The notes below the pieces were generated by a model. The model worked only from the letters and a program-made list of their open reading frames with translations. It searched no databases and had not been told where the DNA came from. This document shows positions 1 to 64,000 of a DNA stretch of 64,000 nucleotides, in pieces (positions within the stretch are counted from its first letter, which is position 1; every line of letters begins with the position of its first letter). Origin of the DNA: a virus (lineage: Duplodnaviria; Caudoviricetes); IMG/VR virus record IMGVR_UViG_3300022305_000561; one strand, 5' to 3'. The position numbers were made by a program, and so were the translations under genes.

Positions 1-102
1 ATCATTAGTTTGGTGGATGTATTCTTTTTCTTTTAGATATATCGCTTTTTTAAAACACTTTTCATATAAAGCTGGATTTTGTTCATAGTTTGGTTGATTC
101 AT
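1..102 (-). CDS. Partial ORF (MNQPNYEQNPALYEKCFKKAIYLKEKEYIHQTND...), runs off the window; candidate third gp41 fragment (C-intein + helicase C-terminus)
   Basis: ATG at 102 overlaps the end of the endonuclease ORF and the frame is open to position 1. The identity is inferred only from position after an unpaired N-intein. Confidence 0.4.
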   Translation of the reverse strand, partial: MNQPNYEQNPALYEKCFKKAIYLKEKEYIHQTND

Positions 103-1159
103 ATTGAGTCCATAATTTAGTAATAAGTTCTTTATATTCTTGCAATTTTGTTTTTTTATCGTCATCTGACCATATAATATTATACATCATACCTCTATCT
201 TCTGCTATAGATTGCTTATATTCGTCCGATAGTAAAGAAGATTGGTAATCATTAAATGGATTTTTCCAATCTTCTATTTTTCTAGCATGCCATAAAATTC
301 CATGATACTCTATTATAACACCTATCTTCTGAATAGTAAAATCATAAAAAAAACCCTGATTAGTTAATTTAGAATTATCCCTTATAAAAAATTCCTTAGA
401 TCCAGTTACACCAAAATATATACTGTCTCTAGGGATACCTAATTTCCTACAGAACTTATACAATGGAATAAAAAACCTTATAGATTCCTTAGAGACATAA
501 CCCCCAGTTCTTCTACTATCCATACCTGCAAGTAAAGATTCCGTTCTAGTTTTATTACAAGAAATATATTTTTTTAGTCCTTTTTCTTCACCATGTCTCA
601 ATATAAACCCATCGAGTGATTGTGACATATTCGCTAAATATGGTATCCTAAGAATCTCAGCTTCTTCGAGGGTATACCCATTTTTAATCCAATAGTCTAT
701 AGAAAATTTTAACTTCTCAGAGTGGTTATCATAACTCAATTTAGTTCGTTTTTTGGCATTTTTAGATTGTATATCGAATACTTTAGAAATAGCGTCGGGT
801 TCCGACATACCTTTGGATATCCAATAGTCCTTTGAGAACCCATTGTATCTATTTTCCGAAACAGGCCTAACCTTTAGTTTATTTTCATATATTATTAACC
901 CTTCTTTACCATACCTCAATAGTATTTTATCTTTATGTTTTGTTATACTTTTATATTTTTTATATAACATAATATGATCTATATCATAAATTTTATATAA
1001 ATCATATAATATCCTTGCTGTACCAAAAATACTACCTTTTGATGTTTCCTTGTCTATTATCGTAAGGAGATCCTTCATAAAAAGGTCTATCTTATCTTTA
1101 GGTAGATTATCAAGTATATTAGTTATTATGGTAGATTCTTGCCAAGTGGTTTTTCTCAT
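83..1159 (-). CDS. Free-standing homing endonuclease, Vsr/DUF559-like (PD-(D/E)XK) C-terminal domain with N-terminal repeats
   Basis: C-terminal FYDFTIQKIGVIIEYHGILWH motif; repeats SKDYWISKGMSEPDA / SIDYWIKNGYTLEEA / RHGEEKGLKKY; sits between split-intein halves; late promoter TATAAATA at 1189-1196. Confidence 0.8.
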   Translation of the reverse strand: MRKTTWQESTIITNILDNLPKDKIDLFMKDLLTIIDKETSKGSIFGTARILYDLYKIYDIDHIMLYKKYKSITKHKDKILLRYGKEGLIIYENKLKVRPVSENRYNGFSKDYWISKGMSEPDAISKVFDIQSKNAKKRTKLSYDNHSEKLKFSIDYWIKNGYTLEEAEILRIPYLANMSQSLDGFILRHGEEKGLKKYISCNKTRTESLLAGMDSRRTGGYVSKESIRFFIPLYKFCRKLGIPRDSIYFGVTGSKEFFIRDNSKLTNQGFFYDFTIQKIGVIIEYHGILWHARKIEDWKNPFNDYQSSLLSDEYKQSIAEDRGMMYNIIWSDDDKKTKLQEYKELITKLWTQYESTKL

Positions 1160-1225
1160 ACATGTATTCCTATGTTTGTGTGTATTACTATTTATAAGAA
1201 TTGGTATTTACCACAAACATAGTGA

Positions 1226-1492
1226 TTAATAAGATTTTAATCTATTACCGACGTTTAGACCCAGGTTAACAGATAATCTACCTAAATCTGAAGGGAATAT
1301 ATGATCTTTAGATACAGTGATACTCTTCCCACTCTTTAAGGTAATACAAACACATTCCTTAGGTTGCTCGTGGTGCACAAACATAGTAGTTTTAAATACA
1401 TCATTGGCTGTAATCCTATCTCCAGGGATTATATCGCCTATTCGCTTTATAGTGCCATCTATTAATTTAACCTTCTCATCCACCCAGATACA
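1226..1492 (-). mobile_element. Split intein N-fragment (88 aa) at the end of gp41 fragment B
   Basis: Cys1 block A (CIWVDEKVKLIDGTIKRIGDIIPGD) and block B (ITVSKDHIF); ORF ends with no His-Asn terminus. Confidence 0.88.
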
Positions 1493-2398
1493 TTCTGAAG
1501 TATTTGTTAAATCTAAATCTGAACTATTGATACCCTCACGATTAGACTGAGTTGCAGATACTAATGGTACATTATACTCAACTGCTAAACCTCTTAGTTC
1601 TTCTGCAATAGACTTGACATAGGTGTAACTATTAACACCAGCCCCAAACTTCATTCTCTGAGACGCACAGATGTTAAGATAATCAACAAAGATGATGTCT
1701 GGGACAAACTCTTTCTTAGATTTCAGTTCTTCAATCAAAGCTCTAAAGTGACCTGTATGAGCTGAAGCAGTTGGATATTCCTTGATGATTAGAGTACCAT
1801 GCGCTTTCTTTCTCAGCTTTTGAATACGACTTTCAAATATACTCTTATCGACAGTTTTGATTTCAGACATGCCTAGATTCAATAGATTAACATCTATTCT
1901 TTCTGCAATACGTTCTTCTGCCATTTCCATTGTAATATATAACACATTCTTTGTTTGGGCTAACGATGCTGCTGCCATATGACACATTACTAAAGATTTA
2001 CCAACACCAGTATTGTGTGATGAAACTCCATTAGTATAATATCTATGGTTATCGTGGTCTACTTGAATATCAACAATAGGTATCCTATTACCAGTCTTTA
2101 CTACATTTCCTTGAATAAGTATGTTCCCTTCTGTTAGATATAACTCATTAGGAATGTCGATTAAGTCTTTAGCATATTGCCAACCTTTATCAGTTTCAAA
2201 TAGATGGTTTTCATTTACCTTAACCTGTATTCCTGAATCCAAAGTAAGAATATATTCATCCCACTCTCCTTTATCAACAAATAAAGATACTGGAACATAA
2301 CCATCGGGTGAAGTCACTTCTATCTCATATCTAGAAGCTAATAACATATCAATATCTCCTATCGATATTTCTTGTTCTTCCCATTCGCTATTAATCAT
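1226..2398 (-). CDS. 41: gp41 DNA helicase fragment B: 129-aa C-intein + helicase core + 88-aa N-intein
   Basis: ...RYYTNGVSSHN|TGVGKSLVMCH (Walker A second half), LYITMEMAEERIAERID, DIIFVDYLNIC, SATQSNR, then DLTNTSE|CIWVDEKV...TVSKDHIFP. Confidence 0.93.
   Translation of the reverse strand: MINSEWEEQEISIGDIDMLLASRYEIEVTSPDGYVPVSLFVDKGEWDEYILTLDSGIQVKVNENHLFETDKGWQYAKDLIDIPNELYLTEGNILIQGNVVKTGNRIPIVDIQVDHDNHRYYTNGVSSHNTGVGKSLVMCHMAAASLAQTKNVLYITMEMAEERIAERIDVNLLNLGMSEIKTVDKSIFESRIQKLRKKAHGTLIIKEYPTASAHTGHFRALIEELKSKKEFVPDIIFVDYLNICASQRMKFGAGVNSYTYVKSIAEELRGLAVEYNVPLVSATQSNREGINSSDLDLTNTSECIWVDEKVKLIDGTIKRIGDIIPGDRITANDVFKTTMFVHHEQPKECVCITLKSGKSITVSKDHIFPSDLGRLSVNLGLNVGNRLKSY
2012..2398 (-). 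mobile_element. Atypical split intein C-fragment (129 aa)
   Basis: Contains block B-like VKVNENHLF, block F IVDIQV and block G SSHN followed by Thr+1. Confidence 0.9.
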
Positions 2399-2430
2399 AA
2401 AATCTCCAATAATAAAGTTATATTATACTA
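2396..2430 (-). repeat. 35-nt -10/RBS/ATG cassette identical to 7906-7940
   Basis: Minus strand TAGTATAATATAACTTTATTATTGGAGATTTTATG at both loci. Confidence 0.9.
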
Positions 2431-2473
2431 AACCAAATGCTTCTAGGTATTTTCCAGAATTAAAACAGTATTT

Positions 2474-2530
2474 CTAATCAATAACCCTCTTTCTCATCCT
2501 GATTCTAATCTTAGTATCAGGATGAACGCA
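2474..2530 (-). mobile_element. Atypical ultra-short split intein N-fragment (CVHPDTKIRIRMRKRVID)
   Basis: Block A motif starting with Cys inside Walker A, immediately followed by a stop. Confidence 0.85.
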
Positions 2531-3112
2531 TCCAGCCAAAAATATGTTAAGGCTTTTCCTCGACAGACCGCCCGAAGTTATGCGGTTGAGTATATCAATA
2601 TCAAACGGAATCTTTTCCTCAACTCTACGATAAAAGTCAAACCTAGAGTCTGCATCATTAAAGTAATCATGTCCAACATTTGTATCAAAGCAAATACTTA
2701 ATGCCTCAGATAACAGATTAGGAATTGCCTCTTGGGTATGTACCTTATCCTTACCTTCAATGATTTGAATTGAATCAAGGATTGCAATATAAACTGCTCG
2801 TTGCTTACAGAAACCTTCAGTGTGTTCTAATAACCAACCTTGATCAATGTCATTATGTGATAAGGATTCAACTAAGGTTTGAGCCTGAGTTAGCTCAGTT
2901 GCATTGATATCCCTACGATTAGAAATCTCAATTGATAAGATTTCAGGTGTTGCTAGTTTGGTAAAGGTTTCAAAGAACTTAAGGATTTCCTCTGATACAA
3001 TAGATTCAATTCTATCTGCAAAGTATTCTTTCTTTAGAAACGGAATGACCTTCCTTGAATACTCTTCATCGTGGATAAGGTTAGAAAGAATTGTAGTTTC
3101 AATTCTGGACAT
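2474..3112 (-). CDS. 41: gp41 DNA helicase fragment A ending in an 18-aa N-intein
   Basis: MSRIETTILSNL...FDTNVGHDYF...RITSGGLSRKSLNIFLAG then CVHPDTKIRIRMRKRVID*. Confidence 0.93.
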   Translation of the reverse strand: MSRIETTILSNLIHDEEYSRKVIPFLKKEYFADRIESIVSEEILKFFETFTKLATPEILSIEISNRRDINATELTQAQTLVESLSHNDIDQGWLLEHTEGFCKQRAVYIAILDSIQIIEGKDKVHTQEAIPNLLSEALSICFDTNVGHDYFNDADSRFDFYRRVEEKIPFDIDILNRITSGGLSRKSLNIFLAGCVHPDTKIRIRMRKRVID

Positions 3113-3396
3113 TAAATACCACCCGAAAATACTGTTTCTCTGTTCTTAAGTGAATCTTCTAAAATCTCAACTAGAATATCACCAATGGTATTCTTAAAAT
3201 TCTTAGATGTTGTATCACCAGCTGATACATGAACCGTATAATCAAAACTTAGAGTTGGTTCATCTGGATCTGGAAACTCAACCTTACCATATGAAAATAC
3301 AGCACCCTTAAACTCTCCTTCCATTATAGAAATGGCAAGAACTTTCTCACCCTCTACATCATAATAATCAATCACTTCATACATAACATTCTCCAC
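3112..3396 (-). CDS. Probable gp40-like head vertex assembly chaperone / conserved T4-like hypothetical
   Basis: Position between uvsX and 41; FSYGKVEF...LSFDY...IGDILVEILE pattern. Confidence 0.55.
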   Translation of the reverse strand: MENVMYEVIDYYDVEGEKVLAISIMEGEFKGAVFSYGKVEFPDPDEPTLSFDYTVHVSAGDTTSKNFKNTIGDILVEILEDSLKNRETVFSGGI

Positions 3397-3417
3397 TTAA
3401 ATTATTAAACATAACAT

Positions 3418-3446
3418 ATTATACTATTTTTCGACTAAAAAGTAAA
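3418..3446 (-). promoter_or_regulatory. Sigma70/T4-early-type promoter TTTACT-N17-TATAAT
   Basis: Exact 17-nt spacing; same pattern recurs at 5838, 7932, 10573, 19817, 20164 and 23547. Confidence 0.75.
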
Positions 3447-3456
3447 GATAAAATTT

Positions 3457-3526
3457 CTACAGTTTTCAATTATTATAAATAGTAATGAAACAAAAAATGC
3501 CAATCACGAGTTTACGATACCCTATA
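3457..3526 (+). repeat. Truncated, ORF-less copy of the endonuclease leader cassette
   Basis: TATAAATAGTAATGAAACAAAAAATGCCAATCACG is identical to 6067-6101; it breaks off at the uvsX stop codon. Confidence 0.8.
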
Positions 3527-3528
3527 AT

Positions 3529-4146
3529 CTATTCTACTTTATCAAGTTCTTCTTCAATATCTTCATCAACAACTTTATCTAGTTCGGCAGTTATTGATTC
3601 GTCAGTTAATAGTTGACCAGTCGCTAACGTATATCTTTCCCTAACCCACGATAAGAATGTTTTATCTGATAAGATAGGCAACCAGAAGTCTTTGGTATCT
3701 GTATCTTTGATACGATATTTCTTTTCTTGTATTTCGCCAGATAATACATCAACCTTAGAATACCATCCATTTGAGGGTTTTATGACATGACCAGATTCCA
3801 AAGCCATTTCGAGCAATCCAGACCATGTGCTAATACCACCTTCAAACTTCACAGTGATTGGAATTTTAGACTTTTCTCTAACGTGTCTAGACTTCTCAAC
3901 ATTAATGATGAAACTATATCCTGATACTTCTGTTCCTTCTTTTTCTTGTTGTCTGCCTATAATGTAAATATTATCGGCGCTTAGGTAGACCCCAGTTCCA
4001 CCACTCACGATAGGTTTACTGTAGAGCTCTTGGGTATTATGAGAAATGATACCATTACTTAAAACATAATCGTGGGTTGGTGTTTCTATATCATAAACAT
4101 ATTCTTTTCGTGAATTAAATTTAATAGACTTAATCATCATTTTCAT
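3529..4146 (-). CDS. uvsX: UvsX (RecA-like recombinase) C-fragment preceded by a 37-aa C-intein
   Basis: MKMMIKSIK...VYDIETPTHDYVLSNGIISHN|TQELYSKPIVSGGTGVYLSADNIYIIGRQQEK...EKSRHVREKSKIP. Confidence 0.93.
   Translation of the reverse strand: MKMMIKSIKFNSRKEYVYDIETPTHDYVLSNGIISHNTQELYSKPIVSGGTGVYLSADNIYIIGRQQEKEGTEVSGYSFIINVEKSRHVREKSKIPITVKFEGGISTWSGLLEMALESGHVIKPSNGWYSKVDVLSGEIQEKKYRIKDTDTKDFWLPILSDKTFLSWVRERYTLATGQLLTDESITAELDKVVDEDIEEELDKVE
4036..4146 (-). mobile_element. Split intein C-fragment (37 aa) of UvsX
   Basis: Blocks F/G (VYDIE...ISHN) and Thr+1. Confidence 0.9.
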
Positions 4147-4901
4147 TTTTTCTTACTCCTACAATTATCAAAATGCCAGCGACCGCTAGCAACAATCATC
4201 TTACAATGGGGGCATTCTCTTTTTTCATGTTTCCAAGTTAAACCAAATGTTGGATTATTTTCACCTTTCCTAGAACCTATCTTAGAAGTTCTTTCGGCAT
4301 AATCCATAGATTTTACCGAATTTATCCTACGAGCTTCTTGTTCTGTTGTAAAGTTATTTCTAACGGTTTTCATGGAAACTGATTTATGATACCAATCAGT
4401 TTCCTTTAAAATATCAAAACAATCATTCATCTCAGCAAAAAATTTTAAACTGTTTCTAATATTAGATAAAGTGAGACCAATCCCCTTTCTTATATCTGGA
4501 GAAGATATCTTCTCTTTTGTGTACATTTCCCAAATACGAGTAGTTTGTGCGATATAATCATCAAATCCATATTTTCTAGCCCATCTATCTTTAATGGATA
4601 TTCCAATATTTTTAGCAAAGGCTCTTCTTATCCAACCGTAACTCTTATTTGATTGCCTCCCAAACCTATTTGAACACATCATCGTACAAGCATAAATCAA
4701 TTTAGAAATATCTGGGTTGATTTTAACCAATAATAAATGTGCCAAATAGTGTTCTTCTGGAGTCAACCTAACTAAATTATCGAGGGTATCTGCTCCGCCC
4801 ATACAAGTTGGTAATATATGATGTACTTCAACATACCCATCTATATGTGATCGTAAAATACCCCTATTGATTAAACGGTTATAATGTTTTAAATAATTCA
4901 T
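4143..4901 (-). CDS. HNH homing endonuclease inserted between the uvsX halves
   Basis: YVEVHHILPTCMGGADTLDNLVRLTPEEHYLAHLLL; C-terminal CPHC...HFDNC zinc motif; late promoter at 4931-4938. Confidence 0.92.
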   Translation of the reverse strand: MNYLKHYNRLINRGILRSHIDGYVEVHHILPTCMGGADTLDNLVRLTPEEHYLAHLLLVKINPDISKLIYACTMMCSNRFGRQSNKSYGWIRRAFAKNIGISIKDRWARKYGFDDYIAQTTRIWEMYTKEKISSPDIRKGIGLTLSNIRNSLKFFAEMNDCFDILKETDWYHKSVSMKTVRNNFTTEQEARRINSVKSMDYAERTSKIGSRKGENNPTFGLTWKHEKRECPHCKMIVASGRWHFDNCRSKKK

Positions 4902-4950
4902 ATTCTTACCTATGTTATGTATATATGAACTATTTATATATTTTAAACTT

Positions 4951-5805
4951 TCAGATAATATCTAAATACATACCCTCATGTAAATCCTCCACTAACACCC
5001 ATTCACCATTCACCTTAAATTTATGTCCCGATGTAAAAGAAAGCGTTGACCCATCTTCCATTTCAATATCAGTAACAAATGCCTCATCATACTTAAATTT
5101 ATTTAAAACTGGCTCAAATCCATTGGTGGTTAATACATTACACCCAACCTCGATATCTTTTAATGATAATGGTCCAGTTTCTGTCGTCACCATCATATCT
5201 TTAGTACCGCACATATAGATATGGTTAACAGCTACCATAGGAATGTCAAACTTCACTAGGTATGGAGTTATCATCCTAAAGATAGACTTCATTTGCTTTG
5301 CTCTTGACATATCTGTAACAGATTTACCATCCTTTGCATCATCAATTTCTTTCTTACTTGACATATTACCCAAGGAATCTACTAAGAATATGATTTTATC
5401 GCCTTTCGTTATGTTCTCTAAATGATTAATAGCATCTAACTTGAATTCTTCCATATTCATAATTGGAGTATGTAGAATTCTCGACTTGTCCATATTCAAT
5501 GAATCAAAATATGATTCAGGTGTTCCAAACTCACAATCATAGAATACCATAATAGATTCTGGATACTTGTCCATATAGGCTTTTGCCAGGATCAAACAGA
5601 AGAAACTCTTAAAGTGTTTTGAGTTACCACAAAACAAAGTAAGCCCAGGAGTTAATCCACCATCTAATCTTCCCGAAAGAGCTACATTCAATGCTGGGAT
5701 TGGTGTTGGGATCATATCTTTTTTCGTAAAGAATTTAGAAACTGCCAATGTGGAAGTTTCTTTGATGGTACTATTTTTCTTCATTCTTGCTAATAACTCA
5801 CTCAT
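4951..5805 (-). CDS. uvsX: UvsX N-fragment followed by an 86-aa N-intein (4951-5211)
   Basis: LNVALSGRLDGGLTPGLTLFCGNSKHFKS, FYDCEFG, DMSRAKQMKS, VNHIYM|CGTKDMMV...FTSGHKF; start MSEL chosen from the GGTGA RBS. Confidence 0.93.
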   Translation of the reverse strand: MSELLARMKKNSTIKETSTLAVSKFFTKKDMIPTPIPALNVALSGRLDGGLTPGLTLFCGNSKHFKSFFCLILAKAYMDKYPESIMVFYDCEFGTPESYFDSLNMDKSRILHTPIMNMEEFKLDAINHLENITKGDKIIFLVDSLGNMSSKKEIDDAKDGKSVTDMSRAKQMKSIFRMITPYLVKFDIPMVAVNHIYMCGTKDMMVTTETGPLSLKDIEVGCNVLTTNGFEPVLNKFKYDEAFVTDIEMEDGSTLSFTSGHKFKVNGEWVLVEDLHEGMYLDII

Positions 5806-5837
5806 ATTATCACCTTTATTATTGTTATGATACAACT

Positions 5838-5866
5838 ATTATAACCCCAAATTGGATAAAAGTAAA
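5838..5866 (-). promoter_or_regulatory. Promoter TTTACT-N17-TATAAT upstream of uvsX
   Basis: Consensus boxes with 17-nt spacer. Confidence 0.75.
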
Positions 5867-5869
5867 GAC

Positions 5870-6046
5870 TTATTTTTCTTCCCATAAACCCATCGGTCCA
5901 AATCTATTCCTAAGTTCTTCTAGATTGGCTGGTTGTCTAGAAACATTGGCATCATTCCAATGGCTCTGTTGGTGCTGATTGAACTGGGTTTTGAGGATCC
6001 AATTATAACAGAAAGGGCATTGATATTCAAGTTTATACGGATTCAT
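5870..6046 (-). CDS. Small C2H2 zinc-finger protein (58 aa), not in the ORF track
   Basis: Hand translation MNPYKLEYQCPFCYNWILKTQFNQHQQSHW...LWEEK*; CX2CX11HX3H; paralog at 25185. Confidence 0.7.
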   Translation of the reverse strand: MNPYKLEYQCPFCYNWILKTQFNQHQQSHWNDANVSRQPANLEELRNRFGPMGLWEEK

Positions 6047-6050
6047 AATC

Positions 6051-6164
6051 TACAGTTTCCAATTCTTATAAATAGTAATGAAACAAAAAATGCCAATCAC
6101 GGGTTTCTGACACCCTATTGGCTCTAATCATTCTTTCAATAATCAAGGACTATTATGACCAGCA
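6051..6164 (+). promoter_or_regulatory. Endonuclease leader: late promoter + conserved hairpin + RBS
   Basis: TATAAATA at 6067-6074; stem GCCAAT(6092-97)/ATTGGC(6117-22); CTCTAATCATTC; AGGA; ATGACCAGCA. Confidence 0.8.
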
Positions 6165-6815
6165 ACGATATTTATTCCCCAATTACCCCAACCTATCTCT
6201 GCATCAAACAACATTCCATCACCAAGAAAAAATATTTCGGCAAGACCACAAGATCAGATCCAATAAAGTATAAAGGATCAGGAGTTTACTGGGGTCTTCA
6301 TATCAACAAGCACGGTAGGCAGTTCGTCGAAACAATCTGGCTATCCGATCTATACTACGATACCTCTATAGTAGAACAAGCACTCCATTTCTCACACGAA
6401 AACAGCATCGTCGAATCAGACGATTGGGCAAATATAATCCCAGAAAATGGATTAGATGGAGCTCCTGCAGGTAATAAAAAAAGGACCACATTCTGATGAA
6501 ACAAAATCTAAAATATCTGCTGCTATGATAGGTAAGAAAAGAGGTCCCCAATCCGATGAGCGTAAATCTAAACAATCTATTGCTATAACAGGCAAAAAGG
6601 CTTCTGATGAAACAAAAGCTAAACAATCTGCTGCTAAGGTAGGTAAGAAGAAAGGTCCACATTCAGACGACCATAAAGAAAAATTATCTGCTGCTATGAT
6701 AGGTAAGAAGAAAGGTCCTCCTTCTGACGAAACTAAGGCAAAAAGAGCAGTAACTAGAGCTGCTAATAAAGCAGCTCGTCTATTGTTAAAAGAATTAATC
6801 ATCAACGATTTGTAA
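6155..6815 (+). pseudogene. GIY-YIG (Seg-like) homing endonuclease with NUMOD3 repeats, frameshifted at an A7 run (6476-6482)
   Basis: TYLCIKQHSITKKKYFGKT...YKGSG catalytic half (6155-6496); HSDETKSKISAAMIGKK repeats in the +1 frame (to 6815). Confidence 0.8.
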
Positions 6816-6816
6816 A

Positions 6817-7908
6817 CTAAAAGAAGTCATCAAGTGTCGCCTTCTCCTCTAATACCCATCCCATTGGATCAATAATATTCCCTAGAGGATCCAAGAATAC
6901 CTTTTCAAACTGATAATCATAATCCACATATTTGTGAAGCCCAAACTCAACTGGCAACTCAGATGGAAATGCTATCACATTCTCTTTGATTGTGTTGGGT
7001 TTTTTGAGATATATGAACTTGATCTTATCCCCAGACTTGATAGGTGGATATTTGCTTGTCAACCCCAATTCTTTAAGAAGATGATTATACAACAATGCTC
7101 CTCTAACATGAATCGGACAACCTTTAGCATAGATCGATACGTTACTACTATATTCAGCAACACCATTCACACCTCTTGGAAATGCTATATCCTCAATAGG
7201 AATACTCGTAAACTCTTTTCTAGCCAATTCAATGAACTTGATAAGGTCACCATTAGTTCCGTCAAGGATAACGCCTATAGTTGACTTCAGTTTATCTCTA
7301 ATTGCCTGTGGTGTTGAAGACTTTACGATTTCCAAACCCATAATCTTAAGTTTAGGTTGGTCATATTGAACGCCCTCAGAGTTATGAACTCTAAGAATAT
7401 ACTTCTTCTTTCTACACCAAACACCCTTATCAGCCAGAACTTCTCGCTTCATCTGCATCTTGTTTTGAAATGCATTCATATAAGATGCTAGATCAGCATA
7501 AGACTTTTCAATGATTGGAGTTATAACTTGACTGCAAAACTTATCCATGAACTTAATCTTTTCATCAGTTGTTTTACCAACTTGAGTTTGTTCAACTAAA
7601 GTTTCTAATGCTAGGTAAACTGAGTCAGTATCAATCGCAATGATATAATCCTTATCAACAGTCTTCATTGATGTGTTCATATACAAATTAAGAGTATTGG
7701 CGATCCACTTGATCGAAAGTTGACCAGACACAGTAACACTCTCTGCCATTCTCAAATCATAGTATCTAAAGTATGCATTACCCAATGCTCCATATGCTGA
7801 GTTCAAAGCAATCTTCAAAGCCATCTGAAGATTAGTCAGCCGTGAGATTTCTTTCCCTGTACTAACTTTCAACTTTAATAAATCTGAATCACTCATTTCT
7901 TCAAACAT
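6817..7908 (-). CDS. 43: DNA polymerase gp43B (C-terminal fingers/palm/thumb)
   Basis: [38 protein letters not shown]-terminal clamp-binding TLDDFF. Confidence 0.95.
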
Positions 7909-7960
7909 AAAATCTCCAATAATAAAGTTATATTATACTATAAATCATAATAAAAGTAAA
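7906..7960 (-). promoter_or_regulatory. Internal promoter TTTACT-N17-TATAAT and RBS for gp43B
   Basis: -35 at 7955-7960, -10 at 7932-7937, GGAG RBS; 35 nt identical to the gp41-B upstream region. Confidence 0.8.
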
Positions 7961-7961
7961 T

Positions 7962-8023
7962 AGTGAGTTTCCAATTCTTATAAATAGTAATAAACAAAAA
8001 AAATGCCAATCACGATGCGTCAA
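7962..8023 (+). repeat. Truncated endonuclease-leader scar within the gp43 split
   Basis: GTGAGTTTCCAATTCTTATAAATAGTAATAAACAAAAAAAATGCCAATCACG with no following ORF. Confidence 0.8.
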
Positions 8024-8078
8024 CAAAATAGGTGCAGGAAACAGTATGAAAAGATGGCATTTTGATAACTGTAAGTTA

Positions 8079-9542
8079 TTACAACCCTCTTCTACTTAAC
8101 TCAGCCTTTATATTTTCATATTTTTGTTCTTCATCTAACATTTGTCTTTTGAATCCAACGCGATTGTTATACATTGTTTCCATTAAACTAGGCAAAAATC
8201 CTTGCTTATCATTCTTATAACACCATCCATTAGCTGAGACAGATAATCCTGTCTCAGGAATAGGTTCTTTCTTAAGCAATCCCTCAATAGTAAGGTTTAA
8301 TCTCGTATCAGCAATCATCTCAGGACTGATGTTATATTGACGAATTAGTGAAGGATATAAACTTGCCAAATCGAACGATGCTACCCATTTATGCATACCC
8401 TTTATAGGATCTTTGACGTATGCACCCTCAAACGCTTCACCTTTAGAATGATGTTCATTGTTAGGAATAACAACTTTCTTCTTCAACAAATCGTTATAGA
8501 TGATAGCATCCCATAGCTTCACAGGACTAAACGCATCATTATAGTTAATCTTTGCTGTATAAGCCATCGTTAGATGTAACTCAATCAACCTTAACTTATC
8601 TTCTAACTTATCAACTATGTCAACATCTTTTATGTTGTAGTCGACGAACAACTCAAAGTCTTTTGTATAGAAGTCCTTGAATGATGCAAACTGACTATGA
8701 TCAACTTTCTTTTCGTCTAACTCAACAAAGCCAATATGGTCAAGTTTATAAGATTCTTGAGTAGTGAATGTGTATTTCTTATAAAGAACGATGTAATCTA
8801 ATGAAGATATACCCACCAGATCAAACATTAGTTCTTCAGTACCACGAATATTAATTTTCTTTTCGTTAACAATATTCCAAGGTGATAACTTCTTATAATC
8901 ATCACCAAGAACCTTTTTGATACGATTGACTAAGTAAGGAATATCAAACAAGTCAGTATTCCAACCTGTGATAACATCAGGCATATTACATTGCCAATGA
9001 GTCAAGAACTTCCTCAATAAATCCTGTTCATTCTTACACAAGACATAGTTGTTTGCAAACTTACCTGTATATGGTCTTGAACCAAAGGTTTTATACTCTT
9101 TAGACTTGTTATCTTGGATAGTGATTAGCAGAATCTCTTCAGCTGCATACTTAGGTTCTGGAAAGGCATCGGCTTCAGTTGCAGTTTCAATATCGATTGA
9201 AACTATCTTCATCAAATCTGAATCGAAGATTATATCTTCAGGATGAGTCTCAGAGATATACTGATAAGCATAGTTAGTTTGACCAAAGATATTGAACGAC
9301 CCAACTCCCTCATAAGTTTTGATGAATTCCTTACAATCATTAATGTTTCCTGGTTTTATCTCATATGCTGGAATATCATTTAATGTAGACCATTCAGTGG
9401 GTACTGATGCAGTTTTAGTATTGGTTGTGTACAAGGTAGGATAAAAGTCTACCTTCTGTTTTTGCGGAAGTCCGTCCCGAATAGAACGAACTAAAAGTTG
9501 ACTGCCATATTGGAGACAGGATGTGTAGAATGATGTTGACAT
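8079..9542 (-). CDS. 43: DNA polymerase gp43A (N-terminal, 3'-5' exonuclease, palm motif A)
   Basis: SIDIET, ITGWNTDLFDIPY, YNIKDV, SFDLASLYPSLIRQYNISPE; ends in the fingers helix. Confidence 0.95.
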   Translation of the reverse strand: MSTSFYTSCLQYGSQLLVRSIRDGLPQKQKVDFYPTLYTTNTKTASVPTEWSTLNDIPAYEIKPGNINDCKEFIKTYEGVGSFNIFGQTNYAYQYISETHPEDIIFDSDLMKIVSIDIETATEADAFPEPKYAAEEILLITIQDNKSKEYKTFGSRPYTGKFANNYVLCKNEQDLLRKFLTHWQCNMPDVITGWNTDLFDIPYLVNRIKKVLGDDYKKLSPWNIVNEKKINIRGTEELMFDLVGISSLDYIVLYKKYTFTTQESYKLDHIGFVELDEKKVDHSQFASFKDFYTKDFELFVDYNIKDVDIVDKLEDKLRLIELHLTMAYTAKINYNDAFSPVKLWDAIIYNDLLKKKVVIPNNEHHSKGEAFEGAYVKDPIKGMHKWVASFDLASLYPSLIRQYNISPEMIADTRLNLTIEGLLKKEPIPETGLSVSANGWCYKNDKQGFLPSLMETMYNNRVGFKRQMLDEEQKYENIKAELSRRGL

Positions 9543-9569
9543 TGTAGCTCCATAATTTAAGTATAGTTC

Positions 9570-9598
9570 ATTATACTACCGTTTTGGTATTTTGTAAA
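9570..9598 (-). promoter_or_regulatory. Promoter TTTACA-N17-TATAAT upstream of gp43A
   Basis: Consensus boxes with 17-nt spacer. Confidence 0.75.
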
Positions 9599-9600
9599 GA

Positions 9601-10161
9601 CTATATTGGATACATCAGTTGAACAGCATCGTAGGCTGCGTCTCCCACTGGATCATGTTTGATTACCTTTTGGACATCAAAATCTTTCAGGCTAACTTCA
9701 CAATATCCTTTCTTAGAAGTCGATGCTAATATGTCTATTGCAGTTCGTGTGTCTCTATATTGGTTATACAAAACTAATGGCTTTGCGCTAATAGCATTAC
9801 ACAAACTTTCCATTGCCATCTGGTCAAGAGCACCACGAGTCCAAAGTATTTTTGTAGGAGATGGATCTGTATTTAGATAATTACGTAGGAGTTCTATACC
9901 TTCAATAGCAGACACATCGTGTTTGGAAGGGTTGAGGCTAGTTTGTTTTGCAAAGTCACATTGATTCTTCCACCACTCTAAGGTAGATTTGGAAACGGTG
10001 CGTTTGTATTTTTGGATTTGTTCTTGAGCATCAAACTTCACAAAGATAGATTTTTCAATCATTTCTTCATAAGTCATACCATCGTTAAAATATACCATTG
10101 CGGCTGATAAGATAACGCAGGTACTTTCAGTCGATAAGGTCTCGATATCTAGCACAATCAT
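9601..10161 (-). CDS. DexA-like DnaQ-family 3'-5' exonuclease
   Basis: LDIETL, TLEWWKNQ, WTRGALD, RDTRT, KHDPVGDAAYD. Confidence 0.75.
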   Translation of the reverse strand: MIVLDIETLSTESTCVILSAAMVYFNDGMTYEEMIEKSIFVKFDAQEQIQKYKRTVSKSTLEWWKNQCDFAKQTSLNPSKHDVSAIEGIELLRNYLNTDPSPTKILWTRGALDQMAMESLCNAISAKPLVLYNQYRDTRTAIDILASTSKKGYCEVSLKDFDVQKVIKHDPVGDAAYDAVQLMYPI

Positions 10162-10186
10162 TCAATTTCTCCATAATTAAAACACT

Positions 10187-10215
10187 ATTATACCTGACTA
10201 TCCGAAAATAGTCAA
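10187..10215 (-). promoter_or_regulatory. Promoter TTGACT-N17-TATAAT
   Basis: Consensus boxes with 17-nt spacer. Confidence 0.75.
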
Positions 10216-10230
10216 GTATATTTTTAGAAT

Positions 10231-10539
10231 TTAGATAATCAATTTACGATCTGGAACTTGTATCAATGGTGCTTCTTCAGGTTCTTCAAACTTTGAATTA
10301 TATTCATCGATCAAACCTTGAACAGGAGTACCAACAGATACAATAGCAGATTTGTAGATATTGGTAGTACCATCAACATAAGGCATATATTGGGCTATCA
10401 TAATACCCATAGTGCCATCTTCTCTTGATTGAATAGCGATTTGAGCAGGATTTGATGTTGTGAATTGAAAGGCATCTTCATCGACAACAATAGCCAGTAA
10501 TTCTTCACCGCTTGATAATTTGAAACATTTTGTCGTCAT
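10231..10539 (-). CDS. Conserved T4-like hypothetical protein (Sm-like fold family)
   Basis: KCFKLSSGEELLA...YMPY...LIDEY pattern typical of this family. Confidence 0.55.
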   Translation of the reverse strand: MTTKCFKLSSGEELLAIVVDEDAFQFTTSNPAQIAIQSREDGTMGIMIAQYMPYVDGTTNIYKSAIVSVGTPVQGLIDEYNSKFEEPEEAPLIQVPDRKLII

Positions 10540-10572
10540 CTTATATTCCTAAGGTCAATATATTAAAATACT

Positions 10573-10601
10573 ATTATACTATAAAGTTACATAAAAGTAA
10601 A
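10573..10601 (-). promoter_or_regulatory. Promoter TTTACT-N17-TATAAT, back-to-back with an endonuclease late promoter
   Basis: Flanking sequence nearly identical to 7931-7970. Confidence 0.75.
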
Positions 10602-10602
10602 T

Positions 10603-10707
10603 AGTGAGTTTTCAATTTGTATAAATAGATATAGGTGTTACTCACGGATGGCTGTCCTAGTAACTCTAATCATTCTACTATTAATTCAGGAACTAATATG
10701 ACCAGCA
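10603..10707 (+). promoter_or_regulatory. Endonuclease leader (late promoter + hairpin)
   Basis: TATAAATA at 10620-27; GTTACT(10637-42)/AGTAAC(10659-64); CTCTAATCATTC; ATGACCAGCA. Confidence 0.8.
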
Positions 10708-11408
10708 CAAGTATATATACACCCTTTTTACCAGACCAATATTGCGTTTATCATACCACTTATTCCGGAAAACTTCTACCTCAAAACTATATTGGCTCAT
10801 CATCAGTAGACAATGTTCTAAATAAAAATTATCACGGTTCAGTGGTATCAGAACGATACAAGTCAATATGGTTATCTGAATTAAAACTCCATCCCGAACT
10901 GTTTTCAACAGTAATAGTATCTTACCACGATACCAGATCAAATGCAACATATAAAGAACTTCAGGTACAAAGAACATTAAATGTTGTTAAAAGCGAGTTA
11001 TTCGTCAATAGATCATATGCCTCCGTATATGGGTTTACCGATACAACATACACACCAGAAGAAAAAGAGGTAATGAGTAAGAAACTATCTACTGGACATG
11101 CTAATAGAACTCCTGAAGAAAAAGCAAAAACGAGTAAGAAAATGTCAGATGCGCGTAAAGGAAAAAAGCAATCAGAAGAACATATATCTAAAAGATCTGC
11201 TGCTAATACAGGACTAAAAAGATGTCCTCGTTCTGATGAGTATAGAACTAAACAATCTGTTGCACATACAGGTAGGAAAAGAGGTCCTCAATCGACAGAA
11301 CATAGGAATAAACTATCTTCTATATTCTTCTTCTTAATATCAACTAAGAAAAGTTATACTAAAAGAGCATTAACTAGATATTTTCCCGAGTTCAAGCAAT
11401 TTTATTAA
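10698..11408 (+). CDS. GIY-YIG-like homing endonuclease with NUMOD3 repeats
   Basis: YCVYHTTY...NYIGSSS...YHGSV; repeats QSEEHISKRS, RSDEYRTKQS, QSTEHRNKLS. Confidence 0.8.
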   Translation: MTSTSIYTPFLPDQYCVYHTTYSGKLLPQNYIGSSSVDNVLNKNYHGSVVSERYKSIWLSELKLHPELFSTVIVSYHDTRSNATYKELQVQRTLNVVKSELFVNRSYASVYGFTDTTYTPEEKEVMSKKLSTGHANRTPEEKAKTSKKMSDARKGKKQSEEHISKRSAANTGLKRCPRSDEYRTKQSVAHTGRKRGPQSTEHRNKLSSIFFFLISTKKSYTKRALTRYFPEFKQFY

Positions 11409-11434
11409 AAAAAGGAGGTATAATATACCTCCTT
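11406..11434 (-). terminator. Rho-independent terminator between hsp20 and the convergent endonuclease
   Basis: AAAGGAGGTAT-AAT-ATACCTCCTTT inverted repeat with a T tract on the minus strand. Confidence 0.75.
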
Positions 11435-11447
11435 TAGATGCACCCAA

Positions 11448-11915
11448 CTACTCTAGCAACAACTTGCTTAAAGTAGAATTGATCTCTAACTTTTTAGGGA
11501 TCAATTCCTCTGGGACAATATGATTCAGGTAGATTTTGAGTAATCCATCTTGTAATGTTACATCAGAAATTTCTACACGTTCTGCCAATGTGAAAGTCCG
11601 TTTAAATGCTCTTGATGATAGACCCCTATGAAGATATACCTCAAAGGCACCATCCAGTGTTGCTTTACCACCAACAGTAAGGCTTCTGTTTAACAATTCT
11701 ACTTCAATATCTTCTTTTTTGAAACCTGCGACAGCAATCTCAATCACATATTTGGTATCCCCAATACTTTTAATATTATATGGCGGATAGTTCGATTGAT
11801 TCTTTAAGTTTGCTTCTTTTGATTTTCTAATAGAATCTTGCTCCGATTCAAATCCAATGAAGAATTTAAGAAGGTCAGTATCGATTCTAGGTAAAAAGGG
11901 TTGTGTTGTAAGCAT
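11448..11915 (-). CDS. Small heat shock protein (Hsp20/IbpA-like)
   Basis: NYPPYNI...YVIEIAVAGF...YLHRGLSSRAFKRTFTLA...DGLL...PEE. Confidence 0.92.
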   Translation of the reverse strand: MLTTQPFLPRIDTDLLKFFIGFESEQDSIRKSKEANLKNQSNYPPYNIKSIGDTKYVIEIAVAGFKKEDIEVELLNRSLTVGGKATLDGAFEVYLHRGLSSRAFKRTFTLAERVEISDVTLQDGLLKIYLNHIVPEELIPKKLEINSTLSKLLLE

Positions 11916-11966
11916 TGTATTCTCCAATTAAGCGAGATTTAAGTTTGCTACCCCGAAGGCATAGCG
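11913..11966 (-). promoter_or_regulatory. ROSE-like RNA thermometer candidate in the hsp20 leader
   Basis: UUCG hairpin, then UCUCGCU able to pair with the SD UGGAGA. Confidence 0.5.
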
Positions 11967-12028
11967 ATAAATGGGAAGTTTTGACTTTGCCCCCACAAAG
12001 TTTCGGTGGCTGCGAACCGCCTGAAATC

Positions 12029-12211
12029 TTACTCTTCTTCTGTTGCTTCTTCAGGAGACTCTGCTTGAAGCAATTGAATTGCTGATTCACCTTGGCTTCT
12101 AATCTTACTAACTAAGACAGCAACTTCATCAAATGGGTGCTTACCTAAGACAGCTAAGATGATGTTAATTTCTTTTAATGATAATGTAATTTCAATGTCT
12201 GGGTTTTCCAT
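12029..12211 (-). CDS. Hypothetical protein
   Basis: 60-aa ORF with GGAG RBS. Confidence 0.6.
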   Translation of the reverse strand: MENPDIEITLSLKEINIILAVLGKHPFDEVAVLVSKIRSQGESAIQLLQAESPEEATEEE

Positions 12212-12310
12212 AATATCTCCATGGTTGTTTAAAATGTACTACGTGAATCTTGTTTCCAAGAATAGGTGCTCCGTGCAATTCCTTTGGTCGACTAATCCTA
12301 AGCCTTTTTG

Positions 12311-12733
12311 TTATTTCCTGACGCCAATAGCATACTTTTGTACGAGTTGCCATTGAGGTTTTTCCGCATAAGACAATATCTTGATTGAAGATAATGATGT
12401 CCTATTTTGAGTCTTTTCTGCATCTACTACTTTCAACAGATTCCAATCCTGAAGTAATATCGCAATGGTGTTTCTACGTTCAATGTCGCCCATACTTATA
12501 TTGGTTCCCTTACCATCCAAGGCAAATAGTTCTTTAAAATGGATTATGTAGTACCTACCTTGTTTGTGAAGGATGTGACAAGATTGATAAAGAGTATTAT
12601 CCTTTCTTGATGCCACACCAATTCTTGTTAATGTTTCTTTGATCTTTAGAAAACTATCAGGTTCAGGGATCACAATCTCCAACATAGATTCTATAGTCCA
12701 ATCCAAATATACCGCATTATCATTATATTCCAT
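12311..12733 (-). CDS. regA: Translational repressor RegA
   Basis: FLKIKETLTRIGVASRKDNTLYQSCHILHKQGRYYIIHFKELFALDG. Confidence 0.97.
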   Translation of the reverse strand: MEYNDNAVYLDWTIESMLEIVIPEPDSFLKIKETLTRIGVASRKDNTLYQSCHILHKQGRYYIIHFKELFALDGKGTNISMGDIERRNTIAILLQDWNLLKVVDAEKTQNRTSLSSIKILSYAEKPQWQLVQKYAIGVRK

Positions 12734-13113
12734 TATTTTCCGCCCTTGTTTTGTTTTTCTCTGATATAGCTAAGTTGACCCTCTGATAGGATATTTAGTA
12801 TGCCTTTTGCTTCTCGTTTTGAGTAACCATAAAAAGCACACACATTCTCAAGATCCTCAGAAACAGACTCTTTTGGAGCCCACTTCGAGAATCTTTTTTT
12901 CTTACTTATACTATGTATCAAAAACGAAAACTGTTGTTGGTTGGAAAGATCAGGATAATGATTCATCTCATTGGCATACATTATCGTATCAGGGAAATAA
13001 GACAGACTTCTATTCACGATGAACGGAACATAATCCTTATTTGCCTGAGGATCTTGGAACATATCCTCTTTGGTAAAGTTGATAGCATTTACAAACTCAA
13101 ATGGTGTACTCAT
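12733..13113 (-). CDS. 62: Clamp loader small subunit gp62
   Basis: YVPFIVNRSLSYFPDTIMYANEMN...KKRFSKW. Confidence 0.92.
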   Translation of the reverse strand: MSTPFEFVNAINFTKEDMFQDPQANKDYVPFIVNRSLSYFPDTIMYANEMNHYPDLSNQQQFSFLIHSISKKKRFSKWAPKESVSEDLENVCAFYGYSKREAKGILNILSEGQLSYIREKQNKGGK

Positions 13114-13150
13114 AATATATTCTACTAGATTGTACAAAGGGTGGAGAAGA

Positions 13151-14122
13151 CTAACGCCATTTGACTGATGCCATGATTTCAGTCATTGCTGCCATGATAT
13201 TGATTTCTCTATCAGTGACAAATGCATTCTTATAACCATAATCAGCTAGAATCAACACCAATTGAGGTATGCTTGTTACTTCTATATATTCAACCGACTT
13301 GTCATATAACTTTCTAAACAACTCTGTTGAGTCTATATCAATGTTGATACCTACCCACTTTCTAACTTCTGTGAAGTTCTTTTCCTTCATCATCTTTAGT
13401 AATGAAGTGAAAGTTTCATCAGAAGCATTGACTAAGATACCCGCATCAATCTTACCCGATACGGAATACCGTTGAAGTTCATTCAATATTCTTCTGTAAT
13501 CTGGAAAGTGTTTAGTTACTAACTCAGCCACAACCTTTGGGTCAAACTCAACATTCTCAGACTTAAGAATAGTTACTGCTCTTTTGAAGAATGAAGCTGC
13601 AATTTGTTGTTTATCTTTAGCATCTAACTTGAAGTCTATACAAGTACAGCGAGAATGTAATGGTTCAATGATTCGGTTCTTGAAGTTACAAGTTAAGATG
13701 AATCTACAGTTTGAACTGAACTCTTCTATAAAACCCCGCAAGGCAGGTTGAACAGATTGAGCATTTGTATAATCTGCTTCATCGATAATAACAATCTTTC
13801 TAGCATCAGTCAAAGATACTGTTGATGCAAAACTTCTGATGGTAGTTCTTAAGGTATCAATAGAACGACCTTCGTCTGAACCATTGATCATTAGATATTC
13901 AGCACCTATTTCTTCACACAATGCTTTGGCAATAGTAGTCTTACCTACACCTGCTGTACCGCTGAATAAGAAGTTTGGCATTTGACCTGATTTGATAAAC
14001 TCTCTGAATGTTTCTTTCAAAGATTCTGGTAGGATACATTCATTGATGGTTTGTGGTCTGTATTTCTCGCACCACAAGAACTGCCTATTGTTGACATTCA
14101 ATTCATTCATAATATTTCCCAT
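13151..14122 (-). CDS. 44: Clamp loader large subunit gp44
   Basis: LWCEKYRP, GTAGVGKTT, IIDEADY, EPLHSRC. Confidence 0.96.
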   Translation of the reverse strand: MGNIMNELNVNNRQFLWCEKYRPQTINECILPESLKETFREFIKSGQMPNFLFSGTAGVGKTTIAKALCEEIGAEYLMINGSDEGRSIDTLRTTIRSFASTVSLTDARKIVIIDEADYTNAQSVQPALRGFIEEFSSNCRFILTCNFKNRIIEPLHSRCTCIDFKLDAKDKQQIAASFFKRAVTILKSENVEFDPKVVAELVTKHFPDYRRILNELQRYSVSGKIDAGILVNASDETFTSLLKMMKEKNFTEVRKWVGINIDIDSTELFRKLYDKSVEYIEVTSIPQLVLILADYGYKNAFVTDREINIMAAMTEIMASVKWR

Positions 14123-14170
14123 AGTATAGTAGAATGGTGACGCATTAGATGCCGCCTCAATGTTTAGTTC

Positions 14171-14830
14171 TTAGTTGAATGTAGAATCTGATTCTACGCC
14201 CACGTAGTATACTAGATCTGAACTATCTGATTTGAATCTTGAAATTCGTTTAGATGAGATGGCTACTGTATAATCTGCTTGGATAAACTTGAACATTTCA
14301 ACCTTAAAGTTAATATGGAAATTTAAATCAGTTACCCCAATATTAACTTCAAATGCATTACTCGTATCTACTTTCTTATCAGACACAATCAACTTCAACT
14401 TACCTTCAGAACCTACGAAAGCAACATCTGGAGCTCTCAATACGGAAGCAGTCTTACTAATCATTGCCAACGTGTCGGCACTTAATTTGAATTCAATATC
14501 TGCTTCAGGGAAGTTAATCTCTTTCTTTGGAACTGATAATACAGATGGGTCAGCAGAAAAGTATTTGATTGAAGTTTCACCATCTGAGATACGAACAAAC
14601 TTATCAGAAAACTCTAAATCTGGACTTGGAAATAACGACAACACACCCAAGAACTCATTCAAATCATAGATACCAAACTCTGATGGGAATACATCAGGAA
14701 CGGTGATTGACGATAGGATTGTATTCTGCACTGACCGAGTTTTAAGAACACTACCCTCTGCAAATAAGATGTTCGGACTGATTGAACTGTAATTCTTTAG
14801 GATAGTAACTGATTCTTTTGATAACTTCAT
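14171..14830 (-). CDS. 45: Sliding clamp gp45
   Basis: MKLSKESVTILKNYSSI...FGIYDLNEFL. Confidence 0.95.
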   Translation of the reverse strand: MKLSKESVTILKNYSSISPNILFAEGSVLKTRSVQNTILSSITVPDVFPSEFGIYDLNEFLGVLSLFPSPDLEFSDKFVRISDGETSIKYFSADPSVLSVPKKEINFPEADIEFKLSADTLAMISKTASVLRAPDVAFVGSEGKLKLIVSDKKVDTSNAFEVNIGVTDLNFHINFKVEMFKFIQADYTVAISSKRISRFKSDSSDLVYYVGVESDSTFN

Positions 14831-14872
14831 TTTTAATTCCTCATTATTTAATATAATATAATACTTCATTTT

Positions 14873-15241
14873 CTACTTTTTTACTACTTCTTTCCACTCT
14901 TCTTCAGTATATAGGTCTCTTTCTAATAAGAAAAGAAGATTGCATACAGCATGTGCCAAGTGGTTAATACCTGTCTCTGAATCCAATTGCTGACCAGATT
15001 TCCAATCCCAAAGATGACGTTGAAGTGCATCAAAGTACCTATCTTGTGCATCAGGCACTTTTTGCCAGTTGTATTTGTCATATTTTATTGCTCCTGCTGT
15101 TAGAACTTTCACAGTTTCTTTTAATGCTGTTGGTGGTATCAAGCCATATTGTAACTTACCTTGATCAAACTTTCTTCCCCCAGTTGTAGCAGTTTGGGAT
15201 TCTTTTACTCTATCCAATTCGTATTTACAAGCCTCACTCAT
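14873..15241 (-). CDS. dATP/dGTP diphosphohydrolase-like protein (DUF5664 family)
   Basis: GRKFDQGK...L..GAIKY..YNW...RYFDALQRHL...DSETGINHLAHAVCNLLFL. Confidence 0.8.
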   Translation of the reverse strand: MSEACKYELDRVKESQTATTGGRKFDQGKLQYGLIPPTALKETVKVLTAGAIKYDKYNWQKVPDAQDRYFDALQRHLWDWKSGQQLDSETGINHLAHAVCNLLFLLERDLYTEEEWKEVVKK

Positions 15242-15243
15242 TA

Positions 15244-16356
15244 TTACACCTCATACACTTCATTATCGGTTAGAATCTTATCAAACAAATCGATGAATGA
15301 TAAACGAGTTGATTCATCGAATCTATTAACACACAATTCAACCGATTTCTTCTTATCATTAAAGATTGAGAAAGACTTGACAATATGTATCAATCTACGA
15401 GTAGTGATGTTTTCATCAACACCACCATCATCAAATGTTCTACGGATCGTATCAGCCCAACGAACAAGATCATTAGCAAAATCGGTATCTAAACAATCAA
15501 ATTGATTCATCACATTTGTAACAATCTTTAACTCAACTGCTTGTCCTGGATAATCTTGAACCATTGTTACTGCAAATCGTTCAAGGAAGGCTTCGTTCAA
15601 GATATTCGTACCGATGTAACGACCATCTTCAGAACCCTTACCTTTTGTATTAGCAGTAGCAAAGATATTGAAACCGTCAGCAGGAATAATCATCTCGTTC
15701 TTCAACTTGAAGTAAAACGGTTTTCCTTCTAAAATTGGTTGAAGACATAACAATGTATTGGCATTACCAGCATCAATCTCATCTAGTAACAACACATAAC
15801 CCATTCTCATAGCACGAACAATTGGTCCTTCAATTACTTCAACATTACCATCAGTCAAAGTTTTAGTACCAATCAACTGGTCTTCATCAGTCATACTGTT
15901 AAGATTGATACGAATAATTGGACGATTTTGTTTAGCACATATTTGTTCAACAGTGGTAGATTTACCATTACCAGTTGGACCATAAATGTAAGTAGGATAG
16001 AAGATTTTAGACTTGATAACTTTTTCTACATCTTTATGGATACCGAATGGTACATAAGTTAGGTCAGTTGGAGGAATAAGGGATTCAGAAATATCATTAG
16101 ATATTTGAGTTTTTACAACAGTCAATTTAGGTTCAACTGCTTTTACTTCTCCAGTATATCCTGGAAGAGCATAAACACCTCGAGATACTCGAGTCTTTGT
16201 AATTATATAGAAATTAACAGGTTCTTTAATCTGAACTGATAATTTTTCAGCAGACTCAATTGCTTGTTGTCGTGTTACAACATTTGTTGTTTTTGTATCA
16301 GGATACATTTCAGATACAAGATTTAATAATTTAGTACGTTTTTCACTTGATTTCAT
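15244..16356 (-). CDS. MoxR/CobS-like AAA+ ATPase
   Basis: GPTGNGKST, LLDEID, TANTKGKGSEDGRYIGTNILNEAFLERF. Confidence 0.9.
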   Translation of the reverse strand: MKSSEKRTKLLNLVSEMYPDTKTTNVVTRQQAIESAEKLSVQIKEPVNFYIITKTRVSRGVYALPGYTGEVKAVEPKLTVVKTQISNDISESLIPPTDLTYVPFGIHKDVEKVIKSKIFYPTYIYGPTGNGKSTTVEQICAKQNRPIIRINLNSMTDEDQLIGTKTLTDGNVEVIEGPIVRAMRMGYVLLLDEIDAGNANTLLCLQPILEGKPFYFKLKNEMIIPADGFNIFATANTKGKGSEDGRYIGTNILNEAFLERFAVTMVQDYPGQAVELKIVTNVMNQFDCLDTDFANDLVRWADTIRRTFDDGGVDENITTRRLIHIVKSFSIFNDKKKSVELCVNRFDESTRLSFIDLFDKILTDNEVYEV

Positions 16357-16423
16357 AATATATTTTCTCACTTGGTTTATTTAATTTATAAGTTATTATA
16401 AACTATGGTATTCATATTGTCAA
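16351..16423 (-). promoter_or_regulatory. Perfect sigma70 promoter TTGACA-N17-TATAAT plus a 43-nt leader duplicated at 20120-20162
   Basis: -35 at 16418-23, -10 at 16395-16400. Confidence 0.85.
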
Positions 16424-16430
16424 CCTTTAT

Positions 16431-18515
16431 TTAAGCCACCAACTTAATAAACTGATCAAGGACAGTACGATTGGTTTTCTTATTGTTTAAGAACTTCTTA
16501 AACTGTGAAGCCATACCTGAGGCAGTAGCATTTGGTTTGATTTCTAACTCAACAGTAGTTGATTTATTTTTTGATGATGGGAGGAAGTATAATTCATCAT
16601 AAGCAGTTGTTTCTAAAGTGAAAACACCTGTTTTTCTGATACTGCTTCTAATCTTCTCATAATTATCATACATTGTATCATATCTTCCTATAGGATTCAT
16701 AAATCCACTAATGAAATTGAAGATTTCACGTTTATTAACTCCTGCAATATAGAATCCAATTACTGGAATATTGTAACGGTCTTTGATAACTTTCAAAAGA
16801 AATTGGGTTTGTTCACTGGCACGTAAAGGAAACACATAATCCTTTTTAGTTTTTATATCTCTTAACTTATGAAGTATTTTTTTCTGCCAGTCGATTGTGC
16901 TACTATCAACCTTCAAAGTGGTTGAAATACCATCAGTAAGAACAACCAATGAAGTTTTTTCAACATTATTCATTCTAGTAAACTTACCTAAGTAATCAAC
17001 CATATACAATAAAGAAGAATTCAAAGGAGTATCGCCTAAACGATAGTCTCTTGAATACTGCCAAGGTCGTGATAAAACCAACTTAAGCATTTTGTTGAAT
17101 TCGGTTATTGACATTTTGTTGGAAAACAACTCTATCAGATTAAAATTATCAGATATTATAGAACTATTAAGTTTACTAGCATTAATTCTGTGTTTGTGAC
17201 ATTGTGAAGTAAATGCTAATACTTGATAAGCAATACCCGATCTTTGACAAAATGAAGCAAGATTAATAACTTGTTTAAGAGTATCTTCCATAACGCCACA
17301 CATTGAACCAGACCAGTCTAGTAGAAAGATCATACCGTGATTTTTTTCATCAGTTACGGTTGATATAGACTTGAATAGATTATCTGATATTGTATGGGCA
17401 AATAACTTGTTTACGTTAAGTCCACCAGTCTTTGCGATAGTTGTTCTAGAATAACGTCTTGCAGACTTCTTCATCTCAAACTCTTTAACTAGGTAGTTTA
17501 CATAGTTAGCTGATTCAGATTTGAACTCATTTACTGATTTTTCTCTATCACTAGCATAACCAGTATCAAGACCAACCACATAGTCTTCCGATAAATCGGT
17601 AAGAACTTGTTTATAACCAACGATTGGATTTTGAAACTCGGAAGGAACTTCAGTAGTATGATTGATAATGGATAAATGAGTATCAGCCAAGTTACCTAGG
17701 TTATTATCAAATGCTTCTTGAGTAGAGGCTTCTAAGGCTTCTTCCTCTTCTTTTTCTTCTTTACTCTTACCACCTGAACCTTTCGCAGTATCATCTTCTA
17801 TTTCTTCATCCGAACCTTCATCATCTGAATCGCCATCAGTTACTTCTGAATCTTCATCTTCCTCAGAATCATCATCATTATATTCATCATCATAAGAATC
17901 ATCATTTTCATATTCTTCAAATGATTCATTAGGTTCTTCAGACATTTGTTGTTCTTGTTGTTCAGCTTTCTTATCCTCATAATCAGCCTTTGAAAAAGCA
18001 TATATGTCATCAGATAAGGTAGTCACATCATTAACAGTATCACAAGTTTTTGCACGTTCAACAAAAACCATTTCTTGTTTAGTAAAAGTAACACCACAAG
18101 AAGAACCAGACTTGAAGTAAAGATTGATTCTATTGATTAGATTTAACTTAGATAAATCTTGATTGGCAATCTTAAAGAAGTCACGGTCATTCAACTCTTT
18201 ATAACCTTGAACAAAGTCTTTACGAAGACCAGGAAAGATTGATTTGATTTTACGTTCAATGCGAACATCTTCTATAACATTGATGTAAGATTTAGGTGTT
18301 TTAGAATCATTAACAAGAAGTTCAATAGGGGAGAACAATGCATGTCCTACTTCATGGGCTTTCAACATTATTTCAATCGTATCGGTCATATCTTGCCATT
18401 GAGGCAAAGTAAGAACACGATTAACAATATCGAAGGAAGCAGTAGAAACACCTGCCCGAACAATATCAATGTTCTCAGAAGCAAGTAGTTTGGCTAGTAA
18501 ATCAGTTTTATTCAT
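16431..18515 (-). CDS. CobT-like peptidase/VWA-domain protein, partner of the AAA ATPase
   Basis: HEVGHALF (HEXXH), acidic linker, LLDWSGSM MIDAS motif, TPLN, VLTDG. Confidence 0.85.
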   Translation of the reverse strand: MNKTDLLAKLLASENIDIVRAGVSTASFDIVNRVLTLPQWQDMTDTIEIMLKAHEVGHALFSPIELLVNDSKTPKSYINVIEDVRIERKIKSIFPGLRKDFVQGYKELNDRDFFKIANQDLSKLNLINRINLYFKSGSSCGVTFTKQEMVFVERAKTCDTVNDVTTLSDDIYAFSKADYEDKKAEQQEQQMSEEPNESFEEYENDDSYDDEYNDDDSEEDEDSEVTDGDSDDEGSDEEIEDDTAKGSGGKSKEEKEEEEALEASTQEAFDNNLGNLADTHLSIINHTTEVPSEFQNPIVGYKQVLTDLSEDYVVGLDTGYASDREKSVNEFKSESANYVNYLVKEFEMKKSARRYSRTTIAKTGGLNVNKLFAHTISDNLFKSISTVTDEKNHGMIFLLDWSGSMCGVMEDTLKQVINLASFCQRSGIAYQVLAFTSQCHKHRINASKLNSSIISDNFNLIELFSNKMSITEFNKMLKLVLSRPWQYSRDYRLGDTPLNSSLLYMVDYLGKFTRMNNVEKTSLVVLTDGISTTLKVDSSTIDWQKKILHKLRDIKTKKDYVFPLRASEQTQFLLKVIKDRYNIPVIGFYIAGVNKREIFNFISGFMNPIGRYDTMYDNYEKIRSSIRKTGVFTLETTAYDELYFLPSSKNKSTTVELEIKPNATASGMASQFKKFLNNKKTNRTVLDQFIKLVA

Positions 18516-18546
18516 AATATATTATCTCTTTTTCAATTTATAAGTT

Positions 18547-18575
18547 ATTATAAATGATAAAGTTCATATTGTCAA
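18547..18575 (-). promoter_or_regulatory. Perfect sigma70 promoter TTGACA-N17-TATAAT
   Basis: Exact consensus. Confidence 0.85.
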
Positions 18576-18585
18576 CATTTATTTT

Positions 18586-18650
18586 TGGTGGAGATAATAG
18601 GGATTAAACCTATGACCTATGTAATGCTATTACACCGCAACTCTATAAAC
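18586..18650 (-). pseudogene. Degenerate tRNA (Ala-like 3' half)
   Basis: T arm ATAGG-TTTAATC-CCTAT and 3' CTCCACCA; 5' half not recognisable. Confidence 0.45.
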
Positions 18651-18738
18651 TGAATTTGCCGCAGCGAACCCATCTGCTGCTTTAATTTTCTTGACTTCTC
18701 GGCACTAGAAACCTTATGTCTGGGGCGTTAGCAAAACT

Positions 18739-18797
18739 TGGAGCCTCATATCCGATTCAAACGGCATTAAGCACGCTGTTCTCGGGAACGATGAGGC
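18739..18797 (-). ncRNA. 59-nt mini tRNA-like RNA with CCA
   Basis: Acceptor GCCTCAT/ATGAGGC + T + CCA; T-loop-like TTTGAAT; no canonical anticodon arm. Confidence 0.5.
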
Positions 18798-18802
18798 AAA
18801 CT

Positions 18803-18878
18803 TGGAGCGGACGACTGGGTACGATCCAGCAACATTCTGATTGGAAATCAGATACTCTACCAATTGAGTTACGTCCGC
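18803..18878 (-). tRNA. tRNA-Gly(TCC)
   Basis: GCGGACG/CGTCCGC acceptor, TCTGA-TTTCCAA-TCAGA anticodon arm, U73, encoded CCA, 76 nt. Confidence 0.92.
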
Positions 18879-19290
18879 AATATTTAATAAAACACACTAT
18901 AGAATAGTTTTAGTCGCCTCTATTCTTAACGAGTAAGCGAATTTATATAAACCCGACTAATATGTTTAATAAAACACACTCTGTTATGGAATTGAACCAT
19001 ATTAAGCATAGCACATACCAGCACTTACTCAGCAATCCAGCTGAACCTGATCAAGGTCGAATGTGTTTTATTAAAAGTATTTCAACACACATCGTCCAAT
19101 TGTGACCTTAGAGTGTGTAATAGTTAATTGATACAATCAACCCAAATACTTTTATGAATATACTGATTCGTATTAACACTGCGATTCGAGACATTTTACC
19201 TTGCCCTTGCGGTCATGCTCCGCAGCTCAATATATTCTTAAAAGTGCCGTCTTTGACTTCTTTACAGTCTTATGACTTTCGGCTTTGCCA

Positions 19291-19356
19291 TTATCACCAG
19301 AGTGAGTCGAACACTCGTTCCCTATACAGGATCCTACCATTAGAAGATGGCGATAA
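19291..19356 (-). ncRNA. tRNA-like element with shortened anticodon arm
   Basis: 9-bp acceptor-like stem, D loop TAATGGTAGG, perfect T arm GAGTG-TTCGACT-CACTC, only CCT-GTAT-AGG in place of the anticodon arm, no CCA. Confidence 0.55.
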
Positions 19357-19392
19357 TTAGGTGCCACTTATGCTTAGGGAGCATTTATAACT

Positions 19393-19620
19393 TTACTTAG
19401 TCATTGATTTCTTAAACAAAGAATCCAATTTATCGTTCATTTCTTTCTCGCCTTTTGCACAATGAGCAGTACACATTGAACCAGCTTTTACTGTAGATGC
19501 TTCAATATCTGTAGCAGTAGAAGTTTTCAATAAATCTACTTGAGCTTGAAGGTCAGCTACATCACCATTACTTGCACAACCTACGACTAACATTGCAACT
19601 ACTGCTACTAACATTTTCAT
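19393..19620 (-). CDS. Lipoprotein of Lpp/OprI (alanine-zipper) type
   Basis: Signal peptide with lipobox VVG-C, coiled coil, C-terminal NDKLDSLFKKSMTK. Confidence 0.65.
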   Translation of the reverse strand: MKMLVAVVAMLVVGCASNGDVADLQAQVDLLKTSTATDIEASTVKAGSMCTAHCAKGEKEMNDKLDSLFKKSMTK

Positions 19621-19775
19621 ACTTGTTTTCCTTTTAGAATTTTCATTCGATTTATGATTTTATCTTTATCTCTTGGACGTCTTGTTGTTTCCAACAATGC
19701 TTCAAGTTGAGGCATAGACAAAGGTTTTATACGATTTTTACCTGTAATAGTGGTTTTAGGGTTTCTTTTCCTCAT
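19617..19775 (-). CDS. Small basic hypothetical protein
   Basis: MRKRNPKTT... with GAGG RBS, downstream of the promoter at 19817-19845. Confidence 0.55.
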   Translation of the reverse strand: MRKRNPKTTITGKNRIKPLSMPQLEALLETTRRPRDKDKIINRMKILKGKQV

Positions 19776-19849
19776 TTTATATATCCTCATTTCAATAAGT
19801 TTACAACACAAATTATATTATACTACGGTAGTTCTAAAAAGTAAAGTCT

Positions 19850-20125
19850 TTACACATAAAACTCCTTAATAACTTCAAACCCTGTTTTAGTCAAACCAAC
19901 TTTAGATTCCCTTCCTTCAGATGTATGCCAAACCAAATTAGCATTAAGTAAACTTGTAAAAGTTCCTTTGTCTTGAGCAGTTTCTAAAATACTTGACGCC
20001 CAAGTAGTGCTTTCATTAGGATCATTTGATTCAAGTAACGCTTTAGCATCACCGTTGAAATTTGTAAAATCATCTTCAACGATTTTAGACAGTAAGTTAA
20101 ATTGTAATTCAGTAGGTTTTTTCAT
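19850..20125 (-). CDS. Hypothetical early protein
   Basis: Own promoter (20164-20192) and duplicated leader. Confidence 0.6.
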   Translation of the reverse strand: MKKPTELQFNLLSKIVEDDFTNFNGDAKALLESNDPNESTTWASSILETAQDKGTFTSLLNANLVWHTSEGRESKVGLTKTGFEVIKEFYV

Positions 20126-20200
20126 AATATATTTTCTCACTTGGTTTATTTAATTTATAAGTAATTATACCTCATCTAAAACCAAAAGTAAAGCATTATT

Positions 20201-21913
20201 TTATGCTACTACACTAAAATCGTGTCTCTTTTCTATTGTTATAACATTCTTAAATTTATCTACAATCTGGTCAACATTATGACTTATCACAAATACATTA
20301 CAATGCTCGCCCAATGTAGATAACAAATTCATTACATAATCAGTTCCATTAGCATCTAAAGAACCCTCAAGTACTTCATCCAACAACAATAGATTTGTAT
20401 TAGCAGAATTCTTAAGTCTTGCTATTTCTCTCCAAGAAAACAATAATGCCAAATCTATCCTTTGTTTTTCTCCTTCCGAGAAACTTGCATAGGTAAAGTC
20501 GTCACGGTATCTGGATTTAATAGATTCATTAAATGAATCAGATAATGTAAATTGTACGAAAAAGTCCATTGCAGTCAGATACTTGTTGATCAGGGTGTTA
20601 ATCGTGGGCAGATATTCCTTTATCACTGATGTTTTAATCCCAGTATCTTTCAATAATATAGAAGCAATATCTTCAATGTTTCTTTGTTCTTGGAGTATAG
20701 TTTTGGTAGCAATGTTCTCGATAGCAACATTAGCAAACTCTTTTAACTTATCTCTTTCAACATCTATGTTACCTTGATCTTTCTGGGTAGTTTTGATATC
20801 AAGTTCTAATCCAGAGTTTTGTTCTTTCAAAGTCTTTATGGCAGAAGTATAGGTATATATTCCGTTCTTTGCAGCAAGAACTTCCGAAGCAATCTTATTC
20901 ACTTCAAACATCCTATCATTACATCTTTGTATTTCCTGGTTTAGCTGGTCAATCTCAACTAGGTTCAAATCATATTCGTTTTGGAGTGTTTCTCTTATAG
21001 AGGATTTATGTTCATGCGGAATATTTTGTGAACAAGAAGGGCAACTATCATTTTCATCAAAGAACCCTAAAGTCTTTTCCATTATACTATTACTATGAAT
21101 AATAGTCTTGACCATAGAATTGGCGTGAGATATTGTTTCGTGGACTACTCTTGAATCAGCAATTTGTAGTTGTAATATCTCAATTTGGTATTCAGTGTCT
21201 TTTAAGTTCTTTTCAGTAGTATATATATCTTTTTGATTTTTGTCGATTCTACTTTGTATACTTTCAATATGAGTCTGTTTACTAGTCATCATACTGTTAA
21301 TCAAGTTTTGTTGATTATCCACAGTAGACTTAGCGATATGAATACTGGTAGTTACATTTTCAATTTGTTGTTTAGTATATTGGATCTTTTCTTTCAACAG
21401 ATTATTCATTGTGCTAAAGATTCTGATGTCCAGGATATCCTCAATAACTTCTCTTCTATTACTAGCAGATAACTGCATAAATGGAACAAAAGAAGATGAA
21501 CCTAATATCACTACCTGAGTAAAAGTTCTGAAGTTCATCTTTAGAATTTGCTGTTCTAATACAATCTGATAATCTTTAAGAGCAGCATCTTGTGTGATTA
21601 GAACATCGTTTTTCCATATCTCAAACAGATTAGGTTTGACGCCACGAATTACACGATAAACACTTCCAGCAACTTCGAATTCAACTGTTACCAGTAGATT
21701 CTTGCCATTTATAGAGTTGACAAGTTGTGGCTTAGTAATACTTCTAAACGGTTTATTGAATAGGGCAAACGTCAAGGCATCTAAGATAGTTGACTTTCCA
21801 TTACCATTTTTACCAATAATCAAGGTAGATGAATGAACATCTAGGTCTATTCTGGTTGGTACATTACCAGTAGAAAGTAAGTTCTTCCATTCGACATACT
21901 TAAATTTTATCAT
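20201..21913 (-). CDS. 46: Recombination endonuclease subunit gp46 (Rad50-like)
   Basis: GKNGNGKST, CPSC zinc hook, FSEGEKQRIDLALL, LLDE, ISH. Confidence 0.96.
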   Translation of the reverse strand: MIKFKYVEWKNLLSTGNVPTRIDLDVHSSTLIIGKNGNGKSTILDALTFALFNKPFRSITKPQLVNSINGKNLLVTVEFEVAGSVYRVIRGVKPNLFEIWKNDVLITQDAALKDYQIVLEQQILKMNFRTFTQVVILGSSSFVPFMQLSASNRREVIEDILDIRIFSTMNNLLKEKIQYTKQQIENVTTSIHIAKSTVDNQQNLINSMMTSKQTHIESIQSRIDKNQKDIYTTEKNLKDTEYQIEILQLQIADSRVVHETISHANSMVKTIIHSNSIMEKTLGFFDENDSCPSCSQNIPHEHKSSIRETLQNEYDLNLVEIDQLNQEIQRCNDRMFEVNKIASEVLAAKNGIYTYTSAIKTLKEQNSGLELDIKTTQKDQGNIDVERDKLKEFANVAIENIATKTILQEQRNIEDIASILLKDTGIKTSVIKEYLPTINTLINKYLTAMDFFVQFTLSDSFNESIKSRYRDDFTYASFSEGEKQRIDLALLFSWREIARLKNSANTNLLLLDEVLEGSLDANGTDYVMNLLSTLGEHCNVFVISHNVDQIVDKFKNVITIEKRHDFSVVA

Positions 21914-22989
21914 ATAATTTCTTTTGCATCAAGATATAAAGATTTCATAAAGGATTTAATCTTATCACGGTTTGTGTCATCAGCGACTGAATCAACATAA
22001 CCCTCAAGCACTTCTAAGGTGTTTTCAATACTTATTTGAGTTGTATCAACAACTCCCTCTGAGAAATCAGACAAATCTTCAAGTATCTTAATCTCATAGG
22101 TATCGCTTTCATAAAGTTTCTTTAGGAACTGATCAAACTTATAATAATCTGTTTTCTTTACTACTACTATTTTGATATACTTCTGTTGAAACTGCTCTAT
22201 ATCAATAGTATCATAATCAACTAATTCATCATTGTATTCGTGTCTAAGAAACATTGTATAGGGATTCTTAATGAATTCTGTTTGTCTTGTTTCTGTATCG
22301 AATATATGAAATCCTTTCTGGTCATTGTAATCAGACCAAGTCATTTCATAAGGAGTGCCGACATAATGAATATTTTCTTTATCAGATTTAGTATGAAAAT
22401 GACCTGAATAAACACCTTCATATTTGGCGAACATTTTGTAATTTATTTCTCCAGAATCAATAAGTTGTTTCAATTCTTTAGATACATCTTGTCCTTTATA
22501 CATCGGAAAATTGGAAAACTCAAAATGCCCGAAGCATAAATCAGATTTACTATCTCGGATAAACTCGAATGCTTCTTCTACATTCTCTTTACATATCCAA
22601 GGAATGATGTCGATAGATGTATTATCGACATCCCATTTTGTCATCTTATCATAAATATGAAGATTTGTAAACTCACCAAGTAATAATCCTGTAGAGTTTA
22701 CAGATAATGATTCACGATAATAAAGATCGTGATTACCCAACAATGTACATAGAACTATACCAGCATCTTGTAGTGGTTGAAAGAAGAACCTTTTACTTTC
22801 AGCCAAAGTATTGAAGTTGATATACTTTCTTCTATCAAACATATCACCAAGTTGCCATACAACTTTAATGTCATTTTCAATAAGATATGGCAGGAAGACA
22901 TTAGTATAAAACTTATCTTGTAGGGCAAGAAAGTTAGGACTATCTGATCTTACGCCAAAATGAGTATCACCGCAGATTGCTATCTTCAT
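21910..22989 (-). CDS. 47: Recombination endonuclease subunit gp47 (Mre11-like)
   Basis: GDTHFG, LGDMFDRRK, GNHD, SGHFH. Confidence 0.96.
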   Translation of the reverse strand: MKIAICGDTHFGVRSDSPNFLALQDKFYTNVFLPYLIENDIKVVWQLGDMFDRRKYINFNTLAESKRFFFQPLQDAGIVLCTLLGNHDLYYRESLSVNSTGLLLGEFTNLHIYDKMTKWDVDNTSIDIIPWICKENVEEAFEFIRDSKSDLCFGHFEFSNFPMYKGQDVSKELKQLIDSGEINYKMFAKYEGVYSGHFHTKSDKENIHYVGTPYEMTWSDYNDQKGFHIFDTETRQTEFIKNPYTMFLRHEYNDELVDYDTIDIEQFQQKYIKIVVVKKTDYYKFDQFLKKLYESDTYEIKILEDLSDFSEGVVDTTQISIENTLEVLEGYVDSVADDTNRDKIKSFMKSLYLDAKEII

Positions 22990-23516
22990 TCAGATATCAC
23001 ATCTAAAGTTTGACAAGTCGGAACTATTACTTTTGGAACCTTTACCTTTCTAACAACATTTGGCAACTCAGCGTCTGAAAACTCAGCCAAGAACTCTCTG
23101 TATGAGTTGACAAACTCTGCATCATCATCTTGTTCTTGAAGTTCAAATACTATGTTACCTACAGATTGGATAATTTTATGTTTAAGTTGATATTGTATCT
23201 TCTCTTTTGCAATCCTACGAAGGTATGCAAAGTATATAATTTGAGTATAATAAGAGAATGGATTGGACGACTTCTCAGGATTGAACTTATCAAAATATCT
23301 GATGCAGTTTTCAATACCATCACAAATCATTTCATCTTTGAATGAGTATCCATTGAAGTTACCCTTGTTGGCAAGATTGTTTGCAATCTTTAGAACACAC
23401 TCACCAAGATAGTTGGTGATTTGAGGTTTCTCATCACCTTCTTTAAGTTTAGATAGAAGTTCTTTTCTTTCAAGTATTGCTGCAAAAAAATCCTTGTTTG
23501 ATACATACTCAGCCAT
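22986..23516 (-). CDS. 55: Late transcription sigma factor gp55
   Basis: YVSNKDF, DEMICDGIENC, NPFSYYTQIIYFAYLRRIAKEK. Confidence 0.95.
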   Translation of the reverse strand: MAEYVSNKDFFAAILERKELLSKLKEGDEKPQITNYLGECVLKIANNLANKGNFNGYSFKDEMICDGIENCIRYFDKFNPEKSSNPFSYYTQIIYFAYLRRIAKEKIQYQLKHKIIQSVGNIVFELQEQDDDAEFVNSYREFLAEFSDAELPNVVRKVKVPKVIVPTCQTLDVISE

Positions 23517-23546
23517 TTCAATCACCTATTAATTAAATATAATAAT

Positions 23547-23575
23547 ATTATATACTACATCATCTAAAAAGTAAA
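23547..23575 (-). promoter_or_regulatory. Promoter TTTACT-N17-TATAAT upstream of gene 55
   Basis: Consensus boxes with 17-nt spacer. Confidence 0.75.
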
Positions 23576-23579
23576 GTAT

Positions 23580-23890
23580 ATTGAATTTAGGAAGTTTATG
23601 TTAAAAGCATAAACTCTAAAACCTTCAAAATACCTTATTTATTTTCCATCTAAATCAATAACTTACAAATCATTTATTCGCTTAAATATCGTAATCTGTA
23701 TAAAGTTACGTCTTGTTTATACTTAAATGTGTTTAAAATGACTTCTTTTTATGTATTTAAGTTATAAATCAATAGATTAGAGAAATGTTCTCTTAGGATA
23801 TAAGGCAAAAAATATCAATTCTCAAAGTCTTGACTTTTGCCTGTTTTTATAGTATACTTTATCTGTGGTTGGGTTAAGTAGATTTATAGA
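23580..23890. other. AT-rich noncoding region with two IHF consensus sites and an antisense promoter; candidate origin
   Basis: WATCAA-N4-TTR at 23653-65 and 23767-79; plus-strand TTGACT-N17-TATACT at 23830-23858. Confidence 0.45.
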
Positions 23891-24215
23891 TTACTTAATA
23901 TCCACTTGATGTAACTTAAGATCAAATTGCTCTTCTGAGTAGGCCTTAACTCTCTCGGCAAAGTGATTCAAAGTATGATTCATAGATGACTTATAGGAAA
24001 GGTCATCTGCCACATCGTAAAGCACACAGGATGATTTGCCTTCCCTCAACCTAAGACCTCGTCCTATAGATTGGAAGTTTCGTATTTTACTCTTAGTTGG
24101 ACTAGCAAAGATAATATTCTCAATAGATGGAATATTAATACCAGTAGAGAAAGTTGCGTCAATAGGACGCAATAATAATTGCGCCCCTGACCTCCTGTAT
24201 TTTTTCTGGTAACAT
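23891..24215 (-). CDS. uvsW: UvsW helicase C-fragment, interrupted by TGA + frameshift (4 extra nt at 24158-24161)
   Basis: MLPEKIQEVRGAIIIASY* then ATFSTGINIPSIENIIFASPTKSKIRNFQSIGRGLR (SF2 motifs V/VI) in the next frame. Confidence 0.8.
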
Positions 24216-25087
24216 TAAGATAGCCTTTTAGATTTCGATTTATCCTTCACCCAATAAAATCCTATTGGGCACTCTTTTGTTTTTGTTTTATTTATACCAT
24301 CTGTCCAAATCCTTAAACCTACTCTAGAGGATTTTTGCCTATCCCTAAAATCCTGATCCTCCCACATCGTTTTTATTTTTTCTCCAGCATCTAATCGCTT
24401 ATCAATATTTGTATTGACTATTAACATCTTTTCATTAAAAGCTATTTTATATTCATCATCCCTTTCATCCCATACTTTTTGTTGAGAAATAGAGGATTTT
24501 ATTTTTTCTTCTGGTCTATTCTTAAACTCAGACTGATATTCTGAAAACGATATTCTACGATCATCAGTCCAAGAATCCTGGGATGATTGTTTATGCTTAG
24601 CCTTTGTTTCAGGATTTAACATGTGTATGTGTATAGATGTTGATATACCATTTTTCACTTGTTCTCTTGCTATGATAGCTCGCTTTGCTCTGAATCCATC
24701 GTATTTTTCGGTATCTTTTTTTAGAACTTCCCACGCTGATGTAGAACCCTTAGACATCATATCTCTATATTCTTCAGAAGTCAAATCACTTCTCATAAAC
24801 CTAAGAGGGTTTATGAATTTATTTATAGGATATGCCTGAGCCAACAGTTTATGTGCCTGAACGTGGGTTGAATATTCTAATTTTACTAGATTCCAAGAAC
24901 AATCTATAAACTGAGGGAATATGCTCTTAGGTAATATGTGATGTATTTCGGCATAAACGCCCTCATTGCATACTTTTGTTATTAAACTAAGATATTCTTC
25001 TAGATATGATAAAGATTCTGGAGCACCTAATTCTTCATCTAATTTTGATTGAAAAAAAATATTATTATATATACTTATGCTGGTCAT
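24215..25087 (-). CDS. HNH homing endonuclease inserted in uvsW
   Basis: AEIHHILPKSIFPQF..CSWNLVKL...HVQAHKLL; C-terminal IWTDG..KT; family leader at 25078-25180. Confidence 0.88.
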   Translation of the reverse strand: MTSISIYNNIFFQSKLDEELGAPESLSYLEEYLSLITKVCNEGVYAEIHHILPKSIFPQFIDCSWNLVKLEYSTHVQAHKLLAQAYPINKFINPLRFMRSDLTSEEYRDMMSKGSTSAWEVLKKDTEKYDGFRAKRAIIAREQVKNGISTSIHIHMLNPETKAKHKQSSQDSWTDDRRISFSEYQSEFKNRPEEKIKSSISQQKVWDERDDEYKIAFNEKMLIVNTNIDKRLDAGEKIKTMWEDQDFRDRQKSSRVGLRIWTDGINKTKTKECPIGFYWVKDKSKSKRLS

Positions 25088-25180
25088 AATGGTTTCCATT
25101 GTTGAATGATTAGAGTTAGTGGGTTCCGAGGCCGCGACTAACACCTTTTACTATACTATTTATAAGAATTGGAAACTCTA
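25078..25180 (-). promoter_or_regulatory. Endonuclease leader (late promoter + hairpin)
   Basis: TATAAATA at 25157-64; GTTAGT/ACTAAC stem 25115-25142; CTCTAATCATTC; ATGACCAGCA. Confidence 0.8.
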
Positions 25181-25184
25181 GATT

Positions 25185-25354
25185 ATGAATCCAGACAAAC
25201 TTGAATATCAATGCCCCTATTGCCACGAGTGGATATTGAAAACTCAATATAGCAACCACGAAAACTTGCATATCAATGAATGGTTAATGCACCAACAACA
25301 CTAGATGAACTAGAACGAAGATTAAGACCTTTGGGATTGTTTGACGAAAGATAA
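25185..25354 (+). pseudogene. Paralog of the 5870-6046 C2H2 zinc-finger gene, frameshifted after the finger
   Basis: MNPDKLEYQCPYCHEWILKTQYSNHENLH...* (stop 25302-04); homologous tail PTTLDELERRLRPLGLFDER* in another frame, ending at 25354. Confidence 0.7.
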
Positions 25355-26725
25355 TTTAATTTTGTTTGCTATCCAAATATCACAAACATCGTCATTTAAG
25401 GTTATATCTTTAGCAAACTTAACCTCGCCAGATGTCATTTTTATTTTTTCATTATTAGGCACTTTTATATCTATTCCTTTGAATGTAAATATTTTTCCAT
25501 CAAACTCATTCTCTGTTTCCTTTCTTATGTATTCCCTATCCTCAGTCTTGACTTCACCAGACACATAAAATATTTTTCTACCATCTTCAGCTCTATCAAC
25601 AATCATCTTATGTAGAATCTTACCGTGTTTAGCAACAAACTGAAACAGGACTAAAGTGTTACCATCTTGTTTCAAGGCAAGGTTAGTTATAAACTTATTC
25701 CTTCCTTCGTGGGATACAAGAAAGTCCATTTCATCTTGGTACTTCATACCTTTATATAACTTCCTAACTTCTTCTGGATATTTCAATAACAAACATTTAA
25801 TATCAAGTTGAACGACTCTATTTGAATCCATCAACTGTTTGGTAGTAATAACCCTATGAAGAGGTCCCATTATTCCTTCAAGTTGAAGTTGATTCACTTG
25901 TGAGTTATCTATTGTACCAGTAGTTCCAATTCTATACTTGACGTCAGTCATATTCTCAAACATAGAAGTGATTGAGGCACCCTTTGCTAAATGTGCTTCA
26001 TCACATATTACCGCATCAAATTGGTTGTAAAAGTCTTTACCAATACCATCTAATGCCCCACCTGCTTTGTTACGCCATGAACTCTGCCAAGTAGTAATAA
26101 GAACATTCAACGAGAAGTCTTTTGAAAGACCTGAGTACAATTTCTGACAGTTATCTTCTGTTGACCAATTATTACCAGTTGAATAATCATCAAAGTCCGC
26201 ATACAACTGCTCAACTAACGAAGTCGTTGGCACAATGATAAGAACTTTCATATTCTTCGCCAAGAACCATCTAATCAACGTATAGATAATCAAACTCTTA
26301 CCAGAAGCAGTAGGCGATAAGAGTACAGTCTTGCAAGTATTCAAAGATTTATGAATAGCGTCTATTTGATAATCCCTTATCTCAATAGGCGTTCCTTTTG
26401 AACAAGGATTAATTATCTTTGCAAATCCTTCTACTTGTGCAGAAGTAATACCCATATCATAGGATATATCGGTATCTATTTCTAATGTGTGATTATTCCT
26501 TTCTGCAAACTCTTTTACATAATCAATAAGACCAGAATACAACTTTTTAGTTTGAAGATTATATAAACGACTGAACCCGTCCCAAAGTCGAGCCTTAAAT
26601 TTCGGGGAGAACTTAGCTCCTGGAACTGGGAACTTAAAGAACTCTGATAATTCTTGTTCTGTAGATGGATCAGAGAATAATCTTATATGAACTTCATTCA
26701 TTTTTTCAACTTTGATTAATGTCAC
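25322..26725 (-). CDS. uvsW: UvsW helicase N-fragment with a 60-aa non-helicase tail
   Basis: RDYQ, SPTASGKS, IVPTTSLVEQ, DEAH, GTTGT, LVLFQF...HG; lacks motifs V/VI. Confidence 0.92.
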   Translation of the reverse strand: MTLIKVEKMNEVHIRLFSDPSTEQELSEFFKFPVPGAKFSPKFKARLWDGFSRLYNLQTKKLYSGLIDYVKEFAERNNHTLEIDTDISYDMGITSAQVEGFAKIINPCSKGTPIEIRDYQIDAIHKSLNTCKTVLLSPTASGKSLIIYTLIRWFLAKNMKVLIIVPTTSLVEQLYADFDDYSTGNNWSTEDNCQKLYSGLSKDFSLNVLITTWQSSWRNKAGGALDGIGKDFYNQFDAVICDEAHLAKGASITSMFENMTDVKYRIGTTGTIDNSQVNQLQLEGIMGPLHRVITTKQLMDSNRVVQLDIKCLLLKYPEEVRKLYKGMKYQDEMDFLVSHEGRNKFITNLALKQDGNTLVLFQFVAKHGKILHKMIVDRAEDGRKIFYVSGEVKTEDREYIRKETENEFDGKIFTFKGIDIKVPNNEKIKMTSGEVKFAKDITLNDDVCDIWIANKIKLSFVKQSQRS

Positions 26726-27166
26726 CTAACCACCAGCCAAGAATGCTTTGTATTGAATACAGTTTTTGATTGACCAAGTTCTGTCAGCAATAGATTTCAA
26801 GATTGATTCAAGCAGATAGATTGTTGCAGTGAGGTATTCAAGTTTCAAATCCATTGCGGTGATATGTTCATCACCCTTTAGAAACTCATCCATCTCATTT
26901 TTCAAGGGTTTGGTATACTGCCATTGTTCCCAACCAAGATCAAGAAGTTCTTGTCTGGATAGTTCACCACGGTAGTATCTAAACTTATTCTTTCTAAGGG
27001 TATTGTAATCAACCTTAGTTTTGCTGAATCGCAACTTAGTATTCATCAACAATGATATGTACTTAGCATGTAATTTAGAAGTCTTTACAGATTCATCATC
27101 AAGATGATTAGAGGAAATAATACAGTCCATATCCCATAGGTTTTGTATTTCATCAATTGTGGCCAT
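26726..27166 (-). CDS. uvsY: Recombination mediator UvsY
   Basis: LHAKY...YYRG...RTWSIKNCIQYKAFLAG; position next to uvsW. Confidence 0.88.
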   Translation of the reverse strand: MATIDEIQNLWDMDCIISSNHLDDESVKTSKLHAKYISLLMNTKLRFSKTKVDYNTLRKNKFRYYRGELSRQELLDLGWEQWQYTKPLKNEMDEFLKGDEHITAMDLKLEYLTATIYLLESILKSIADRTWSIKNCIQYKAFLAGG

Positions 27167-27180
27167 AATATTCTCACTTA

Positions 27181-27699
27181 TTATATAAATTTATAGTATG
27201 TATACTCGAATGTAGCGTTGCAAGTAATGTACTGAACATCGTTTGATGTAGTAATGAATGTGATAGCACCTAATGATGTTGGTATCAAATCAACAAATTG
27301 AACGGTTTGTACAGGCATATTATTAGATCCAAGAACCTCCAAGATACCATCTGAACTGTTTTTTGCTAAGTCAGATAGGAATGGAGTTTTATTACGATTC
27401 TGCCAACTTATGTATTGATCATATGCCTCAGGGAATCCTAATGCAACTAACCAGTCAGATATGGCTAGGTAGTTTGCCATATTTTCATCAACAATAAACT
27501 CTATGTTCAAGGTCTCATATGTTAATTGAACACCAGGAAGTTTGAGTTGAACGAATGGAGTTTCGTATACAACGTTAGGTAGATTGATTCCAGGAATGCT
27601 AACTTGTTGAGCGAAGTATGTTAGTTCTGGCAACTTTTTAATTGCGAACTGAAACCCATTTGGGGATAGAGGATTAAGATTTGCAGGAAGAGTAAACAT
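27181..27699 (-). CDS. 3: Tail completion / sheath stabiliser gp3
   Basis: NPLSPNGFQF..LP...YFAQQVSIPGI...FIVDENMANY...F.Y..Y. Confidence 0.85.
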   Translation of the reverse strand: MFTLPANLNPLSPNGFQFAIKKLPELTYFAQQVSIPGINLPNVVYETPFVQLKLPGVQLTYETLNIEFIVDENMANYLAISDWLVALGFPEAYDQYISWQNRNKTPFLSDLAKNSSDGILEVLGSNNMPVQTVQFVDLIPTSLGAITFITTSNDVQYITCNATFEYTYYKFI

Positions 27700-27714
27700 A
27701 GTGTATATCCTTAT

Positions 27715-28866
27715 TTAGATATTAGTATTTATAAGGGATTTGCTGGCTCTTGGTTTCATACCCTTTTTCCAAGATGGATTTGGCTCGTCTCCCTTTGGAA
27801 CATAGAAATTTGTAATACCATCATTATAAACAACAGCGTCTTTCCTTTGCTTTGTAGAGGCAGCAGTTTGTGCTGACCTATCTCTAGGGAGTTGTCCTTT
27901 TATCCACTCACCACCAGGATCCTGTTTGAACTTCTTCATAATAGATCCATTGTTATAAAAACTAGAACCAGTATTAACCTCAGCAGCCAATTTAGATCTT
28001 TTTACATTTTGGTTCTGTTTGTTTTCTGTATAAGGAACAATCAATCCAAGTTCTTGTATGACTGGGTCTGAAGTAGAAATGTATCCGTATTTGGTAACTC
28101 CATCAGGATAGTAGAAAGTGAACTTACCTTTCATTTTGGTAGATTGTTTTCCATTACCTTGTAATCTGATATATTCATAATCTTCAGGGGACTTGGGATT
28201 ATGCCAACCTTGATTAAGCAATTCTGTATATTCGTCTGATTGGATTTGTATTGTTTTAACTTGATCAAGTAAATATAGTTTAATAGTTCTACAATGATCT
28301 TTAGATCTAGCCATAAGTTCTTTAGATTCATCAGTCATAGTTAAACCAGCATTATTTCCAACTAAGTTCAACTCTTGTATAGTTGTGTCATCTTTATGTA
28401 AATAATATTTGGCTCCATTAGAATCTTTATAAGTAGCCATATTTGAATGTTCTAATGATCTTTGGATAGATGCATCTTCTCTAAGTTTTGATAAAGTTAG
28501 TCTAATATATTTTGTAGGTATTTTTCTATATGAAAGTTTATCGTTTGTAGATTCATTGAAATTAAATAACATACACTCTAATGCCCTTGATTGAGAACCG
28601 CCAAAAGTTTTCCATAGAATAACGTGAGCTATAATATGTTGATGTGCCGTTAGGTTAATAATATTCCAAGAAAAAAGTATTTTGTTAGTGTATTCTGGAA
28701 ATAAGTCTTTTGCTTTAGGATAGATATGATGTCCTTCAGTATAAACCCAATCTATATTATTTGAATTTTTTAATCTACACCCATCAATGAACTTTAGATA
28801 TCTATTGAGATAATGTGCATTGTGGGGTTTACTTGAAAGGATTGTATAAATATTATTGCTGGACAT
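27715..28866 (-). CDS. HNH-like homing endonuclease downstream of gene 23
   Basis: YTEGHHIYPKAKDLFPEY...NLTAHQHIIAH; YNNG/YNDG C-terminal repeats. Confidence 0.85.
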   Translation of the reverse strand: MSSNNIYTILSSKPHNAHYLNRYLKFIDGCRLKNSNNIDWVYTEGHHIYPKAKDLFPEYTNKILFSWNIINLTAHQHIIAHVILWKTFGGSQSRALECMLFNFNESTNDKLSYRKIPTKYIRLTLSKLREDASIQRSLEHSNMATYKDSNGAKYYLHKDDTTIQELNLVGNNAGLTMTDESKELMARSKDHCRTIKLYLLDQVKTIQIQSDEYTELLNQGWHNPKSPEDYEYIRLQGNGKQSTKMKGKFTFYYPDGVTKYGYISTSDPVIQELGLIVPYTENKQNQNVKRSKLAAEVNTGSSFYNNGSIMKKFKQDPGGEWIKGQLPRDRSAQTAASTKQRKDAVVYNDGITNFYVPKGDEPNPSWKKGMKPRASKSLINTNI

Positions 28867-28964
28867 AGTAGTTCCTTGTAATTACGATTAGAATGTTTAG
28901 AGTTAGTAGGTCTGACCACCGTGACTAACACCTATTACTATTTATACAAATCAAAAACTCACTC
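28857..28964 (-). promoter_or_regulatory. Endonuclease leader (late promoter + hairpin)
   Basis: TATAAATA at 28939-46; GTTAGT/ACTAAC stem 28902-28929; CTCTAAACATTC; ATGTCCAGCA. Confidence 0.8.
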
Positions 28965-28966
28965 AT

Positions 28967-28990
28967 AAAAAAAGGAGCCGAAGCTCCTTT
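28967..28990 (-). terminator. Terminator after the major capsid gene
   Basis: GGAGC-TTCG-GCTCC followed by a T tract. Confidence 0.85.
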
Positions 28991-29038
28991 AATCAGATAA
29001 TAAAGACTTAAATTAAAAAGTCTTTATAAATCAATGAC

Positions 29039-30397
29039 CTACATCAAGTTAGTAACAGCACATTTTCTGTAATATGTGTTGGCATTTAAGTACATGCCAT
29101 TTGCATCGATGTTAGTAGTAGAGTACGCTGCGAATGGGTTTGAAACTATACCATAACGAGTCTTAAAACCGATTTTAGGTTGGAAAGTGTTAGGATCTTG
29201 AGCACGAACCATTTGTAAAGGCACATATGGGCAGTAGAAAATACCAGCATCAAATGCAGAAGTACCTTTGTAACCAACTACGAAGTACTGAGCAGCAGAA
29301 CTGTTCATTGCATACGGATCAACATATACTTTGTATTTGCCGTTTAATACACCAGCAAAAGTAGTAGAAGTATCATCAACAGTCAAGTTGTTAGACAAAC
29401 CTGAAGAATAATCTAAAACGCCAGCCATTGCTAAAGCAGAAGCTACATCAGCAGAAGTGATGATGAAGTTACCACGTCCACGACGAGTACGTTGACCAAT
29501 TGCATTAGCTTCACGTTCGATTTGGAACATCAAGCCTTTGAATTTTTCAACTGACCAACGACCGTTAGAATCAACGTCTAAGTCAAAAGTACCAGCAGTA
29601 GCAGTACCTGCAACAGCACCAACTTCAGCAGACATATACACTCTACGAATTACTTCACGGTTGATTTCAGCAGTGATTTCTTGTGAAAGAATTGAACTCA
29701 ATTCAGCAGCAGCATCTAAGCCATGAACAGCTTTAAGATCTTGTGCTAATTCATCAGAATACTCAGCTTTCAATGCACGAGTTTGTGCAACAACAGAAGT
29801 TTTCTCAATTGAGAACGCCATTTCAGCCCAAGCAGCATTTGCTTCAGCAACAGCGGTAGCATTAGCAACACCAGTTGAACCAGTGTTTGCAGTACCGCTT
29901 AAAGTTTGTGCGATAGTTGAAACAGTAGTAACACTTTTAGTAGCATCGCCATCAAACAAGTTACCAGCACCAACGCCAGCACCTGAGAATGAAGTATCAG
30001 CTTCGTTAAATAATGCTTCAGCACCACCTTGAGTTGAGTAACGGCTCTTCATAGCGAAGATTAAACCAGTTGGTTGAGTCATTGGTTGAACACCGCAGAT
30101 ATCAAACGCAATCATTTGTGGCATAGCTCTACGAACTAAAGAGATTAAAACTGGGTCATAACCAGCAACGCCACCAGTAGTACCACCACCGATTGTACCG
30201 ATTTGGCTAGAACCAACACCATTAACTGGGCTAGTTTCGAATAAGTTGCCGCTTTGAGCAGATTCTCTCATAGCGATTTCTTGGTTTTCTAAAAGTACCG
30301 CAGTGATTTCTTTACGGTAATGATCAGTAATTTTTGGTAAAGCATCGTGTTCCAGGATTGGAGCCCATTTTGCCATTAAATCAGGACGAGTTGACAT
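29039..30397 (-). CDS. 23: Major capsid protein gp23
   Basis: KWAPIL, LLENQE, DPVLISLVRRAMP, GVQPMTQPTGLIFAM, RALKAEYS, FYCPYVPL, QPKIGFKTRYG. Confidence 0.98.
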   Translation of the reverse strand: MSTRPDLMAKWAPILEHDALPKITDHYRKEITAVLLENQEIAMRESAQSGNLFETSPVNGVGSSQIGTIGGGTTGGVAGYDPVLISLVRRAMPQMIAFDICGVQPMTQPTGLIFAMKSRYSTQGGAEALFNEADTSFSGAGVGAGNLFDGDATKSVTTVSTIAQTLSGTANTGSTGVANATAVAEANAAWAEMAFSIEKTSVVAQTRALKAEYSDELAQDLKAVHGLDAAAELSSILSQEITAEINREVIRRVYMSAEVGAVAGTATAGTFDLDVDSNGRWSVEKFKGLMFQIEREANAIGQRTRRGRGNFIITSADVASALAMAGVLDYSSGLSNNLTVDDTSTTFAGVLNGKYKVYVDPYAMNSSAAQYFVVGYKGTSAFDAGIFYCPYVPLQMVRAQDPNTFQPKIGFKTRYGIVSNPFAAYSTTNIDANGMYLNANTYYRKCAVTNLM

Positions 30398-30407
30398 TTT
30401 TATTTCC

Positions 30408-31517
30408 TTATTTGATTCTGTTGAATGTTTCCATATATCTAGCAACATTGCTATCCATATGTTTAATTTCTTCGTTTAGGTTTACAGGAGAATCAGTAAC
30501 TACTGAGTTCACTTGTGTTGATGGTTTCTTACCAAAATAATTCTCTTTGATAATTTGTAGTTTAGATGCAAAAGTATCAGCATCTTCATAGTTCAATTCT
30601 TCAGCAAGGGCAGTAAATTTTTCAACTTCTGTATCAGTCATTCCTGAACAGAAATCGTATGTTACCGATTCGCGAGCCATTTCGTTAAGTTCTTTAGTCA
30701 TTCCAACATTATGTGCCAAAGACTCATCAAGTTTAGATTCAAGAAATTCAACTTGCTCTTGTAGATCACCTACAACATCAAATCTTTCTTCTGGAACTTC
30801 AATATAATGTTCTTGGAACAAAGTCTTAAGACCTTCTACAAATCCTTCAAGAATGTCGGATTTCAAACCATTTTCAATTGCAATCTCATTATCACTCATC
30901 CACTGCTCGACTACGTAGCCAAGGTATCCATCAACTTTCTCAATAATTTCTTCTTTATCAATTTCAGCCTGTTCAGCTAAACTTGTTTCGAATGCTTCTT
31001 CAAGAGATGCTACTTCAGCATTAACTCTTGCCATAACTGCCGCTTCAAAAATAGTAGCAGCTTTTACTTTAAATTCTTCTGTTAAATCTTCACCGAAAAG
31101 TAAAGCATCAACGTCTTCTTGGACATCAATTGATTCTTTGGTTAGTTTATTAATAGCTTTACCAACATAAAGATGTGGATGAAATTGTTTTGCGTCTTCA
31201 CTTCCACCATGAATATTTTCTAAAGCAGCTTTTACTCTATTTTTTGGTCCACTAAAAGTATGAACATGTGCTCCATACTCTGTACCATGATACCGATGTT
31301 TAATGCCTTGTTCTTTTGCAATATCTTTCATATAGTTTTTAGAATCATCGTCAGAGTCGTGTACTTCATTAGATTCAACGTGTTGAATTTGTTTTGCTCT
31401 ATCTGTAACTCTAGATTCAGAAACTACTTCTTCTTCAGAAATAGTTTCAACTTCTTCCATTAATTTCAGTTTGGCAGATTCTTCAAGAAGCTCTGCGATT
31501 TTTTGTTCAATTGACAT
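30408..31517 (-). CDS. 22: Prohead core scaffold gp22 with an N-terminal inserted domain
   Basis: LTEEFKVKAATIFEAAV, KVDGYLGYVVEQW..DN, F..GLK.LF.EHYI.VP. Confidence 0.93.
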   Translation of the reverse strand: MSIEQKIAELLEESAKLKLMEEVETISEEEVVSESRVTDRAKQIQHVESNEVHDSDDDSKNYMKDIAKEQGIKHRYHGTEYGAHVHTFSGPKNRVKAALENIHGGSEDAKQFHPHLYVGKAINKLTKESIDVQEDVDALLFGEDLTEEFKVKAATIFEAAVMARVNAEVASLEEAFETSLAEQAEIDKEEIIEKVDGYLGYVVEQWMSDNEIAIENGLKSDILEGFVEGLKTLFQEHYIEVPEERFDVVGDLQEQVEFLESKLDESLAHNVGMTKELNEMARESVTYDFCSGMTDTEVEKFTALAEELNYEDADTFASKLQIIKENYFGKKPSTQVNSVVTDSPVNLNEEIKHMDSNVARYMETFNRIK

Positions 31518-31547
31518 ATTTTTTGCTCCGTTAATTTTTATTAGTAT

Positions 31548-31555
31548 TATTTATA
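31548..31555 (-). promoter_or_regulatory. T4-type late promoter TATAAATA (others at 27726, 35376, 37968, 42229)
   Basis: Exact gp55 consensus upstream of structural genes. Confidence 0.8.
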
Positions 31556-31557
31556 AG

Positions 31558-32199
31558 TTATTTCAGATTAGTCAAAAAGTGCTTAAAATAACCTAATTGA
31601 GATTCAGTTATCGCCTTTACATTCTTGTTACGTAATTCTTGTTGAATCTGTTCTGCCAATACCCAAGAGTTAGAAGTAGCATTGAAAATCCATTCTGCAC
31701 CTTCCATAATACCGTTTACCCAGCAATCAATACCAGATGGCTCATGGACAATATCCACAGTTGCAAGTCTAAAGTCCTTTTGAACTTCGTTTACAGAACC
31801 TCTTTGTAATACAGAACCCATTCCTCTTGAAGATACACCAAGTTTCACGCCTTCTTCAAGAAAGTTTCTTGCAATATTACCCATAGGAGTATCAAGTATC
31901 TTTGCTTTTCCAACAATATCATTACCTTCAAACCTCAAGGCAGTAATAAGATGGGATACTTTATCTAGGTTCAGAGAAGGTGACTCGGGATGACCCAACT
32001 CACCAAGTGCTCTCTTTTCATTGATGGCAGTTTGATACTTGTTTAGTTCAGATTCAAGCACACCTTTAGGGTAGATTCTACCGTTACGGTTTGCTTTCTC
32101 TGCTTGCATAAAGACACCACTGATATAGTGAGACTTCTTGCCTTCAACTGCTTCAGTGATGTATTCCACATCCATTATTTGTTCTGTAATTAGTTTCAT
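31558..32199 (-). CDS. 21: Prohead protease gp21
   Basis: NRNGRIYP, ALGELGHP, LGVSSRGMGS, VDIVHEPS. Confidence 0.96.
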   Translation of the reverse strand: MKLITEQIMDVEYITEAVEGKKSHYISGVFMQAEKANRNGRIYPKGVLESELNKYQTAINEKRALGELGHPESPSLNLDKVSHLITALRFEGNDIVGKAKILDTPMGNIARNFLEEGVKLGVSSRGMGSVLQRGSVNEVQKDFRLATVDIVHEPSGIDCWVNGIMEGAEWIFNATSNSWVLAEQIQQELRNKNVKAITESQLGYFKHFLTNLK

Positions 32200-32207
32200 A
32201 TTAATCC

Positions 32208-32612
32208 TTATGAACTAGCAGCAGTTAAGTAATCTGTATTTTTATATCCAGAAACTTTTCTTAGTCTAATCCAGCATTCAGATTGACCACCAGAAATAGT
32301 AACTACAATATTGCTAGTGTTTTCTGTTGAATCTGGGGGAAATAGTTGACCACCAAAATCTAAGAACCCAGAGGCTCCGGCATTTAGAGTCATTACAACC
32401 ACACTATTTCTAGTAATGGTAATAACACCTGCAACAGCACCAGTCCAAGTAACTGCAGCAATATTTACAGTAGGAGTTCCACCTTCTAGAAGGGACTCAT
32501 TAGTTGCAAGTAAGTCAGTAGCAAGATTTATTGTTTCAGCTGCAGCAGTTCCTGCAACTTTTACAAGTGCTTCTCCGTACGTCTTTTTGAATATAGTTTT
32601 AACTGTTGCCAT
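32208..32612 (-). CDS. Conserved head-cluster hypothetical protein
   Basis: ORF between portal and protease; C-terminal LRKVSGY. Confidence 0.6.
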   Translation of the reverse strand: MATVKTIFKKTYGEALVKVAGTAAAETINLATDLLATNESLLEGGTPTVNIAAVTWTGAVAGVITITRNSVVVMTLNAGASGFLDFGGQLFPPDSTENTSNIVVTISGGQSECWIRLRKVSGYKNTDYLTAASS

Positions 32613-32621
32613 ACATCTTCC

Positions 32622-32933
32622 TTAAATTATTAGTTGAATGATGTTAAAGAAGTTTTCTTTGCTTTCATTCATATACTCTACTACATTGTATTTATTAGAA
32701 AATAAATCTTGTAATTTATTTCTTGTATGGGTATTTATAGAAACGATAGATTCGTCTTCTAACATATAGTTTATCTTGTTATGCAAAGAAGATGGATTAG
32801 GTCTAAGGTCAATAACCACAGGGTCTATACTAAATCTATCTGATTCAATAAGAGCAGAATACTGCTCTACAAGAATAGAAGGAACAGAATCAAGTTGATA
32901 ATGTTCCAGGATAGAATCTTCTATTTTAGTCAT
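32622..32933 (-). CDS. Hypothetical protein (prohead core region)
   Basis: ORF in the head cluster. Confidence 0.55.
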   Translation of the reverse strand: MTKIEDSILEHYQLDSVPSILVEQYSALIESDRFSIDPVVIDLRPNPSSLHNKINYMLEDESIVSINTHTRNKLQDLFSNKYNVVEYMNESKENFFNIIQLII

Positions 32934-33858
32934 CTAACTCAACTTCTTCTTTTAAATGACCAGCTTCTGCTGCTTGTTTGTAAATTTTACGAGCGGAAGT
33001 AAATCCAGTGATTTTAGAGATAGGATACTTAGCGTGATGTTCTGGTTTAATTATATCTTTGATTTGTGATTTAGCTTTAGTAACTTCTTCTGTTGAAGAT
33101 ACTTTAGCATCACCAGATGTTCCCGCAGATTTGGCAAAAGCAAGTTTTCTACCAGCTTCTCTTTTTTCGCCTGGCTCATCAAAAGATTTTTTTCTATAAG
33201 AATCTAAAGTTCCTTGAGACACTTCTTCTAATTCAACTTCTTCTTTAGTAAGTTTAGTAACAGCTTTAGCAATACCTTTATTTCTTTTGTATGCTGTAAC
33301 ATAATCTTTATCTCCAGAATCACCTTCACCAGCAGCTAACTTAAACCCAGCTTCACCAGATTTTGACATAATATCGTCAGAAGCTTTCTTTACATAAGAA
33401 CCTAGAGTTTTCTTTGATAACTCATCCAACTGTTCGAACTCTTCAGACATCATAAAGTCTTCAATTTCTTCAACTGAATAATCTTCAAGAGCAAAGTCTT
33501 CGCTCAATGCTTTCTTTTCGCCTTCCTTTGTACCAAACATCAAAGCGTGATGAGTGACCTTTCCACCTGATTTTTTAATTTGATTGTGAAGACGATTAGC
33601 ATCTTGATGAGTAAATACGATTTGATTGCCTGTTTTACCAGCTTTGTCAGTATGATAAACTTTAATGCCTGTTGGATCTTGTTCTTCATCCAGAATTTCA
33701 ACACTTTCTTTAGTGAACATAGATTGAGCCATTGATGTTCTTTTGGATTCCATTGCTATTGAAATCTTATCTGTAATAGCTTGTTGAAATGCAGATTCAA
33801 TATCAGTAGCTCTACCTGAAATGATTGCATCGACTAGGTTTAATGTATAATCTGTCAT
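32926..33858 (-). CDS. gp67-like prohead core protein extended with internal-protein-like modules
   Basis: N-terminal LVDAIISG...F...I..KI...M..KR..MA..MF; many L/V-x-E sites; ELSKKTLGSYVKKA module. Confidence 0.65.
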   Translation of the reverse strand: MTDYTLNLVDAIISGRATDIESAFQQAITDKISIAMESKRTSMAQSMFTKESVEILDEEQDPTGIKVYHTDKAGKTGNQIVFTHQDANRLHNQIKKSGGKVTHHALMFGTKEGEKKALSEDFALEDYSVEEIEDFMMSEEFEQLDELSKKTLGSYVKKASDDIMSKSGEAGFKLAAGEGDSGDKDYVTAYKRNKGIAKAVTKLTKEEVELEEVSQGTLDSYRKKSFDEPGEKREAGRKLAFAKSAGTSGDAKVSSTEEVTKAKSQIKDIIKPEHHAKYPISKITGFTSARKIYKQAAEAGHLKEEVELDD

Positions 33859-33866
33859 CTTAATTC

Positions 33867-35348
33867 CTATTGAGGGTTTTGTTCTGGAGCAGGTTCTGGC
33901 TCCGCTTTGATTTGTTTATCAATTTCTTTGATTTCTTCATCAGTCTGCATCAATACATTCTTGCGAACCCAATTTATACTGTAATACTTACCAACAAACA
34001 TATCCATTGCGTTTAATGTAGCAAGACGGTTCTGCATAATCTCAGCATCTTTGAGTTCTGCATAATGGTTGTCTTGTTGAAATGTGTATTTGATGCCTTC
34101 TAGTATTTCTTCCCACTCATCCTCACGAATGATACCTTTCGATATCAATTGGATTCTAAGTATGCTTGAGAATAAACCAGAAAATTTATTTCTTAATCTT
34201 GAAATAAACTTTGAAAACTTAACTTCATCTCTTGTTATAGTAGATGATTGACCAATAGAGAATCCAGTATCAGGTCTTAACCTTGACATTGGTACACTCA
34301 AAGATTGGAATAATTTGTTTTGAAAATAATTGATATCTTCAATCTGACCTAAGTTTTGTGCCCCATCCAATGTAGATATCTCAGTTCCCTTTCCGCCTTC
34401 TCTTCTTGGCATCCAGAAATCTTCCATCATTGACAGGTGTTTCTTATCGTCTTTAATCTCACCAGTGTTTGCATCATAAACCAGTTTATTTCTAAACTTA
34501 TTCATAATGTCTTGCACATACTGTTCTGCTTTTACTTTAGGTAGATTGCCAACATCAATGTAAAATATTCTACGCTCAGGAGCTCTTGACACTCTGTAGA
34601 TTACCAAAGCATCCTCAATCATTTTTAGTTGATTGGTAGGTTTGATTGCTTTGTGAAGGTAACTTAATACCATTCCTGTATTTTGGTCTAACAATCCTGA
34701 ATTGCAATATGCAACCGAATCAACGCTTAACTTAACGCCTTGAGTAGTTCCAGCAGTCAATCCTTTATCATTAAACAAGTAATATTCATCAACTCCAAGA
34801 TTAATCTCAACGCCCGTTGGGGATTTGGATTTCTTTATTGATTTTATCTTTCTAATTTTTTGTGGTTCAATATACCTTAACTCAGATATGCCTGATTTCT
34901 TTGTGGCTTCATCTATAAGAATATTGTAATATAATCTTCCATCAATATACCAAGACCTGAATAGGTCGTGTCCTTTGTCTGAAAATTTCAATAATTTTAG
35001 TATTGCATTGAACTCATCAGTAACTTTAGTTTTGATAGAGTCTGAAATCTTTAAATCTTCAAGATTGATTTCTACAATAGGATTTATGCCATCAGAAACA
35101 ATAGCCTCATTAATGATATCTTGTACTGCTGAATCACAATCTGGATAATTGCAAGTGTCTCTATACTTTCGTATGAGGTCATTTTCATTTTTAAGACTTC
35201 CATCAAGGTCAACAGAAATACCATAATAGTTTGCAGCGGATACTAAAGTTGCACCATCATCTTGTGAGGGTGAAACTGGAGAAGCAACTGGCTTTTGATT
35301 TGATTTCTTTTTTGTTATATTGAAACCAAATATATCTAATGGATTCAT
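33867..35348 (-). CDS. 20: Portal protein gp20
   Basis: WYIDGR, EDALVIYRVSRAPERRIFYIDVGNLPK, EDFWMPRREGGKGTEI. Confidence 0.97.
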   Translation of the reverse strand: MNPLDIFGFNITKKKSNQKPVASPVSPSQDDGATLVSAANYYGISVDLDGSLKNENDLIRKYRDTCNYPDCDSAVQDIINEAIVSDGINPIVEINLEDLKISDSIKTKVTDEFNAILKLLKFSDKGHDLFRSWYIDGRLYYNILIDEATKKSGISELRYIEPQKIRKIKSIKKSKSPTGVEINLGVDEYYLFNDKGLTAGTTQGVKLSVDSVAYCNSGLLDQNTGMVLSYLHKAIKPTNQLKMIEDALVIYRVSRAPERRIFYIDVGNLPKVKAEQYVQDIMNKFRNKLVYDANTGEIKDDKKHLSMMEDFWMPRREGGKGTEISTLDGAQNLGQIEDINYFQNKLFQSLSVPMSRLRPDTGFSIGQSSTITRDEVKFSKFISRLRNKFSGLFSSILRIQLISKGIIREDEWEEILEGIKYTFQQDNHYAELKDAEIMQNRLATLNAMDMFVGKYYSINWVRKNVLMQTDEEIKEIDKQIKAEPEPAPEQNPQ

Positions 35349-35425
35349 ACTATTCCTATCATATTTAATTATTTTTATTTATATAATTAATTGGGTAGGA
35401 TCCTGAGACCCTACCCTATCATAAT

Positions 35426-36028
35426 TTAACGACTTAAATCACCTGCAAGACCAGCAACTGCCTTAACTGCATTAGCAGCAGCACCAACAGCACCAATTAA
35501 TGAGCCAGCACCTGTTGCAGGATTAGTTCCTACCCAGTAGTTGTATTGTAAAGTGACTGGAAATTCTTCAATTTGTTGACCATTTTCAAACGCTAAAGCA
35601 ATTTCACCAATATCAATAGGGTATGCATCGACAAAAGTATAATGCATCAATGGAAAACCATTTCTATCTAATTGTGTGACGTGCATTTGCATTTGATATG
35701 CACCTGGAGTCGTTGCTCCACCAATCATTGAAGGTAAATTAATAAGATCAATCCATTTTTCAAAAGCATTTCTGATTTTGAAATTGGTTTCATTTATGAT
35801 AGTAATTTGCCAAGGTTGATAAGTTCTTTCGCCAGCAAAGTTTACATTTTTACCACGATATGCAACTTCAATATTTTGAATTGCAGATGCAGGTAAAGAA
35901 GCCGCTTTACATAAGAATTTAAGTTCACGACCAGCACCACCAGTAGGGAAGTTGATAGTGACTTCAAACTGGTTTGCTCTAGCACCACCTGAACTTAAAT
36001 GTGCCTTAAAATCATTTATATTTGCCAT
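35426..36028 (-). CDS. 19: Tail tube protein gp19
   Basis: GGARANQF, CKAASLP, AGERTYQPW, QLDRNG, IEEFPVT. Confidence 0.95.
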   Translation of the reverse strand: MANINDFKAHLSSGGARANQFEVTINFPTGGAGRELKFLCKAASLPASAIQNIEVAYRGKNVNFAGERTYQPWQITIINETNFKIRNAFEKWIDLINLPSMIGGATTPGAYQMQMHVTQLDRNGFPLMHYTFVDAYPIDIGEIALAFENGQQIEEFPVTLQYNYWVGTNPATGAGSLIGAVGAAANAVKAVAGLAGDLSR

Positions 36029-36038
36029 TTATATCTCC

Positions 36039-37928
36039 TTATGCGCCAAGAGTTGAGAAACTTACTGATTGACGACCAGCAATAAAGTTCAATGTAATGT
36101 AATTAATTGAATAATTAGGTTTGATATAGATATCAGCAACAAAATTATTAGAAGAAATTACTTGGTCAGTGTTATTAGTTCCGTCACAAACAACTTGGAA
36201 GTCGTTGATCCCACGTCTACCTTGAATGTCTCTTAAGAATGGTTCAATAATATTCTTAAACTGTCCTCTTGTGAATGAATCGTTGAATTCAAACAATTGG
36301 AACTTAGCTGCAAGAGCAACTGATTTTTCAAGGACGATAAACAATCTACGAACACCAATTCTGTCAAAAGCAGATGGTTTAGCAAGAAGTGTTTTATCGC
36401 CATATAATACAACGCCTTGACCTGGAAATGATACAACAGGGTTTACGCCATTTAGATATAATGCATCACGATCTGCTTGAGTTGGATTAACAGCCAACTT
36501 AACAACGTTCTTAATTTGACCACGATTCAAACCACCAGGACTGAACCAAGGATCATTAGTAGCATCAGTTCTAGCACACAAACCAGCGATATCACCATTT
36601 AATGGAACATATAGATATTTATCGTTGTATCTGTCATATTGATATTTATAACCAGAATCTAATACAGCAAATGAACTAGAAGGTAATGAGTCTCTATATG
36701 CATTGATTAAATTGGTGGCAGCTGAACCAGAACCAACAATTACGTCACCAGAAGTAGTATTTTCAGGTGAAATAAACACAATCACATCTTTACGAGCTTC
36801 AGCAAACCCAACCAAATAGTTGGCTAAAGTTGAAGATGCTTTACCAGCCGCAACATAAGCAATTTGATAAAGTTCAGCATTACTTAATATACTTAAAGCA
36901 GCGATTTTATTTTGATCTGTTACAGTAAAATCATCAACACCACCTGTAAATGCCTTAGCATAAGGAGTGGATAAGTTGCTCAAAGTAGATACAGCAGTTA
37001 AAGTTGTTCCCCAACCAGTAGCGCCAGTTGGATTAGATAACCACCAAATGTAGTTAGAAGTCCCATTAAGCACATCTTTGTAGAAGTTATTAGTACCGTT
37101 TTCTGTCTTAGCGTTTGATGCTTTAGAAACAAATGCAAATTTTTCTAATATAGCACCAGGAGTACCTGTCCATTCACCATTAGCATCAACCACTACAATA
37201 TGAAGTTCATCTTTTTGAGTAGAACCTTTAGAAGTAGCAAAAGATGAAGTGCTAGGAGCAGATGTAAACAAAGATGCATAAACCCAATCTACAGTTACAG
37301 CTGCAGCTGTAATCAATACGGCTGAATTAGAAACAAAAGTAGCAATAGTATCGCTTGTGATAGAAGCAACAACACCTAATATAACAGTAGCACTACTAAC
37401 AGTAGCACCAACATATAAATCTGTTAAGAATGCAGTACCTGTACCAGTTAATGTTTTAGTAGATAAAGAAGTTGTTGCTGTACCAGCAAGTGCAATAGCT
37501 TTGAAAGTTGCGTTATCAGCAATTTGTATTTTAAGGCTATTACCTAATGCCCCAGGATACTTAGCAGCAAAGTTTTGAGTGTTAGTAGCATTCTCATTAG
37601 TAGTTGCATAATCAGAAGCATTATTGATTGCAAGTGCAGTACCATTAGATACAGCATTTCTTTGTCCAGAAGTTGAAACACGAATGTTTAACAAATTGCT
37701 TGAATAAGACAAGAAATTGGCTGCTGTTAAAAATGATTGAGCAGTTAGTTGGGTTGGTTTACCAAATAAGGAAACCAAGTTGTTTTCTGATGTAATGGTA
37801 GTTGGTTCTAAAACAGGACCCCAAGTATATGCACCAACAAATCCACAAGCAGACGATGCTATTGTTGGGACTATGTTGGTAAAATCTTTTTCAACTACCG
37901 CAACGCCAGGACTTAATTGTATAGGCAT
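36039..37928 (-). CDS. 18: Tail sheath protein gp18
   Basis: QLSPGV, WGPV, AKYPGALGN, YDRYND, PWFSPGG, GDKT, VRRLF. Confidence 0.97.
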   Translation of the reverse strand: MPIQLSPGVAVVEKDFTNIVPTIASSACGFVGAYTWGPVLEPTTITSENNLVSLFGKPTQLTAQSFLTAANFLSYSSNLLNIRVSTSGQRNAVSNGTALAINNASDYATTNENATNTQNFAAKYPGALGNSLKIQIADNATFKAIALAGTATTSLSTKTLTGTGTAFLTDLYVGATVSSATVILGVVASITSDTIATFVSNSAVLITAAAVTVDWVYASLFTSAPSTSSFATSKGSTQKDELHIVVVDANGEWTGTPGAILEKFAFVSKASNAKTENGTNNFYKDVLNGTSNYIWWLSNPTGATGWGTTLTAVSTLSNLSTPYAKAFTGGVDDFTVTDQNKIAALSILSNAELYQIAYVAAGKASSTLANYLVGFAEARKDVIVFISPENTTSGDVIVGSGSAATNLINAYRDSLPSSSFAVLDSGYKYQYDRYNDKYLYVPLNGDIAGLCARTDATNDPWFSPGGLNRGQIKNVVKLAVNPTQADRDALYLNGVNPVVSFPGQGVVLYGDKTLLAKPSAFDRIGVRRLFIVLEKSVALAAKFQLFEFNDSFTRGQFKNIIEPFLRDIQGRRGINDFQVVCDGTNNTDQVISSNNFVADIYIKPNYSINYITLNFIAGRQSVSFSTLGA

Positions 37929-37988
37929 GTTTCTCTCCATTGTGTTATGTTAATTAATTTCTAGTATTATTTATACTTTTATGAAACT

Positions 37989-39569
37989 CTAAAAATTGTA
38001 AAGGATCTCTGGATCACTTCCGTCATTATAAAAACCAAAGGGTGTCAACTCATCTTCTATCTGTTTTATCCTATTTTGATAGATAGAATATCTAAGGTCT
38101 ATGTTATTCAATTCTTTGAAATATGGTTGCCCTATTAACCAACCAAATAGGACTAATGTCATTACTAAGTCATCGTGATAACCAGCATCAGCAGCAAATG
38201 ACCCCTTTACTTCTATGAAAGTAGATAGTTCGGATATGATATCTGCATCAGGTATTATTAACTTCTGTTCTTCAACTAGCATTTTGAGTGATGTACACCC
38301 AATCCGTTTCACTTTCTTATCTGTGATAACTCCAACTTGGGCTTTACCTGAACCGAAACCACCTGTAATAACTTGTCCCTGCGTACTTCTATTTATATAT
38401 AAAATATTTTCATATTCTAAATCGTTTGATAGAATGTACCCTACTTGTTCGCCAACATTACCTTCAATCAAAACATAAGCATCATTATATTCTGTGCCTA
38501 TTTTGTATATGACATTAGGAAACAGTAATGGGCTTATGACGTTGTTCTTGTATTTGGCAACAACCCTATATGGTGTTTCTGTAATATCAATCAAGGTAAA
38601 TGCTGAATAATCTCCTCCAACCCCCTTTGCCACATCAACTACCATTGAATATACCCTATTTATCATAGGTCTTTCATACACATCTAAACTATCTTTCTGA
38701 TACACCGTTGGTGAGGCAGATAACCTAGCAAGGGCATCACTGTTTATTAGGGTTGATGATGAACCGAGGAAAGAACACAAAACTTCTTGGGTAAATTTGA
38801 GCTCACCAAGTAGTTCCTTTTGTTCTGCTGCCCATTTCTCATCTCTATTAGGATGTTCCCAATAGTTCACTCGAAAAGGAGTGAATCCATTTACATTTGT
38901 TTCAGCTTCATTCCAGAACTTCCAAAAGTGATTATATCCTAATGGAGTAGATGTAATCAATACCTTCGTAGTTTTACCTGATGAAATTGTAGGATATGTT
39001 GATGTGAAGAACTCATCGGCAATATTGTTGGGGATGATAGCTGCCTCATCAACATATAAAAAGTTGACAGACTTACCACGAATACCAGAGGCAGAAGTAG
39101 CAGAGGTGAATACCTTTGAACCATTCTCAAGTTCAATGTCACCTTTGTTCCAAGTTTTGATACCTTGTTGAAGGAAACTTGGAAGATACTCATACATTAG
39201 TTGATATCTAGATAAGATTTCTCGTGCTGCTGTAGCCTTATTAGCAAGGATAGCAACGGTCTTGTTCTCATTGAATATCGAGTAGTGCAAGACGTATGCT
39301 GCGGCAACTTGAGTCTTACCTTGTTGTCTAGGTTGTATTGAGATTATCCTATTTTCTTTATGGATAGTCTCAATAAACCTTTTCTGGTAATCATATAGTT
39401 TAAAGTCAATAAGACCCAAATCTAATGAAATAATCTTACAATACTTCTCTACAAAGTATATTGGGTCATTCTTACATAAAATGTACTCAGCAACCTGATC
39501 CTTTGTAAACTCTAAAGGAACATTGGAGGATTTGAGGTTTATGTTTGCATTATAAAATAGACTAGCCAT
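37989..39569 (-). CDS. 17: Terminase large subunit gp17
   Basis: PRQQGKT, LYVDEAA, STPLGYNHF, VDVAKGVGGDYS, HDDLVM. Confidence 0.97.
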   Translation of the reverse strand: MASLFYNANINLKSSNVPLEFTKDQVAEYILCKNDPIYFVEKYCKIISLDLGLIDFKLYDYQKRFIETIHKENRIISIQPRQQGKTQVAAAYVLHYSIFNENKTVAILANKATAAREILSRYQLMYEYLPSFLQQGIKTWNKGDIELENGSKVFTSATSASGIRGKSVNFLYVDEAAIIPNNIADEFFTSTYPTISSGKTTKVLITSTPLGYNHFWKFWNEAETNVNGFTPFRVNYWEHPNRDEKWAAEQKELLGELKFTQEVLCSFLGSSSTLINSDALARLSASPTVYQKDSLDVYERPMINRVYSMVVDVAKGVGGDYSAFTLIDITETPYRVVAKYKNNVISPLLFPNVIYKIGTEYNDAYVLIEGNVGEQVGYILSNDLEYENILYINRSTQGQVITGGFGSGKAQVGVITDKKVKRIGCTSLKMLVEEQKLIIPDADIISELSTFIEVKGSFAADAGYHDDLVMTLVLFGWLIGQPYFKELNNIDLRYSIYQNRIKQIEDELTPFGFYNDGSDPEILYNF

Positions 39570-39763
39570 TACATCCCTGAACGTTGCTTATCCATCTTAG
39601 TTTGCAACTTTGTTACTGCAACATTAGCACCAGTCAATCTTTTCTTGACTTTCTCGGTATCACCAGAAGCAGTCAACTCTTTTCTTTCTTCAGCACTTTT
39701 ATCAAGATACTTGTTTAGAGTTTTCTTTGATAGCTCGATTAAATAATCTTTAAACGTAAACAT
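39569..39763 (-). CDS. Small internal-head-protein-like ORF at the usual gp16 position
   Basis: N-terminus MFTFKDYLIE resembles the T4 capsid-targeting sequence; ELSKKTL..Y..K module shared with 32926-33858. Confidence 0.6.
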   Translation of the reverse strand: MFTFKDYLIELSKKTLNKYLDKSAEERKELTASGDTEKVKKRLTGANVAVTKLQTKMDKQRSGM

Positions 39764-39772
39764 TGTGTTTCC

Positions 39773-39827
39773 TTGACTTTTGTCTATTTCTATGAGATAA
39801 TATATCTGTAGTTGGGTTAAGTAGATT
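39773..39827 (+). promoter_or_regulatory. Antisense promoter element, paralog of 23830-23884
   Basis: TTGACT-N17-GATAAT followed by ATCTGTAGTTGGGTTAAGTAGATT. Confidence 0.6.
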
Positions 39828-39833
39828 AGTAGA

Positions 39834-40580
39834 TTAAAATTCTTCTAGCCAAGATTCTGAAGTAACTAACTTAGTTGTTACATTACCTATAGCTTCATAC
39901 TTAGCAAAGACTTCATTAGTATTAGCTTTGTTGATTATGTTAGGATGAACCTTAGTTATAATCTTCCTAATAGTAACTCCTCCAAACAGATTTACTTTCA
40001 ACGTAAAAGATAATGTATGAGTAACGAATCTTCTAGTTTGAAAATCACCATCATAATCATCTTGAACTGTTACACTATTTAGTATGATAGGTACGTCTTG
40101 AATGATACCCATATCTGGTATAGCATTGATAGAGATAGTATATTCAGGTGTGAATGTAGGGAGTATCTGTTCAATAATCTGAAGACCATCTTCTTGTGTC
40201 TTAGTCAGTATGTATAAAGAAATGTCTATGTTGTATGGTACAGGACTTTGTAATGTGCTAGAAGTATTTGCACCTGTATTATGCGTAATCTTTTGCATCT
40301 TATTGACTTTTCTGGAAGGATCATAACTATATCCAGTTATCTCAAATGCCATTCTTGGAAGAGTTGTGTATACGGTATTCTCAAGGCTTGGGTCTCCATC
40401 TATCCTTTGAACCCATTTTTCCTTGTTTGAATAAGAAAGAGGTATCTGAAGTCTTTGAACTGTAGTGCCTGTTACAGAATCACCTTGTTTACGATCAATA
40501 AAGATATCAGAGAATAAGTTACCAAATCCAACAATAACCTTTCTGATAGTGCCATTATAAAATGTCTGATTATTTAACAT
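39834..40580 (-). CDS. 15: Tail sheath stabiliser / terminator gp15
   Basis: FY..TIRK....FG.LF, LPRMAFE, PVPYNI, QIIEQILP.F.P. Confidence 0.95.
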   Translation of the reverse strand: MLNNQTFYNGTIRKVIVGFGNLFSDIFIDRKQGDSVTGTTVQRLQIPLSYSNKEKWVQRIDGDPSLENTVYTTLPRMAFEITGYSYDPSRKVNKMQKITHNTGANTSSTLQSPVPYNIDISLYILTKTQEDGLQIIEQILPTFTPEYTISINAIPDMGIIQDVPIILNSVTVQDDYDGDFQTRRFVTHTLSFTLKVNLFGGVTIRKIITKVHPNIINKANTNEVFAKYEAIGNVTTKLVTSESWLEEF

Positions 40581-41233
40581 TAGACTTCCCCAAAAGGATT
40601 TTGTTCAGAGAATACTATACCCGTTGATTGGGTCTTAAATTTGTTATTGTCACCAAATGAACTAGGTATATCAACATTAGCGTTAATGGTAGTTCCAAAT
40701 GATTTTAAGGTTTCAAAGGCATCTATCTCAGCAATTCCTGTATCTAATCTTTCAGAGGCATATTGGAACAATTCTACTTGAAGTTTATACACATACAGTT
40801 TTCCAAGTTGATAAAATGGGTCTTGATGTTTAACAAACTTGATTTCAAATAATGCCTTGGTCATTGGGTAGTATATAAGATCACCTTCACAAGGTCGATT
40901 AGGAAGTATAGTATTCCCTGTAGAACCTATCAGTTGATCCCATCTTCTTCTTGACACTACAAGAGTTGCTGACTGTTCCATCATCAAGCCAAATTTCTGG
41001 ATCATTGCTCCTTGACCATCAAAGTTATCGATGTTCTCAAAATACATTTCTATTGGATAACTATTTGTAAACCTAGATAATCTATCTTCACCTAGAATCT
41101 CATCCTTTGATATTAATGTTCTAGGGATATAGAACAAGTCTTGCCCATAGATTTTCATAGACTCAATAATGATGTCTTCCATCATATATTGTTCGTTGAT
41201 TGTTCCTTGAGAGAAATATACGTTTCTGGCCAT
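40580..41233 (-). CDS. 14: Neck protein gp14
   Basis: ESMKIYGQDLFYIPR, RPCEGDLIY, PFYQLGK, NPFGE. Confidence 0.95.
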   Translation of the reverse strand: MARNVYFSQGTINEQYMMEDIIIESMKIYGQDLFYIPRTLISKDEILGEDRLSRFTNSYPIEMYFENIDNFDGQGAMIQKFGLMMEQSATLVVSRRRWDQLIGSTGNTILPNRPCEGDLIYYPMTKALFEIKFVKHQDPFYQLGKLYVYKLQVELFQYASERLDTGIAEIDAFETLKSFGTTINANVDIPSSFGDNNKFKTQSTGIVFSEQNPFGEV

Positions 41234-41236
41234 GTT

Positions 41237-42202
41237 CTAACCTGTGAAAAATGATAATGGAGCAGACTTATTCATCAACTCATCTTCAAGGTCTTTAATT
41301 TCCCCAACAGATTCATCATACATTCCTTGACCATCAATTTGAACGCCCCCTGGAAGTAACATACCACTGAACTTCTTAAGGTTAATCCCCCATTGCCTTT
41401 TGAATAGACCTGTTGTATAATGTTTCAACCAAGGCTCAGACCAAACTTTATTATATTCTGTTGGGTCTAAGGCACGATAGCATTGAGCAACAACATATTG
41501 ACCAACATATATTTCAGTAGCCCAATCAATATCAAGGAACAACTTGCCTTGATATCTGTTGAATCTTATAGTGGGGATTCGGTTCAACTCAAAATTTACC
41601 ATATCAAGATAACTCATTGCTGTGGTATAATAGATCATTGATATAGAAGAAAGGTCAGCAAAACTATTCAGCCTCAGTTGATACTGGATATTATTGAATA
41701 GGTTTTGTGAGTTTTGGTAAGTATTACCAATGGGAAGGATATTGGTGATACCATAGACTAAATCAGGCACATTGATAAATTGATTATCATACACACCCTT
41801 TACTACTGGAATTGTACCAAGAACTGCTGAACGAGTTGGAGTTGTGATAGTTTCGCCAGCAACGAATGTGCCAAATATCTTATAAACTAAAAGAGTTGAC
41901 CCAGATGAAACAGAAGTGCCTTCGTGAGTAATAAGGGCAGTTGCGCCAGAAGTTGATCCAGTGACAGTTTCTATTAGGGTAAAACTACCAGCTGTTGCAG
42001 TTGTTAGATTAAGCCTTGAGGCTGTAATCAATTGCTTCATGTAGATTTGTTCAACACCATCAGAGTGATACTGTCTCCAGTATTCTAAGGCATCATCAAT
42101 TCTATCTTCTAATTGATCATCATCCACGTTTATTTCTAAAACTGGAGCACCAAGAGCACGAAGGCAGTATTGTTTCAGTTCTTCTCTACTATGAATTGCC
42201 AT
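41237..42202 (-). CDS. 13: Neck protein gp13
   Basis: LKQYCLRALGAPVLEINVDDDQLEDRID, KRQWG.NL.KF...LPGG. Confidence 0.95.
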   Translation of the reverse strand: MAIHSREELKQYCLRALGAPVLEINVDDDQLEDRIDDALEYWRQYHSDGVEQIYMKQLITASRLNLTTATAGSFTLIETVTGSTSGATALITHEGTSVSSGSTLLVYKIFGTFVAGETITTPTRSAVLGTIPVVKGVYDNQFINVPDLVYGITNILPIGNTYQNSQNLFNNIQYQLRLNSFADLSSISMIYYTTAMSYLDMVNFELNRIPTIRFNRYQGKLFLDIDWATEIYVGQYVVAQCYRALDPTEYNKVWSEPWLKHYTTGLFKRQWGINLKKFSGMLLPGGVQIDGQGMYDESVGEIKDLEDELMNKSAPLSFFTG

Positions 42203-42250
42203 ATTTAATTCCTATATTGATATGACAGTATTTATATAAATGATTTACTC

Positions 42251-42288
42251 ATACATAAAAAGGATAGGAGTTACCCTATCCTATGTAT
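42251..42288 (-). terminator. Terminator/hairpin after the tail fibre cluster
   Basis: AGGATAGG-N5-CCTATCCT inverted repeat with a T tract on the minus strand. Confidence 0.65.
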
Positions 42289-42293
42289 CAATA

Positions 42294-42446
42294 CTAGGGC
42301 TGTGTAGGCCAAACGATAACAGAAACCTTAGTAACTCCAGCTGGAGCAACCCATGTATATGTCCCACTAGAGGTATATGCTTGTTGACCAGTAACACTAG
42401 TAAAACTTCTTAGATTTTGAAAAGCACCTTGAAGAATACCACTCAT
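42294..42446 (-). pseudogene. 50-aa chimeric remnant (fibre-tip N-terminus + chaperone-like C-terminus)
   Basis: Hand translation MSGILQGAFQNLRSFTSVTGQQAYTSSGTYTWVAPAGVTKVSVIVWPTQP*. Confidence 0.55.
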
Positions 42447-43129
42447 GTTAAGCCACTCCCAGAGATCAACCACGTTGTCGCTGTTATTTTAATTGCAGTA
42501 GCTGAACCATACTGAGCTAGTGAACGTGTGCCTGTAGTACCAGCAGAACTTAAGTACATGGTGTCTGTAGTGATTGCAATACTGAGAACTTGTGAAGTCA
42601 TATTGATAAAAGTAATAGCTGTACCAATAGCATAAGCTACAGAGCCATTGGCAGGGATTGTAAACGTACGAGCATTAGCATCAGTTGATGGGTGGAAAAT
42701 GTGCTTACCAGAATCTGCCAAAACTAAAGTGTATGCTGCGCTCTGGCTGTTTTGGGGTATATTTAAATATCCAACGCTTGATGTACCGTTTACTGTACAG
42801 TTAATTAAGTTACCAGAAGTAGGTGTACCTAGTACAGGCGTGACAAGCGTAGGTGAAGTGGATAATACATTATCACCAGACCCAGTTGATGTGGTAACAC
42901 CTGTACCACCATTAGCAACAGCAAGCGTGCCAGCAAGTGTTACAGCACCAGTAGTTGCTGTAGAAGGTGTCAAGCCTGTAGTGCCTCCGTTGAATGATAA
43001 TACAGCCGTATCAGTAGTCAATAAAGTTCCAGATGTTGTTGGGGCAGTAATAACCACTGAACCCGCCACTGCAGGAGCTTGGATTGTTACTGTGCCAGAG
43101 GTATCTCCAGCGATTACTATGCTACTCAT
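42443..43129 (-). CDS. Tail fibre shaft/adapter protein
   Basis: GTLAVANGGTG, SPTLVTPVLGTP, YTLVLADSGK...WLISGSGLT. Confidence 0.7.
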   Translation of the reverse strand: MSSIVIAGDTSGTVTIQAPAVAGSVVITAPTTSGTLLTTDTAVLSFNGGTTGLTPSTATTGAVTLAGTLAVANGGTGVTTSTGSGDNVLSTSPTLVTPVLGTPTSGNLINCTVNGTSSVGYLNIPQNSQSAAYTLVLADSGKHIFHPSTDANARTFTIPANGSVAYAIGTAITFINMTSQVLSIAITTDTMYLSSAGTTGTRSLAQYGSATAIKITATTWLISGSGLT

Positions 43130-43642
43130 TTATGCGCTCCAAATAGCGGTTGGTATAGTTGCCCACGATTCAACCTCTAGAGGCGAATCAATGATGATCT
43201 GTCTGAGAGTTGCTCTATAGGTATCAAACTCTGACACATTCTGCAACTTTGATCTAACATCGACCAATGCTGAGAAATCTGATTCTGTCAGTAGTCGTTT
43301 TGCCTGAGCAACATTAGAATCTCTTTTGACTTGCTCGGATGCGGCAATGGCAGCACCCTCTTGTTCTGCTACAGTATGAACGACTGATTCGCTATCGGTG
43401 TATTCTTGGAACCTTGGAACTATGCTCCAAGTCTGTTCCCAGTTTTTCTTTTCTGATAGTGTAGGAGCAATCTCAATCAATCTTTGAGTATTTATATCAT
43501 ACACAGGCTGAGGCGAGATGAATACGTTTGCATACTCCGCAGGTGCTTGGAAGACTGTTGGGAATGAAGTATTTGGAAACAGATTTCTTATATCTTGTTC
43601 TGATACTGGGTATTCTTTTGTTTTGATTTTTATATAAGCCAT
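43130..43642 (-). CDS. Tail fibre assembly chaperone-like protein
   Basis: YPVS...FPNTSFP; LTESDF...YRATLRQI...W..IP; position after the fibre tip. Confidence 0.65.
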   Translation of the reverse strand: MAYIKIKTKEYPVSEQDIRNLFPNTSFPTVFQAPAEYANVFISPQPVYDINTQRLIEIAPTLSEKKNWEQTWSIVPRFQEYTDSESVVHTVAEQEGAAIAASEQVKRDSNVAQAKRLLTESDFSALVDVRSKLQNVSEFDTYRATLRQIIIDSPLEVESWATIPTAIWSA

Positions 43643-43650
43643 TTGTGTTC

Positions 43651-45645
43651 CTATGCTATAGCAAGAAAGATATAGGTTGCTGAAGTTACATTGATATTTG
43701 TTGCTGTGTTTTGATTAACTATGAAACCTGAAGCATCTGGATCAATTGAGTCGTCGGTTGTCACTTCTGCTGATGTAGAGTTCAGACTTAGATGTGGATC
43801 ATTGCCAGCAACAATACCTCTTGCTGTGTCAAATGTGAACCAATCCCCTGTAGAATCAGTTCTTTTTATGAGGACGAACCTCGCACCAGCAGAGAATCCA
43901 CAAGCGATTGCCTGAGTTGTACCATTACCTGTGTAGCTGCCTACTTTGGAAACACCAGCGCAGGTTGCAAAGAGGTAAGTAACATAAGTTGTTCCGTTGA
44001 CGTTTATTGTCCCGTTTGTCCCAACAGAAAAAACAGAAGCTGTTGGTTCAGCCAACCAATAAGACGTATCAATTGCCCCTGGAGAAAAGGCGTTGTTTAG
44101 CTCATTTACAGTAGCGTATCCAAGCGGCTCTGCGTACACAAACCAACCCCCAACGCCAGTGCGTCTTTTTCTAATCATTAATTGTGGTTTAACGGTTAAA
44201 TTATGATTTATGGTGTGGTCTGCGCCTGTGCCTGTATCGCAAACCACGTCAAAGAAGCCGGAAGCACGTTTGAAGAAATAATTTATGTAGGTAAATGTGT
44301 TCCAGTTGGTTCGATTGCTGGCAGCATTTGCACCAAGCGTTACCCCATCCATATCGTAGGACATGAGCGCGTCGGTATCAGCTAATTCTGCACCCGTGTT
44401 ACTAGAGAATAAACTCTTATTTGCCCCACGTAGGCGGTCGTAAGCAAGGTTCCCGTTATTGGCACCATTCCGCTGCTGAAACATCACCATATCTGGTGAA
44501 AACCCAACTCCAGCAACCGTAGCCGCAGCACCTGTACCCGTCCGAGCAATCGCATTAAACACCTTAGTCCCATCAGTCGGCACTTTCATCGGTCCTCTGC
44601 GGATGGCTACGTAGATGTACTCTGCAGCAGACATATTATTAGGAACTTGTTGAAACCCAGTAGCAGTGGCAATAACAAAATATCCAGTGTTATTTGCCTC
44701 GATATCAATTGCGTTAGCATACAATCTTTTCTGTCCAGAAACAGGTGACCCACCTTTTAACCCATCCCGCATAGAGTCATATAACATCCAATTAGTGTTG
44801 CCCGAAGTAGAACTAATGTTTTTCAAAAGAATATATTGAGGCTCCCATCCAAGCGTAATATCAACAGGTGTGGCACCACCTCCTGTGCTTGTAAACGACC
44901 CACACTGAACAATCCCATCAGCACTGGGGTTGTGGGCAAATAGATATGCTACGTAGGTTGTTCCATTTGAGTTTGTATATGGGATACTTTCATTTACACC
45001 CATTCCTTGAATGAGATATAAAGTTGTGGCGCTGGCTACAGATGCGTCACTGCCTTCATATATGGATGCCGTCGATGTTGTGTTTAAACCGAAAGTGATG
45101 CCTCCTGGACCATATCCCATAGCAAAGTTACCGTTCGATTTTCGTGCGGCAACCATCCAATCCCCACCGGAGTTCGTGGCTTTGATCATAACAAGACCAA
45201 CGTCACACCCTAGATTATGTGGGAGACGTCTCCCACCACCTCCTGTGCCATCCCCAGTCCAAGTCACTATATCAAAAAACTTAGCTTGCTTGCGGAATGA
45301 CCATGAGGCGTAGGTTGATGCATTAGTGTTATAAACTGAGCTATTGGATAGTGAAAACCCAGTCGAGGTAAAAGCTGTTAACCCTGTCGTCTCTATAGTC
45401 TGTCCGGCATTTGAACTTGTAGTAAGAGCGTTAGTTGCACCGCGTACTGTGTCAATTAACTTGTTGTCTGTTGCTCCACTTCTACCTTTGATCCATACCA
45501 TCCCGCCTTTACCAGCCAAATCAATCCCATTTGTAATATCTTGGCCTGGGCTGTTACCTGTATATAAATACGTACTAAACACATCCTCAACATACAATGG
45601 TGTACTAGCACCTGCAGCACTCATCACTATATTCTTAGCACTCAT
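43651..45645 (-). CDS. Tail fibre tip / receptor-binding protein with repeated beta domains
   Basis: Repeated FSTYLYTGN / FFDIVTWTGDG / KVGSYTGNG...YVAYLFA units. Confidence 0.75.
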   Translation of the reverse strand: MSAKNIVMSAAGASTPLYVEDVFSTYLYTGNSPGQDITNGIDLAGKGGMVWIKGRSGATDNKLIDTVRGATNALTTSSNAGQTIETTGLTAFTSTGFSLSNSSVYNTNASTYASWSFRKQAKFFDIVTWTGDGTGGGGRRLPHNLGCDVGLVMIKATNSGGDWMVAARKSNGNFAMGYGPGGITFGLNTTSTASIYEGSDASVASATTLYLIQGMGVNESIPYTNSNGTTYVAYLFAHNPSADGIVQCGSFTSTGGGATPVDITLGWEPQYILLKNISSTSGNTNWMLYDSMRDGLKGGSPVSGQKRLYANAIDIEANNTGYFVIATATGFQQVPNNMSAAEYIYVAIRRGPMKVPTDGTKVFNAIARTGTGAAATVAGVGFSPDMVMFQQRNGANNGNLAYDRLRGANKSLFSSNTGAELADTDALMSYDMDGVTLGANAASNRTNWNTFTYINYFFKRASGFFDVVCDTGTGADHTINHNLTVKPQLMIRKRRTGVGGWFVYAEPLGYATVNELNNAFSPGAIDTSYWLAEPTASVFSVGTNGTINVNGTTYVTYLFATCAGVSKVGSYTGNGTTQAIACGFSAGARFVLIKRTDSTGDWFTFDTARGIVAGNDPHLSLNSTSAEVTTDDSIDPDASGFIVNQNTATNINVTSATYIFLAIA

Positions 45646-46541
45646 TATTTGATGTCCTTAGCAAGAACCAACCCACTCCAAGTTGTTCCACCATCGTGCG
45701 TGAAGAATCCTAACACATCTCTTCCTGCAGAAGTCAATGTGGGAGCAGTGCCAGCTGCCCATTTCATACCAGACCACCAAGTGACGGCATATGCCCCACC
45801 ATTGGTCAAGTCGATGATGAAGGAAGCAACCGTACCAGTCACAGGAACATTCGACACAGTCAATGTTGATATGGCAGAGATAGTCTTGCTGAAATAGTTG
45901 CCCAAGGAAATGTCTATATTAAGAGCAGCTATTGCTACTTTAGTTTCTTTTAATGACACAACATTTAGTGCTGAAACAACAACATTATATGCTCCAGAAA
46001 AAGTAATATCTCCATTCATTACCCAACTTTTAGCATTAGCAGTATATATATTACCATTATTTAAGTACAATCCATAATTAGAAGATCCGCCTGTTGCATC
46101 ACCATATAAACCAACATTCAAACCACCAACATGAGTATCGTTTGAATATCCTCTTACACCTATAGCAGATCCAACATCTGTTGTAGCAGATACATGAGCC
46201 TCTCCAACAACACCACCAGATCTAGTAGTTGCACTGGTATAACCAACACCATAAAGTCCAATACCATAAACATTAGCATCGCTAGAGTGAGCAGTTGCTT
46301 CTGCCATCAACCCTATATTATGACTTTCACTATGCTGAATGCCAGATAATGTAGCAGAAATTACAACATTTGTGCTTGGAAATCTTGCAGCAGTTGCTTG
46401 AGCGCCTATTAATACCTTTTGAGAAGCATCAATTGCAATAGCAGATACACCATTTGTTTGGAGTTGTAGTATACCAGAAGCATCAGCAGATGTGGCAAGA
46501 CCACCTGCCCCAGTTGAGATTGCATTTATAGATGAAGCCAT
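45645..46541 (-). CDS. Tail fibre protein
   Basis: DASGILQLQTNG; C-terminal VTWWSGMKWAAGTAPTLTSAGRD adapter. Confidence 0.7.
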   Translation of the reverse strand: MASSINAISTGAGGLATSADASGILQLQTNGVSAIAIDASQKVLIGAQATAARFPSTNVVISATLSGIQHSESHNIGLMAEATAHSSDANVYGIGLYGVGYTSATTRSGGVVGEAHVSATTDVGSAIGVRGYSNDTHVGGLNVGLYGDATGGSSNYGLYLNNGNIYTANAKSWVMNGDITFSGAYNVVVSALNVVSLKETKVAIAALNIDISLGNYFSKTISAISTLTVSNVPVTGTVASFIIDLTNGGAYAVTWWSGMKWAAGTAPTLTSAGRDVLGFFTHDGGTTWSGLVLAKDIK

Positions 46542-46568
46542 ATTATTACCCTATTCTGATATTTGTCA

Positions 46569-47027
46569 TTATAGCACAACCCAACGTGAGCCAGATGGAA
46601 TTGTAACAGTAGCACCAACACCGATGGTCATTGGTCCAGTACACATTGCATTTTTATTTGATGATATTGTGTAGCTTGATGTAATGGTTTTGCTATTCTC
46701 AAAGAACACAGAATCGCCAACGCCACCAGTTGCACCACCACCTATTGATCCCCAAGCAGATCCGCTATATCCCTCGAACTGATTCAAGGTGCTATTGTAT
46801 CGCATATGACCAGTTAATGGAGTTAATGGTCTATCTGAAGTTAATCCGACAGGCAACTTTAGTGCGGTTACTGATGTATTTGATAGATTGCCAGATACGA
46901 TCAGATTACCTGAGATCGTACCGCCAGTTGCATCTAGTTTGTCGTTATTTAAATTTGAAAAGTTAGCATCTACTTCAGCAACAGTAAGAGGAGTTCCTTT
47001 CACTTGCCTTAGAACTATTGTTGACAT
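46569..47027 (-). CDS. Tail fibre proximal protein
   Basis: LRQVKGTPLT..EVDANF, LPVG.T.DRP, RYNSTLNQFEGY. Confidence 0.7.
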   Translation of the reverse strand: MSTIVLRQVKGTPLTVAEVDANFSNLNNDKLDATGGTISGNLIVSGNLSNTSVTALKLPVGLTSDRPLTPLTGHMRYNSTLNQFEGYSGSAWGSIGGGATGGVGDSVFFENSKTITSSYTISSNKNAMCTGPMTIGVGATVTIPSGSRWVVL

Positions 47028-47233
47028 TATGATTCCTTATTTAGTAATTTGGTGAGTAACATTTTGATATCATCCATATCTTTCTTTATAGTATTTATGT
47101 CAGATTCCATATCCACTAGTTTGGATGTAGTTTTCTTCTGAGCCATATACTTAGCATACCCTGATTTATCAACATCCACCACCAATCCAGAATTAGTCTT
47201 TGCTAGATTGGGGTGATTTTCGACTTGATTCAT
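47027..47233 (-). CDS. Small coiled-coil structural protein
   Basis: VENHPNL...IK.DM.DIK.LL..LL; typical follower of DUF4815-like genes. Confidence 0.6.
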   Translation of the reverse strand: MNQVENHPNLAKTNSGLVVDVDKSGYAKYMAQKKTTSKLVDMESDINTIKKDMDDIKMLLTKLLNKES

Positions 47234-50200
47234 TATGCTAATGCCACAATTCTAAAGTCTCTCATTCTTGGAATTTTATTAGTGTTGGTTGATGTATATA
47301 CAATCTTAACTGATATTGTATCAAATGGGGACAACCCTAATAGATGAATACTGCCCTCATTCAATTCTGTTTTGGTATCACTTGATACTAAGGTAGAATC
47401 AAAAGGTGCTTTGATATAAGGTAAGTTTTTAGCTATTGAACTGTCGCTTGCATTTGATATTTTGTAGTATATTTCTATATCAGCTACAGGAGGTTTATTG
47501 TATATGAAAAACAACTTAAATGATGTAGATGAGTTTGCAAATGTTAGTTCTTTTGAAACATATTTAGCTAAAGTTGTGCTGTTGGTTGGAGTTATTTCAT
47601 CTCTGTATCTTCTTCCCCATAACATAGTCAAAGCAGATGGACTTTCTGTTACAAGGGCTTCACCCACAGTAAAATATGAATTGTCGGCTGCTATACTTGT
47701 TATTAGATGGATACCATTATTAGCTGCATTAGAACATCCTGTTACACTAACATAAGATCCAACAATAAATGTAGATATATTAGATTGAATACCAGCATTA
47801 GCAGTATTGAAGCTGTTGTTAGTTGAGCTTACAGTTATTAAGCTTGAAGATGAAGCAACGCTATCAAAATCAATATCAGATACGTTATATGCATTTGATG
47901 GATTGTCTATTCTATTTCCAGTAGTCACAACACTCAATCGGTGAGTATCAATCATTGGTGATAAGAAATCACTAGTTGATGATAAAGATGCATTTAGTTT
48001 AAACGATGCCCCATTAGTAGATTCATTATCTGGACTCATAACTAATATTGTTTCGTTTGTATCAATAGCAAAATTATTGGGTAATGGTGCTAATGTACTA
48101 TACACAGTTGGTGAAGTATTACTTCTACCTTGATATGTATATTTGATATCAGTACCAATAGGTTTTAACTCTTGTATGATAGTTTGTATGTTATCAACCC
48201 TTACATTTTTAGAAATGGATAATGATGGGTCAATAATATTACCTGAGAACAATGCTGCAGAAGCAACAGTAACAGTAAATGTATCTAAGTCACAAGCAAC
48301 TACAGTGAATGTTCCTGTTAGTTCTGCACTAGTTAGACCATAATATGGAGCTTCAGAAGCAATACCTGTTCCAGTTCCAACTGCTGTTGCAACAAACTTA
48401 ACCCCTAGTGTATTTGCACTTGCTCCTATAGAAGTCCAAGTTGTTGTTCCTACAGTGGTTATGACATAAGTCTTTCCTGATACAATAGAAGTTGCTCCAA
48501 TAGCAACATTTGATGCCGTAATATTTGCAAATGATACAGGTTGACCAATAGAGAATCCGTGATTCATTAAATATGTTCGAACTGTAGTAGCCCCAGCATA
48601 TGTTTGTATAGCACCATAAGGAGTTGCTTTATTTTTTAATGGGGAATTCCTAAATGCAATATTTGGATTTACATCAGCATTAAACTTAGCTCTATATAAA
48701 TTAAATGTTAAATCTTGATTTTGATCTTCTGTCCAAGTAGTAGCATTTTGAGATTTGAATAAAGTACCCATCAATGGTTGAGATGATACCATGCCCATAC
48801 CATTAATAGTGCTATCTTTCATATAAGAAGTCCAAACATTATATTTGAACGAGTCGCTCTTAATGAAAATACAATAGTCTGTCAATCCTTTTAGGAATAC
48901 TGGTGCTTTAAAGTTGATTCTAGTAGGAGTATCTGCTGCTGCTACTTCTTTACCGTTTGCATCAATTACAATATTTGGTGATATCTGAACATCATAAGCA
49001 GCAACTGTAGTTTTGCTCAAATCTACTTCGTTCGGTCCTGGGAAACCATTTACTAAATCTATTATAGAAACATAGACAGGTAATGTAGTATCTTTTGATG
49101 AAAAAAACAAATCCAACCCAGTAACGAAAACTCCAGTTTCTTCGTGAACAAAAAAACTATATGCTAATGGTTCTACGTGAGGCATTTGATTTAATTGTGC
49201 TACAGTGGTTAATCCTGAAATAGTTTGTACCGTAGCAGCTGAAACGAGAACTTGACTAGAAACGTTTGCATAAGTGGTTTGTGATGTAGTATATGCCTCT
49301 TGGCGACTAGAAACATTTCTTATGGTAGTAATAGTTGGTTGTATTGTGTTTAATGTGCCACTTGAAGTAAAATTAACCGAACCCCAAGAATCTGCTTGTA
49401 AATCTGAAGAAGTAGAAGTAGAGAATGTTAGTTTTTTTAAACCAGCTGTGAATTTATCAACACTATCATTAGTAATATTAAACAACCCCATCAGATTTCC
49501 ATATGGTGATGCTATTGCTAAACTTGGGGTATTGATAGAATATATTGTACCAACACTAGATGAGATTGACCCAGTTACCGTATGTCCTGTACTAAATGTA
49601 CCTATAACATTAACAACAAATAGTTTTAAGTAATATGTGCTACCTATGATGGGTGCCATCTCATAACCAATAAGAACCCCAGTTGCTCCAGAGGTATTGT
49701 CTAAGATGATATCGCCAGTAGACAAGGTATTTACTGGATTGTTTGCTATAGTTCTTGCAACAGCAGATATTCCTGATCCAACATCAGTGGTATTGTCAAA
49801 TACAACAGCACTAGATGCTAAAGATATGATGATCTCTGTTGCGGGTATGATGTGGCTGGTAACCTCAATTCCATCAAAATAACTATTGAATGTAGCATTA
49901 GGTTTAAATCCTGAACCTTTGTATGACACATAAATGCTTCTCATATAAGGAATCACACTTTGTGTAGTAGATGATGATCTTTGGTCTGTATATGTTATAT
50001 CCTGAACAGTTCTATACTGAGTCACTGAAGTTGTAGTAGGAACAGAAGTAGTTACTGTGCTATATACAGCAGGAACTGGAACATTTGTAGTAGTAGGTTT
50101 TTGCCAAGTGACATTAATTGTAGCGTTATCGTGCCCAGCATCTGGGTTATTTGGTGGAGTGTATGTTACATTTGAACTTACTTGATAATCAGTGCCATTT

Positions 50201-50490
50201 GCTACGTTGTATTGGCTGGTTGCAGATGCAAAAAAAGCATCTGTATACGCCTGTATCTCTTGTCTTACTGTACCGTCATTGATGGTAGATTGAACAGCAG
50301 CAGTGTTGTCGTTTGCAGCAACTACCATCAACGACTGATAAGCATCACCTATCCAAGCCGCGTTAGTTTCTACACCTTGTCTTAATGTTTCCCATTCTAT
50401 CGGCAATCCAGCAGCGGTTGCAGATGCTATTAGTGCATCTAGAACTGCTGTATCTTTTACTTCTTGTGAATATCTATCAACTATGTCCAT
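47233..50490 (-). CDS. Large baseplate/virion protein, C-terminal part of a VrlC/DUF4815-like protein
   Basis: VIPYMRS, EPLAYSF, LDLFFSSKD, LFKSQNATTWT.DQ..DL.F.LYRA.F, C-terminal PRMRDFRIVALA. Confidence 0.7.
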   Translation of the reverse strand: MDIVDRYSQEVKDTAVLDALIASATAAGLPIEWETLRQGVETNAAWIGDAYQSLMVVAANDNTAAVQSTINDGTVRQEIQAYTDAFFASATSQYNVANGTDYQVSSNVTYTPPNNPDAGHDNATINVTWQKPTTTNVPVPAVYSTVTTSVPTTTSVTQYRTVQDITYTDQRSSSTTQSVIPYMRSIYVSYKGSGFKPNATFNSYFDGIEVTSHIIPATEIIISLASSAVVFDNTTDVGSGISAVARTIANNPVNTLSTGDIILDNTSGATGVLIGYEMAPIIGSTYYLKLFVVNVIGTFSTGHTVTGSISSSVGTIYSINTPSLAIASPYGNLMGLFNITNDSVDKFTAGLKKLTFSTSTSSDLQADSWGSVNFTSSGTLNTIQPTITTIRNVSSRQEAYTTSQTTYANVSSQVLVSAATVQTISGLTTVAQLNQMPHVEPLAYSFFVHEETGVFVTGLDLFFSSKDTTLPVYVSIIDLVNGFPGPNEVDLSKTTVAAYDVQISPNIVIDANGKEVAAADTPTRINFKAPVFLKGLTDYCIFIKSDSFKYNVWTSYMKDSTINGMGMVSSQPLMGTLFKSQNATTWTEDQNQDLTFNLYRAKFNADVNPNIAFRNSPLKNKATPYGAIQTYAGATTVRTYLMNHGFSIGQPVSFANITASNVAIGATSIVSGKTYVITTVGTTTWTSIGASANTLGVKFVATAVGTGTGIASEAPYYGLTSAELTGTFTVVACDLDTFTVTVASAALFSGNIIDPSLSISKNVRVDNIQTIIQELKPIGTDIKYTYQGRSNTSPTVYSTLAPLPNNFAIDTNETILVMSPDNESTNGASFKLNASLSSTSDFLSPMIDTHRLSVVTTGNRIDNPSNAYNVSDIDFDSVASSSSLITVSSTNNSFNTANAGIQSNISTFIVGSYVSVTGCSNAANNGIHLITSIAADNSYFTVGEALVTESPSALTMLWGRRYRDEITPTNSTTLAKYVSKELTFANSSTSFKLFFIYNKPPVADIEIYYKISNASDSSIAKNLPYIKAPFDSTLVSSDTKTELNEGSIHLLGLSPFDTISVKIVYTSTNTNKIPRMRDFRIVALA

Positions 50491-50499
50491 TTTTATATC

Positions 50500-53400
50500 C
50501 TATGCTGTTTTATTTATGGTTGGTAGAGTGATTGTGTCATACCAAACATCGCTACTTGGGGCAAGAGCTAAGTTGCCATAAAATGTAGCTATAGCAAAAG
50601 GATTAACATTTTCGACTCTTGAAGCAAACGGATTATTTATGTAGCTAACTTCTGTATATGGTAAGGTAATTATACCATCATTTGTCACATAGTTGTTGGC
50701 AGTTCTTTCTGAATCTAACACATTAACTTCTGATAACAAGACAGACTCTTGATAGTGTGGAGGATACAACTCGCCCGATGAACTATTTATAAAGCAATTA
50801 TAATCAACATTAGCCACATCTCCTGTGCCGTGATCCGAAAAGGATTCAACAATAAAACCATTTTTATACATATCAACGCCATCTTGATCGGCAATTGACA
50901 AATTGGTTGTTTGTTGTTCAATTAAGGAGAGCGATACATAATATTCAAGGTTTGATATACGCTTATCGAGTTTAGCAATATCCTTCATTGTATATCTAGC
51001 ATTAGATACTGGCGATAATACAACCGTTCTATTAACATCAGCACCATATGGATAGTTAGCTATGATATATAACAACATTGAGGTGTTAGGTATATTTGGT
51101 GGGATAGGTTTCAGCCCAGAAGTACCGTTCAATAATGTAATAGATTTATTAGGGTTAAGGACAACAACATCAACTCTAGGTAAGTAGTATGAATAGTCAA
51201 CATTGATGTTATATCCACTCTTCAAGATTCCAGCAGAGGCAGTATCAAATCCAATTCCGTTATCGTTCCTTACTGGTCTAAAATCTAATGTGTCTCTTAA
51301 TTTTGCTTCTATATTCCCATAAGGGATAGCGTTAGTATACGAATCTACATTAAAATAATCGCCTGCACCATGACTAAAGTATTCAAAAGAGATTCGGATA
51401 GAACCTATAATTTTAATCTCTGGATTAATTCTACTAATGTTACCTAAACCATAAATCAATCCAGTTTGACCAGAATCAAACCTAAATAAGTTTGTTATAT
51501 CAACATTGGCTGGATTTGAAGAATTGATGGCACCAAAAGCATAGGCTTGTTTTACTGCTATTATTCTATAACAATCTGCCTTACCTAATGATATATTAGA
51601 CATAGTTGCAGCAGCAGAAGTTGTCATATCTATAGATAATATAGTTTTTGTTTTTGTTCTTGGTGAGGCAGTTTTAACAACAGCAGCAAATACTGTATAT
51701 GATGTTGATGGGGTAAGTCCATTAGCATATATTGAGGTATTGCTATTTACTGTATATGATGATGGAACTTGAACCGACCCTGAAGTATTATTGACAAACA
51801 TAAAGTTTGTGCTGTTGCTAGTTGGCTCAAAAGATTCGAAAGGATTAGTCAATGACATATCAACACGACCAGCAACGCTGCTTGTGATATTACCTAAAGC
51901 TCTTGTAATATTATAACTTATGTCTATAGTAGCATCATCAGAACCTTTTACTGACCTGATGAACTTATTGGGTAAACCAACAACTGCACTATTATTTACA
52001 TTATTATTAACATTAGCACGAGTTACGACAGCAATACTAGCAGTTGTTGTCAATGAAGCGGAAATTGTAATAGAATTATTGCTTACTATAGTCAAAACTT
52101 TGAAGTAATTGATACTATTAACTGTGATATAATCATTCACTGCCAATTCCGTTGCAAACAGAGTACCAATTCCTGTTACTGTAGTGCCAGCAGATGTAAC
52201 TGATCCTGTGAGGGTAATATTGGCTGGAACTATATCACAAGTAAAATCAAGACCTGATGTGTTATTACAATATATCTGCTTTGCGTTTTTCTCGAATGTG
52301 TATCCTGAAAGCATAGCAATATCATAAACATACAATCTATAATTTGCAGAACCGCTGTCATGTTCTAACCATCTGACTGTAGCAGTACCAACCTTAGTTC
52401 CTACTGCTGTTCCGCCAGATACTGTATAATTATTATACAAATCAACTGATACAAAATCTGTCCCCAACCCTAATGGAGTTGAATACATATTTCTAACTAA
52501 TATGTAAGTGCCATCATATACATTAACAGTGACATTATTTGAACGGGAAAAATCTCTTGCTTTGGTATTTGATAATCTTAGGATACCTGTCTTTGTATAT
52601 TCATATCCTTGAACAAAAGCAGAACCTTCTGATAACTCAACAACATATTTTGTGCTATCCCCATCAGGATATAATCCATTATTAATAAAAACAGATTCTG
52701 CATATTCCCACTTTGCAGTTCCATCTATAAATGGACTAGAAAATGTTGTAGTATATGAGGGAGAAGATGATCCAGAAGTTCCTGCTTGAACGCACTTGTA
52801 TCGATATATGATACCTCCAACAAGAGCATATACTACATCATCCATTTGATAAGGTGTGCTTGGCAACCTAATCCCTAAAGAATTCTTTCTATGTTCTCTC
52901 AATGCTGCATTGAAGTTTTTAACTATATAATCTCCAGACTCATCATAAGTTCTTTTAGCTAGAGTTACTTCTAATTCATTATATGAAGGCATATTCTGTG
53001 ATATTATAACCTCACCAGAATTTATAGACAATAGTTCAACGAAATTGGCGGGTGGTGTAGTATAACTAACCATCTCAAAAGAAGTTGATATTGAATATCT
53101 ATCTGCACCAGGAGCAGAATAGTTTGGAGTACCTTGAGCATTGTCTAATAAAGATTCGTCAGTAGTATATTCAATGATATTCTCAGCCCAAACTATACCA
53201 ACCTTTGCTGTGGGTTGTAAAGATGATAAAGAACTAGAATTAACATACTTTGCCACAACTATATTAGTATATGCAACATCTACAAAATATCCATTGATAT
53301 AATAGATACCAGAACCTATAGAAGCAATAGATCCTTTACCAGTAGAATTTGTTGTTGATGCTAATACTTCATATATGGTTTCATTACCTGTGGCAATATT

Positions 53401-53835
53401 AGATATTGATTCACTATTTAGAAATACAGAACTTGTTGAGCCAGATGAAATATATCTTAGATATAATGTAATTGGGTCTGTGGCGGTGGATGGTTCTGCG
53501 TGTATGACAACAGCAGTAACCCCTGAAGTAGCTCCCTTTACTACAGTTCCTTCTAATAAACTTGCAAAGCTTGCAACAGTATTAGATGATGAGTTGGTAT
53601 TTTGAATAGTTACATAAGACATATCATTATTAAACAATATGTTTCCTGGAACGACAACGGATCCTTCTTTAAATAGATGTTTGCCAATACTATTTACTTG
53701 ATTTTGTAAAATAGATTGAGTTTGATTCAACTCTCTAGTTTGGACAGAATAACCAGGTTTAAAAAGAACCTTTTGAAAATTCTTTGATGCTTCAAAATCA
53801 TCATAGTAAGGTTCTACGTTAAAATTCATTGTCAT
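50500..53835 (-). CDS. Large baseplate/virion protein, N-terminal part of a VrlC/DUF4815-like protein
   Basis: NVEPYYDDF...VLFKPG..VQTRELNQTQSILQNQ, APGADRY, RYTMKDI..L..RI..LEYY. Confidence 0.75.
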   Translation of the reverse strand: MTMNFNVEPYYDDFEASKNFQKVLFKPGYSVQTRELNQTQSILQNQVNSIGKHLFKEGSVVVPGNILFNNDMSYVTIQNTNSSSNTVASFASLLEGTVVKGATSGVTAVVIHAEPSTATDPITLYLRYISSGSTSSVFLNSESISNIATGNETIYEVLASTTNSTGKGSIASIGSGIYYINGYFVDVAYTNIVVAKYVNSSSLSSLQPTAKVGIVWAENIIEYTTDESLLDNAQGTPNYSAPGADRYSISTSFEMVSYTTPPANFVELLSINSGEVIISQNMPSYNELEVTLAKRTYDESGDYIVKNFNAALREHRKNSLGIRLPSTPYQMDDVVYALVGGIIYRYKCVQAGTSGSSSPSYTTTFSSPFIDGTAKWEYAESVFINNGLYPDGDSTKYVVELSEGSAFVQGYEYTKTGILRLSNTKARDFSRSNNVTVNVYDGTYILVRNMYSTPLGLGTDFVSVDLYNNYTVSGGTAVGTKVGTATVRWLEHDSGSANYRLYVYDIAMLSGYTFEKNAKQIYCNNTSGLDFTCDIVPANITLTGSVTSAGTTVTGIGTLFATELAVNDYITVNSINYFKVLTIVSNNSITISASLTTTASIAVVTRANVNNNVNNSAVVGLPNKFIRSVKGSDDATIDISYNITRALGNITSSVAGRVDMSLTNPFESFEPTSNSTNFMFVNNTSGSVQVPSSYTVNSNTSIYANGLTPSTSYTVFAAVVKTASPRTKTKTILSIDMTTSAAATMSNISLGKADCYRIIAVKQAYAFGAINSSNPANVDITNLFRFDSGQTGLIYGLGNISRINPEIKIIGSIRISFEYFSHGAGDYFNVDSYTNAIPYGNIEAKLRDTLDFRPVRNDNGIGFDTASAGILKSGYNINVDYSYYLPRVDVVVLNPNKSITLLNGTSGLKPIPPNIPNTSMLLYIIANYPYGADVNRTVVLSPVSNARYTMKDIAKLDKRISNLEYYVSLSLIEQQTTNLSIADQDGVDMYKNGFIVESFSDHGTGDVANVDYNCFINSSSGELYPPHYQESVLLSEVNVLDSERTANNYVTNDGIITLPYTEVSYINNPFASRVENVNPFAIATFYGNLALAPSSDVWYDTITLPTINKTA

Positions 53836-53872
53836 AACTTTATACTCTTATCATTATTGTTATAGTTATTTA

Positions 53873-55903
53873 TTAGAACTTCAAAACAGTCTGTAATGTG
53901 ACTGTCTGATCATTCGTTTGATAGAACGCTGCTCTATTGTCAATATACAACATATCACCACTGTATTTGTCAATGGTTGGATTTGCTGCTGTATGTACTA
54001 TAAATGATGTTGTGTTGTTTGATAGAACATTTCCAGATACTGGTGTACTGTTAGAGTTAGGTTGCAATAATATTTTTATATCTGTACCTAAAACAATAGT
54101 GGACGAGATTACAGTATAAGTATCTCCAAACTCATCAGTAAGTATCATATCATCAGTTACAGTACCATTTGATAAAATTCCCTGAACCACAAAGCAAGCA
54201 CTGCCTAATGCATTTGAATATGTTAGTTCAGAATCATATTCTTGTATATTTTTTATTATTCCAAACTGACGATAATCATTATTGAAAGAAAAACCAGATA
54301 CATTGGTTCCAGTAATAGTACTATAAAACATTAAGGTATCTGCATGTAGTTCATGCAAGATATGTTTTCCATGTCCTTTGTGTGGTGGTATTATTGCTCT
54401 AGCTGATGCAAGTTCTGTAGGTGTAGTAATAAGGGCTGTAATATTTACAGTAGCATAGGTATACCCAAATCCTCTATTAGTAATAGTTATTTTATGTAAC
54501 TTATTATTTACTATTTCAGCAGTTGCTGTAGCCCCTTCTCCGTCTCCAGTAATATTAATATTTGCTGCAGTATATCCATTTCCTTGGTCGCTAACATGGA
54601 TATAATCTATAGCGCCACTAACAGCTAACAATTCTATGTTAGCCTGAACTGTATCTATATTTCCACCAGATGTAGATATTACTATCTGAGCTGGGGTATC
54701 GGAAATAGTATTACCATATGCAGTAGCCGTAGCGGATCTATATGAATGTCCAGCATTGTCAATAATTACGCCAGTAATTTGACCAGCAGCAACTATAGCA
54801 GATAACTGAGCTTCAACGCCAGTATCACTTTGTACTACTATAGTGGTATTGTTTACATTATAATTAATACCTGGATCATTAAGGATAACGTGTGTAATAA
54901 CTCCATTAACAATAACAGGCGTAATTATAGCAGTTGCATTACCAGTAAATTGTCCAGTACCAGTACCAACTACGGTTAGTGTGGCAGTTGCATATCCAGT
55001 TCCACCAGAAATAATGTCAACAGTTGTTATTTCACCATTTACTGTTGATATTCTAGGACTCAATACTGCACCAACTCCTTTAACATTTCCTGTACCTAGA
55101 CCAGTTCCAACTATTGTAGGAATAATAGCAGACCCAACAATATAGGTTATTCCAGTTGTACCAGCAATGGTATTCCATTGGGTATTTGTGGTTGTACCTA
55201 AGGTATTAATAACATATTGTCTACCTACTACCAACGAACCCATTGCAGTTGTACCACTACTTATGGTGATAGATGCTGTAGTATTAGAAGGGTATCCAGT
55301 TCCAGTATTTACTATAGACACTGTATCTATAGCACCATTATTATAAAAACTGCTATTAATTGCAGTAGTAATAGGAATATATAAATTATTTAAGAATTTT
55401 ACCCTTAATGATAATGGGATATTCATAGCAAATTTCCACTTGTACCCATCAGAAGTAATGAATGGTAAGTCATTATATCCAGTAGGTTTAACAGTAGACA
55501 AACTATTCAGATTATTATCTAGACACAGGTAAAGATTATATTCATCGGTTAATACATAAAAACGTGCTGTATTAATACTAGAAGCTCCTGAATATGACAA
55601 ATTATCTATGGCATAAGAATCATCGTATGTATCATATATTGATGAAGCTTGCCAATTTATTCTCGGCACAACAAAGCTAACATCATTAGAAGCTATTTCT
55701 TTTACTGATATAATATCTTTTCTTGTAGATAGTGCATACTTATATGTTGATAGTGGAGTTTCTATATGCTCTACGCCATTTAATATAGTATAAGGAACTG
55801 TTTTACCTAAAAAGTAATAAAACTTAGAGGATTTTGAGACAATACTGCTATATACAGAATCTGCAATAGTATTATGCATCAATGATGTTATTGCAATAGT
55901 CAT
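53873..55903 (-). CDS. 8: Baseplate wedge gp8-like
   Basis: VVPRINW, FYVLTDEYNLYLCLDN, DGYKWKF, NDYRQFGII.N, SGDMLYIDNR. Confidence 0.85.
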   Translation of the reverse strand: MTIAITSLMHNTIADSVYSSIVSKSSKFYYFLGKTVPYTILNGVEHIETPLSTYKYALSTRKDIISVKEIASNDVSFVVPRINWQASSIYDTYDDSYAIDNLSYSGASSINTARFYVLTDEYNLYLCLDNNLNSLSTVKPTGYNDLPFITSDGYKWKFAMNIPLSLRVKFLNNLYIPITTAINSSFYNNGAIDTVSIVNTGTGYPSNTTASITISSGTTAMGSLVVGRQYVINTLGTTTNTQWNTIAGTTGITYIVGSAIIPTIVGTGLGTGNVKGVGAVLSPRISTVNGEITTVDIISGGTGYATATLTVVGTGTGQFTGNATAIITPVIVNGVITHVILNDPGINYNVNNTTIVVQSDTGVEAQLSAIVAAGQITGVIIDNAGHSYRSATATAYGNTISDTPAQIVISTSGGNIDTVQANIELLAVSGAIDYIHVSDQGNGYTAANINITGDGEGATATAEIVNNKLHKITITNRGFGYTYATVNITALITTPTELASARAIIPPHKGHGKHILHELHADTLMFYSTITGTNVSGFSFNNDYRQFGIIKNIQEYDSELTYSNALGSACFVVQGILSNGTVTDDMILTDEFGDTYTVISSTIVLGTDIKILLQPNSNSTPVSGNVLSNNTTSFIVHTAANPTIDKYSGDMLYIDNRAAFYQTNDQTVTLQTVLKF

Positions 55904-55912
55904 TTTATGTTC

Positions 55913-56359
55913 CTAAGAAATAGTAACGGACCATGTAATGGCAATACTATCTCCAGCTTCTTTGGTGACAACAGGAAATGTAGTTCTACATAACATAGAT
56001 CCTGTAGATGCATTATTGAATATCCCTGCTTCTGTTAATGCACCAGTAGAAACCCCAGCACCAAAGGAAGCTATGTAAGTTACTGTATTATTAAGTTGAG
56101 TTGCTGATGAAATTGCAACTCTTGAACCCAATGCAGATTGCAGGGCAGTATTTGCAACGGTAGGAGCATCAACGCCAGCCCCAATGCCCATATGTGACAT
56201 CACTGCATCAACTGCTCCAAGCATTCTTGAAATAATATGAGTCTTTCCCGTGGTAACTACCAAATTTGGAATATGTCTTTTATCTGTAATAATACCATCA
56301 ATGTTTGTTTTGATGATCATTAATTCGCCAGTCATTTTTAGTTGTTCAAATATATTCAT
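55913..56359 (-). CDS. Virion structural protein (baseplate/tail fibre-associated)
   Basis: NLVVTTGK...TEAGIFN...MLCRTTF.VV.K...D...ITW. Confidence 0.65.
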   Translation of the reverse strand: MNIFEQLKMTGELMIIKTNIDGIITDKRHIPNLVVTTGKTHIISRMLGAVDAVMSHMGIGAGVDAPTVANTALQSALGSRVAISSATQLNNTVTYIASFGAGVSTGALTEAGIFNNASTGSMLCRTTFPVVTKEAGDSIAITWSVTIS

Positions 56360-56396
56360 TGTGGTTCCTTTATTAAAGATTATATGTTATTTATGT

Positions 56397-57902
56397 TTAG
56401 AAAGTTTGTAAGGTAGTTCCACAATATGCAAACTCCACATATGTTATATCACAGTACGGATTTGTTGTTATAGCACCACTATCACTTACACTAGTACTAT
56501 CTGAAAAAGCTTTACTAATTGATGCGCTATATACATCTCCAATACTAATACTTTCTGATAGTAGTTTGCTCATACTATAAGTGGAATTATCACTAATAAA
56601 AATAGGATCATGTGGGGTTACTTGAAAAAATCTATTTAATATAGCCAGATATGCTGCTAATGAAATTTCGTTAGATAGGTTTTGTTCACCAAACAATCTC
56701 ATTCCTGCTGGATGTACTAAAGATTTTACTGGATTTTTATAAGAAGTTATAGATTCAGCAGAAGAAATTAGATATGAGAATAACTGATAATAGTGGTCTT
56801 GTAATTTATATACATTAGATAAAAATCCATTTTCATCACCATAAAACCCAGGATATTTACGAACTGCACCAACTTTAATATTAAGTACTGCAGTATACTC
56901 ATCATCGATGCTAGTATTTTCTGTTACTGAAGAGTCGGTATAAAATTCTTGTAAAATAGCACCACAATAAACTGGACTGCCATAATTTTCATCACAATAT
57001 GGATTGGAGGATATTAAACCACTATCTATAAATCCTAAAGTTTTACTAATAATGTTTGGAAATATACTAATAACACTATCTGCAGCAGTTGTAGATGTTA
57101 TAGTGGCATAGAATTCAAAATCATACCCATAACCAAAATTTATTAATTCTACTCCTGTTAGGTTGCCTAATGTGTCAATACTAGTAACTTTAATCTTAGC
57201 GTCTGTTCCTAAATTAGATGGTACTGTAAATAATTGTCCTACATAAAATCCTAATCCAGTTTTATATACAGAAGCTTTTGTAATAGATTTTTGTAATGTT
57301 GCAGTAACATCACCAAAAATTAGAATATCTCCAGAAGATATTGCACTATAATTTATCCGATCTATAAATACTTCAAATAAATTATCAACAGGCCTAATCC
57401 TATTAACAGATACTAGTAATGAAAATTGTGAGTTACTTATACTAACTTGCTGTCCTACAATATCAAAAATATTTCCGCTAGTTACATCAACTAAAAATGA
57501 TAAATCTTGAACCCATGCGCCATCAGAAGACTTGAAGATATAGTCCTTTGGATATTTGATCTCAATTTCAGTATTAAACAAATGCCTAAACAGAATCCTA
57601 AACGATTCCTCAGAACCTTTAGTTGAATAGAAATCCTTTATGTGCTTTAGAAAGAATTTATCATCTTTAATATCTGTTTTTGGTAGATCAATCCCAAACT
57701 CATTACATAACGATTCAACAAATTTGTCTAATGTTGTATCAATATCTCTGATTGTTGATAAGTTACCAACCCCAGATAGTTCTGTTTCCTTTAAGAATGT
57801 ATAATATAGTTCAACGAATCTTGTGAATTTAGGATAATCCTCAACTACAAATTCAGGGAACTGGTTAGCTATTACAGACGATGCAGGTATTTTATAAGCC
57901 AT
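56397..57902 (-). CDS. Baseplate wedge gp7-like
   Basis: QFPEFV.EDYP.F..F...YY, FY..KGSEES, HPAGMRLFGE. Confidence 0.75.
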   Translation of the reverse strand: MAYKIPASSVIANQFPEFVVEDYPKFTRFVELYYTFLKETELSGVGNLSTIRDIDTTLDKFVESLCNEFGIDLPKTDIKDDKFFLKHIKDFYSTKGSEESFRILFRHLFNTEIEIKYPKDYIFKSSDGAWVQDLSFLVDVTSGNIFDIVGQQVSISNSQFSLLVSVNRIRPVDNLFEVFIDRINYSAISSGDILIFGDVTATLQKSITKASVYKTGLGFYVGQLFTVPSNLGTDAKIKVTSIDTLGNLTGVELINFGYGYDFEFYATITSTTAADSVISIFPNIISKTLGFIDSGLISSNPYCDENYGSPVYCGAILQEFYTDSSVTENTSIDDEYTAVLNIKVGAVRKYPGFYGDENGFLSNVYKLQDHYYQLFSYLISSAESITSYKNPVKSLVHPAGMRLFGEQNLSNEISLAAYLAILNRFFQVTPHDPIFISDNSTYSMSKLLSESISIGDVYSASISKAFSDSTSVSDSGAITTNPYCDITYVEFAYCGTTLQTF

Positions 57903-57904
57903 TG

Positions 57905-59704
57905 TTATCTACTAGGCGAAAAGATATAATCTGACCCTACAACTTTCGTTTCGGCTACTGCTGAAACAGAGAGCGTTAATGGGTCTATCCTAACAATATG
58001 ATCCCTGACTGAGACTATATCATTAGATTGTAATTTCATAGTAATCACAAAATCTGATTCTGTTAGGTTTGTAATATTTAAAGCATTGAGTTGAATCTTA
58101 CCTATGGAATAATCTACAGTACCTTGAGTTGAATTGGTAATAACCCTATTTCTATTTACATCCAAATAGAATCTTTGTAATTTACCTAACCCATCATCAT
58201 TAATGTATTGAACCTTCGTATCGCCAGCAACATAAAATCCATTAGACATAATAGAGTCTTCTGGCACACCAGCTTCATATATTGGGTTATCAACATGAAA
58301 CAAATAATTAGCAGTAATGTTAAATTTTGGAGCAACCTTTCTGCTTATAGTCAAATAAGTTATATTGCTTGTTATTGAAGTATCTGTTGCATCTATAAGA
58401 CTTAACACTTTAGAATATCTGAATATAGAGTCAAACTTTTTCAAATCTGTATCATTATACCCCAATATGTTATTTGTTACATTAGTAATCAATTGTGTAG
58501 AAGATAATGTAGTCAAGTTTGGATTATAGTATATTGTACTATGTAATTTTATGTTTAGGTAGAATGGGTCTACAAACTCAGGTGTGATCGTTAAAATCTT
58601 TTTTGATTTAAGAATTTCTTCCTTAATCATAGATTTCTCATTTGCTGATAACACTGAACTAGTTTTGGGTGCTATTGATATAAACACTTTACCGTATACT
58701 GGAGGAATATTCTCATCTCCACCCCAAACTTGGATTGAATCAACATTAGTGAAGTTGTTTAATATTATTGATTTATAATCTTCATTAGTTACTGCTCTAT
58801 TTGAGGCGCTGTAACTTTTTGGTGCATTATGTTTTATTTCATCAATAGTTTCAGGATCAGCCCCACCAGATGATGCAGATATGGTAGAAATAACAGATTG
58901 CCCTAGAAGACTACAAGCAAATAATTTGGCTCCATTTGCAGCACCCTTATTAGTAACCACATAAGATAACTGAACCACGTTGCCGTTTGTCACAGCCTTA
59001 CCTATTCTGTCATTACCAAACTGAATCTCATACTGACCATTCTCAATCTCTTTGAGGAAATAGACAGCATCTGTTGAATTTATAGTTAATACATCTAAGG
59101 CTCTTCTAAACTTAGTAACGTTGCTTGAGCTGGCACTATCTCTGACATTAATAGTCAATGTTGATATATCACAATTAGCATTTGATATACGATATCTAGC
59201 AGAATCAGACACCACATAAGATTGAGTTAAAGGAGTTCCCTCTATCAACTTAACGTTGTTGAATGTGTACTTACCTGCTATGTTTATTGTTGTATATGAT
59301 GCATCAGTATAAAACACATAAGAAGTTCCATTGACTGTAGTAGTGAATGGTGTCAACTCACTCAATACTAACGTATCAGGAGTGTTGCTTACATTAGATA
59401 TGACTATATTAACAGTTGCTCTTGAAGTTGTTGCAGACCTTGGAAGGTAACCCAACTCAAATGCTCTTGATACAACACTTTCCCTTTTTGCCGCTGAATC
59501 GAGAAACGATTCATTAACAGCCAAGTTGGTATATAGTGCATTGTAATGTGTATTGTATGATAATACATCTAACAGGACAGATAGACCTGAACCCTCAAAA
59601 TCATAATCAGAAAGGTCTGATTGACCCCTAAGGAATGTCTTAAAATTGGATTTGATGTTATCAAAATCTAATTCTGTAGTCGTTATGTTGTTATTCGTAG
59701 CCAC
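57905..59704 (-). CDS. 6: Baseplate wedge gp6
   Basis: ELDFDNIK, DYDFEGSGL, NESFLDSA, RAVT..DY, WGGDEN.PP.YGKV. Confidence 0.95.
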   Translation of the reverse strand: MATNNNITTTELDFDNIKSNFKTFLRGQSDLSDYDFEGSGLSVLLDVLSYNTHYNALYTNLAVNESFLDSAAKRESVVSRAFELGYLPRSATTSRATVNIVISNVSNTPDTLVLSELTPFTTTVNGTSYVFYTDASYTTINIAGKYTFNNVKLIEGTPLTQSYVVSDSARYRISNANCDISTLTINVRDSASSSNVTKFRRALDVLTINSTDAVYFLKEIENGQYEIQFGNDRIGKAVTNGNVVQLSYVVTNKGAANGAKLFACSLLGQSVISTISASSGGADPETIDEIKHNAPKSYSASNRAVTNEDYKSIILNNFTNVDSIQVWGGDENIPPVYGKVFISIAPKTSSVLSANEKSMIKEEILKSKKILTITPEFVDPFYLNIKLHSTIYYNPNLTTLSSTQLITNVTNNILGYNDTDLKKFDSIFRYSKVLSLIDATDTSITSNITYLTISRKVAPKFNITANYLFHVDNPIYEAGVPEDSIMSNGFYVAGDTKVQYINDDGLGKLQRFYLDVNRNRVITNSTQGTVDYSIGKIQLNALNITNLTESDFVITMKLQSNDIVSVRDHIVRIDPLTLSVSAVAETKVVGSDYIFSPSR

Positions 59705-59715
59705 AGTATATCCTT

Positions 59716-60330
59716 TTAACGTGCTCTTTCCAATACTAAGTCAATTCTTAGTGGTTGTGTAGTATTTATAATCTGAAAATAGATGGTTACATTAGCAGAG
59801 TATGATTCAGAATTCATATCAACTATTACGTTCAATAATTGAACTCTAGGTTCATATCCAGTAATAACATCGGTGATAGAATGTTGTAAAAGTATTTGGG
59901 TCATTGGAGTTGCAAGTTCAAACATAAGAGCTTTGACTTGAGAACCTATCTGACTATGAAACGGTCTTTCGTAGTTCATAGTCAAGACCAAATGTTTAAT
60001 TGATGCTTTTATAGCATTAGCATCAGCCTTGATTGATATATCAGCAGGAGTTGAATACTTGAATGTACTATTGGTAGTTGGTTGAGATACACCCGTATAT
60101 AGTTCTAATGATGTATTTGAAGTTATAGTTTTGACCTTACCAATAAGTTTTGATTCCACATATAGGTTATCGTGTTCTGCCATTGCAGATACAAATAAAC
60201 TATCAGCACCAACTACTGTTGTTGAGTTAAGGGTAGTCGTTATGGTTCCAATTCCTGTGTGTCTATCTTGTGAAGATGGCGCAGGTAGGAAGTTGAGGTC
60301 TATGTCTGTAAATGTTCTTGTATTTTTCAT
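59716..60330 (-). CDS. 25: Baseplate wedge gp25 with an inserted domain
   Basis: FTDIDLNF...[insert]...AIKASIKHLVLT..YERPF...YEPRV...LER.R. Confidence 0.9.
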   Translation of the reverse strand: MKNTRTFTDIDLNFLPAPSSQDRHTGIGTITTTLNSTTVVGADSLFVSAMAEHDNLYVESKLIGKVKTITSNTSLELYTGVSQPTTNSTFKYSTPADISIKADANAIKASIKHLVLTMNYERPFHSQIGSQVKALMFELATPMTQILLQHSITDVITGYEPRVQLLNVIVDMNSESYSANVTIYFQIINTTQPLRIDLVLERAR

Positions 60331-60347
60331 ATAAGTATTTATTCCTA

Positions 60348-60650
60348 TTATCCTGCAAACACTGAACCTGAGCCAGATGATATTGACCCAGAATCTGCTG
60401 AGTCTCCATTCCTAGCAATAGCAATGCCATCAACAAATACTGAACTTGATCCAGCATTTATAACAGCAGTATGTGGAACACAAGCATTTCCAGCTGGTAT
60501 CGTATGAACTGTTATAGCATCCCCTAACCTACAAGCACCAATGCCATCAACAAATACTGAACTTGATCCTGCTTGAGTTGAAGTCGTTCCTGTACAACCA
60601 TGCCCTGTACTTACTGAATCAGTCCCACTTTTCCTTGCTACTGCTGGCAT
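60348..60650 (-). CDS. PAAR spike tip protein (gp5.4-like)
   Basis: MPAVAR..D...TGH, GSSSVFVDG repeats, conserved His/Cys. Confidence 0.92.
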   Translation of the reverse strand: MPAVARKSGTDSVSTGHGCTGTTSTQAGSSSVFVDGIGACRLGDAITVHTIPAGNACVPHTAVINAGSSSVFVDGIAIARNGDSADSGSISSGSGSVFAG

Positions 60651-60659
60651 ATCTAATCC

Positions 60660-63500
60660 TTATGAAAATAGTTTCTTCAATCCTGAAGAGTGTTTACTTT
60701 GATCAACATATGTGTATGTTTGACCTACGTTACCTTCTGTAGAATATGATACGTGAACCCATCTGGAAGCACCATTATTCTTATATTCCATAATAAGTTT
60801 ATTGTATGGTAAAACTTTTTCCAACTTAGTGACCAAAGCAAATAGATTATCAACACTGTTATTGTCTATGAATTGAAAATCTATTGCTCTGCCTTTATTA
60901 TGATCTGAAGATGCTTTAGATGAGGCAACTGCCCCTTCAGTCCTAAATCCTGAAGTTAGCATCCAAGTGGCTCCATTACCACCACCCTGACAAGCGCCCA
61001 ATTCTTTATAGATGGGTTCTAATATATTCTCACACAATGCAGATAGGTTAGCCACAATCGTTTGTTTTGTGTATAACTTTCTATTACTAGATCCTGCTGA
61101 GGGTAAACTAACATCAGTGATGCTATATTTACCACCCAAGGTCAACATACCTAATGTGAAATGCTCAGACAATTTATAACTTAAGGGGAATCCAGATTGA
61201 TTATTAATTTCATTCAACTTATCTGCAGATATACCTTTACCAGAACCAGCTCCACCAGATACTGCAACTGAATCTTCATCTGTTGGATTCTTAATAGCAT
61301 TGTGTTCATATGCGCTTGTTGTATATAAACTATTAGCTGCCTTTTGTCCACTTGGTGAGTTCCAATCATCTTCCTCTTCATATTTAAACTCGCCAGAAGC
61401 TGACCTTTGAGGTGGTTTCAAGTTTGCGTAAGGTTGGTTATATGCAGATTCAACTGGCGGCACAACAAGTCTGTGTCTACTTGCACTGTTAGCTGCAGAT
61501 AATGAAGTTTTAGTTTCGATAGGAGCTCCAGCATATTTGACATCATATACATTTGGAGTTCCACCACCAAACAAGCTTGATAATCCTGAACTCAACGGTA
61601 ATCCGCTCAATATATCATCTATAGCAGTTTTAGGTAAAGTATTTGGATTATATGTTCCTGCTGGGTTCAATGCTGTCTCTACCAGAACCTGTTCTTTTGC
61701 TCTATCTTTAATTTCTTTACCAGCAAAGTCAACAGGTTTCTTAGCAGCCCCTAATAATGGTAATTCTGTTATATCTTTAATATCAATTTCTGTACCATTC
61801 AAGTCTATTTTAGCTGATTTCATTGATATTATATTTGTAGCATTCAATACTGCTGTTCCAACTGATTTTAATTCTAAATTACCAGTCAAAGTTTGAGCTT
61901 TGAATGTTCCAGTTTTTATTTCAGTTGATTCTGCTATATCAAGTTTGAATGTCTTAGCCTTGATTTGGAAGTCAGCAGGAGTTTCCAACTTAAAACTACT
62001 TGACATCTTCATAAGAGTTTCAGCAGTAGAAGCAGTATCACCACCTTCCATACTCATGGACTTAGAAGTCTTAAGTTTTAAAGCATCAGTAGATTCAATA
62101 GACATAGTACCAATTGATCTTGTGTTTGATGTCTTACCGACTTCAACGTTATAGTTACCTTCTACTAGAACATTGTAATCACCACCAACAGCAATATTAA
62201 GGTCTTTTGCAACTCCAATATTAGCATCATTATGGAATACAGCATCAACTTGACCTTTCACTTCAAGATTTGCATCACCTTGACATAGGATATTCATTGG
62301 ACCTGAAACTGTCAGGTTGCAAGTTCCATTGATGAATATGTTTCCATTACGTTCAGTAATGTAGAAGCCATCACCAACAATATAGTTGATTTGAGAACCA
62401 TTAGGATCTATTTCAATGAATGTACCTTTCTTATGATATAGATTAACACGTTCACCTTGAGGGCTATCATCAAATTCTAATACGTGACCTGATTCAGACT
62501 CAAATACTTTATTGTATGGATATACTGTATTGTATGCTGATTGAGGTTGATCGTATGTGCCAATAGTATTTGCTATTGGGATATCAGTCTTTCTAGTAGT
62601 ATCTTTATATTTTATGTTTGTGCCTTCAATAATACCCCGAGCAAGTCGGTTAGTATCAGGCTCATTCATATAATCCCTGAGGGGATATTTACCCTCAGGA
62701 TCAGTAAATCCATTTGTATTGAAGTTGGCTGTTCTATCTTCAGTATATGCCTCTTTCTTATTAGGAGATGACATATCAATTTCTTTTTGTGTCTTATTGA
62801 TGGCTGTACTAGTAGCATCTTTAGTGGTTGGTGGATTGGCAGCAACACCCCCCAAGAAATATTCATAATATCTAACTTTATGTCTGTATGAATCAGAACC
62901 TGCAGGGTCTCCAGGATTAACTGCAGTCAATGCTTTGAATATGAATCCAGGTTCATACTGAAGAGTCTTCCAACGAGGGATTCTCATCTTTATAAATTCA
63001 ACTGCAACGTTGGCACACAACTCCATAACAGTATCGTCTGTACCAACCATTACATCTGGATTGCTGGCTAAATCTTTTCCAACCAACTTACCTAATGCGA
63101 CATAATTGTCTTTGTGAGTAAGTTGTATAAATCCTCTACCGTAGTATTGACCAGCAGCAGGAGTAGCTCCATTTCGTGTTCCATAGAACCAACCAAAGAA
63201 TTCCTGCTTTGACATATCCTTGCCACCAGCATTACTTCCATATTTTTCAGCATCAGCCTCAGTCACTCTTGGTTTTGTCAAAAGTGTTGCTTTCTTGTAT
63301 CCGTGTTGTTCTTGAACAGGTAACCAAACACTCTCAACTCCAATGATACCTAAAATAGCACATTGAGCATATTTTGAATCTAGTCCTCTACTTTTGCAAG
63401 CCTTTTTTATAGCAGCAATACCACGCATTGCTCCTTGAGTTGCTTTAGCTTCTGATGGAGGTGTATCTGGAATTGGTATGCTTTCTATTGGATCAGCCAT
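60660..63500 (-). CDS. 5: gp5 spike C-part: GH19-like glycoside hydrolase + beta-helix + C-terminal M15 peptidase
   Basis: YYGRGFIQLTHKDNY; YPYNKVFESESGHVLEFDDSP; LTSGFR...SDHNKGRAID...WVHVSY. Confidence 0.85.
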   Translation of the reverse strand: MADPIESIPIPDTPPSEAKATQGAMRGIAAIKKACKSRGLDSKYAQCAILGIIGVESVWLPVQEQHGYKKATLLTKPRVTEADAEKYGSNAGGKDMSKQEFFGWFYGTRNGATPAAGQYYGRGFIQLTHKDNYVALGKLVGKDLASNPDVMVGTDDTVMELCANVAVEFIKMRIPRWKTLQYEPGFIFKALTAVNPGDPAGSDSYRHKVRYYEYFLGGVAANPPTTKDATSTAINKTQKEIDMSSPNKKEAYTEDRTANFNTNGFTDPEGKYPLRDYMNEPDTNRLARGIIEGTNIKYKDTTRKTDIPIANTIGTYDQPQSAYNTVYPYNKVFESESGHVLEFDDSPQGERVNLYHKKGTFIEIDPNGSQINYIVGDGFYITERNGNIFINGTCNLTVSGPMNILCQGDANLEVKGQVDAVFHNDANIGVAKDLNIAVGGDYNVLVEGNYNVEVGKTSNTRSIGTMSIESTDALKLKTSKSMSMEGGDTASTAETLMKMSSSFKLETPADFQIKAKTFKLDIAESTEIKTGTFKAQTLTGNLELKSVGTAVLNATNIISMKSAKIDLNGTEIDIKDITELPLLGAAKKPVDFAGKEIKDRAKEQVLVETALNPAGTYNPNTLPKTAIDDILSGLPLSSGLSSLFGGGTPNVYDVKYAGAPIETKTSLSAANSASRHRLVVPPVESAYNQPYANLKPPQRSASGEFKYEEEDDWNSPSGQKAANSLYTTSAYEHNAIKNPTDEDSVAVSGGAGSGKGISADKLNEINNQSGFPLSYKLSEHFTLGMLTLGGKYSITDVSLPSAGSSNRKLYTKQTIVANLSALCENILEPIYKELGACQGGGNGATWMLTSGFRTEGAVASSKASSDHNKGRAIDFQFIDNNSVDNLFALVTKLEKVLPYNKLIMEYKNNGASRWVHVSYSTEGNVGQTYTYVDQSKHSSGLKKLFS

Positions 63501-63508
63501 AATATACC

Positions 63509-64000
63509 TTAAAAGTTTTTATCGAAGTAAGCTAATGCTTCTTCTTTAGTGTTGAATGCCATACTTGTTCCTTTGAATGGTAGATATTGTGGTTCTTCCC
63601 ATTGTTCAGGTTTAGATAATGTAGCATTGAATTTCTTGGTGTTCTCATCAAACGATATTGTTGCTATAGTTGTCTCTGATGTATTATCGTTTACATTGTA
63701 GGTGGTATATGTCCCATCAGACAACTGTGTATTGACAGCATTAATATGATATTTACTAGCGGTTGCTTGAACTTCACCAGCACCAGAATCACTTGCTATT
63801 GAATCGATCAGGTCTGTTATAGAGTCACCTGTTGAACTAACCAATTCACCACTATCATCAGTAGATACAACACCATTAGTTACTTCAGAAACATATGCAG
63901 CAGACCGTGTTTGAGGTATACCACCAATTGTTCCAATCATAACAGGTTGTTGTTGAAACTCATCCATAAAGATTACTATGACCCAAGTTCCTTGAACCAC
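63509..64000 (-). CDS. 5: gp5 N-part (OB-fold end), partial
   Basis: GTWVIVIFMDEFQQQPVMIGTIGGIP. Confidence 0.8.
   Translation of the reverse strand: MVQGTWVIVIFMDEFQQQPVMIGTIGGIPQTRSAAYVSEVTNGVVSTDDSGELVSSTGDSITDLIDSIASDSGAGEVQATASKYHINAVNTQLSDGTYTTYNVNDNTSETTIATISFDENTKKFNATLSKPEQWEEPQYLPFKGTSMAFNTKEEALAYFDKNF

Follow-up and report, generated by a model that had tools for sequence, protein, structure and literature searches.

A T4-like phage very probably makes its gp41-type replicative helicase as three separate polypeptides, which two protein trans-splicing reactions by two different split inteins would join into a single 453-residue enzyme. The locus lies at the start of a 64,000-nucleotide stretch of viral DNA (Caudoviricetes; IMG/VR record IMGVR_UViG_3300022305_000561), the whole of which is here called the window, and all open reading frames (ORFs) of the locus are on the minus strand (Table 1). 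In the proposed mechanism, piece A is extein A followed by the N-terminal half of intein 1 (IntN-1); piece B begins with the C-terminal half (IntC-1), continues with extein B and ends with IntN-2; and piece C would bring IntC-2 and extein C. At junction 1 (AG/TGVGKS, the slash marking the splice point) the basic 18-residue IntN would dock into a near-complete, acidic 129-residue IntC, with class-1 chemistry and Cys1 and Thr+1 as nucleophiles, while at junction 2 (TSE/S) the predicted actors are Cys1, a terminal Asn that follows a Lys, and Ser+1. The division itself probably came about by invasion, an antisense HNH gene having broken a mini-intein in Walker A and since been lost in the window phage, and intein 2 would travel with a Vsr-like endonuclease gene whose leader forms a hairpin with a late promoter in it. 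Splicing, its order and the orthogonality of the inteins are predictions from sequence. The preliminary description had spoken of gp41 in at least three pieces with two split inteins; the number is exactly three, the exteins summing to the 453 residues of the intact gene, and the layout that it gave, with A ending in IntN-1 and B running from IntC-1 to IntN-2, is confirmed on the minus strand by helicase and intein matches.

Table 1. Coordinates of the fractured gp41 locus and of its UvsX neighbour in the window
Feature	Position	Strand	Description
Piece C start, first 34 codons	1..102	minus	N-terminal helical extension of IntC-2; ATG at 102
Vsr-like (EDxHD-type) free-standing homing endonuclease (predicted)	83..1159	minus	358 residues
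Hairpin in endonuclease-gene leader	1168..1225	minus	-16.1 kcal/mol, z -2.9
Piece B ORF	1226-2398	minus	390 residues: 129 IntC-1 + 173 helicase + 88 IntN-2
IntN-2 (piece B residues 303-390)	1229..1492	minus	88 residues, starts with Cys; block B SKDH; net charge +3; stop codon 1226-1228
gp41 extein B	1493..2011	minus	173 residues, Walker A (TGVGKS) through motif H3 to ...DLTNTSE
IntC-1	2012..2398	minus	129 residues; acidic head, net charge -16; block B NENH; blocks F/G ending SSHN
35-nt leader of piece B	2396..2430	minus	TATAAT-like box, GGAG ribosome-binding site, ATG
Piece A ORF	2474-3112	minus	212 residues; 18-residue tail starting with Cys after ...NIFLAG
IntN-1	2477..2530	minus	18 residues, starts with Cys; net charge +4; stop codon 2474-2476
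gp41 extein A, residues 1-194	2531..3112	minus	N-terminal domain to first Gly of Walker A
Fractured UvsX gene	3529..5805	minus	Third split-intein pair of the region
IntC of UvsX-C	4036-4146	minus	37 residues
HNH endonuclease gene in UvsX locus	4143-4901		
IntN of UvsX-N	4954-5211	minus	86 residues

In L005, a sister phage at 87-95% nucleotide identity to the window, gp41 is uninterrupted. When the three exteins are joined in silico (194 + 173 + 86 = 453 residues), the product aligns without gaps to the 453-residue gp41 of L005 and is identical to it at 445 of 453 positions. Further, the intact allele contains both junctions exactly (NIFLAG/TGVGKS and DLTNTSE/SIGLPQ), which bears out the earlier expectation that splicing would restore Walker A (IFLAG/TGVGKS) and DLTNTSE/S. 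Extein A has 100% amino-acid identity to its L005 counterpart, the coding sequences differing by 20 synonymous changes and 0 non-synonymous ones, and extein B is 98% identical, with a dN/dS of 0.03. The joined exteins constitute a gp41/DnaB-family helicase with a complete N-terminal domain and a RecA-type core that includes Walker A, Walker B, H3 and H4, A and B together covering positions 160-523 of PHROG 19, the DnaB-like helicase family: residues 1-194 of piece A correspond to positions 160-361 in a profile match (E 2e-36), and residues 130-302 of piece B match positions 362-523, Pfam DnaB_C and the T4 gp41 structure 8due (E 1.5e-39). Searches of the window by tblastn found no piece C elsewhere with intact cyanophage gp41 as query and no further intein with all intein parts; likewise, bases 1-6000 had no megablast match among GenBank phages, and viral and metagenome collections did not contain the window's first 45 bases.

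Judged from its sequence, intein 1 is a relative of the atypically split intein VidaL, with its insertion site inside Walker A. It fits the VidaL type of atypical split, in which the IntN has no more than about 25 residues and blocks B, F and G lie in the IntC; residues 7-128 of IntC-1 match residues 22-141 of the VidaL 6vgv chain (E 2e-8), and Thr, the first residue of TGVGKS, takes the +1 position. IntN-1 alone had no match in the PDB because the fragment is too short to score. In L083 a contiguous 139-residue intein occupies the same site and its start aligns with the first ~10 residues of IntN-1, which places the split point near residue 10-18 of the contiguous homologue. In the window the gap between pieces A and B (2399-2473) measures 75 nt and is without an endonuclease gene, unlike junction 1 of L002 and L082, both of which carry an antisense HNH gene there. 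An exact second copy of the piece-B leader precedes the second half of the split DNA polymerase, at 7906-7940; 0 copies would be expected by chance.

Intein 2 is assigned by sequence comparison to the canonically split class-1 inteins as a relative of gp41-8, its site lying in or next to motif H4. IntN-2 matches the Hint module and the gp41-1 intein 6qaz (E 2.8e-7), and shares 53% identity over 38 residues with the IntN of gp41-8. A dN/dS of 0.05 for IntN-2 and of 0.09 for IntC-1 (the latter against L082) shows strong purifying selection on both inteins. The C-terminal half is encoded by piece C, whose start shares 20 nt with the end of the endonuclease gene, stop included, and whose ORF runs on leftward beyond the window. 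The 34 residues within the window are 100% identical to the start of piece C in L082 and to that of P0197, a 185-residue protein that runs to ...DILTKN/SIGLPQTCDL and has 86 extein residues in all. P0197 probably comes from the window's own contig and would supply IntC-2 and extein C, both of which lie beyond the window; the assignment is based on the identical first 34 residues, on contig statistics equal to those of the window's piece B, and on exact-protein look-ups that returned no record for either protein, nor for the endonuclease. The preliminary description had predicted an IntC-2 ending in (H or K)N/S, and it was found as KN/S in this probable same-contig protein and in 117 of 120 clusters of piece-C homologues. 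P0197, L082, L002 and L083 share the sequence ...LFYCN.ILTKN/S(I or F)GLP, in which the terminal Asn is followed by the Ser nucleophile. The penultimate Lys of intein 2 replaces the usual His, and block B of the window's gp41 inteins reads SxxH or NxxH as against the usual TxxH, two departures that count against splicing. The IntC-2 core is 64% identical to the gp41-8 IntC over 44 residues and is preceded by a conserved N-terminal helical extension of ~55 residues, predicted with a pLDDT of 78-92; beyond the extension the model of piece C is uncertain (mean pLDDT 61.6). In an exhaustive search with the extended IntC-2 the extension matched no known domain. The search also returned two longer candidates, of 586 and 298 residues, the first of which could be a contiguous form.

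An unlikely alternative is that splicing is confined to junction 1, and that a catalytically dead intein 2 leaves piece C attached non-covalently, through the associated intein halves and the helical extension. Such an arrangement would account for a Lys in place of His in nearly all of the homologues, and the confidently modelled helical module of IntC-2 could serve docking. However, the family shows little or no variation at Cys1, the terminal Asn and Ser+1, the IntC core closely resembles that of the fast-splicing gp41-8, the low dN/dS of IntN-2 argues against a dead intein, and without splicing the helicase would keep an intein lodged in its DNA-binding loop region. Trans-splicing by intein 2 is the prediction that we favor, with the dN/dS of 0.05 and the 64% identity of the IntC core to an active intein as its indirect support.

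The three-piece helicase layout is common in metagenomic phages and not singular. The same middle piece, piece B, occurs in 39 of the 120 best-matching protein clusters (the window's own and 38 others), L002 and L082 are independent assemblies with the three-piece locus, and the layout is kept across lineages more than 35% different in sequence. Among the piece-B clusters SSHN/TG.GKS and TSE/C recur, TSE/C being conserved in those with three pieces. Intermediates are also found: the contiguous intein 1 of L083, loci with intein 1 only or with intein 2 only, and loci with or without endonuclease genes. The reading of the locus as a natural three-way trans-splicing assembly, put forward in the preliminary description and still predictive as to splicing itself, is thus backed by the intact allele of L005, by low dN/dS and by many independent contigs. 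That description left out that the ORF exiting the window is already piece C, that VidaL and gp41-8 are relatives of the two inteins, and that the layout is widespread.

Could the locus instead be a decaying remnant, broken by selfish elements, with functionless pieces in a phage that relies on another helicase? The region of UvsX, gp41 and DNA polymerase is heavily colonised by mobile elements, and the window does contain a second helicase gene (25322-26725). That gene, however, belongs to PHROG 16, a family different from the DnaB-like one, and decay is very hard to reconcile with the very strong purifying selection on exteins and inteins alike, with pieces free of frameshifts and internal stops, with an extein sum exactly that of intact gp41, or with the persistence of the layout across such divergent lineages. 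An artefact of assembly or gene calling, whether a chimeric contig or a contiguous intein 1 interrupted by a sequencing-error stop codon, has next to no probability, since, metagenomic though the data are and contiguous though intein 1 is in relatives, assemblies from JGI, ENA and Logan repeat the same split, charged tails and separate piece-B leader, what sets the split form apart from the contiguous one is evolved basic and acidic extensions and not a point change, and L082 keeps the 35-nt leader at 94% upstream of its own piece B.

A Vsr-like endonuclease had been proposed to follow piece B, and the ORF found there has a fold that matches I-Bth0305I and Vsr. Its catalytic domain comprises residues 220-358 (nt 86-502) and its N-terminal part is helical; in an AlphaFold2 model (pLDDT 90.6) the C-terminal domain superimposes on I-Bth0305I (3r3p) with Z 9.6 and an rmsd of 2.5 A over 95 of 97 residues, and on E. 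coli Vsr (1cw0) with Z 9.2. A Pfam search of the ORF gave no match and neither did a five-sequence profile against PDB sequences, fold comparison alone having succeeded. Across 43 endonuclease homologues E256, D273, E284 and H291 never vary and D332 hardly does, and these are candidate catalytic residues. The protein is a putative homing endonuclease, for which the L005 sequence around TSE/S is a candidate cleavage target. The T4-type late promoter box TATAAATA (1189-1196) lies within the hairpin loop of the leader, the 3' arm of the hairpin adjoins the ribosome-binding site of the endonuclease gene, and a late sigma factor gene is present in the window (22986-23525). The same design of hairpin and late promoter has been described for fractured-gene endonucleases (Dassa 2009, PMC2677866). 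An endonuclease gene between the intein halves, which defines a fractured gene in the sense of Dassa, is found at junction 2 and not at junction 1.

The gp41 locus has a neighbor of the same kind. The split UvsX pair noted earlier is real: its spliced product, with the junction VNHIYM/TQELYSK, is identical at 359 of 366 residues to the intact UvsX of L005. The region is rich in mobile elements, with UvsX and gp41 fractured and the DNA polymerase split. In both gp41 inteins a basic IntN faces an acidic IntC (+4 against -16 for intein 1, +3 against -10 for intein 2), whereas the polarity of the UvsX pair is the reverse, its IntN having a net charge of -10 and its IntC a basic head. Two features probably keep the partners specific: the different points at which the two gp41 inteins are split and, toward the co-expressed UvsX pair, this opposite charge polarity. 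A more ambitious view, possible but doubtful, is that the helicase is an evolved obligate assembly line and not debris of selfish elements that the phage tolerates. Selection would then have made three split-intein pairs strict in their choice of partner, by way of the different split points and opposite charges, and the extension and KN end of IntC-2 would form a new module that guides the second ligation or sets its timing. If that were true, the locus would hold a natural, co-evolved orthogonal set of one pair with an ultra-short IntN and two canonical pairs.

VidaL (PDB 6vgv/6vgw) is presumably VidaL T4Lh-1, from a T4-like helicase gene in the Lake Vida metagenome. Intein 1 resembles it in being split just after the first strands (an IntN of 16 residues in VidaL and 18 here), in its long IntC and in its dependence on Cys, but the two are distant, with about one third identity in the 6vgv alignment of ~120 residues, and intein 1 shares its helicase with a second split intein and has no endonuclease gene between its halves. 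Intein 2 shares with gp41-8 (Dassa 2009; sequence from the supplement of Pinto 2020) the canonical split, an 88-residue IntN and the pairing of basic IntN with acidic IntC; the flanks, however, are LNR/SAY there and TSE/SIG here, the ending is HN there and KN here, and the IntC has 45 residues there as against 79-103 here because of the conserved helical N-terminal extension. The fractured loci gp41-1 to gp41-9 (Dassa 2009, PMC2677866) likewise have an endonuclease of the Vsr-like family, a leader with hairpin and late promoter, and a UvsX neighbor, and the gp41-7 locus, like junction 1 here, is without an endonuclease; but each is described as broken in two, whereas here two split inteins give three polypeptides. 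Neither site in the window is that of gp41-1 to gp41-7 (SGY/SSS, position 356 of P-SSM2 gp41), and comparison of sites upholds the earlier remark that the gp41-1 site is not the one used. The DnaB of Mycobacterium smegmatis, a replicative helicase of the same superfamily, also has two different inteins, in its P-loop and motif H4 (Kelley et al. 2018, PMC6195587), but both of these are unsplit and leave a single polypeptide by splicing in cis, and the P-loop site (GK/S) is four residues downstream of the G/T site of the window. The endonuclease shares with I-Bth0305I and other Vsr-like (EDxHD) enzymes the catalytic fold and conserved acidic and His residues, but sequence similarity is below detection by Pfam and PDB profiles and the N-terminal 220 residues are a different helical region. 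The closest design is engineered: in three-fragment ligations (Pinto 2020; triple-vector dystrophin, PMC11271493) the middle fragment also begins with an IntC and ends with the IntN of a second intein, and such ligations need pairs that do not cross-react, for which canonical and atypical inteins have been combined. The system in the window, in contrast, is natural, co-evolved within an essential gene and recurrent in many phage lineages. A literature search for a natural protein in three pieces with two split inteins, its coverage exclusive of descriptions of the VidaL host gene, returned engineered systems only. All parts are of known kinds, and the natural three-piece combination was not found reported in the literature searched.

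For protein engineering, the locus and its ~40 relatives offer intein pairs that have probably evolved under selection to function together in the same cell and that probably do not cross-react. Among them are a VidaL-like pair with an 18-residue IntN and a pair that is gp41-8-like but has a new accessory helix. For phage biology, the related contigs keep the steps by which such a gene may have come into pieces, from a contiguous mini-intein, through its split by an endonuclease gene, to the loss of that gene. More broadly, an essential replication enzyme that would exist only after two protein ligations extends the notion of "genes in pieces" to the level of the protein.

The first 3.1 kb of the window are occupied by four consecutive minus-strand ORFs, in which the preliminary description had recognised a gp41 helicase broken into at least three pieces. 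As proposed there, piece A ends in an N-intein, its C-terminal end reading ...NIFLAG and continuing into an 18-residue tail (IntN-1) that begins with Cys and has a net charge of +4. After a gap of 75 nt, piece B opens with IntC-1 and closes with IntN-2, again as described. Its residues 1-129 are acidic (net charge -16), contain NENH and end in SSHN, followed by TGVGKS; its 173 helicase residues match positions 362-523 of PHROG 19, Pfam DnaB_C and T4 gp41 structures (E 1.5e-39); and its last 88 residues, with Cys first and SKDH inside, match the Hint module and the gp41-1 intein. A 35-nt leader that includes a TATAAT-like box and GGAG precedes piece B. It is conserved in L082, a relative's locus 88% identical to the window in piece B, and recurs as an exact copy at 7906-7940, ahead of the second of the two DNA polymerase ORFs.

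Features of the window bearing on fractured genes
Feature	Coordinates	Strand	Remarks
Piece A	2474-3112	minus	212 residues; PHROG 19 (DnaB-like helicase) profile positions 160-361
Piece B	1226-2398	minus	390 residues: IntC-1 129, helicase 173, IntN-2 88
358-residue ORF	83-1159	minus	next after piece B
ORF leaving the window	ATG at 102	minus	20-nt overlap with stop of 358-residue ORF
Fractured UvsX	3529-5805	minus	canonical split intein: IntN 86, IntC 37 residues, Thr+1
gp43 DNA polymerase, two ORFs	6817-7908 and 8079-9542	minus	PHROG 262 positions 7-496 and 500-851; without intein
Helicase ORF	25322-26725	minus	PHROG 16 positions 222-543 of 986
HNH homing endonuclease ORF	24215-25144	minus	after the helicase ORF

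A search of the whole 64-kb window found no helicase C-terminus. In L082 an antisense HNH gene separates A from B, and a Vsr-like gene separates B from a piece C of 189 residues, to whose first 34 residues the truncated ORF of the window is identical. A protein search returned P0197, a protein of 185 residues. Because P0197 has the same 34-residue start, and because its source and its contig statistics match those of the window's own piece B (2 contigs, longest 140,089 bases), it is almost certainly piece C of the window's genome; the ORF leaving the window needs 456 further bases for completion. P0197 carries a 99-residue IntC-2 ending ...DILTKN, then SIGLPQTCDL, with an extein of 86 residues in all. 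The sister phage L005, which shares 87-95% nucleotide identity with the window over UvsX and gp41, encodes gp41 as one 453-residue ORF in which NIFLAG↓TGVGKS and DLTNTSE↓SIGLPQTCDL are uninterrupted. When exteins A and B and that of P0197 were joined by script, the product was collinear, without a gap, 453 residues long and identical to L005 gp41 at 445/453. The gene is therefore divided into three pieces and no more, and splicing as predicted would yield sequences that occur in nature. The junctions that splicing was earlier expected to rebuild, IFLAG↓TGVGKS and DLTNTSE↓S, are those of L005, and the ending (H/K)N↓S foreseen for IntC-2 is borne out as KN↓S in P0197 and in 117 of 120 piece-C clusters.

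Site 1 lies inside Walker A, and site 2 immediately precedes S(I/F)GLP..(A/C)D, which by analogy with DnaB we take to be motif H4. Both differ from the gp41-1 site SGY↓SSS (presumably some ten residues upstream of site 2), which, as already noted, is unused here. In mycobacterial DnaB the P-loop and H4 each harbour an intein (PMC6195587); these are contiguous, whereas the gp41 inteins of the window, in the same two motifs (H4 by analogy), are both split.

IntC-1 is homologous to VidaL (structure 6vgv; E 2e-8, ~120 residues), a naturally atypically split, Cys-dependent intein divided after the second strand, with an IntN of 16 residues compared with 18 in the window. A relative's locus, L083, has at site 1 a contiguous 139-residue mini-intein, near residues 10-18 of which the split point aligns; relative to this form, the IntN of the split intein has been extended by a basic tail and its IntC by an acidic head. 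Intein 2 is a relative of the fast-splicing gp41-8 (IntC core 64% identical over 44 residues, IntN 53% over 38), but differs in its flanks (TSE↓SIG rather than LNR↓SAY), in ending with KN rather than HN, and in its much longer IntC. Across the 120 piece-C clusters IntC-2 measures 79-103 residues, and the extra ~55 residues are conserved. The extension is modelled as a helical hairpin (pLDDT 78-92), the intein core being uncertain, as expected of a lone split fragment. In an exhaustive search nearly all occurrences of the extended form were N-terminal, in ~175-220-residue proteins, and no known domain was linked to it.

Sequence methods (Pfam; profile against PDB sequences) gave no match for the 358-residue ORF. 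A model built on 43 homologues (pLDDT 90.6) supports the preliminary description, which had called the gene before the ORF leaving the window Vsr-like: its residues 220-358 can be superposed on I-Bth0305I, a homing endonuclease, over 95/97 residues of the catalytic domain (Z 9.6, rmsd 2.5 A), and likewise on Vsr of E. coli (Z 9.2), and E256, D273, E284 and H291 are invariant in the homologues. Ahead of the endonuclease gene, the leader forms a hairpin (-16.1 kcal/mol, z -2.9) whose loop contains a T4-type late promoter box, TATAAATA. The design is one reported for fractured genes (Dassa 2009, PMC2677866), and the phage has a gene for a late sigma factor.

All the components are of known kinds. 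Of 80 IMG/VR loci, one besides the window (L002) is three-piece, three have intein 1 only, two have intein 2 only, and the rest are intact. Of the best 120 piece-B clusters in a large protein collection, 39 (the window's own included) join IntC-1, extein and IntN-2, 68 are two-piece with intein 1 only, 6 have contiguous intein 1, 4 contiguous intein 1 with split intein 2, and 2 intein 2 only. No close relative was found among GenBank phages. In the cultured Tequatrovirus Shigella phage ESh36 (ON528746, an unverified record; L086 1361-4341), gp41 is fractured at the equivalent of site 2 (..DIAE↓C); a Vsr-like gene is present, and the IntC is extended and terminates in KN↓S. The pieces are annotated only as primase/helicase and hypothetical protein. 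The L083 gp41 has contiguous intein 1 and split intein 2 without an endonuclease gene; its DNA polymerase (L083:1-4521) is intein-split, a 310-residue ORF beginning with an IntC that ends ...ICVHN, then Ser. In the literature searched, neither a three-piece combination in nature nor the extended KN-type IntC turned up, an earlier mention, for example in the primary descriptions of VidaL, being possible.

The neighbouring UvsX gene is fractured as well. An HNH endonuclease gene separates its halves, whose in-silico splice product agrees with the uninterrupted L005 UvsX at 359/366 residues. The helicase ORF at 25322-26725 may be another endonuclease-interrupted gene. Elsewhere, G+C rises to 0.41-0.45 at 42000-46000 (~0.34 otherwise), coinciding with ORFs matching tail fibre and virion structural protein families.

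Both the original observation and its reading as three-way trans-splicing stand, splicing itself and partner specificity being predicted from sequence. Piece B starts with an IntC and finishes with an IntN, and it would circularise or concatenate if these cross-reacted; reaction with the UvsX halves would yield chimeras. Partner choice is probably enforced by where the two gp41 inteins are broken, the fold being interrupted at a different point in each: without block B, IntN-1 could not complete IntC-2, and most of IntN-2 is a duplicate of parts present in IntC-1. The three inteins resemble one another, pair by pair, in the catalytic blocks only, and charges differ, UvsX IntN carrying -10 with a basic IntC head and intein 2 +3 and -10, the reverse polarity.

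In comparison with L005, dS is 0.72 in extein B (1493-2011 versus L005:3427-3945) and 0.18 in extein A, a roughly fourfold difference expected if flanking DNA arrived with the inteins; against L082, synonymous divergence of the inteins (0.67 and 0.93) is below that of the saturated extein between them. Acquisition of the inteins along with flanking DNA would fit both patterns. All 20 changes that separate extein A from L005 are synonymous, none non-synonymous, and dN/dS against L082 is 0.03 in extein B, 0.05 in IntN-2, 0.09 in IntC-1 and 0.16 in the endonuclease. Given these low ratios, the intein fragments are maintained by selection, as a dead remnant would not be.

Follow-up and report, generated by a model that had tools for sequence, protein, structure and literature searches.

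The stretch of DNA analyzed here (the window, 64,000 nt) comes from an uncultured T4-like phage. The gp41 helicase and the gp43 DNA polymerase are each encoded in pieces, and the same 35-nt sequence, which includes the start codon, lies ahead of gp41-B and gp43B (Table 1). As the preliminary description stated, these two sites are the split sites of the window that have no intact endonuclease, and readable stumps of homing endonuclease genes (HEGs) are found at both; the other three split sites retain an endonuclease (83-1159, 4143-4901 and 24215-25144).

Table 1. Coordinates of the gp41 and gp43 sites and of related elements in the window
Feature	Position	Strand	Remarks
gp41-B	1226..2398	-	gp41 middle piece: C-intein fragment 1, helicase core (DnaB_C), N-intein fragment 2
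C-intein fragment 1 of gp41-B	2012-2398	-	Residues 1-129, SSHN at end, then TGVGKS
35-mer, copy 1	2396..2430	-	TATAAT 2427-2422, 14-nt leader, GGAG 2407-2404, ATG 2398-2396 (gp41-B/IntC-1); no -35 upstream
Endonuclease stump	2431..2477	+	Reverse-oriented GIY-YIG/NUMOD3 (Seg-like); reads ...PNASRYFPELKQYF-stop
gp41-A	2474..3112	-	Helicase N-part (residues 1-194) and 18-residue N-intein fragment CVHPDTKIRIRMRKRVID at 2477-2530
Promoter upstream of gp41 genes	3446-3418		Candidate read-through source
Frameshifted paralog of the L001 gp43-gap endonuclease	6155..6815	+	Two overlapping ORFs; 77-79% identical in N-part
gp43B	6817..7908	-	C-terminal part, family B DNA polymerase; no intein
35-mer, copy 2	7906..7940	-	TATAAT 7937-7932, leader, GGAG 7917-7914, ATG 7908-7906 (gp43B)
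gp43 gap, endonuclease scar	7941..8099		Minus-strand -35; plus-strand late promoter and HEG leader start; HEG 3' codons
-35 box TTTACT of gp43B copy	7960-7955	-	17-nt spacer to -10
Late-promoter-type TATAAATA	7979-7986	+	In gp43 gap; followed by start of HEG 5' leader
Last 26 HEG codons	8022-8099	+	In gp43 gap; NKIGAGNSMKRWHFDNCKLLQPSST-stop
gp43A	8079..9542	-	Exonuclease plus N-terminal part of the polymerase; intein-free
Paralogous cassette, intact	10540..11408	+	Promoter module, then HEG
Back-to-back promoter module	10560-10633		Early promoter on minus (for ORF 10231-10539), late on plus; 81% identical to gp43 module
GIY-YIG/NUMOD3 endonuclease gene	10635-11408	+	C-terminus TRYFPEFKQFY-stop
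RegA-like translation repressor	12311-12733		

At the gp41 site, Hint/PT-HINT matches and alignment with the contiguous inteins of three relatives (L083, L167 and L171) identify the A/B break as the two halves of a split intein; gp41-B has Hint matches at both ends, and its N-intein fragment 2 begins with CIWVDEK. Aligned end to end, gp41-A and gp41-B keep the order and orientation of the single ORF of L084, the closest relative, in which gp41 and UvsX are unsplit and intein-free (89-95% DNA identity) and whose similarity to the window ends precisely at the intein borders. With the borders so defined, the split is atypical, with 18 residues in IntN and 129 in IntC. The two fragments retain Cys1, the terminal HN and Thr+1 and may be capable of protein trans-splicing.

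The gap between the two pieces holds no ORF; 14 HEG codons are left, and their stop overlaps the stop of gp41-A tail to tail. They encode ...SRYFPELKQYF-stop, a signature that the window's own HEG at 10635-11408 has at its C-terminus; with positions counted back from the stop, TTATACTAAA is common to this gene and the scar. Outside 2445-2477, the motif [RK][YW][FH]PE[FLM]xx[YF][YF]-stop was seen at C-termini of the 10635-11408 family and nowhere else; neither the remaining 1.4 Mb of loci nor any of 200 shuffles contained it. We considered an HNH endonuclease, the type that relatives carry in this intein, and rejected it: the C-termini differ, and the GIY-YIG family of 10635-11408 matches instead. 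No relative was found to have a 10635-type HEG inside its gp41 intein, where the HEGs seen are HNH-type; the state of the site before the deletion is inferred from the 47 nt of stump.

At the polymerase break, no intein residues are found, and gp43A plus gp43B align end to end, in the same order and orientation, with the single ORFs of L002 and L003 (83-88% amino acid identity). In L001 (85-91%), a 248-aa reverse-strand NUMOD3 endonuclease gene separates gp43A from gp43B. The gap of the window, which contains no ORF and keeps 26 HEG codons and a leader, is the L001 gap from which about 710 nt of the Seg-like HEG are missing; both sides match L001 base by base, and microhomology at the deletion ends, judged against L001, is at most 1-2 nt. 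The series runs from unbroken (L002, L003) through HEG-bearing (L001) to scarred (the window). We rejected the HEG as creator of the split because the gp43A tail (..KRGL-stop) and gp43B head (M..MSDxxLLKLK) are common to distant HEG-free phages, where the halves are TAATG-coupled or lie 4 nt apart. From these sequences, the gp43 split is old and widespread, and often a plain TAATG coupling without a HEG.

Exactly two copies of the 35-mer, both on the minus strand, occur in the window, as first reported, against 0.00 expected from 100 shuffles, and a mismatch scan revealed no third copy in the window at up to 3 or even up to 9 mismatches. Two of the three next bases also match, giving 38 nt at 97%. 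The -10 box, ribosome-binding site and start codon described earlier are present in both copies (TATAAT, GGAG, ATG). The claim of shared expression signals stands for the SD and ATG; a full promoter is found only at gp43B, where the promoter scan called TTTACT-17-TATAAT (10/12). At gp41-B, the scan finds the -10 box but no -35 hexamer, so this copy may no longer be a promoter. No terminator-like hairpin is predicted in 2399-2473 or 7909-8078.

When relatives were searched for the 35-mer, as the preliminary description had advised, exact and degenerate queries of IMG/VR and JGI metagenome contigs returned a near copy in L001 only, ahead of gp43B and with 3 changes. The two copies of the window are identical whereas this ortholog is already 3 changes apart, which implies recent intragenomic DNA copying between the gp41 and gp43 sites, in agreement with the initial proposal of one element or gene-conversion event. 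The same description had asked whether the 35-mer is common before unsplit genes: exact copies number two in the window, while the early promoter/leader family to which it belongs also precedes an unsplit gp43 (L002) and other genes (L003, L004, L084). By sequence, the 35-mer is thus typical of the clade's early promoter/leader family and not specific to split genes. A second leader pair in the window, 49/50 identical and with its breakpoint at the -10 box, lies ahead of two unsplit genes.

Could the leader instead be kept identical by selection, as an operator common to a helicase and a polymerase fragment that must stay in step? Both genes encode replisome parts, the phage has a gene for a RegA-like translation repressor, and the leader is A/U-rich around the start, as are the targets of T4 RegA. 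Under such a regime, through a RegA-type repressor or polymerase autoregulation, one would not expect paralogous leaders to be identical while orthologous ones drift, yet these vary by 3 changes in L001 and at 6 of 32 positions in L169. Moreover, gp43A and gp41-A are needed in amounts equal to their partners but have different leaders. We dropped the idea of a structured RNA or operator in the leader because folding was no better than in shuffles (z = -1.5, +0.1 and -0.7), and the absence of RNA structure also speaks against shared regulation, which we consider very unlikely.

Other states of the gp41 intein are seen in relatives. In nine contigs (L081, L082, L085, L168-L170 and L172-L174), a reverse-strand HEG splits the intein at the position where it is split in the window. 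Two of these, L168 and L169, retain the reverse HEG and also carry a -35/-10 promoter with a leader ahead of IntC; of 32 leader positions in L169, 26 agree with the 35-mer (counted by hand on the aligned sequences). In the more distant L082, L085 and L170-L174, the reverse HEG has no obvious early promoter, so an outward promoter is not universal in such cassettes.

Could the repeat be a chimeric join or a collapsed repeat of metagenome assembly? The relatives are themselves metagenome contigs, megablast of window positions 1-10600 against cultured phages gave no match, the best cultured protein matches are cyanomyoviruses at 56% amino acid identity or less, and short exact repeats can mislead assemblers; the window itself is probably the product of metagenome assembly. 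However, gp43A, gap and gp43B are collinear with the independent contig L001, base by base on the deletion flanks; the IntN-gap-IntC order and split position recur in the nine contigs above; no swapped partner, such as gp43A beside gp41-B, is seen; and a repeat of 35-38 nt is below the usual final k-mer size. An artefact is hardly credible.

The promoter arrangement of the gp43 gap recurs elsewhere. Besides the intact cassette of Table 1, the frameshifted paralog beside gp43B has the same late-promoter leader upstream (6049-6118), and L003 carries a 116-nt module copy (88.8%) next to an HNH HEG and a different gene. At ORF 3112-3396, L084 has an early promoter without a HEG leader; there the promoter looks resident, and early promoters may simply be HEG landing sites.

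On balance, we favor the view that the 35-mer is the outward end of a HEG-borne, back-to-back promoter module, left behind when the HEG was deleted at both sites. In this phage lineage, the module would sit between a reverse-oriented, free-standing HEG and the downstream host gene. Its HEG side would provide a late TATAAATA promoter and leader for the HEG, and its host side a sigma-70-type early promoter and leader, the 35-mer comprising the -10 box, a short unstructured leader, SD and ATG. Two such cassettes would formerly have been present, one in the already split gp43 gap and one at the split site of the atypical gp41 intein, their modules made nearly identical by recent intragenomic copying, through either cassette duplication or gene conversion at a time when the modules were longer. 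The bodies of both HEGs would later have been deleted, and the outward start signals would have survived because the downstream polymerase and helicase fragments, like T4 gp43 and gp41, are presumably essential.

At gp41, the junction between 35-mer and stump falls within the octamer TTATACTA (2423-2430), the complement of the -10 box, where identity with the gp43B copy ends; the octamer is also present in HEG 3' codons (S-Y-T-K). For these reasons, the deletion probably joined two short repeats; the -35 and the late promoter would have gone with it, together with most of the HEG, and this would explain why identity ends exactly at the -10 box. Because the junction repeat is only 8-10 nt long and coincides in part with a consensus promoter element, chance may account for some of the match. 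With the -35 removed, gp41-B would probably be transcribed by read-through, for example from the promoter at 3446-3418, its cassette SD and ATG serving translation only; gp43B retains a complete predicted promoter.

The preliminary description had proposed the reverse order, namely that the signals let the broken genes survive loss of the endonuclease: after the deletions, one gene-conversion or insertion event would have copied the gp43B promoter/leader to gp41-B, or vice versa, restoring start signals. The recent copying revealed by comparison with L001 fits this order too, as do the sharp bounds of identity at the -10 box and ATG, and the second leader pair indicates that such exchanges occur in this genome. 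Against it, HEG-bearing relatives already have an SD and ATG, together with a promoter in L001 (gp43) and in L168 and L169 (gp41 intein), so that no fragment would ever have been left without signals. A 35-nt patch also needs two microhomology crossovers, whereas a single deletion in an existing module is more parsimonious, and the lack of a -35 at gp41-B is odd for a copy selected to restore expression. Rescue after loss therefore seems to us improbable.

Another contrast drawn initially, between a restart cassette at endonuclease-free sites and overlap where an endonuclease is present, is seen in both its forms, but follows HEG orientation: the downstream start is overlapped by the HEG where both are on the same strand and has to be separate where the HEG is reversed. 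Of the overlaps described, the ATGA is present at 4146-4143. At 83-102, an in-frame ATG (102-100) does overlap the endonuclease stop (85-83), though translation could also begin at an in-frame ATG at 165; the ORF runs out of the window. The TAATG exists at 24217-24213, but its ORF stops after 18 codons and the helicase lies in another frame.

The gp41 site corresponds closely to the fractured genes of Dassa et al. (2009, PMC2677866), defined by a split intein together with a homing endonuclease that is free-standing. In their model, the invading element brings a stop, an initiator Met and possibly transcription signals for the broken gene, and the HEG may later be lost with leader remnants staying (step III, endonuclease lost, locus gp41-7). 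As at their loci, an intein marks the break in the gp41 helicase, whose halves keep their order and orientation; at the window's other split sites, the downstream start is overlapped by the end of a HEG on the same strand; and the gp41 and gp43 gaps, reduced to stumps, match the stage of endonuclease loss. The four fractured loci that our same-strand sites resemble all have the HEG in the host-gene direction, as do the arrangements described in the article, whereas the lost HEGs of the window point the opposite way. Here, restart comes from the HEG 5' side, with a divergent early promoter and SD/ATG rather than a 3'-end overlap; the gp41 intein is split at an atypical site with an 18-residue N-fragment, and the gp43 site has no intein. 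In its short N-fragment (about 100 residues is usual) and a C-fragment holding most of the fold, the gp41 intein resembles AceL-TerL-type atypical split inteins, whose published N-fragments have 25-37 residues.

For gp43, the nearest parallel is in Aeromonas phages (Edgell et al. 2010, PMC2988022): phage 25 has seg43 between 43A and 43B, and 44RR an untranslated spacer only. The likeness extends to the intein-free family B polymerase in two parts, the Seg-like HEG in L001 against a non-coding spacer in the window, and the question of whether the split was caused by the HEG or was there before the HEG came, the split form being old here. The phages differ, the nearest cultured relatives of ours being cyanomyoviruses, and our spacer is directly readable as the deletion derivative of a HEG cassette. 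As for other HEG-made genes in pieces without an intein (Aeh1 nrdA/mobE; phage 25 gene 43), relatives are unbroken or have a HEG in the gap. In T4, promoters of downstream genes are embedded in or beside seg/mob genes (PMC2988022); there as here, HEG insertions displace or supply promoters of essential neighbors, limiting HEG deletion. T4 HEGs are nearly all co-directional with their neighbors, with promoters inside or 3' of the HEG, unlike the window promoter, which diverges from the HEG's own late promoter. PeSL cassettes (2010, PMC2839356; Comeau et al. 2014, PMC4122927) likewise place short, near-identical early-promoter repeats ahead of unrelated genes, with mosaic promoters implying internal recombination. 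They differ from the 35-mer, which has no stem-loop terminator at either copy, has two exact copies in the window, and is associated with endonuclease cassettes of core replication genes rather than with hyperplastic regions.

The window contains at least two identical or near-identical leader pairs. We may speculate, though we think it doubtful, that the unit from -10 to start codon is a portable, interconvertible expression module, that breakpoints at the conserved -10 hexamer move leaders between unrelated genes, and that reverse HEG cassettes carrying the module outward are pre-adapted to break essential genes non-lethally. If so, this would be a general mechanism for tolerating gene fracture and not a by-product of two deletions.

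This phage is a well-documented instance of a known process, the model of Dassa et al., with no new element; it documents current understanding well and does not change it. At gp41, related phages together cover almost all stages of the gene-breaking model as published: unbroken gene, contiguous mini-intein, intein split by an endonuclease gene, and a split persisting after endonuclease deletion. The same staging holds for the intein-free polymerase. For protein semisynthesis, the split intein of 18 and 129 residues is a candidate tool. Two details are added: an endonuclease gene inserted in reverse can give the downstream fragment a divergent early promoter, a ribosome-binding site and an ATG, and later HEG deletion would be limited by the need to keep these signals, the gp41 deletion having stopped exactly at the -10 box.

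According to the preliminary description, an identical restart cassette rescues split genes that lack an endonuclease. Exact copies of this 35-mer do stand at both split sites (see table); shuffled sequence is expected to yield 0.00 copies. The window holds no third copy at up to three mismatches, and a wider scan found no other even at up to nine. In each copy TATAAT is followed by an A/T-rich leader of 14 nt and GGAG, with five further bases before the ATG; beyond the copy, two of the next three bases still match and identity then stops.

The surrounding region is a T4-type replication module on the minus strand, with a sliding clamp, a clamp loader and a RegA-like repressor, then an exonuclease and gp43 as two ORFs. 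Its closest cultured relatives are cyanomyoviruses, at no more than 56% protein identity, and no close cultured phage emerged from a DNA-level search. Downstream fragments that follow a same-strand endonuclease gene begin within its 3' end, the arrangement described by Dassa et al. (PMC2677866). The ATGA overlap proposed at 4146-4143 was borne out, and for the proposed overlap of the last gp41 ORF with the endonuclease stop (85-83) we found an in-frame ATG at 102 (or 165). A good early-promoter match upstream of the gp41-C start, TTTACT-17-TATAAT with TG, lies within the 3' part of that endonuclease gene and resembles promoters embedded in T4 seg/mob genes. In UvsW the proposed TAATG exists (24217-24213), but the ORF opened there encodes MLPEKIQEVRGAIIIASY and then stops, with the helicase motifs in another frame. 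This C-fragment (24160-24217, minus), whose ATG overlaps the endonuclease stop, has 18 codons (..GAIIIASY) before a TGA, and the helicase resumes (DATFSTGINIP..) in ORF 23891-24172; a frameshift, recoding or a sequencing error might account for this, or the gene may be a pseudogene.

Split genes, shared stretches and remnants in the window
Feature	Coordinates	Strand	Remark
35-mer, gp41-B copy	2396-2430	minus	ATG starts ORF 1226-2398
35-mer, gp43B copy	7906-7940	minus	ATG starts ORF 6817-7908
gp43, two ORFs	8079-9542; 6817-7908	minus	
UvsX, two ORFs	4951-5835; 3529-4146	minus	endonuclease gene 4143-4901 between them
gp41, at least three ORFs	2474-3112; 1226-2398; ORF leaving the window	minus	endonuclease gene 83-1159 before the last
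UvsW	25322-26725; 23891-24215		broken by endonuclease gene 24215-25144
Early-promoter match	340-312	minus	
Module copy, 81%	10560-10633		between an intact endonuclease gene and ORF 10231-10539
Near-identical leaders	16351-16400; 20120-20169		of ORF 15244-16371 and ORF 19850-20140
65-nt repeat, 83%	23829-23893; 39772-39836	plus	promoter-like
Orphan leader	3408-3525		between UvsX-B and ORF 3112-3396
Endonuclease paralog	6155-6496; 6456-6815	plus	two overlapping ORFs
Shared junction	6007-6080; about 25145-25225		outside late promoters of two different endonuclease genes

At the gp43 site, the history can be read from related phage loci (metagenome contigs, numbered with L). In L001 (85% and 91% protein identity), gp43A and gp43B are separated by a 248-residue opposite-strand ORF with matches to homing-endonuclease families and NUMOD3 repeats. 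By alignment, the 170-nt gap of the window equals the L001 gap minus about 710 nt. Three parts of the endonuclease cassette survive on its plus strand: the late-promoter box TATAAATA (7979-7986), the beginning of the leader and the final 26 codons (NKIGAGNSMKRWHFDNCKLLQPSST, then stop). Its minus strand retains a promoter, TTTACT-17-TATAAT, and a leader, identical to those of L001 save for three changes inside the 35-mer. The pair parallels Aeromonas phages 25, with seg43 in the gene 43 gap, and 44RR, with a spacer only (PMC2988022). In L002 and L003 (83-88% identity) gp43 is one unbroken ORF. The gp43 split predates the endonuclease gene seen in L001: the gp43A tail and gp43B head also occur in distant split phages without a homing endonuclease gene (HEG) there, with TAATG coupling the two ORFs or only 4 nt between them. 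Separately, in L024, L026 and L028 (about 4016-6001) a roughly 2-kb insert interrupts gp43B after about residue 97; this insert is either an intein or an endonuclease-bearing intron, and it marks a second hot spot for insertion in the polymerase.

The gp41 site involves a split intein. In L084, the closest relative (89-95% DNA identity, gp41-A residues 1-194 identical), UvsX and gp41 are each a single intein-free ORF. Homology with the window breaks exactly at 2531/2011, so that the 519 nt concerned are an intein insert: an N-intein fragment of 18 residues with its stop, a 75-nt spacer and a C-intein fragment of 129 residues, which ends in SSHN before TGVGKS. Among other relatives, L083, L167 and L171 have this intein unsplit; in L081, L082, L085, L168-L170 and L172-L174 an HNH endonuclease gene on the reverse strand divides it at the position seen in the window. 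In L168 and L169 a -35/-10 promoter and a leader precede the C-intein gene; by our own count on the aligned sequences, 26/32 positions of the L169 leader agree with the 35-mer.

The gp41 spacer is an endonuclease scar too. Its plus strand encodes PNASRYFPELKQYF and a stop (2433-2477), and the GIY-YIG/NUMOD3 endonuclease at 10635-11408 ends in TRYFPEFKQFY-stop, with similar C-termini in its relatives in L161, L162 and L164. A motif built from these C-termini matches only those four genes and the gp41 spacer; it is absent from the remaining window, the other 1.4 Mb of loci and 200 shuffles. At one and the same distance back from the stop, TTATACTAAA occurs both in the scar and in the 10635-11408 gene; this octamer is complementary to the -10 box, TAGTATAA. 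From the octamer, the gp43B module continues into its own spacer and -35, and the endonuclease gene into its final 15 codons; in the gp41 spacer the sequence to the left is that of the module and the sequence to the right that of the endonuclease gene. Before deletion, the gp41 gap would have contained a full -35/late-promoter module and a GIY-YIG gene of this family, and TTATACTA would have stood at each end of the later deletion. The deletion probably ran from one of these short repeats to the other and fused the module to the HEG 3' end, which would explain the hybrid spacer, the missing -35 of the gp41-B copy and the point, precisely the -10 box, where its identity with the gp43B copy stops.

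Proposed as a feature of split genes, the 35-mer is not peculiar to them; the natural leader of unbroken L002 gp43 is of its type, and so are leaders in L004 and L084. In L003 a copy of the gp43 module, 116 nt long and 88.8% identical, lies before a different gene and next to an HNH endonuclease gene, and the window has another copy (see table). Pairwise comparison of 16 early promoters in the window gave a mean of 16/35 matches, with 35/35 for the 35-mer pair and 31/35 for the next. Two unsplit, unrelated genes have leaders that agree at 49/50 positions over the stretch that begins immediately past the -10 box and runs to ATGAAA. Since the upstream half of the first one's promoter (ORF 15244-16371) matches instead a third promoter (18510-18584), the promoters of this genome are mosaics that break at the -10 box. 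Mosaic promoters with breakpoints have been described for PeSL cassettes of T4-type phages (PMC2839356); unlike these, the promoters here, including those of the 35-mer, have no stem-loop beside them. The 65-nt repeat consists of TTGACT-17-TATACT/GATAAT plus a leader, and its first copy points antisense into the UvsW end.

Other endonuclease-related features are present. The orphan endonuclease leader, with a late-promoter box, is 91% identical to 6049-6118 and has no ORF behind it; L084 has a short hairpin and a promoter at this site instead. It is probably a third endonuclease scar. The endonuclease paralog is related to the gene in the gp43 gap of L001; it carries a frameshift and may be undergoing decay. 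A small divergent ORF, 5870-6046 or its paralog, begins within the shared junction.

The 35-mer is most likely the outward-facing part of a module of two back-to-back promoters adjoining reverse-oriented endonuclease genes; it coexisted with these genes and outlasted their deletion. The original interpretation holds as to endonuclease loss at both sites, but the signals it attributed to a rescue were already present alongside HEGs (L001, L168, L169). That the two copies are identical while the L001 ortholog already differs speaks for recent intragenomic copying, by either cassette duplication or gene conversion. A common operator under selection could keep leaders identical, but is unlikely because orthologous leaders vary and the partner fragments, gp43A and gp41-A, carry other leaders. 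Mis-assembly is likewise an unlikely source of the repeat, since the order of sequence across each junction agrees with that in independent contigs. In the model of Dassa et al., an invading element supplies a stop, a start and perhaps transcription signals, and its endonuclease gene may be lost afterwards (PMC2677866). The locus adds a new and well-documented case to a process already known.

What the first reader, a model, noticed from the sequence alone, without database searches (positions are those of the whole stretch)
6051..28964. Covarying structured leader shared by endonucleases of different catalytic families
Seen: four copies (6051-6164 +, 10603-10707 +, 25078-25180 -, 28857-28964 -) have TATAAATA, then a 6-bp outer stem with compensatory changes (GCCAAT/ATTGGC, GTTACT/AGTAAC, GTTAGT/ACTAAC). 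Next come a CRC/Y internal loop, an inner GG..CC stem with variable loop, CTCTAA(T/A)CATTC, an RBS and ATG(A/T)CCAGCA. Two copies drive GIY-YIG-like and two drive HNH genes, so the leader moves independently of the nuclease domain. Established: T4 homing endonucleases are controlled by late promoters and RBS-sequestering hairpins. Inference: a conserved cis-regulatory RNA (protein-binding site or switch) or an element terminus; it may be undescribed.
Basis: partly seen in the sequence, partly recalled or inferred. Interest (0 to 1): 0.8.

Follow-up and report, generated by a model that had tools for sequence, protein, structure and literature searches.

The report
Antisense RNA module heading phage homing endonucleases
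Four selfish nuclease genes in this uncultured T4-like phage, and at least 80 distinct relatives in other uncultured phages, share a control module of about 100 bases whose conserved RNA fold fits the strand opposite the gene; this suggests an undescribed antisense RNA, not an ordinary mRNA leader, but no transcript has been seen.

Summary
Four intact copies and two fossils lie in the window, and pattern scans found 81 distinct relatives in viral and metagenome contigs. Rfam has no match on either strand.

The outer hairpin covaries strongly: 8 of 10 pairs carry compensatory changes.

The fold is selected on the strand opposite the nuclease gene:
- In three helices the non-Watson-Crick pairs are almost all G.U on the antisense strand, which read as A.C mismatches on the sense strand. 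Counts: 23 versus 2 at variable positions of the two aligned helices, 104 versus 2 in the third.
- The invariant CTCTAAWCATTC box and codons 1-3 form a continuous 8-bp helix only in antisense RNA.
- Codons 5-8 (the conserved "IY") are the reverse complement of a T4-type late promoter. It places +1 exactly at the start of that helix, and this spacing survives in subfamilies with other coding contexts.

Best reading: a two-hairpin cis-antisense RNA of about 80 nt covers the Shine-Dalgarno sequence and start codon and limits nuclease translation. Transcription, termination and repression are inferred.

This scan has noted comparable "two-faced" modules on other phage DNA; I found none in the published papers searched.

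The parts
6067..6074 (+). Copy 1: forward late-promoter motif TATAAATA
6080..6163 (-). Copy 1: predicted antisense RNA. The 5' hairpin is complementary to the start codon and SD. The 3' hairpin is the complement of 6092-6122 and is followed by a U6 tract.
   Evidence: CM 81.2 bits; fold -22.4 kcal/mol, z -2.66
6169..6176 (-). Copy 1: antisense late-promoter-like 8-mer AATAAATA inside codons 5-8, 5 nt before the predicted +1
6155..6815 (+). Copy 1 nuclease gene, split into two overlapping frames (6155-6496 and 6456-6815). The second frame carries NUMOD3.
10573..10601 (-). Outward sigma-70/T4-early-like promoter TTTACT-N17-TATAAT at the left edge of cassette 2
10620..10627 (+). Copy 2: forward late-promoter motif
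10625..10706 (-). Copy 2: predicted antisense RNA (3' hairpin = complement of 10637-10664)
   Evidence: CM 84.3 bits; fold
10712..10719 (-). Copy 2: antisense 8-mer TATATATA, one mismatch from the late-promoter consensus
10698..11408 (+). Copy 2 nuclease gene (GIY-YIG-like motifs; phrog_10820 and phrog_314)
25157..25164 (-). Copy 3: forward late-promoter motif
25079..25154 (+). Copy 3: predicted antisense RNA (3' hairpin 25115-25142)
   Evidence: CM 74.9 bits; fold
25066..25073 (+). Copy 3: antisense 8-mer TATATATA
24215..25087 (-). Copy 3 nuclease gene (HNH-type: phrog_655 and phrog_12434)
28939..28946 (-). Copy 4: forward late-promoter motif
28858..28941 (+). Copy 4: predicted antisense RNA (3' hairpin 28902-28929)
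   Evidence: CM 80.4 bits; fold
28845..28852 (+). Copy 4: perfect antisense TATAAATA inside codons 5-8
27715..28866 (-). Copy 4 nuclease gene (HNH-type: phrog_655 and phrog_12434)
3474..3561 (+). Fossil cassette: late promoter and the 5' half of the copy-1-type hairpin, with the rest decayed
   Evidence: (16.4 bits)
7950..8025 (+). Fossil cassette in the gap of the split DNA polymerase. It keeps the outward promoter (7960->7932), the late promoter and the first half of the hairpin.

Best explanation
The conserved fold belongs to an RNA made from the strand opposite the nuclease gene. A T4-type late-promoter motif is written in reverse complement inside codons 5-8 of the nuclease gene; this is why the peptide reads MTSxxIY. 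By the T4 spacing rule it would start transcription 6 nt downstream, at the complement of codon 3.

The resulting RNA of about 80 nt begins with GCUGGWCAU and forms two adjacent hairpins:
- A 5' hairpin of 8 bp plus 5-8 bp. Its arms are the complements of the start codon region and of the CTCTAAWCATTC box, and its apical loop carries the anti-Shine-Dalgarno CCU.

This RNA is perfectly complementary to the nuclease mRNA from its 5' end to codon 3. It most likely pairs with that mRNA and limits translation of the nuclease at late times, as RNA-OUT does for the IS10 transposase.

G.U pairs keep the antisense RNA folded, while the same positions are A.C mismatches that leave the mRNA's ribosome site open.

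Shown here: the conservation, the covariation, the strand asymmetry, the promoter motif at fixed spacing, and the codon-level constraint. Inferred: that the antisense promoter fires, where the RNA ends, that it pairs with the mRNA, and that it represses.
For: (1) Antisense alignment A2 (81 sequences): 99.8% of 1458 cells form standard pairs. 8 of 10 pairs of the 3' hairpin carry compensatory changes.
(2) Strand asymmetry. At variable positions of the two aligned helices there are 23 G.U against 2 A.C, plus 162 invariant G.U cells. In the third helix, found by a strand-symmetric search, there are 408 Watson-Crick pairs, 104 G.U and 2 A.C. Counting only internal positions and each distinct helix once gives 33 against 1, binomial p = 4e-9.
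(3) The box W pairs with base +4 of the ORF: T/A 58, A/T 19, A/C 3, C/A 2. Every exception is a G.U on the antisense strand. The sense AA/CC loop becomes two G.U pairs, giving a continuous helix CUGGWCAU/AUGWUUAG.
(4) The antisense strand folds better in 82 of 82 elements, mean -19.0 against -12.3 kcal/mol.
(5) Codon-level constraint. Codon 7 is TAT in 80 of 80 Tyr codons (one of the 81 elements has TCT), against 79% TAT elsewhere in these ORFs. The listed codon-5 variants all end in T whatever the amino acid. The antisense 8-mer is TATAAATA in 30 and NATAAATA in a further 16 of 81.
(6) Divergent members found by the covariance model keep the 8-mer, an N5 spacer (N4 in L047) and G(C/U)UG although the coding context differs: MNIY.. 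with the RNA start upstream of the ATG, and MYLS in another frame.
(7) TATAAATA lies 27-31 nt upstream of start codons in intergenic gaps elsewhere in the window, so this phage appears to use T4-type late promoters.
(8) The quality of the antisense promoter does not depend on the orientation of the neighbouring gene (Fisher p = 1.0). This argues for a role tied to the nuclease gene itself.
Against:
- Folding energies are unremarkable. Antisense z-scores are -0.4 to -2.7 for the four window copies.
- Only 46 of 81 elements have ATAAATA on the antisense strand. Window copies 2 and 3 have TATATATA, whose promoter activity is unknown.
- A run of 4 or more U after the 3' hairpin is present in only 29 of 81 elements, so the 3' end is uncertain and many transcripts may read on.
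- In 40 of 53 scorable loci the upstream neighbour lies on the antisense strand, and 33 of 79 modules carry an outward early-type promoter. Supplying transcription to the neighbouring gene is therefore a real alternative or additional role.
- The elements were collected with patterns that fix the box and codons 1-3, so the invariance of those bases is partly ascertainment. The model-found variants do keep the pairing.
Confidence: 0.55

Rival explanations
1. Outward transcription module. The antisense late promoter, together with the outward early-type promoter present in about 40% of modules, restores transcription of the host gene next to the inserted nuclease gene. On this reading the two hairpins are a protective 5' leader of that long transcript and not a regulator of the nuclease. 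This reading is compatible with the best explanation; both roles may hold.
For: The upstream neighbour lies on the antisense strand in 40 loci against 13. An outward TT(G/T)AC-N16-18-TATAAT motif follows the 3' hairpin in 33 of 79 modules, against 0 of 79 on the sense strand and 1.8% background. The fossil at 7950-8025 keeps just this promoter in front of the second half of the polymerase gene. In copies 1 and 3 a small zinc-finger-like ORF starts right after the module on the antisense strand. T4 nuclease genes are known to carry promoters for neighbouring genes (PMC2988022).
Against: Antisense promoter quality is the same whether or not the neighbour could use it. A leader role does not explain why the hairpin is always centred on the nuclease gene's SD, nor the conserved bulged G's. 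The U-tract after the hairpin in the GCCAAT class would stop such transcripts.
Confidence: 0.2
2. Sense-strand mRNA leader. The hairpin at the 5' end of the late nuclease mRNA is a protein-binding site, switch or stabiliser.
For: The outer hairpin can form in most sense transcripts and sits 3-17 nt after the forward late promoter in most members. Its internal loop is conserved.
Against: In the 53-sequence alignment the non-canonical pairs on the sense strand are 13 A.C and 1 A.A, with no G.U. The other two helices do not form on the sense strand. The distance from the forward promoter to the hairpin varies from 3 to 56 nt, and in 25 of 81 elements the start would fall inside the stem. The antisense promoter-to-helix spacing, by contrast, is fixed.
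Confidence: 0.1
3. Composite terminator/promoter or DNA-level element. On the antisense strand the hairpin plus U-rich tail ends transcripts that run backwards through the nuclease gene, and the early promoter then restarts transcription (PeSL-like). Alternatively, the hairpin acts in single-stranded DNA during recombination.
For: A stem-loop followed by an early-type promoter occurs in 33 of 79 modules. A U-run is present in 29 of 81. The copies are mosaic: copies 1 and 3 share about 60 nt upstream but have different hairpins, as expected of recombination cassettes (PMC2839356, PMC4122927). G.T is also the least harmful mismatch in DNA.
Against: Most members lack a U-run. The stems are short, AU-rich and interrupted by conserved bulges. 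This reading does not explain the 5' hairpin, the fixed promoter spacing or the anti-SD loop.
Confidence: 0.12

Closest known systems
IS10 RNA-OUT / RNA-IN antisense control of a transposase
   Same: Facing promoters lie a few tens of bases apart at the 5' end of a mobile-element gene. A short, folded antisense RNA is complementary to the mRNA 5' end, ribosome site and start codon. The stems are interrupted by bulges.
   Different: Here the gene is a phage homing endonuclease. Both promoter motifs are of the T4 late type. The antisense promoter is written inside codons 5-8. The RNA has two hairpins. No transcript or repression has been shown.
Late-promoter / RBS-sequestering hairpins of T-even homing endonuclease genes (I-TevI, I-TevII, I-TevIII, segB, Aeh1 mobE; PMC2988022)
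   Same: A late promoter lies directly upstream of a homing endonuclease gene, and RNA structure is used to keep the nuclease low.
   Different: In T4 the hairpin lies on the sense transcript, contains the RBS, and is escaped by late transcripts. Here the sense ribosome site is open and the helices form on the opposite strand.
CfrI antisense RNA of cyanophage S-PM2 (Millard et al. 2010, as described in PMC2984593)
   Same: An antisense RNA in a T4-like phage that overlaps a homing endonuclease gene.
   Different: CfrI is about 225 nt, a single locus linking psbA to the nuclease gene, and of unknown function. It is not a repeated portable cassette with covarying hairpins at the nuclease start. 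I could not read the primary paper.
PeSL composite terminator/promoter cassettes of T4-like phages (PMC2839356, PMC4122927)
   Same: Short repeated regulatory cassettes that combine a stem-loop with a promoter, move between unrelated genes and mark recombination points.
   Different: PeSLs carry early promoters and sit in hyperplastic regions ahead of varied small ORFs. This module carries two facing late-promoter motifs, overlaps the first codons of nuclease genes, and has a fold with conserved bulges. Only about 40% of modules add an early-type promoter.

Membership tests
T-even homing-endonuclease leader (late promoter plus RBS-sequestering hairpin) | Late promoter immediately upstream of the endonuclease ORF | tested here: met
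   TATAAATA lies about 80-90 nt upstream of the ATG in all four copies.
T-even homing-endonuclease leader (late promoter plus RBS-sequestering hairpin) | A stable hairpin on the sense transcript that contains the RBS | tested here: not met
   In minimum-energy folds the sense ribosome site is essentially unpaired in copies 2 and 4 and only weakly paired in copies 1 and 3. Mean pairing probability is 0.33. The helix flanking the SD has 104 A.C mismatches on the sense strand.
T-even homing-endonuclease leader (late promoter plus RBS-sequestering hairpin) | Late promoter placed inside the hairpin so that late transcripts lack the inhibitory arm | tested here: not met
   The promoter precedes a hairpin that does not include the RBS. 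A possible pairing of an upstream box with the SD was seen by eye only in the copy-3 type and was not tested across the family.
cis-encoded antisense RNA control (IS10 RNA-OUT type) | Antisense promoter within the 5' end of the gene, facing the sense promoter | tested here: met
   Met at motif level only. The antisense 8-mer is (N)ATAAATA in 46 of 81 elements. The 5-nt spacing to the helix start is kept in three coding contexts (4 nt in L047). Codon constraint is shown.
cis-encoded antisense RNA control (IS10 RNA-OUT type) | Folded antisense RNA supported by covariation on that strand | tested here: met
   99.8% of cells paired; 9 pairs with compensatory change; G.U against A.C asymmetry.
cis-encoded antisense RNA control (IS10 RNA-OUT type) | Antisense transcript exists and represses the gene | not testable with these tools
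Any Rfam family | Match to a curated covariance model on either strand | tested here: not met
   At gathering threshold only a tRNA matches. The permissive scans of copies 1 and 4 give only sub-threshold, apparently chance matches (snoRNA-type on the module) and, upstream of copy 4, hits on a neighbouring terminator hairpin.
PeSL terminator/promoter cassette | Stem-loop directly coupled to an early promoter | tested here: inconclusive
   An outward early-type promoter follows the hairpin on the antisense strand in 33 of 79 modules. A U-run follows it in 29 of 81.
Intrinsic terminator | GC-rich uninterrupted stem followed by a U-run | tested here: inconclusive
   The consensus scan of 5800-11000 (copies 1 and 2) did not flag the element. 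The U-run is mostly confined to the GCCAAT class.

The most novel reading that the evidence does not exclude
Homing endonuclease genes of a large clade of uncultured T4-like phages (several source contigs exceed 240 kb) carry a self-contained antisense-RNA control system. The antisense promoter is encoded within the protein's own first codons, and wobble pairs give the two strands opposite folding. The conserved boxes shared by all copies may let the antisense RNA of one nuclease gene act on the others in the same or a co-infecting genome, while the freely covarying stems tune copy specificity. That would be a regulatory layer of competition or truce among selfish genes.
Probability: 0.15. Interest if true: 0.85.

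Novelty: new variant of a known kind. Interest (0 to 1): 0.66.

Why it matters
Homing endonucleases must be kept low and well timed, and the only described phage solution is the T4 sense-strand hairpin. If this reading holds, it gives:
- a second, widespread solution: a portable antisense RNA;
- a new RNA family with unusually clean covariation;
- an example of a promoter that dictates a conserved peptide (MTSxxIY) in unrelated enzymes;
- a clear case where G.U against A.C asymmetry assigns the functional strand.

It also warns annotators that "structured leaders" of phage nuclease genes may belong to the other strand.

Tried and rejected
- Rfam, at gathering and permissive thresholds, gave nothing relevant.
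- GenBank phages: no DNA match to the copy-1 locus or to the copy-2 module, by megablast and blastn respectively. The family is so far confined to uncultured contigs.
- No whole genome is held for this window, and sequencing runs are not available, so expression could not be checked.
- PDB sequence searches with the nucleases of copies 2 and 4 found no relatives.
- Thermodynamic z-scores are weak on both strands, so I do not use stability as evidence.
- I considered that the W:W covariation merely reflects two subfamilies. I rejected this because both states occur with most hairpin classes and with diverse SD regions.
- I considered base composition as the source of the G.U excess. I rejected this after counting only internal positions flanked by Watson-Crick pairs and counting each distinct helix once.
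- A CsrA-like reading of the SD loop and a YUNR U-turn motif were considered by eye and dropped for lack of support.
- I tested whether antisense promoter quality tracks neighbour orientation. It does not.


Full report
**Observation.** The 12-nt box CTCTAAWCATTC occurs exactly four times in the window. Rfam has no match on either strand. At gathering threshold only a tRNA at 18806-18878 is found, and the permissive scans of two copies give only sub-threshold, apparently chance matches.

The phage is a divergent T4-like virus. A 694-aa ORF is about 35% identical to cyanomyovirus peptidases. GenBank phages hold no similar DNA. TATAAATA sits 27-31 nt upstream of start codons in intergenic gaps elsewhere in the window, as expected of T4-type late promoters.

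**The family.**
- A pattern joining the promoter to the box found 23 IMG/VR stretches.
- A pattern joining the box to ATGWCCAGC, which does not constrain the hairpin, found 91.
- The same pattern with N at both variable positions found more in metagenomes among many chance hits.
- After filtering for the hairpin, 81 distinct elements remain.
- Several source contigs are 245-306 kb.

The downstream ORFs are homing endonucleases of many lineages. They include Pfam GIY-YIG, SegE_GIY-YIG, NUMOD3 and DUF7487, and the PHROGs 314, 655, 12434, 10820, 3339 and 7168. Beyond the first eight residues (MTSxxIYT) they are unrelated, with 14% mean column identity. For the window's own copies 1 and 2 the GIY-YIG assignment rests on motifs, NUMOD3 and PHROG hits. 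For copies 3 and 4 the HNH assignment rests on PHROG names and the HH..N motif.

**Covariation.** On the sense alignment A1 the hairpin is strongly supported. On the 16 pairs counted (the 10-pair hairpin plus 6 pairs of the box/start-codon helix), 97.6% of cells are paired, against 81% in shuffles and 25-43% when the partner is slid. Up to five pair types occur per position. The middle R of the CRC loop pairs with the opposite Y (AU 30, GC 17).

**The strand.** This is the main result. Every line of evidence places the selected fold on the strand opposite the nuclease gene.
- *Hairpin.* The non-canonical cells are 13 A.C and no G.U on the sense strand. On the 81-sequence antisense alignment A2, 99.8% of 1458 cells are standard pairs. 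At variable positions there are 23 G.U against 2 A.C.
- *Box and start codon.* The W of the box pairs with base +4 of the ORF: T/A 58, A/T 19, A/C 3, C/A 2. All five exceptions are G.U on the antisense strand. The neighbouring AA/CC "loop" of the sense strand is two G.U pairs on the other strand. Antisense RNA therefore has a continuous 8-bp helix, CUGGWCAU with AUGWUUAG. This explains why codons 2-3 (ACC AGC) are fixed at the nucleotide level in unrelated enzymes.
- *Third helix.* The 8-bp helix continues into a third helix that flanks the SD. A search that treats G.U and A.C alike finds 408 Watson-Crick pairs, 104 G.U and 2 A.C. Counting only internal positions and each distinct helix once gives 33 against 1, p = 4e-9. 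The apical loop is the anti-SD (CCUGU, UCCU, CCUU and similar).
- *Energy.* The antisense strand folds better in 82 of 82 elements, -19.0 against -12.3 kcal/mol. The ribosome site is mostly open in the sense RNA (0.33 against 0.67). Absolute stabilities are not exceptional, with z from -0.4 to -2.7, so I rest nothing on energy alone.

**The antisense promoter.** Codons 5-8 read nnT-ATT-TAT-Ann, the reverse complement of TATAAATA.
- Codon 7 is TAT in 80 of 80 Tyr codons (one element has TCT), against 79% TAT elsewhere in these ORFs.
- The listed codon-5 variants all end in T whatever the amino acid.
- The antisense 8-mer is TATAAATA in 30 of 81, NATAAATA in 16, TATATATA in 13 (18 including first-base variants) and TATAAGTA in 12.
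- With the T4 spacing (motif at -13 to -6; my knowledge of T4 late promoters) +1 falls on the G of GCUGG, one base before the first pair of the 5' hairpin.
- Divergent members found with covariance model R1 keep the 8-mer, an N5 spacer (N4 in L047) and G(C/U)UG in other coding contexts. One subfamily starts MNIY.., with the RNA start upstream of the ATG. One member starts MYLS, with the motif in another reading frame. So the DNA motif is conserved, not the peptide.
- By contrast, the forward promoter lies anywhere from 3 to 56 nt from the hairpin. In 25 of 81 elements it is so close that the sense transcript would start inside the stem.
- In the window, copy 4 has a perfect antisense TATAAATA (28845-28852), copy 1 has AATAAATA, and copies 2 and 3 have TATATATA.

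**What the RNA would be and do.** The predicted RNA runs about 80 nt: a 5' hairpin with the anti-SD loop, one unpaired base, then the bulged 3' hairpin and a U-rich tail. It is fully complementary to the nuclease mRNA from its 5' end to codon 3. The closest mechanistic precedent is IS10 RNA-OUT/RNA-IN (my knowledge). I therefore propose late-time antisense limitation of nuclease translation.

**Uncertainties.**
- A U-run of 4 or more follows the hairpin in only 29 of 81 elements, mostly the GCCAAT class such as copy 1.
- In 40 of 53 scorable loci the upstream neighbour lies on the antisense strand.
- 33 of 79 modules also carry an outward early-type promoter just beyond the hairpin, against 1.8% background and none on the sense strand.

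The module is thus two-faced, and feeding transcription to the neighbouring host gene is a serious alternative or additional role. T4 nuclease genes are known to embed promoters for their neighbours (PMC2988022). Against a pure neighbour-promoter role, the quality of the antisense promoter is the same whether or not a neighbour could use it.

**Comparison with what is known.**
- The T-even scheme has a sense hairpin over the RBS that late transcripts escape (PMC2988022). The late-promoter feature is met; the two structural features are not.
- CfrI of S-PM2 is the only antisense RNA I found reported for a T4-like phage nuclease gene (PMC2984593). It is a single 225-nt locus of unknown function.
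- PeSL cassettes (PMC2839356, PMC4122927) share the idea of a portable stem-loop/promoter unit, but they are early, sense-oriented and not nuclease-specific.
- Two literature searches found no description of this module.

**Earlier notes of this scan.** Follow-up agents reported comparable "two-faced" nuclease cassettes with antisense folds in other uncultured phages. Those notes prompted my strand test. All counts here are my own and come from this family.

**Verdict.** The element is real, widespread and uncatalogued, but it is most likely an antisense RNA gene fused to a bidirectional promoter cassette, not an mRNA leader. My confidence that the fold is selected on the antisense strand is about 0.8. 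My confidence that it is a promoter-driven repressor RNA is about 0.55.

Noticed in passing
window 6155-6815 (+): The copy-1 nuclease gene is split into two overlapping frames (113 aa and 119 aa). Intact homologues are 205-221 aa (L012, L015). This is a probable frameshifted pseudogene or a sequencing error, yet its module is intact.
   Followed up: partly
window 5873-6046 (-) and 25185-25301 (+); L017:175-348; L001:386-559: Paralogous small ORFs (58 and 39 aa, both beginning MNP.KLEYQCP.C, with a Cys-x2-Cys ... His-x3/4-His pattern) start about 20 nt beyond the forward late promoter of copies 1 and 3, on the antisense strand. They would therefore be reached by any antisense transcript that reads through. 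Homologues lie at the 3' side of nuclease genes in two other contigs.
   Followed up: partly
window 3474-3561 (+) and 7950-8025 (+): Two truncated module fossils. The second lies in the gap between the halves of the split DNA polymerase gene and keeps an outward TTTACT-N17-TATAAT promoter (7960->7932).
   Followed up: partly
window 1158-1200 (-): A late promoter with the same upstream flank as the module (CCAATTCTTATAAATAGTAAT) heads another ORF without the hairpins or the box. The promoter part of the cassette can therefore occur alone.
   Followed up: no
window 5838-5866 (-), 10573-10601 (-), 7932-7960 (-): The same TTTACT-N17-TATAAT early-type promoter recurs on the minus strand in front of minus-strand genes beside modules or fossils. 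Its -35 complement (AAAGTAAA) is conserved upstream of many family members elsewhere.
   Followed up: partly
window 28965-28992 (-): A strong intrinsic-terminator hairpin with a T-run lies directly upstream of module 4. It accounts for all the weak Rfam sRNA-tail hits in that scan.
   Followed up: no
window 32605-32678 (+) and 30393-30429 (+): Sub-threshold model hits (16.8 and 12.8 bits) resemble the 5' hairpin and box at the starts of ordinary minus-strand ORFs. They may be decayed modules or chance matches.
   Followed up: no
L067:1305-3047 (+): A 581-aa ORF of unknown family begins MNIY and carries the subfamily-2 module. The cassette may therefore also head genes other than the GIY-YIG- and HNH-type nuclease genes seen here.
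   Followed up: no
window 18806-18878 (-): A tRNA gene (64.5 bits).
   Followed up: no

Follow-up and report, generated by a model that had tools for sequence, protein, structure and literature searches.

A Mob-type endonuclease cassette in phage uvsW carries a conserved tail and head predicted to resemble the noncatalytic middle of an intein

Introduction

In the textbook account, a selfish nuclease gene can insert without doing harm by residing in an intron or an intein. Can a helicase that has been broken by such a gene be put together in some other way? The question is raised by the uvsW locus of a marine caudoviricete phage (IMG/VR record IMGVR_UViG_3300022305_000561), which was analyzed within a window comprising the whole 64,000-nt stretch of DNA under study. 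An earlier note on this DNA, written by a reader who had only the letters, proposed that an intein had decayed to a nonsplicing remnant that holds the two parts of UvsW together. The parts of the locus, their conservation, their splicing residues, their predicted fold, and the reading of the C-terminal part are considered in turn below.

Results

The features of the locus are collected in Table 1. The interruption of uvsW by an HNH gene, as claimed in the earlier note, was borne out by alignment with unsplit UvsW, which placed the break just before motif V, downstream of the helix that comes after the second RecA2 strand and ahead of the strand leading into motif V. The residues proper of the tail are encoded by 25325-25504. 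The arms of the inverted repeat downstream of the tail lie at 25262-25278 and 25197-25213, and the late-promoter box sits in a repeated module that also precedes other endonuclease genes of the window, with copies at 6015-6077 (94%), 10606-10719, and 28891-28941. Homologues of the endonuclease were found at the same position in locus L040 (E 2e-37) and in Dickeya phage PP35 (E 3e-12); no close relative of the HNH protein was found in a search of IMG/VR. The ATG of the head overlaps the endonuclease stop codon (TAATG), an AGGAGG at 24191-24196 precedes the hairpin, and the last codon of HomR is the Tyr codon TAT.

Table 1. Features of the split uvsW locus, with positions in the window
Feature	Position	Strand	Basis
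uvsW N-fragment, whole	25322-26725	minus	Pfam UvsW_N, ResIII, and DEAD domains
Native part of the uvsW N-fragment: UvsW_N, RecA1, and the first half of RecA2	25505-26725	minus	Pfam; identity to L003
Tail, cassette-borne C-terminal extension (60 aa + stop)	25322-25504	minus	Not in unsplit relatives
17-nt inverted repeat between tail stop and endonuclease promoter	25197-25278	minus	blastn self-match
T4-type late-promoter box TATAAATA	25157-25164	minus	Sequence reading
HNH (Mob-like) homing-endonuclease gene	24215-25099	minus	phrog_655 (E 2e-22); phrog_12434 HNH (E 1e-17)
Head, 11-codon N-terminal extension	24183-24215	minus	M-K/L-P start conserved across the family
HomR, cassette-borne copy of the native pre-motif V strand (7 codons)	24162-24182	minus	Comparison with L003
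10-bp RNA hairpin (UAUU loop) that ends at the Tyr codon	24164-24187	minus	RNAfold
4-nt coding gap TGAC (stop codon + one base)	24158-24161	minus	Insertion relative to L003
Remainder of uvsW (C part), with motifs V and VI and the natural C terminus	23891-24157	minus	Helicase_C match

The 60-residue tail that had been noticed on the N-fragment was confirmed, and unsplit relatives, of which over 30 were compared, have no counterpart to it. Among these, L003 is 94% identical over the uvsW core; uvsW is also unsplit in L004. The first 24 nt of the tail are identical at 15 of 24 positions to the native codons that they replace, and an open extension of 57 codons in DNA of 32% GC was estimated from composition to have a chance probability of about 0.01. 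Between HomR and L003, 7 of 24 nt are different; beyond the gap, identity to L003 is about 90%.

No matches were obtained when the tail region was used as the query in a word-indexed protein search. An exhaustive phmmer search with the tail recovered L037, which shows 43% identity in the tail and 40% in the helicase body. Tail, head, and split were also present together in L038, L040, L041, and L042 and in 13 further loci from a scan that was independent of the hairpin, and the cultured carriers are Dickeya phage PP35/LIMEstone1 and Vibrio phage K471. The survey of uvsW loci that the earlier note had called for thus showed that the tail/head pair recurs, and the tail is conserved in 15 distinct split-uvsW loci, the cultured Dickeya and Vibrio phages among them. 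It is under purifying selection (dN 0.30 and dS 1.7 for L040 versus L041) and has been kept despite loss of the endonuclease in L037, L038, and K471. In every locus found, a tail at the uvsW site accompanies a split gene and never an unsplit one. The distribution of the cassette is patchy, with a closely related insert-free genome in L003, and the UvsW tree requires at least three gains or losses of the split. It was concluded that both tail and head represent protein elements that are conserved, under selection, and linked to the split.

The splicing residues were then compared with those of the genuine split intein in uvsX of the same window, which flanks a phrog_655 HNH gene 20 kb away. The tail was said to lack both a Cys/Ser junction residue and the block B TxxH motif, and both absences were found, as was the absence of His-Asn from the head. 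The tail begins F-D-G-K, and a junction Cys or Ser is not conserved among 15 tails. The TxxH motif is absent from the window tail, which contains no His at all, and no His is conserved among the family members, whichever of the two possible registers is taken. Blocks F and G (His-Asn, with Cys, Ser, or Thr at +1) are likewise absent, as the 11-residue head runs directly into an Ala of the native strand. In contrast, the true IntC of uvsX ends S-H-N and is followed by T. Judged from these residues, the uvsW tail/head pair cannot splice because Cys1, TxxH, and His-Asn are all missing.

The by-eye alignment of the tail with the UvsX N-intein of the window, on which the earlier note had leaned, received no statistical support. 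Profiles of 6 and 15 tail rows were compared with UvsX-type IntN by hhalign, giving a probability of 0.5% and a local P of 0.09. For the tail and six family members, no match was found by Pfam at E ≤ 10, a profile search of the PDB with the tail gave no match at E ≤ 10, and a search of the ESM atlas returned nothing usable for a Hint relationship.

AlphaFold2 models were made of the tail alone and of the tail plus head, and in two independent structure searches nearly all of their matches were to inteins and Hint domains. The AF2 model of the tail (pLDDT 82.6) consists of four strands and a helix, and inteins made up about half of its top 50 Foldseek matches. For the tail plus head (pLDDT 73.6), the two parts were joined via the natural in-frame 12-codon spacer of L037 with its TAA read as Gly, and the head was modeled as a strand that completes the Hint-like model. 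The alignments behind these two models were shallow (6 and 11 rows), and that for the tail plus head had four tail residues misaligned per row. The top 40 or so Foldseek matches of the joined model were all inteins (best E 0.06, probability 1.0), and two independent aligners ranked only Hint folds at the top, with a clean break past rank 27. Its matches among viral structures were intein-bearing proteins, and addition of the head doubled the match to Hint folds. The aligned region corresponds to the second half of IntN and the start of IntC, the same region named in the earlier note. Tail and head are therefore predicted, from these models, to fold as the noncatalytic middle of a Hint (intein) domain. 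The T4 topoisomerase structure (PDB 8yo3) was a poor match to the tail-alone model only (E 3.2, rmsd 7.3) and was not among the top matches of the joined model; no link to the T4 topoisomerase pendant was established.

The earlier note described the C-fragment as beginning with the head but did not mention that the head ORF (24215-24159) ends at a TGA after 18 codons, with the remainder of uvsW resuming in another frame past a gap of 4 nt that includes this TGA. The TGAC is an insertion relative to a 91%-identical unsplit allele, and homologous gaps of 4, 6, or 7 nt were found in seven other loci; in all 8, the Tyr codon is followed by TGA or TAG. In-frame double stops occur in L038 and L040, the start codon is absent in L037, and in several relatives the C part itself offers no start codon that could be used. 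It is nevertheless an intact ORF of 87 to 89 codons in every complete locus, and downstream of the gap it is under selection (pN 0.084 versus pS 0.74 for two gap-bearing loci). With a stop-bearing gap after the Tyr codon, a full head-attached C-half would therefore need a short ribosomal hop or a frameshift.

The hairpin that ends at the Tyr codon has a folding energy of -15.1 kcal/mol in the window (RNAfold; z -4.1). Hairpins of two sequence types were present in 8/8 gap-bearing loci (-15 to -18.7 kcal/mol; z -3.7 to -4.9), whereas none was found in the 6/6 gap-free loci examined (z 0 to +0.9). This association suggests a short ribosomal hop. The hop would not be of the matched-codon kind, which was ruled out by the landing side: the resume codon is preceded by GAC, TGC, TGA, or TAA, triplets that are at best near-cognate to the take-off codon (TAT/TAC). 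Several other ways of reading the C part were considered and rejected. A plain +1 frameshift fits the window, L042, and L061, but it fails for L037 and L062/L065, nor could it get beyond the stops that lie in frame in L038, L040, and L041. Read-through of the stop codon fails wherever the frame changes, and initiation at an internal TTG (24172) would be in the right frame for just the window and L042. A suppressor tRNA was not found in the window, whose sole tRNA is a tRNA-Gly.

Discussion

The following course of events is proposed. A Mob-type HNH cassette entered uvsW and replaced about nine native codons, splitting the helicase within the second RecA domain. The cassette brings its own repair kit, consisting of the 60-residue tail, the 11-residue head, and a copy of the displaced strand. 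Split inteins associate via the second half of IntN and the first strand of IntC, and tail and head most likely form a noncovalent clasp that unites the half-domains and allows RecA2 to re-form. In the window phage and seven relatives, the Tyr codon that closes the copied strand has a strong hairpin just before it and is followed by a gap of 4 to 7 nt with one or two stop codons in it, so that the full C-half would be made by a short ribosomal hop or frameshift. To judge from the analogous case of T4 mobA/gene 60, this gap probably guards the allele against its own nuclease. A nonsplicing docking clasp delivered by a mobile cassette is considered the best explanation of the whole, with a probability of roughly 55%. 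The idea of a decayed intein clasp thus keeps its selected tail and head, its Hint-like prediction, and its missing splicing residues, but descent from an intein finds no signal at the sequence level. Two observations that would have spoken against the earlier note were not made: no unsplit UvsW has the tail as an in-frame insertion at this site, and no intron signal was detected.

Alternatively, the tail and head could be assembly peptides that derive from the cassette and still help the split helicase but arose from random or other coding DNA, the Hint likeness being a generic small beta arrangement or a bias of AlphaFold. This is regarded as rather unlikely, since both aligners place solely Hint folds above the break past rank 27, the matched region ends exactly at the intein split site, where the endonuclease sits, and the window also contains a genuine split intein that flanks an endonuclease gene of this family. 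The tail might also serve a purpose other than docking, either as a DNA- or partner-binding addition to UvsW or in the service of the element, for example, in control of endonuclease expression. Such a role is improbable given that the tail accompanies the split in every locus found and outlasts the endonuclease, and that the head doubles its match to Hint folds.

The docking clasp also has to be weighed against the possibility that no functional UvsW is made. The C part is interrupted by a stop codon and a change of frame, and the insertion creates a terminator-like hairpin and T-run, all of which would suit a decaying pseudogene in which the 4 nt have put the gene out of frame and out of action, leaving tail and head as relics. 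This is very improbable, because eight loci from divergent phages have the gap at the same codon followed by the intact ORF under strong purifying selection, the hairpin occurs in all eight and is missing from gap-free loci, and the N-fragment, which shows no other lesion, shares 94% identity with a relative that is intact. A group I intron with an endonuclease ORF, removed from the mRNA by splicing, was suggested by the LIMEstone1 paper, where the interruption is listed as the putative intron I-LimI (PMC3296691). An intron can hardly be the explanation here: no Rfam group I match was found at E ≤ 1, the scan of 23400-26000 giving one chance snoRNA match, and the 5' part of the supposed intron is an in-frame ORF under selection at the protein level. 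Furthermore, the halves lie -20 to 33 nt apart in endonuclease-free relatives, which leaves no room for a ribozyme.

Tails that derive from the insert and reassemble the broken enzyme represent a third route beside introns and inteins, for which the experimental backing so far comes from one enzyme, Aeh1 NrdA, with T4 topoisomerase proposed as another. To this the uvsW family adds a broad natural sample from marine T4-like phages, Ackermannviridae, and Vibrio phages, as well as a testable structural model in the form of a splicing-dead half intein. The true split intein 20 kb away, with the same nuclease family, offers a plausible origin for the uvsW clasp, which, if it is one, would be a small natural module for noncovalent heterodimerization. 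The gap of 4 to 7 nt with its hairpin provides a compact system in which to study ribosomal hopping, and the homologous interruption in LIMEstone-like phages, previously called an intron, can be reannotated. A more tentative and somewhat doubtful generalization is that the tails of Mob-type cassettes (those of uvsW, perhaps also those of T4 gp39/gp60 and Aeh1 NrdA) are all half-Hint clasps derived from split inteins, together with a hairpin-driven hop in uvsW. If this were true, an evolutionary series would run from intein to fractured split intein to nonsplicing clasp, and the uvsW hop of 4 to 7 nt without a matched landing codon would add a second family to the bypass cassettes that occur in nature.

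Comparison with known systems

The principle of splitting and clasping is not new, having been described for the tails of Aeh1 NrdA and for the T4 MobA element. The suggestion of a different way to tolerate invasion therefore stands as an idea, but not its novelty, since the claim was already made for Aeh1 NrdA. In Aeromonas phage Aeh1 (nrdA-a/mobE/nrdA-b; Friedrich 2007; Crona et al. 2011, PMC3045599), an HNH Mob-type endonuclease likewise splits the gene for an essential enzyme. The NrdA tails are essential for activity; the halves bind each other without them, and the tails are needed for higher-order assembly. The authors also considered that they may be degenerate remnants of a split intein (PMC3045599). 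The present system differs in its target, uvsW, in the half-Hint fold predicted for tail plus head, in its occurrence in at least 15 distinct loci, and in the coding gap found in some of these; it is known from sequence and models.

The T4 MobA element (gene 39/mobA/gene 60; Manning and Atkins, bioRxiv 10.1101/2022.08.31.505936), for which tolerance by a third way was also claimed, shares with the uvsW cassette an in-frame C-terminal extension on the first ORF and an HNH gene. In both, the N-terminal extension consists of a unique part and of HomR, the copy supplied by the cassette for the region that was deleted, the coding gap opens with a stop codon, tails and gap outlast loss of the nuclease, and near-identical genomes without the insert exist. 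The gp39 and gp60 extensions form a pendant of about 70 residues that is thought to aid assembly (PMC11461880). The differences are that the target here is a helicase rather than a topoisomerase, that the gap is 4 to 7 nt rather than 20 to 50 nt (the T4 bypass being 50 nt), that the hairpin, in contrast to the T4 take-off stem-loop, is on the 5' side of the take-off codon, and that the take-off and landing triplets are unmatched, unlike those of gene 60.

The order of N-half, IntN-like part, endonuclease gene, IntC-like part, and C-half is the same as that of fractured genes (Dassa et al. 2009, PMC2677866), of which uvsX in the window is an example, and the break is again at the canonical intein split site. 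Compared with these, uvsW lacks approximately 45 residues from the beginning of IntN, including Cys1, as well as the block B TxxH and blocks F/G (His-Asn and the +1 nucleophile), and with these elements of blocks A, B, and F/G missing, protein splicing is impossible. The closest correspondence is with the split uvsW genes of Dickeya phage LIMEstone1/PP35 and Vibrio phage K471, which have a homologous tail and head at the same split site and, in the Dickeya phages, a homologous endonuclease. These phages differ in having no coding gap, so that the C-half is an ordinary ORF, and it is this arrangement that the LIMEstone1 authors read as an intron (PMC3296691).

Anatomy of the split uvsW gene

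The window derives from a T4-like marine myovirus whose nearest DNA matches were Pelagibacter phage Mosig and Synechococcus phages at approximately 70% identity. Its uvsW gene lies in pieces across 23891-26725 on the minus strand (see the table), the head-bearing ORF stopping at a TGA immediately 3' of a Tyr codon. Uninterrupted uvsW was found in more than 30 IMG/VR relatives, none of which has the tail. One of them, the unsplit allele L003, matches the window at 91% identity across the full alignment and at 94% in the core. Relative to L003 and a second unsplit allele, L004, the left junction falls just after E-N-E of the helix preceding the third RecA2 strand. On the right side, the cassette brings its own copy of the native strand as the seven codons ahead of the gap, with 7 of 24 nt differing from L003; four extra bases, TGAC, follow, and the sequence beyond is about 90% identical to L003. 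From these junctions the insert was deduced to comprise a C-terminal extension of 60 aa for the N-half (CTE, the tail), the nuclease gene, an N-terminal extension of 11 aa for the C-half (NTE, the head) with the strand copy, and a 4-nt coding gap.

Features of the split genes and endonuclease modules in the window
Feature	Coordinates	Strand	Description
uvsW N-fragment	25322-26725	minus	467 aa; UvsW_N, ResIII and DEAD domains
Spacer	between N-fragment and HNH ORF	minus	222 nt; 17-nt inverted repeat and TATAAATA late-promoter box
HNH homing-endonuclease ORF	24215-25099	minus	phrog_655, E 2e-22
Head-bearing ORF	24215-24159	minus	18 codons; ATG overlaps endonuclease stop
Last 88 codons of uvsW	23891-24157	minus	frame differs from head-bearing ORF
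Terminator-like repeat	24154-24172	minus	7-bp inverted repeat, then T-rich run
uvsX N-half	within 3529-5835	minus	ends in 86-aa IntN with Cys1 and T-S-G-H
uvsX-locus HNH gene	4143-4901		phrog_655, E 2e-52
uvsX IntC	within 3529-5835	minus	S-H-N then T; fused to C-half
Third HNH gene	27715-28866	minus	phrog_655
Promoter-module copies	1186-1204, 3456-3484, 6015-6077, 7965-7989, 10606-10719, 28891-28941

A true fractured gene, uvsX, lies 20 kb from uvsW; the HNH gene flanked by its split intein belongs to the PHROG family of the uvsW endonuclease. A promoter-bearing module of 25-110 nt, including TATAAATA, recurs on both strands 5' of several endonuclease-like ORFs; the copy at 6015-6077 is 94% identical to 25154-25216.

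Distribution and conservation of the tail

An exhaustive phmmer search with the 60-aa tail against 1.84 billion representatives gave one clear relative (E 6e-7), another UvsW N-fragment, on contig L037. The two fragments are 40% identical in the helicase body and 43% in the tail. L037 contains no nuclease gene; its spacer is 33 nt long and is followed by a homologous head ORF, a stop codon and a gap of 7 nt. Further members were collected by scans with a 20-24-nt element common to both loci, by a degenerate scan, independent of the hairpin, for tails with the motif A-K-D-I-T..D-D..D.W, and by tblastn of cultured phages. The earlier note had called for a survey of phage uvsW loci for the same tail/head pair, and the pair does recur: 15 distinct tails were obtained, including those of Dickeya phage PP35/LIMEstone1 and Vibrio phage K471, and at all loci recovered a tail at this position accompanies a split uvsW.

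The tail is kept after loss of the nuclease gene in L037, L038 and K471. Tail identity between members is 42-66% although synonymous sites are saturated, and the tails of split loci L040 and L041 gave a dN of 0.30 and a dS of 1.7. By these comparisons of sequence, the tail is conserved and selected as protein. The family nucleases are homologous to one another. In the UvsW tree, split loci are scattered among unsplit ones, requiring at least three gains or losses, and the window falls within a clade shared with L003 and L004 (100% support); the scatter fits an old cassette moving between phages.

At one split-uvsW locus (L059), a GIY-YIG-type endonuclease ORF (7178-8200) stands in place of the HNH gene, and the uvsW C part is seemingly broken across frames. 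L037 also carries a second tail-related module, in frame in RecA1 (1154-1315; residues about 222-275 of P0003; BLASTP E 0.002 against the window tail). At the corresponding site the window N-fragment holds 14 inserted residues (about 214-227), which may be the relic of another element.

Possible relationship of the tail to split inteins

The earlier note had proposed, from an alignment by eye with the UvsX N-intein, that the tail is a non-splicing half-intein. This alignment cannot be taken as evidence, since sequence methods showed nothing: at E≤10 Pfam gave no family for the tail or six family members, a profile search of PDB sequences with the tail found no intein, and hhalign, run against an IntN profile that combined the window's true uvsX split intein with one relative, returned a probability of 0.5% (local P 0.09). 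The accompanying claim that splicing residues are absent was borne out. The first ~45 IntN residues with Cys1, the block B histidine (missing in both possible registers), blocks F/G with His-Asn and the +1 nucleophile are all lacking, and splicing is therefore excluded.

The likeness to a Hint domain was seen in predicted structures. The AlphaFold2 model of the tail, from a 6-row alignment, has four strands and a helix (pLDDT 82.6); Foldseek gave no significant match, and about half of the best 50 matches were inteins. Tail, spacer and head were then folded as a single chain from L037, chosen for the shared frame of its N-fragment, spacer and head, with two TAA codons read as Gly. In this model (pLDDT 73.6, from an alignment in which four tail residues per row were misplaced) the head forms a strand. 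The top ~40 Foldseek matches were all inteins (best E 0.06, probability 1.0), and the viral matches were intein-bearing proteins. Structural matches to the model cover intein residues roughly 45-145 (40-111 in gp41-1, 49-121 in Npu DnaE), and Z nearly doubled on adding the 13-residue L037 head with spacer and copied strand. The models suggest that tail and head correspond to the second half of IntN and the initial part of IntC, the region that the earlier note had proposed. Alternatively, the tail may open with a diverged copy of the native RecA2 strand as its first strand. Relative to L003 and L004, the first 24 nt of the tail match native codons at 15 positions, and similarity stops beyond.

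Coding gap and hairpin

A Tyr codon (TAT or TAC) precedes a gap in the window and seven other loci. The gap reads TGAC in the window and L061, TGAGGAC in L062/L065, TGAGTGC in L042, TAGTGC in L041, TAGTGA (two in-frame stops) in L038 and L040, and TAGTTAA in L037. Skipping it exactly restores the native protein sequence in each of the eight. The uvsW C part is an intact ORF of 87-89 codons in every complete locus, and comparison of two gap-bearing loci indicated strong purifying selection (pN 0.084, pS 0.74).

None of the conventional routes accounts for all eight loci on its own. A plain +1 shift fails in L037 and L062 and is unable to pass the in-frame stops of other loci, stop read-through fails wherever the frame changes, and an internal TTG start at 24172 is in frame in two loci only. 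ARAGORN found no suppressor tRNA in the window able to read the gap stop, the sole tRNA being tRNA-Gly(UCC) (18803-18878, minus strand). A stable hairpin ends 0-4 nt before the stop codon in all eight gap-bearing loci (−15 to −18.7 kcal/mol; z-score −3.7 to −4.9; two different sequence types) and is absent from all six gap-free loci scored, five split and one unsplit (z 0 to +0.9). We infer that ribosomes make a short hop here, assisted by the hairpin, as this reading suits every member. On the model of mobA/gene 60, the gap may also serve to block the site that the nuclease itself targets. The TGAC insertion also completes the window-specific terminator-like repeat, which overlaps the 3' arm of the conserved hairpin.

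Proposed assembly and comparison with known systems

In the proposed mechanism, the cassette interrupts RecA2 between strands 2 and 3, so that the N-half ends in the tail and the C-half begins with the head; the C-half would be made after the hop in the window phage and directly in PP35 and K471. Tail and head would close up to form a Hint half-domain, in the way that the halves of a split intein associate before they splice, keeping the half-domains together and positioning motifs V and VI against RecA1 with no covalent joining. Such an assembly role is suggested indirectly, by conservation, by retention after nuclease loss and by analogy with the Aeh1 NrdA tails, which are essential (PMC3045599), and the ~70-aa T4 gp39/gp60 pendant, thought to be an assembly chaperone (PMC11461880).

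Endonuclease-split genes with insert-derived tails are already known. Crona et al. raised the possibility that such tails are degenerate split inteins (PMC3045599), and Manning and Atkins put CTE/NTE tails forward as a strategy of general use (bioRxiv 10.1101/2022.08.31.505936). GenBank records of the split uvsW of LIMEstone-like phages date back to 2012, with the interruption annotated as an intron (PMC3296691). The interruption in PP35 (L045; MG266157.1, 88335-90929) and LIMEstone1 is homologous to the window cassette and shares its tail, HNH gene and head; this putative intron, I-LimI, is more likely a free-standing endonuclease split. What the uvsW family adds is a broad natural example of this arrangement, predicted structural support for the half-intein idea, and very short coding gaps with a linked hairpin. 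The T4 MobA element has the same architecture as the uvsW insert: a CTE, an HNH gene, an NTE with HomR (the copied native strand), and then a coding gap (bioRxiv 10.1101/2022.08.31.505936).
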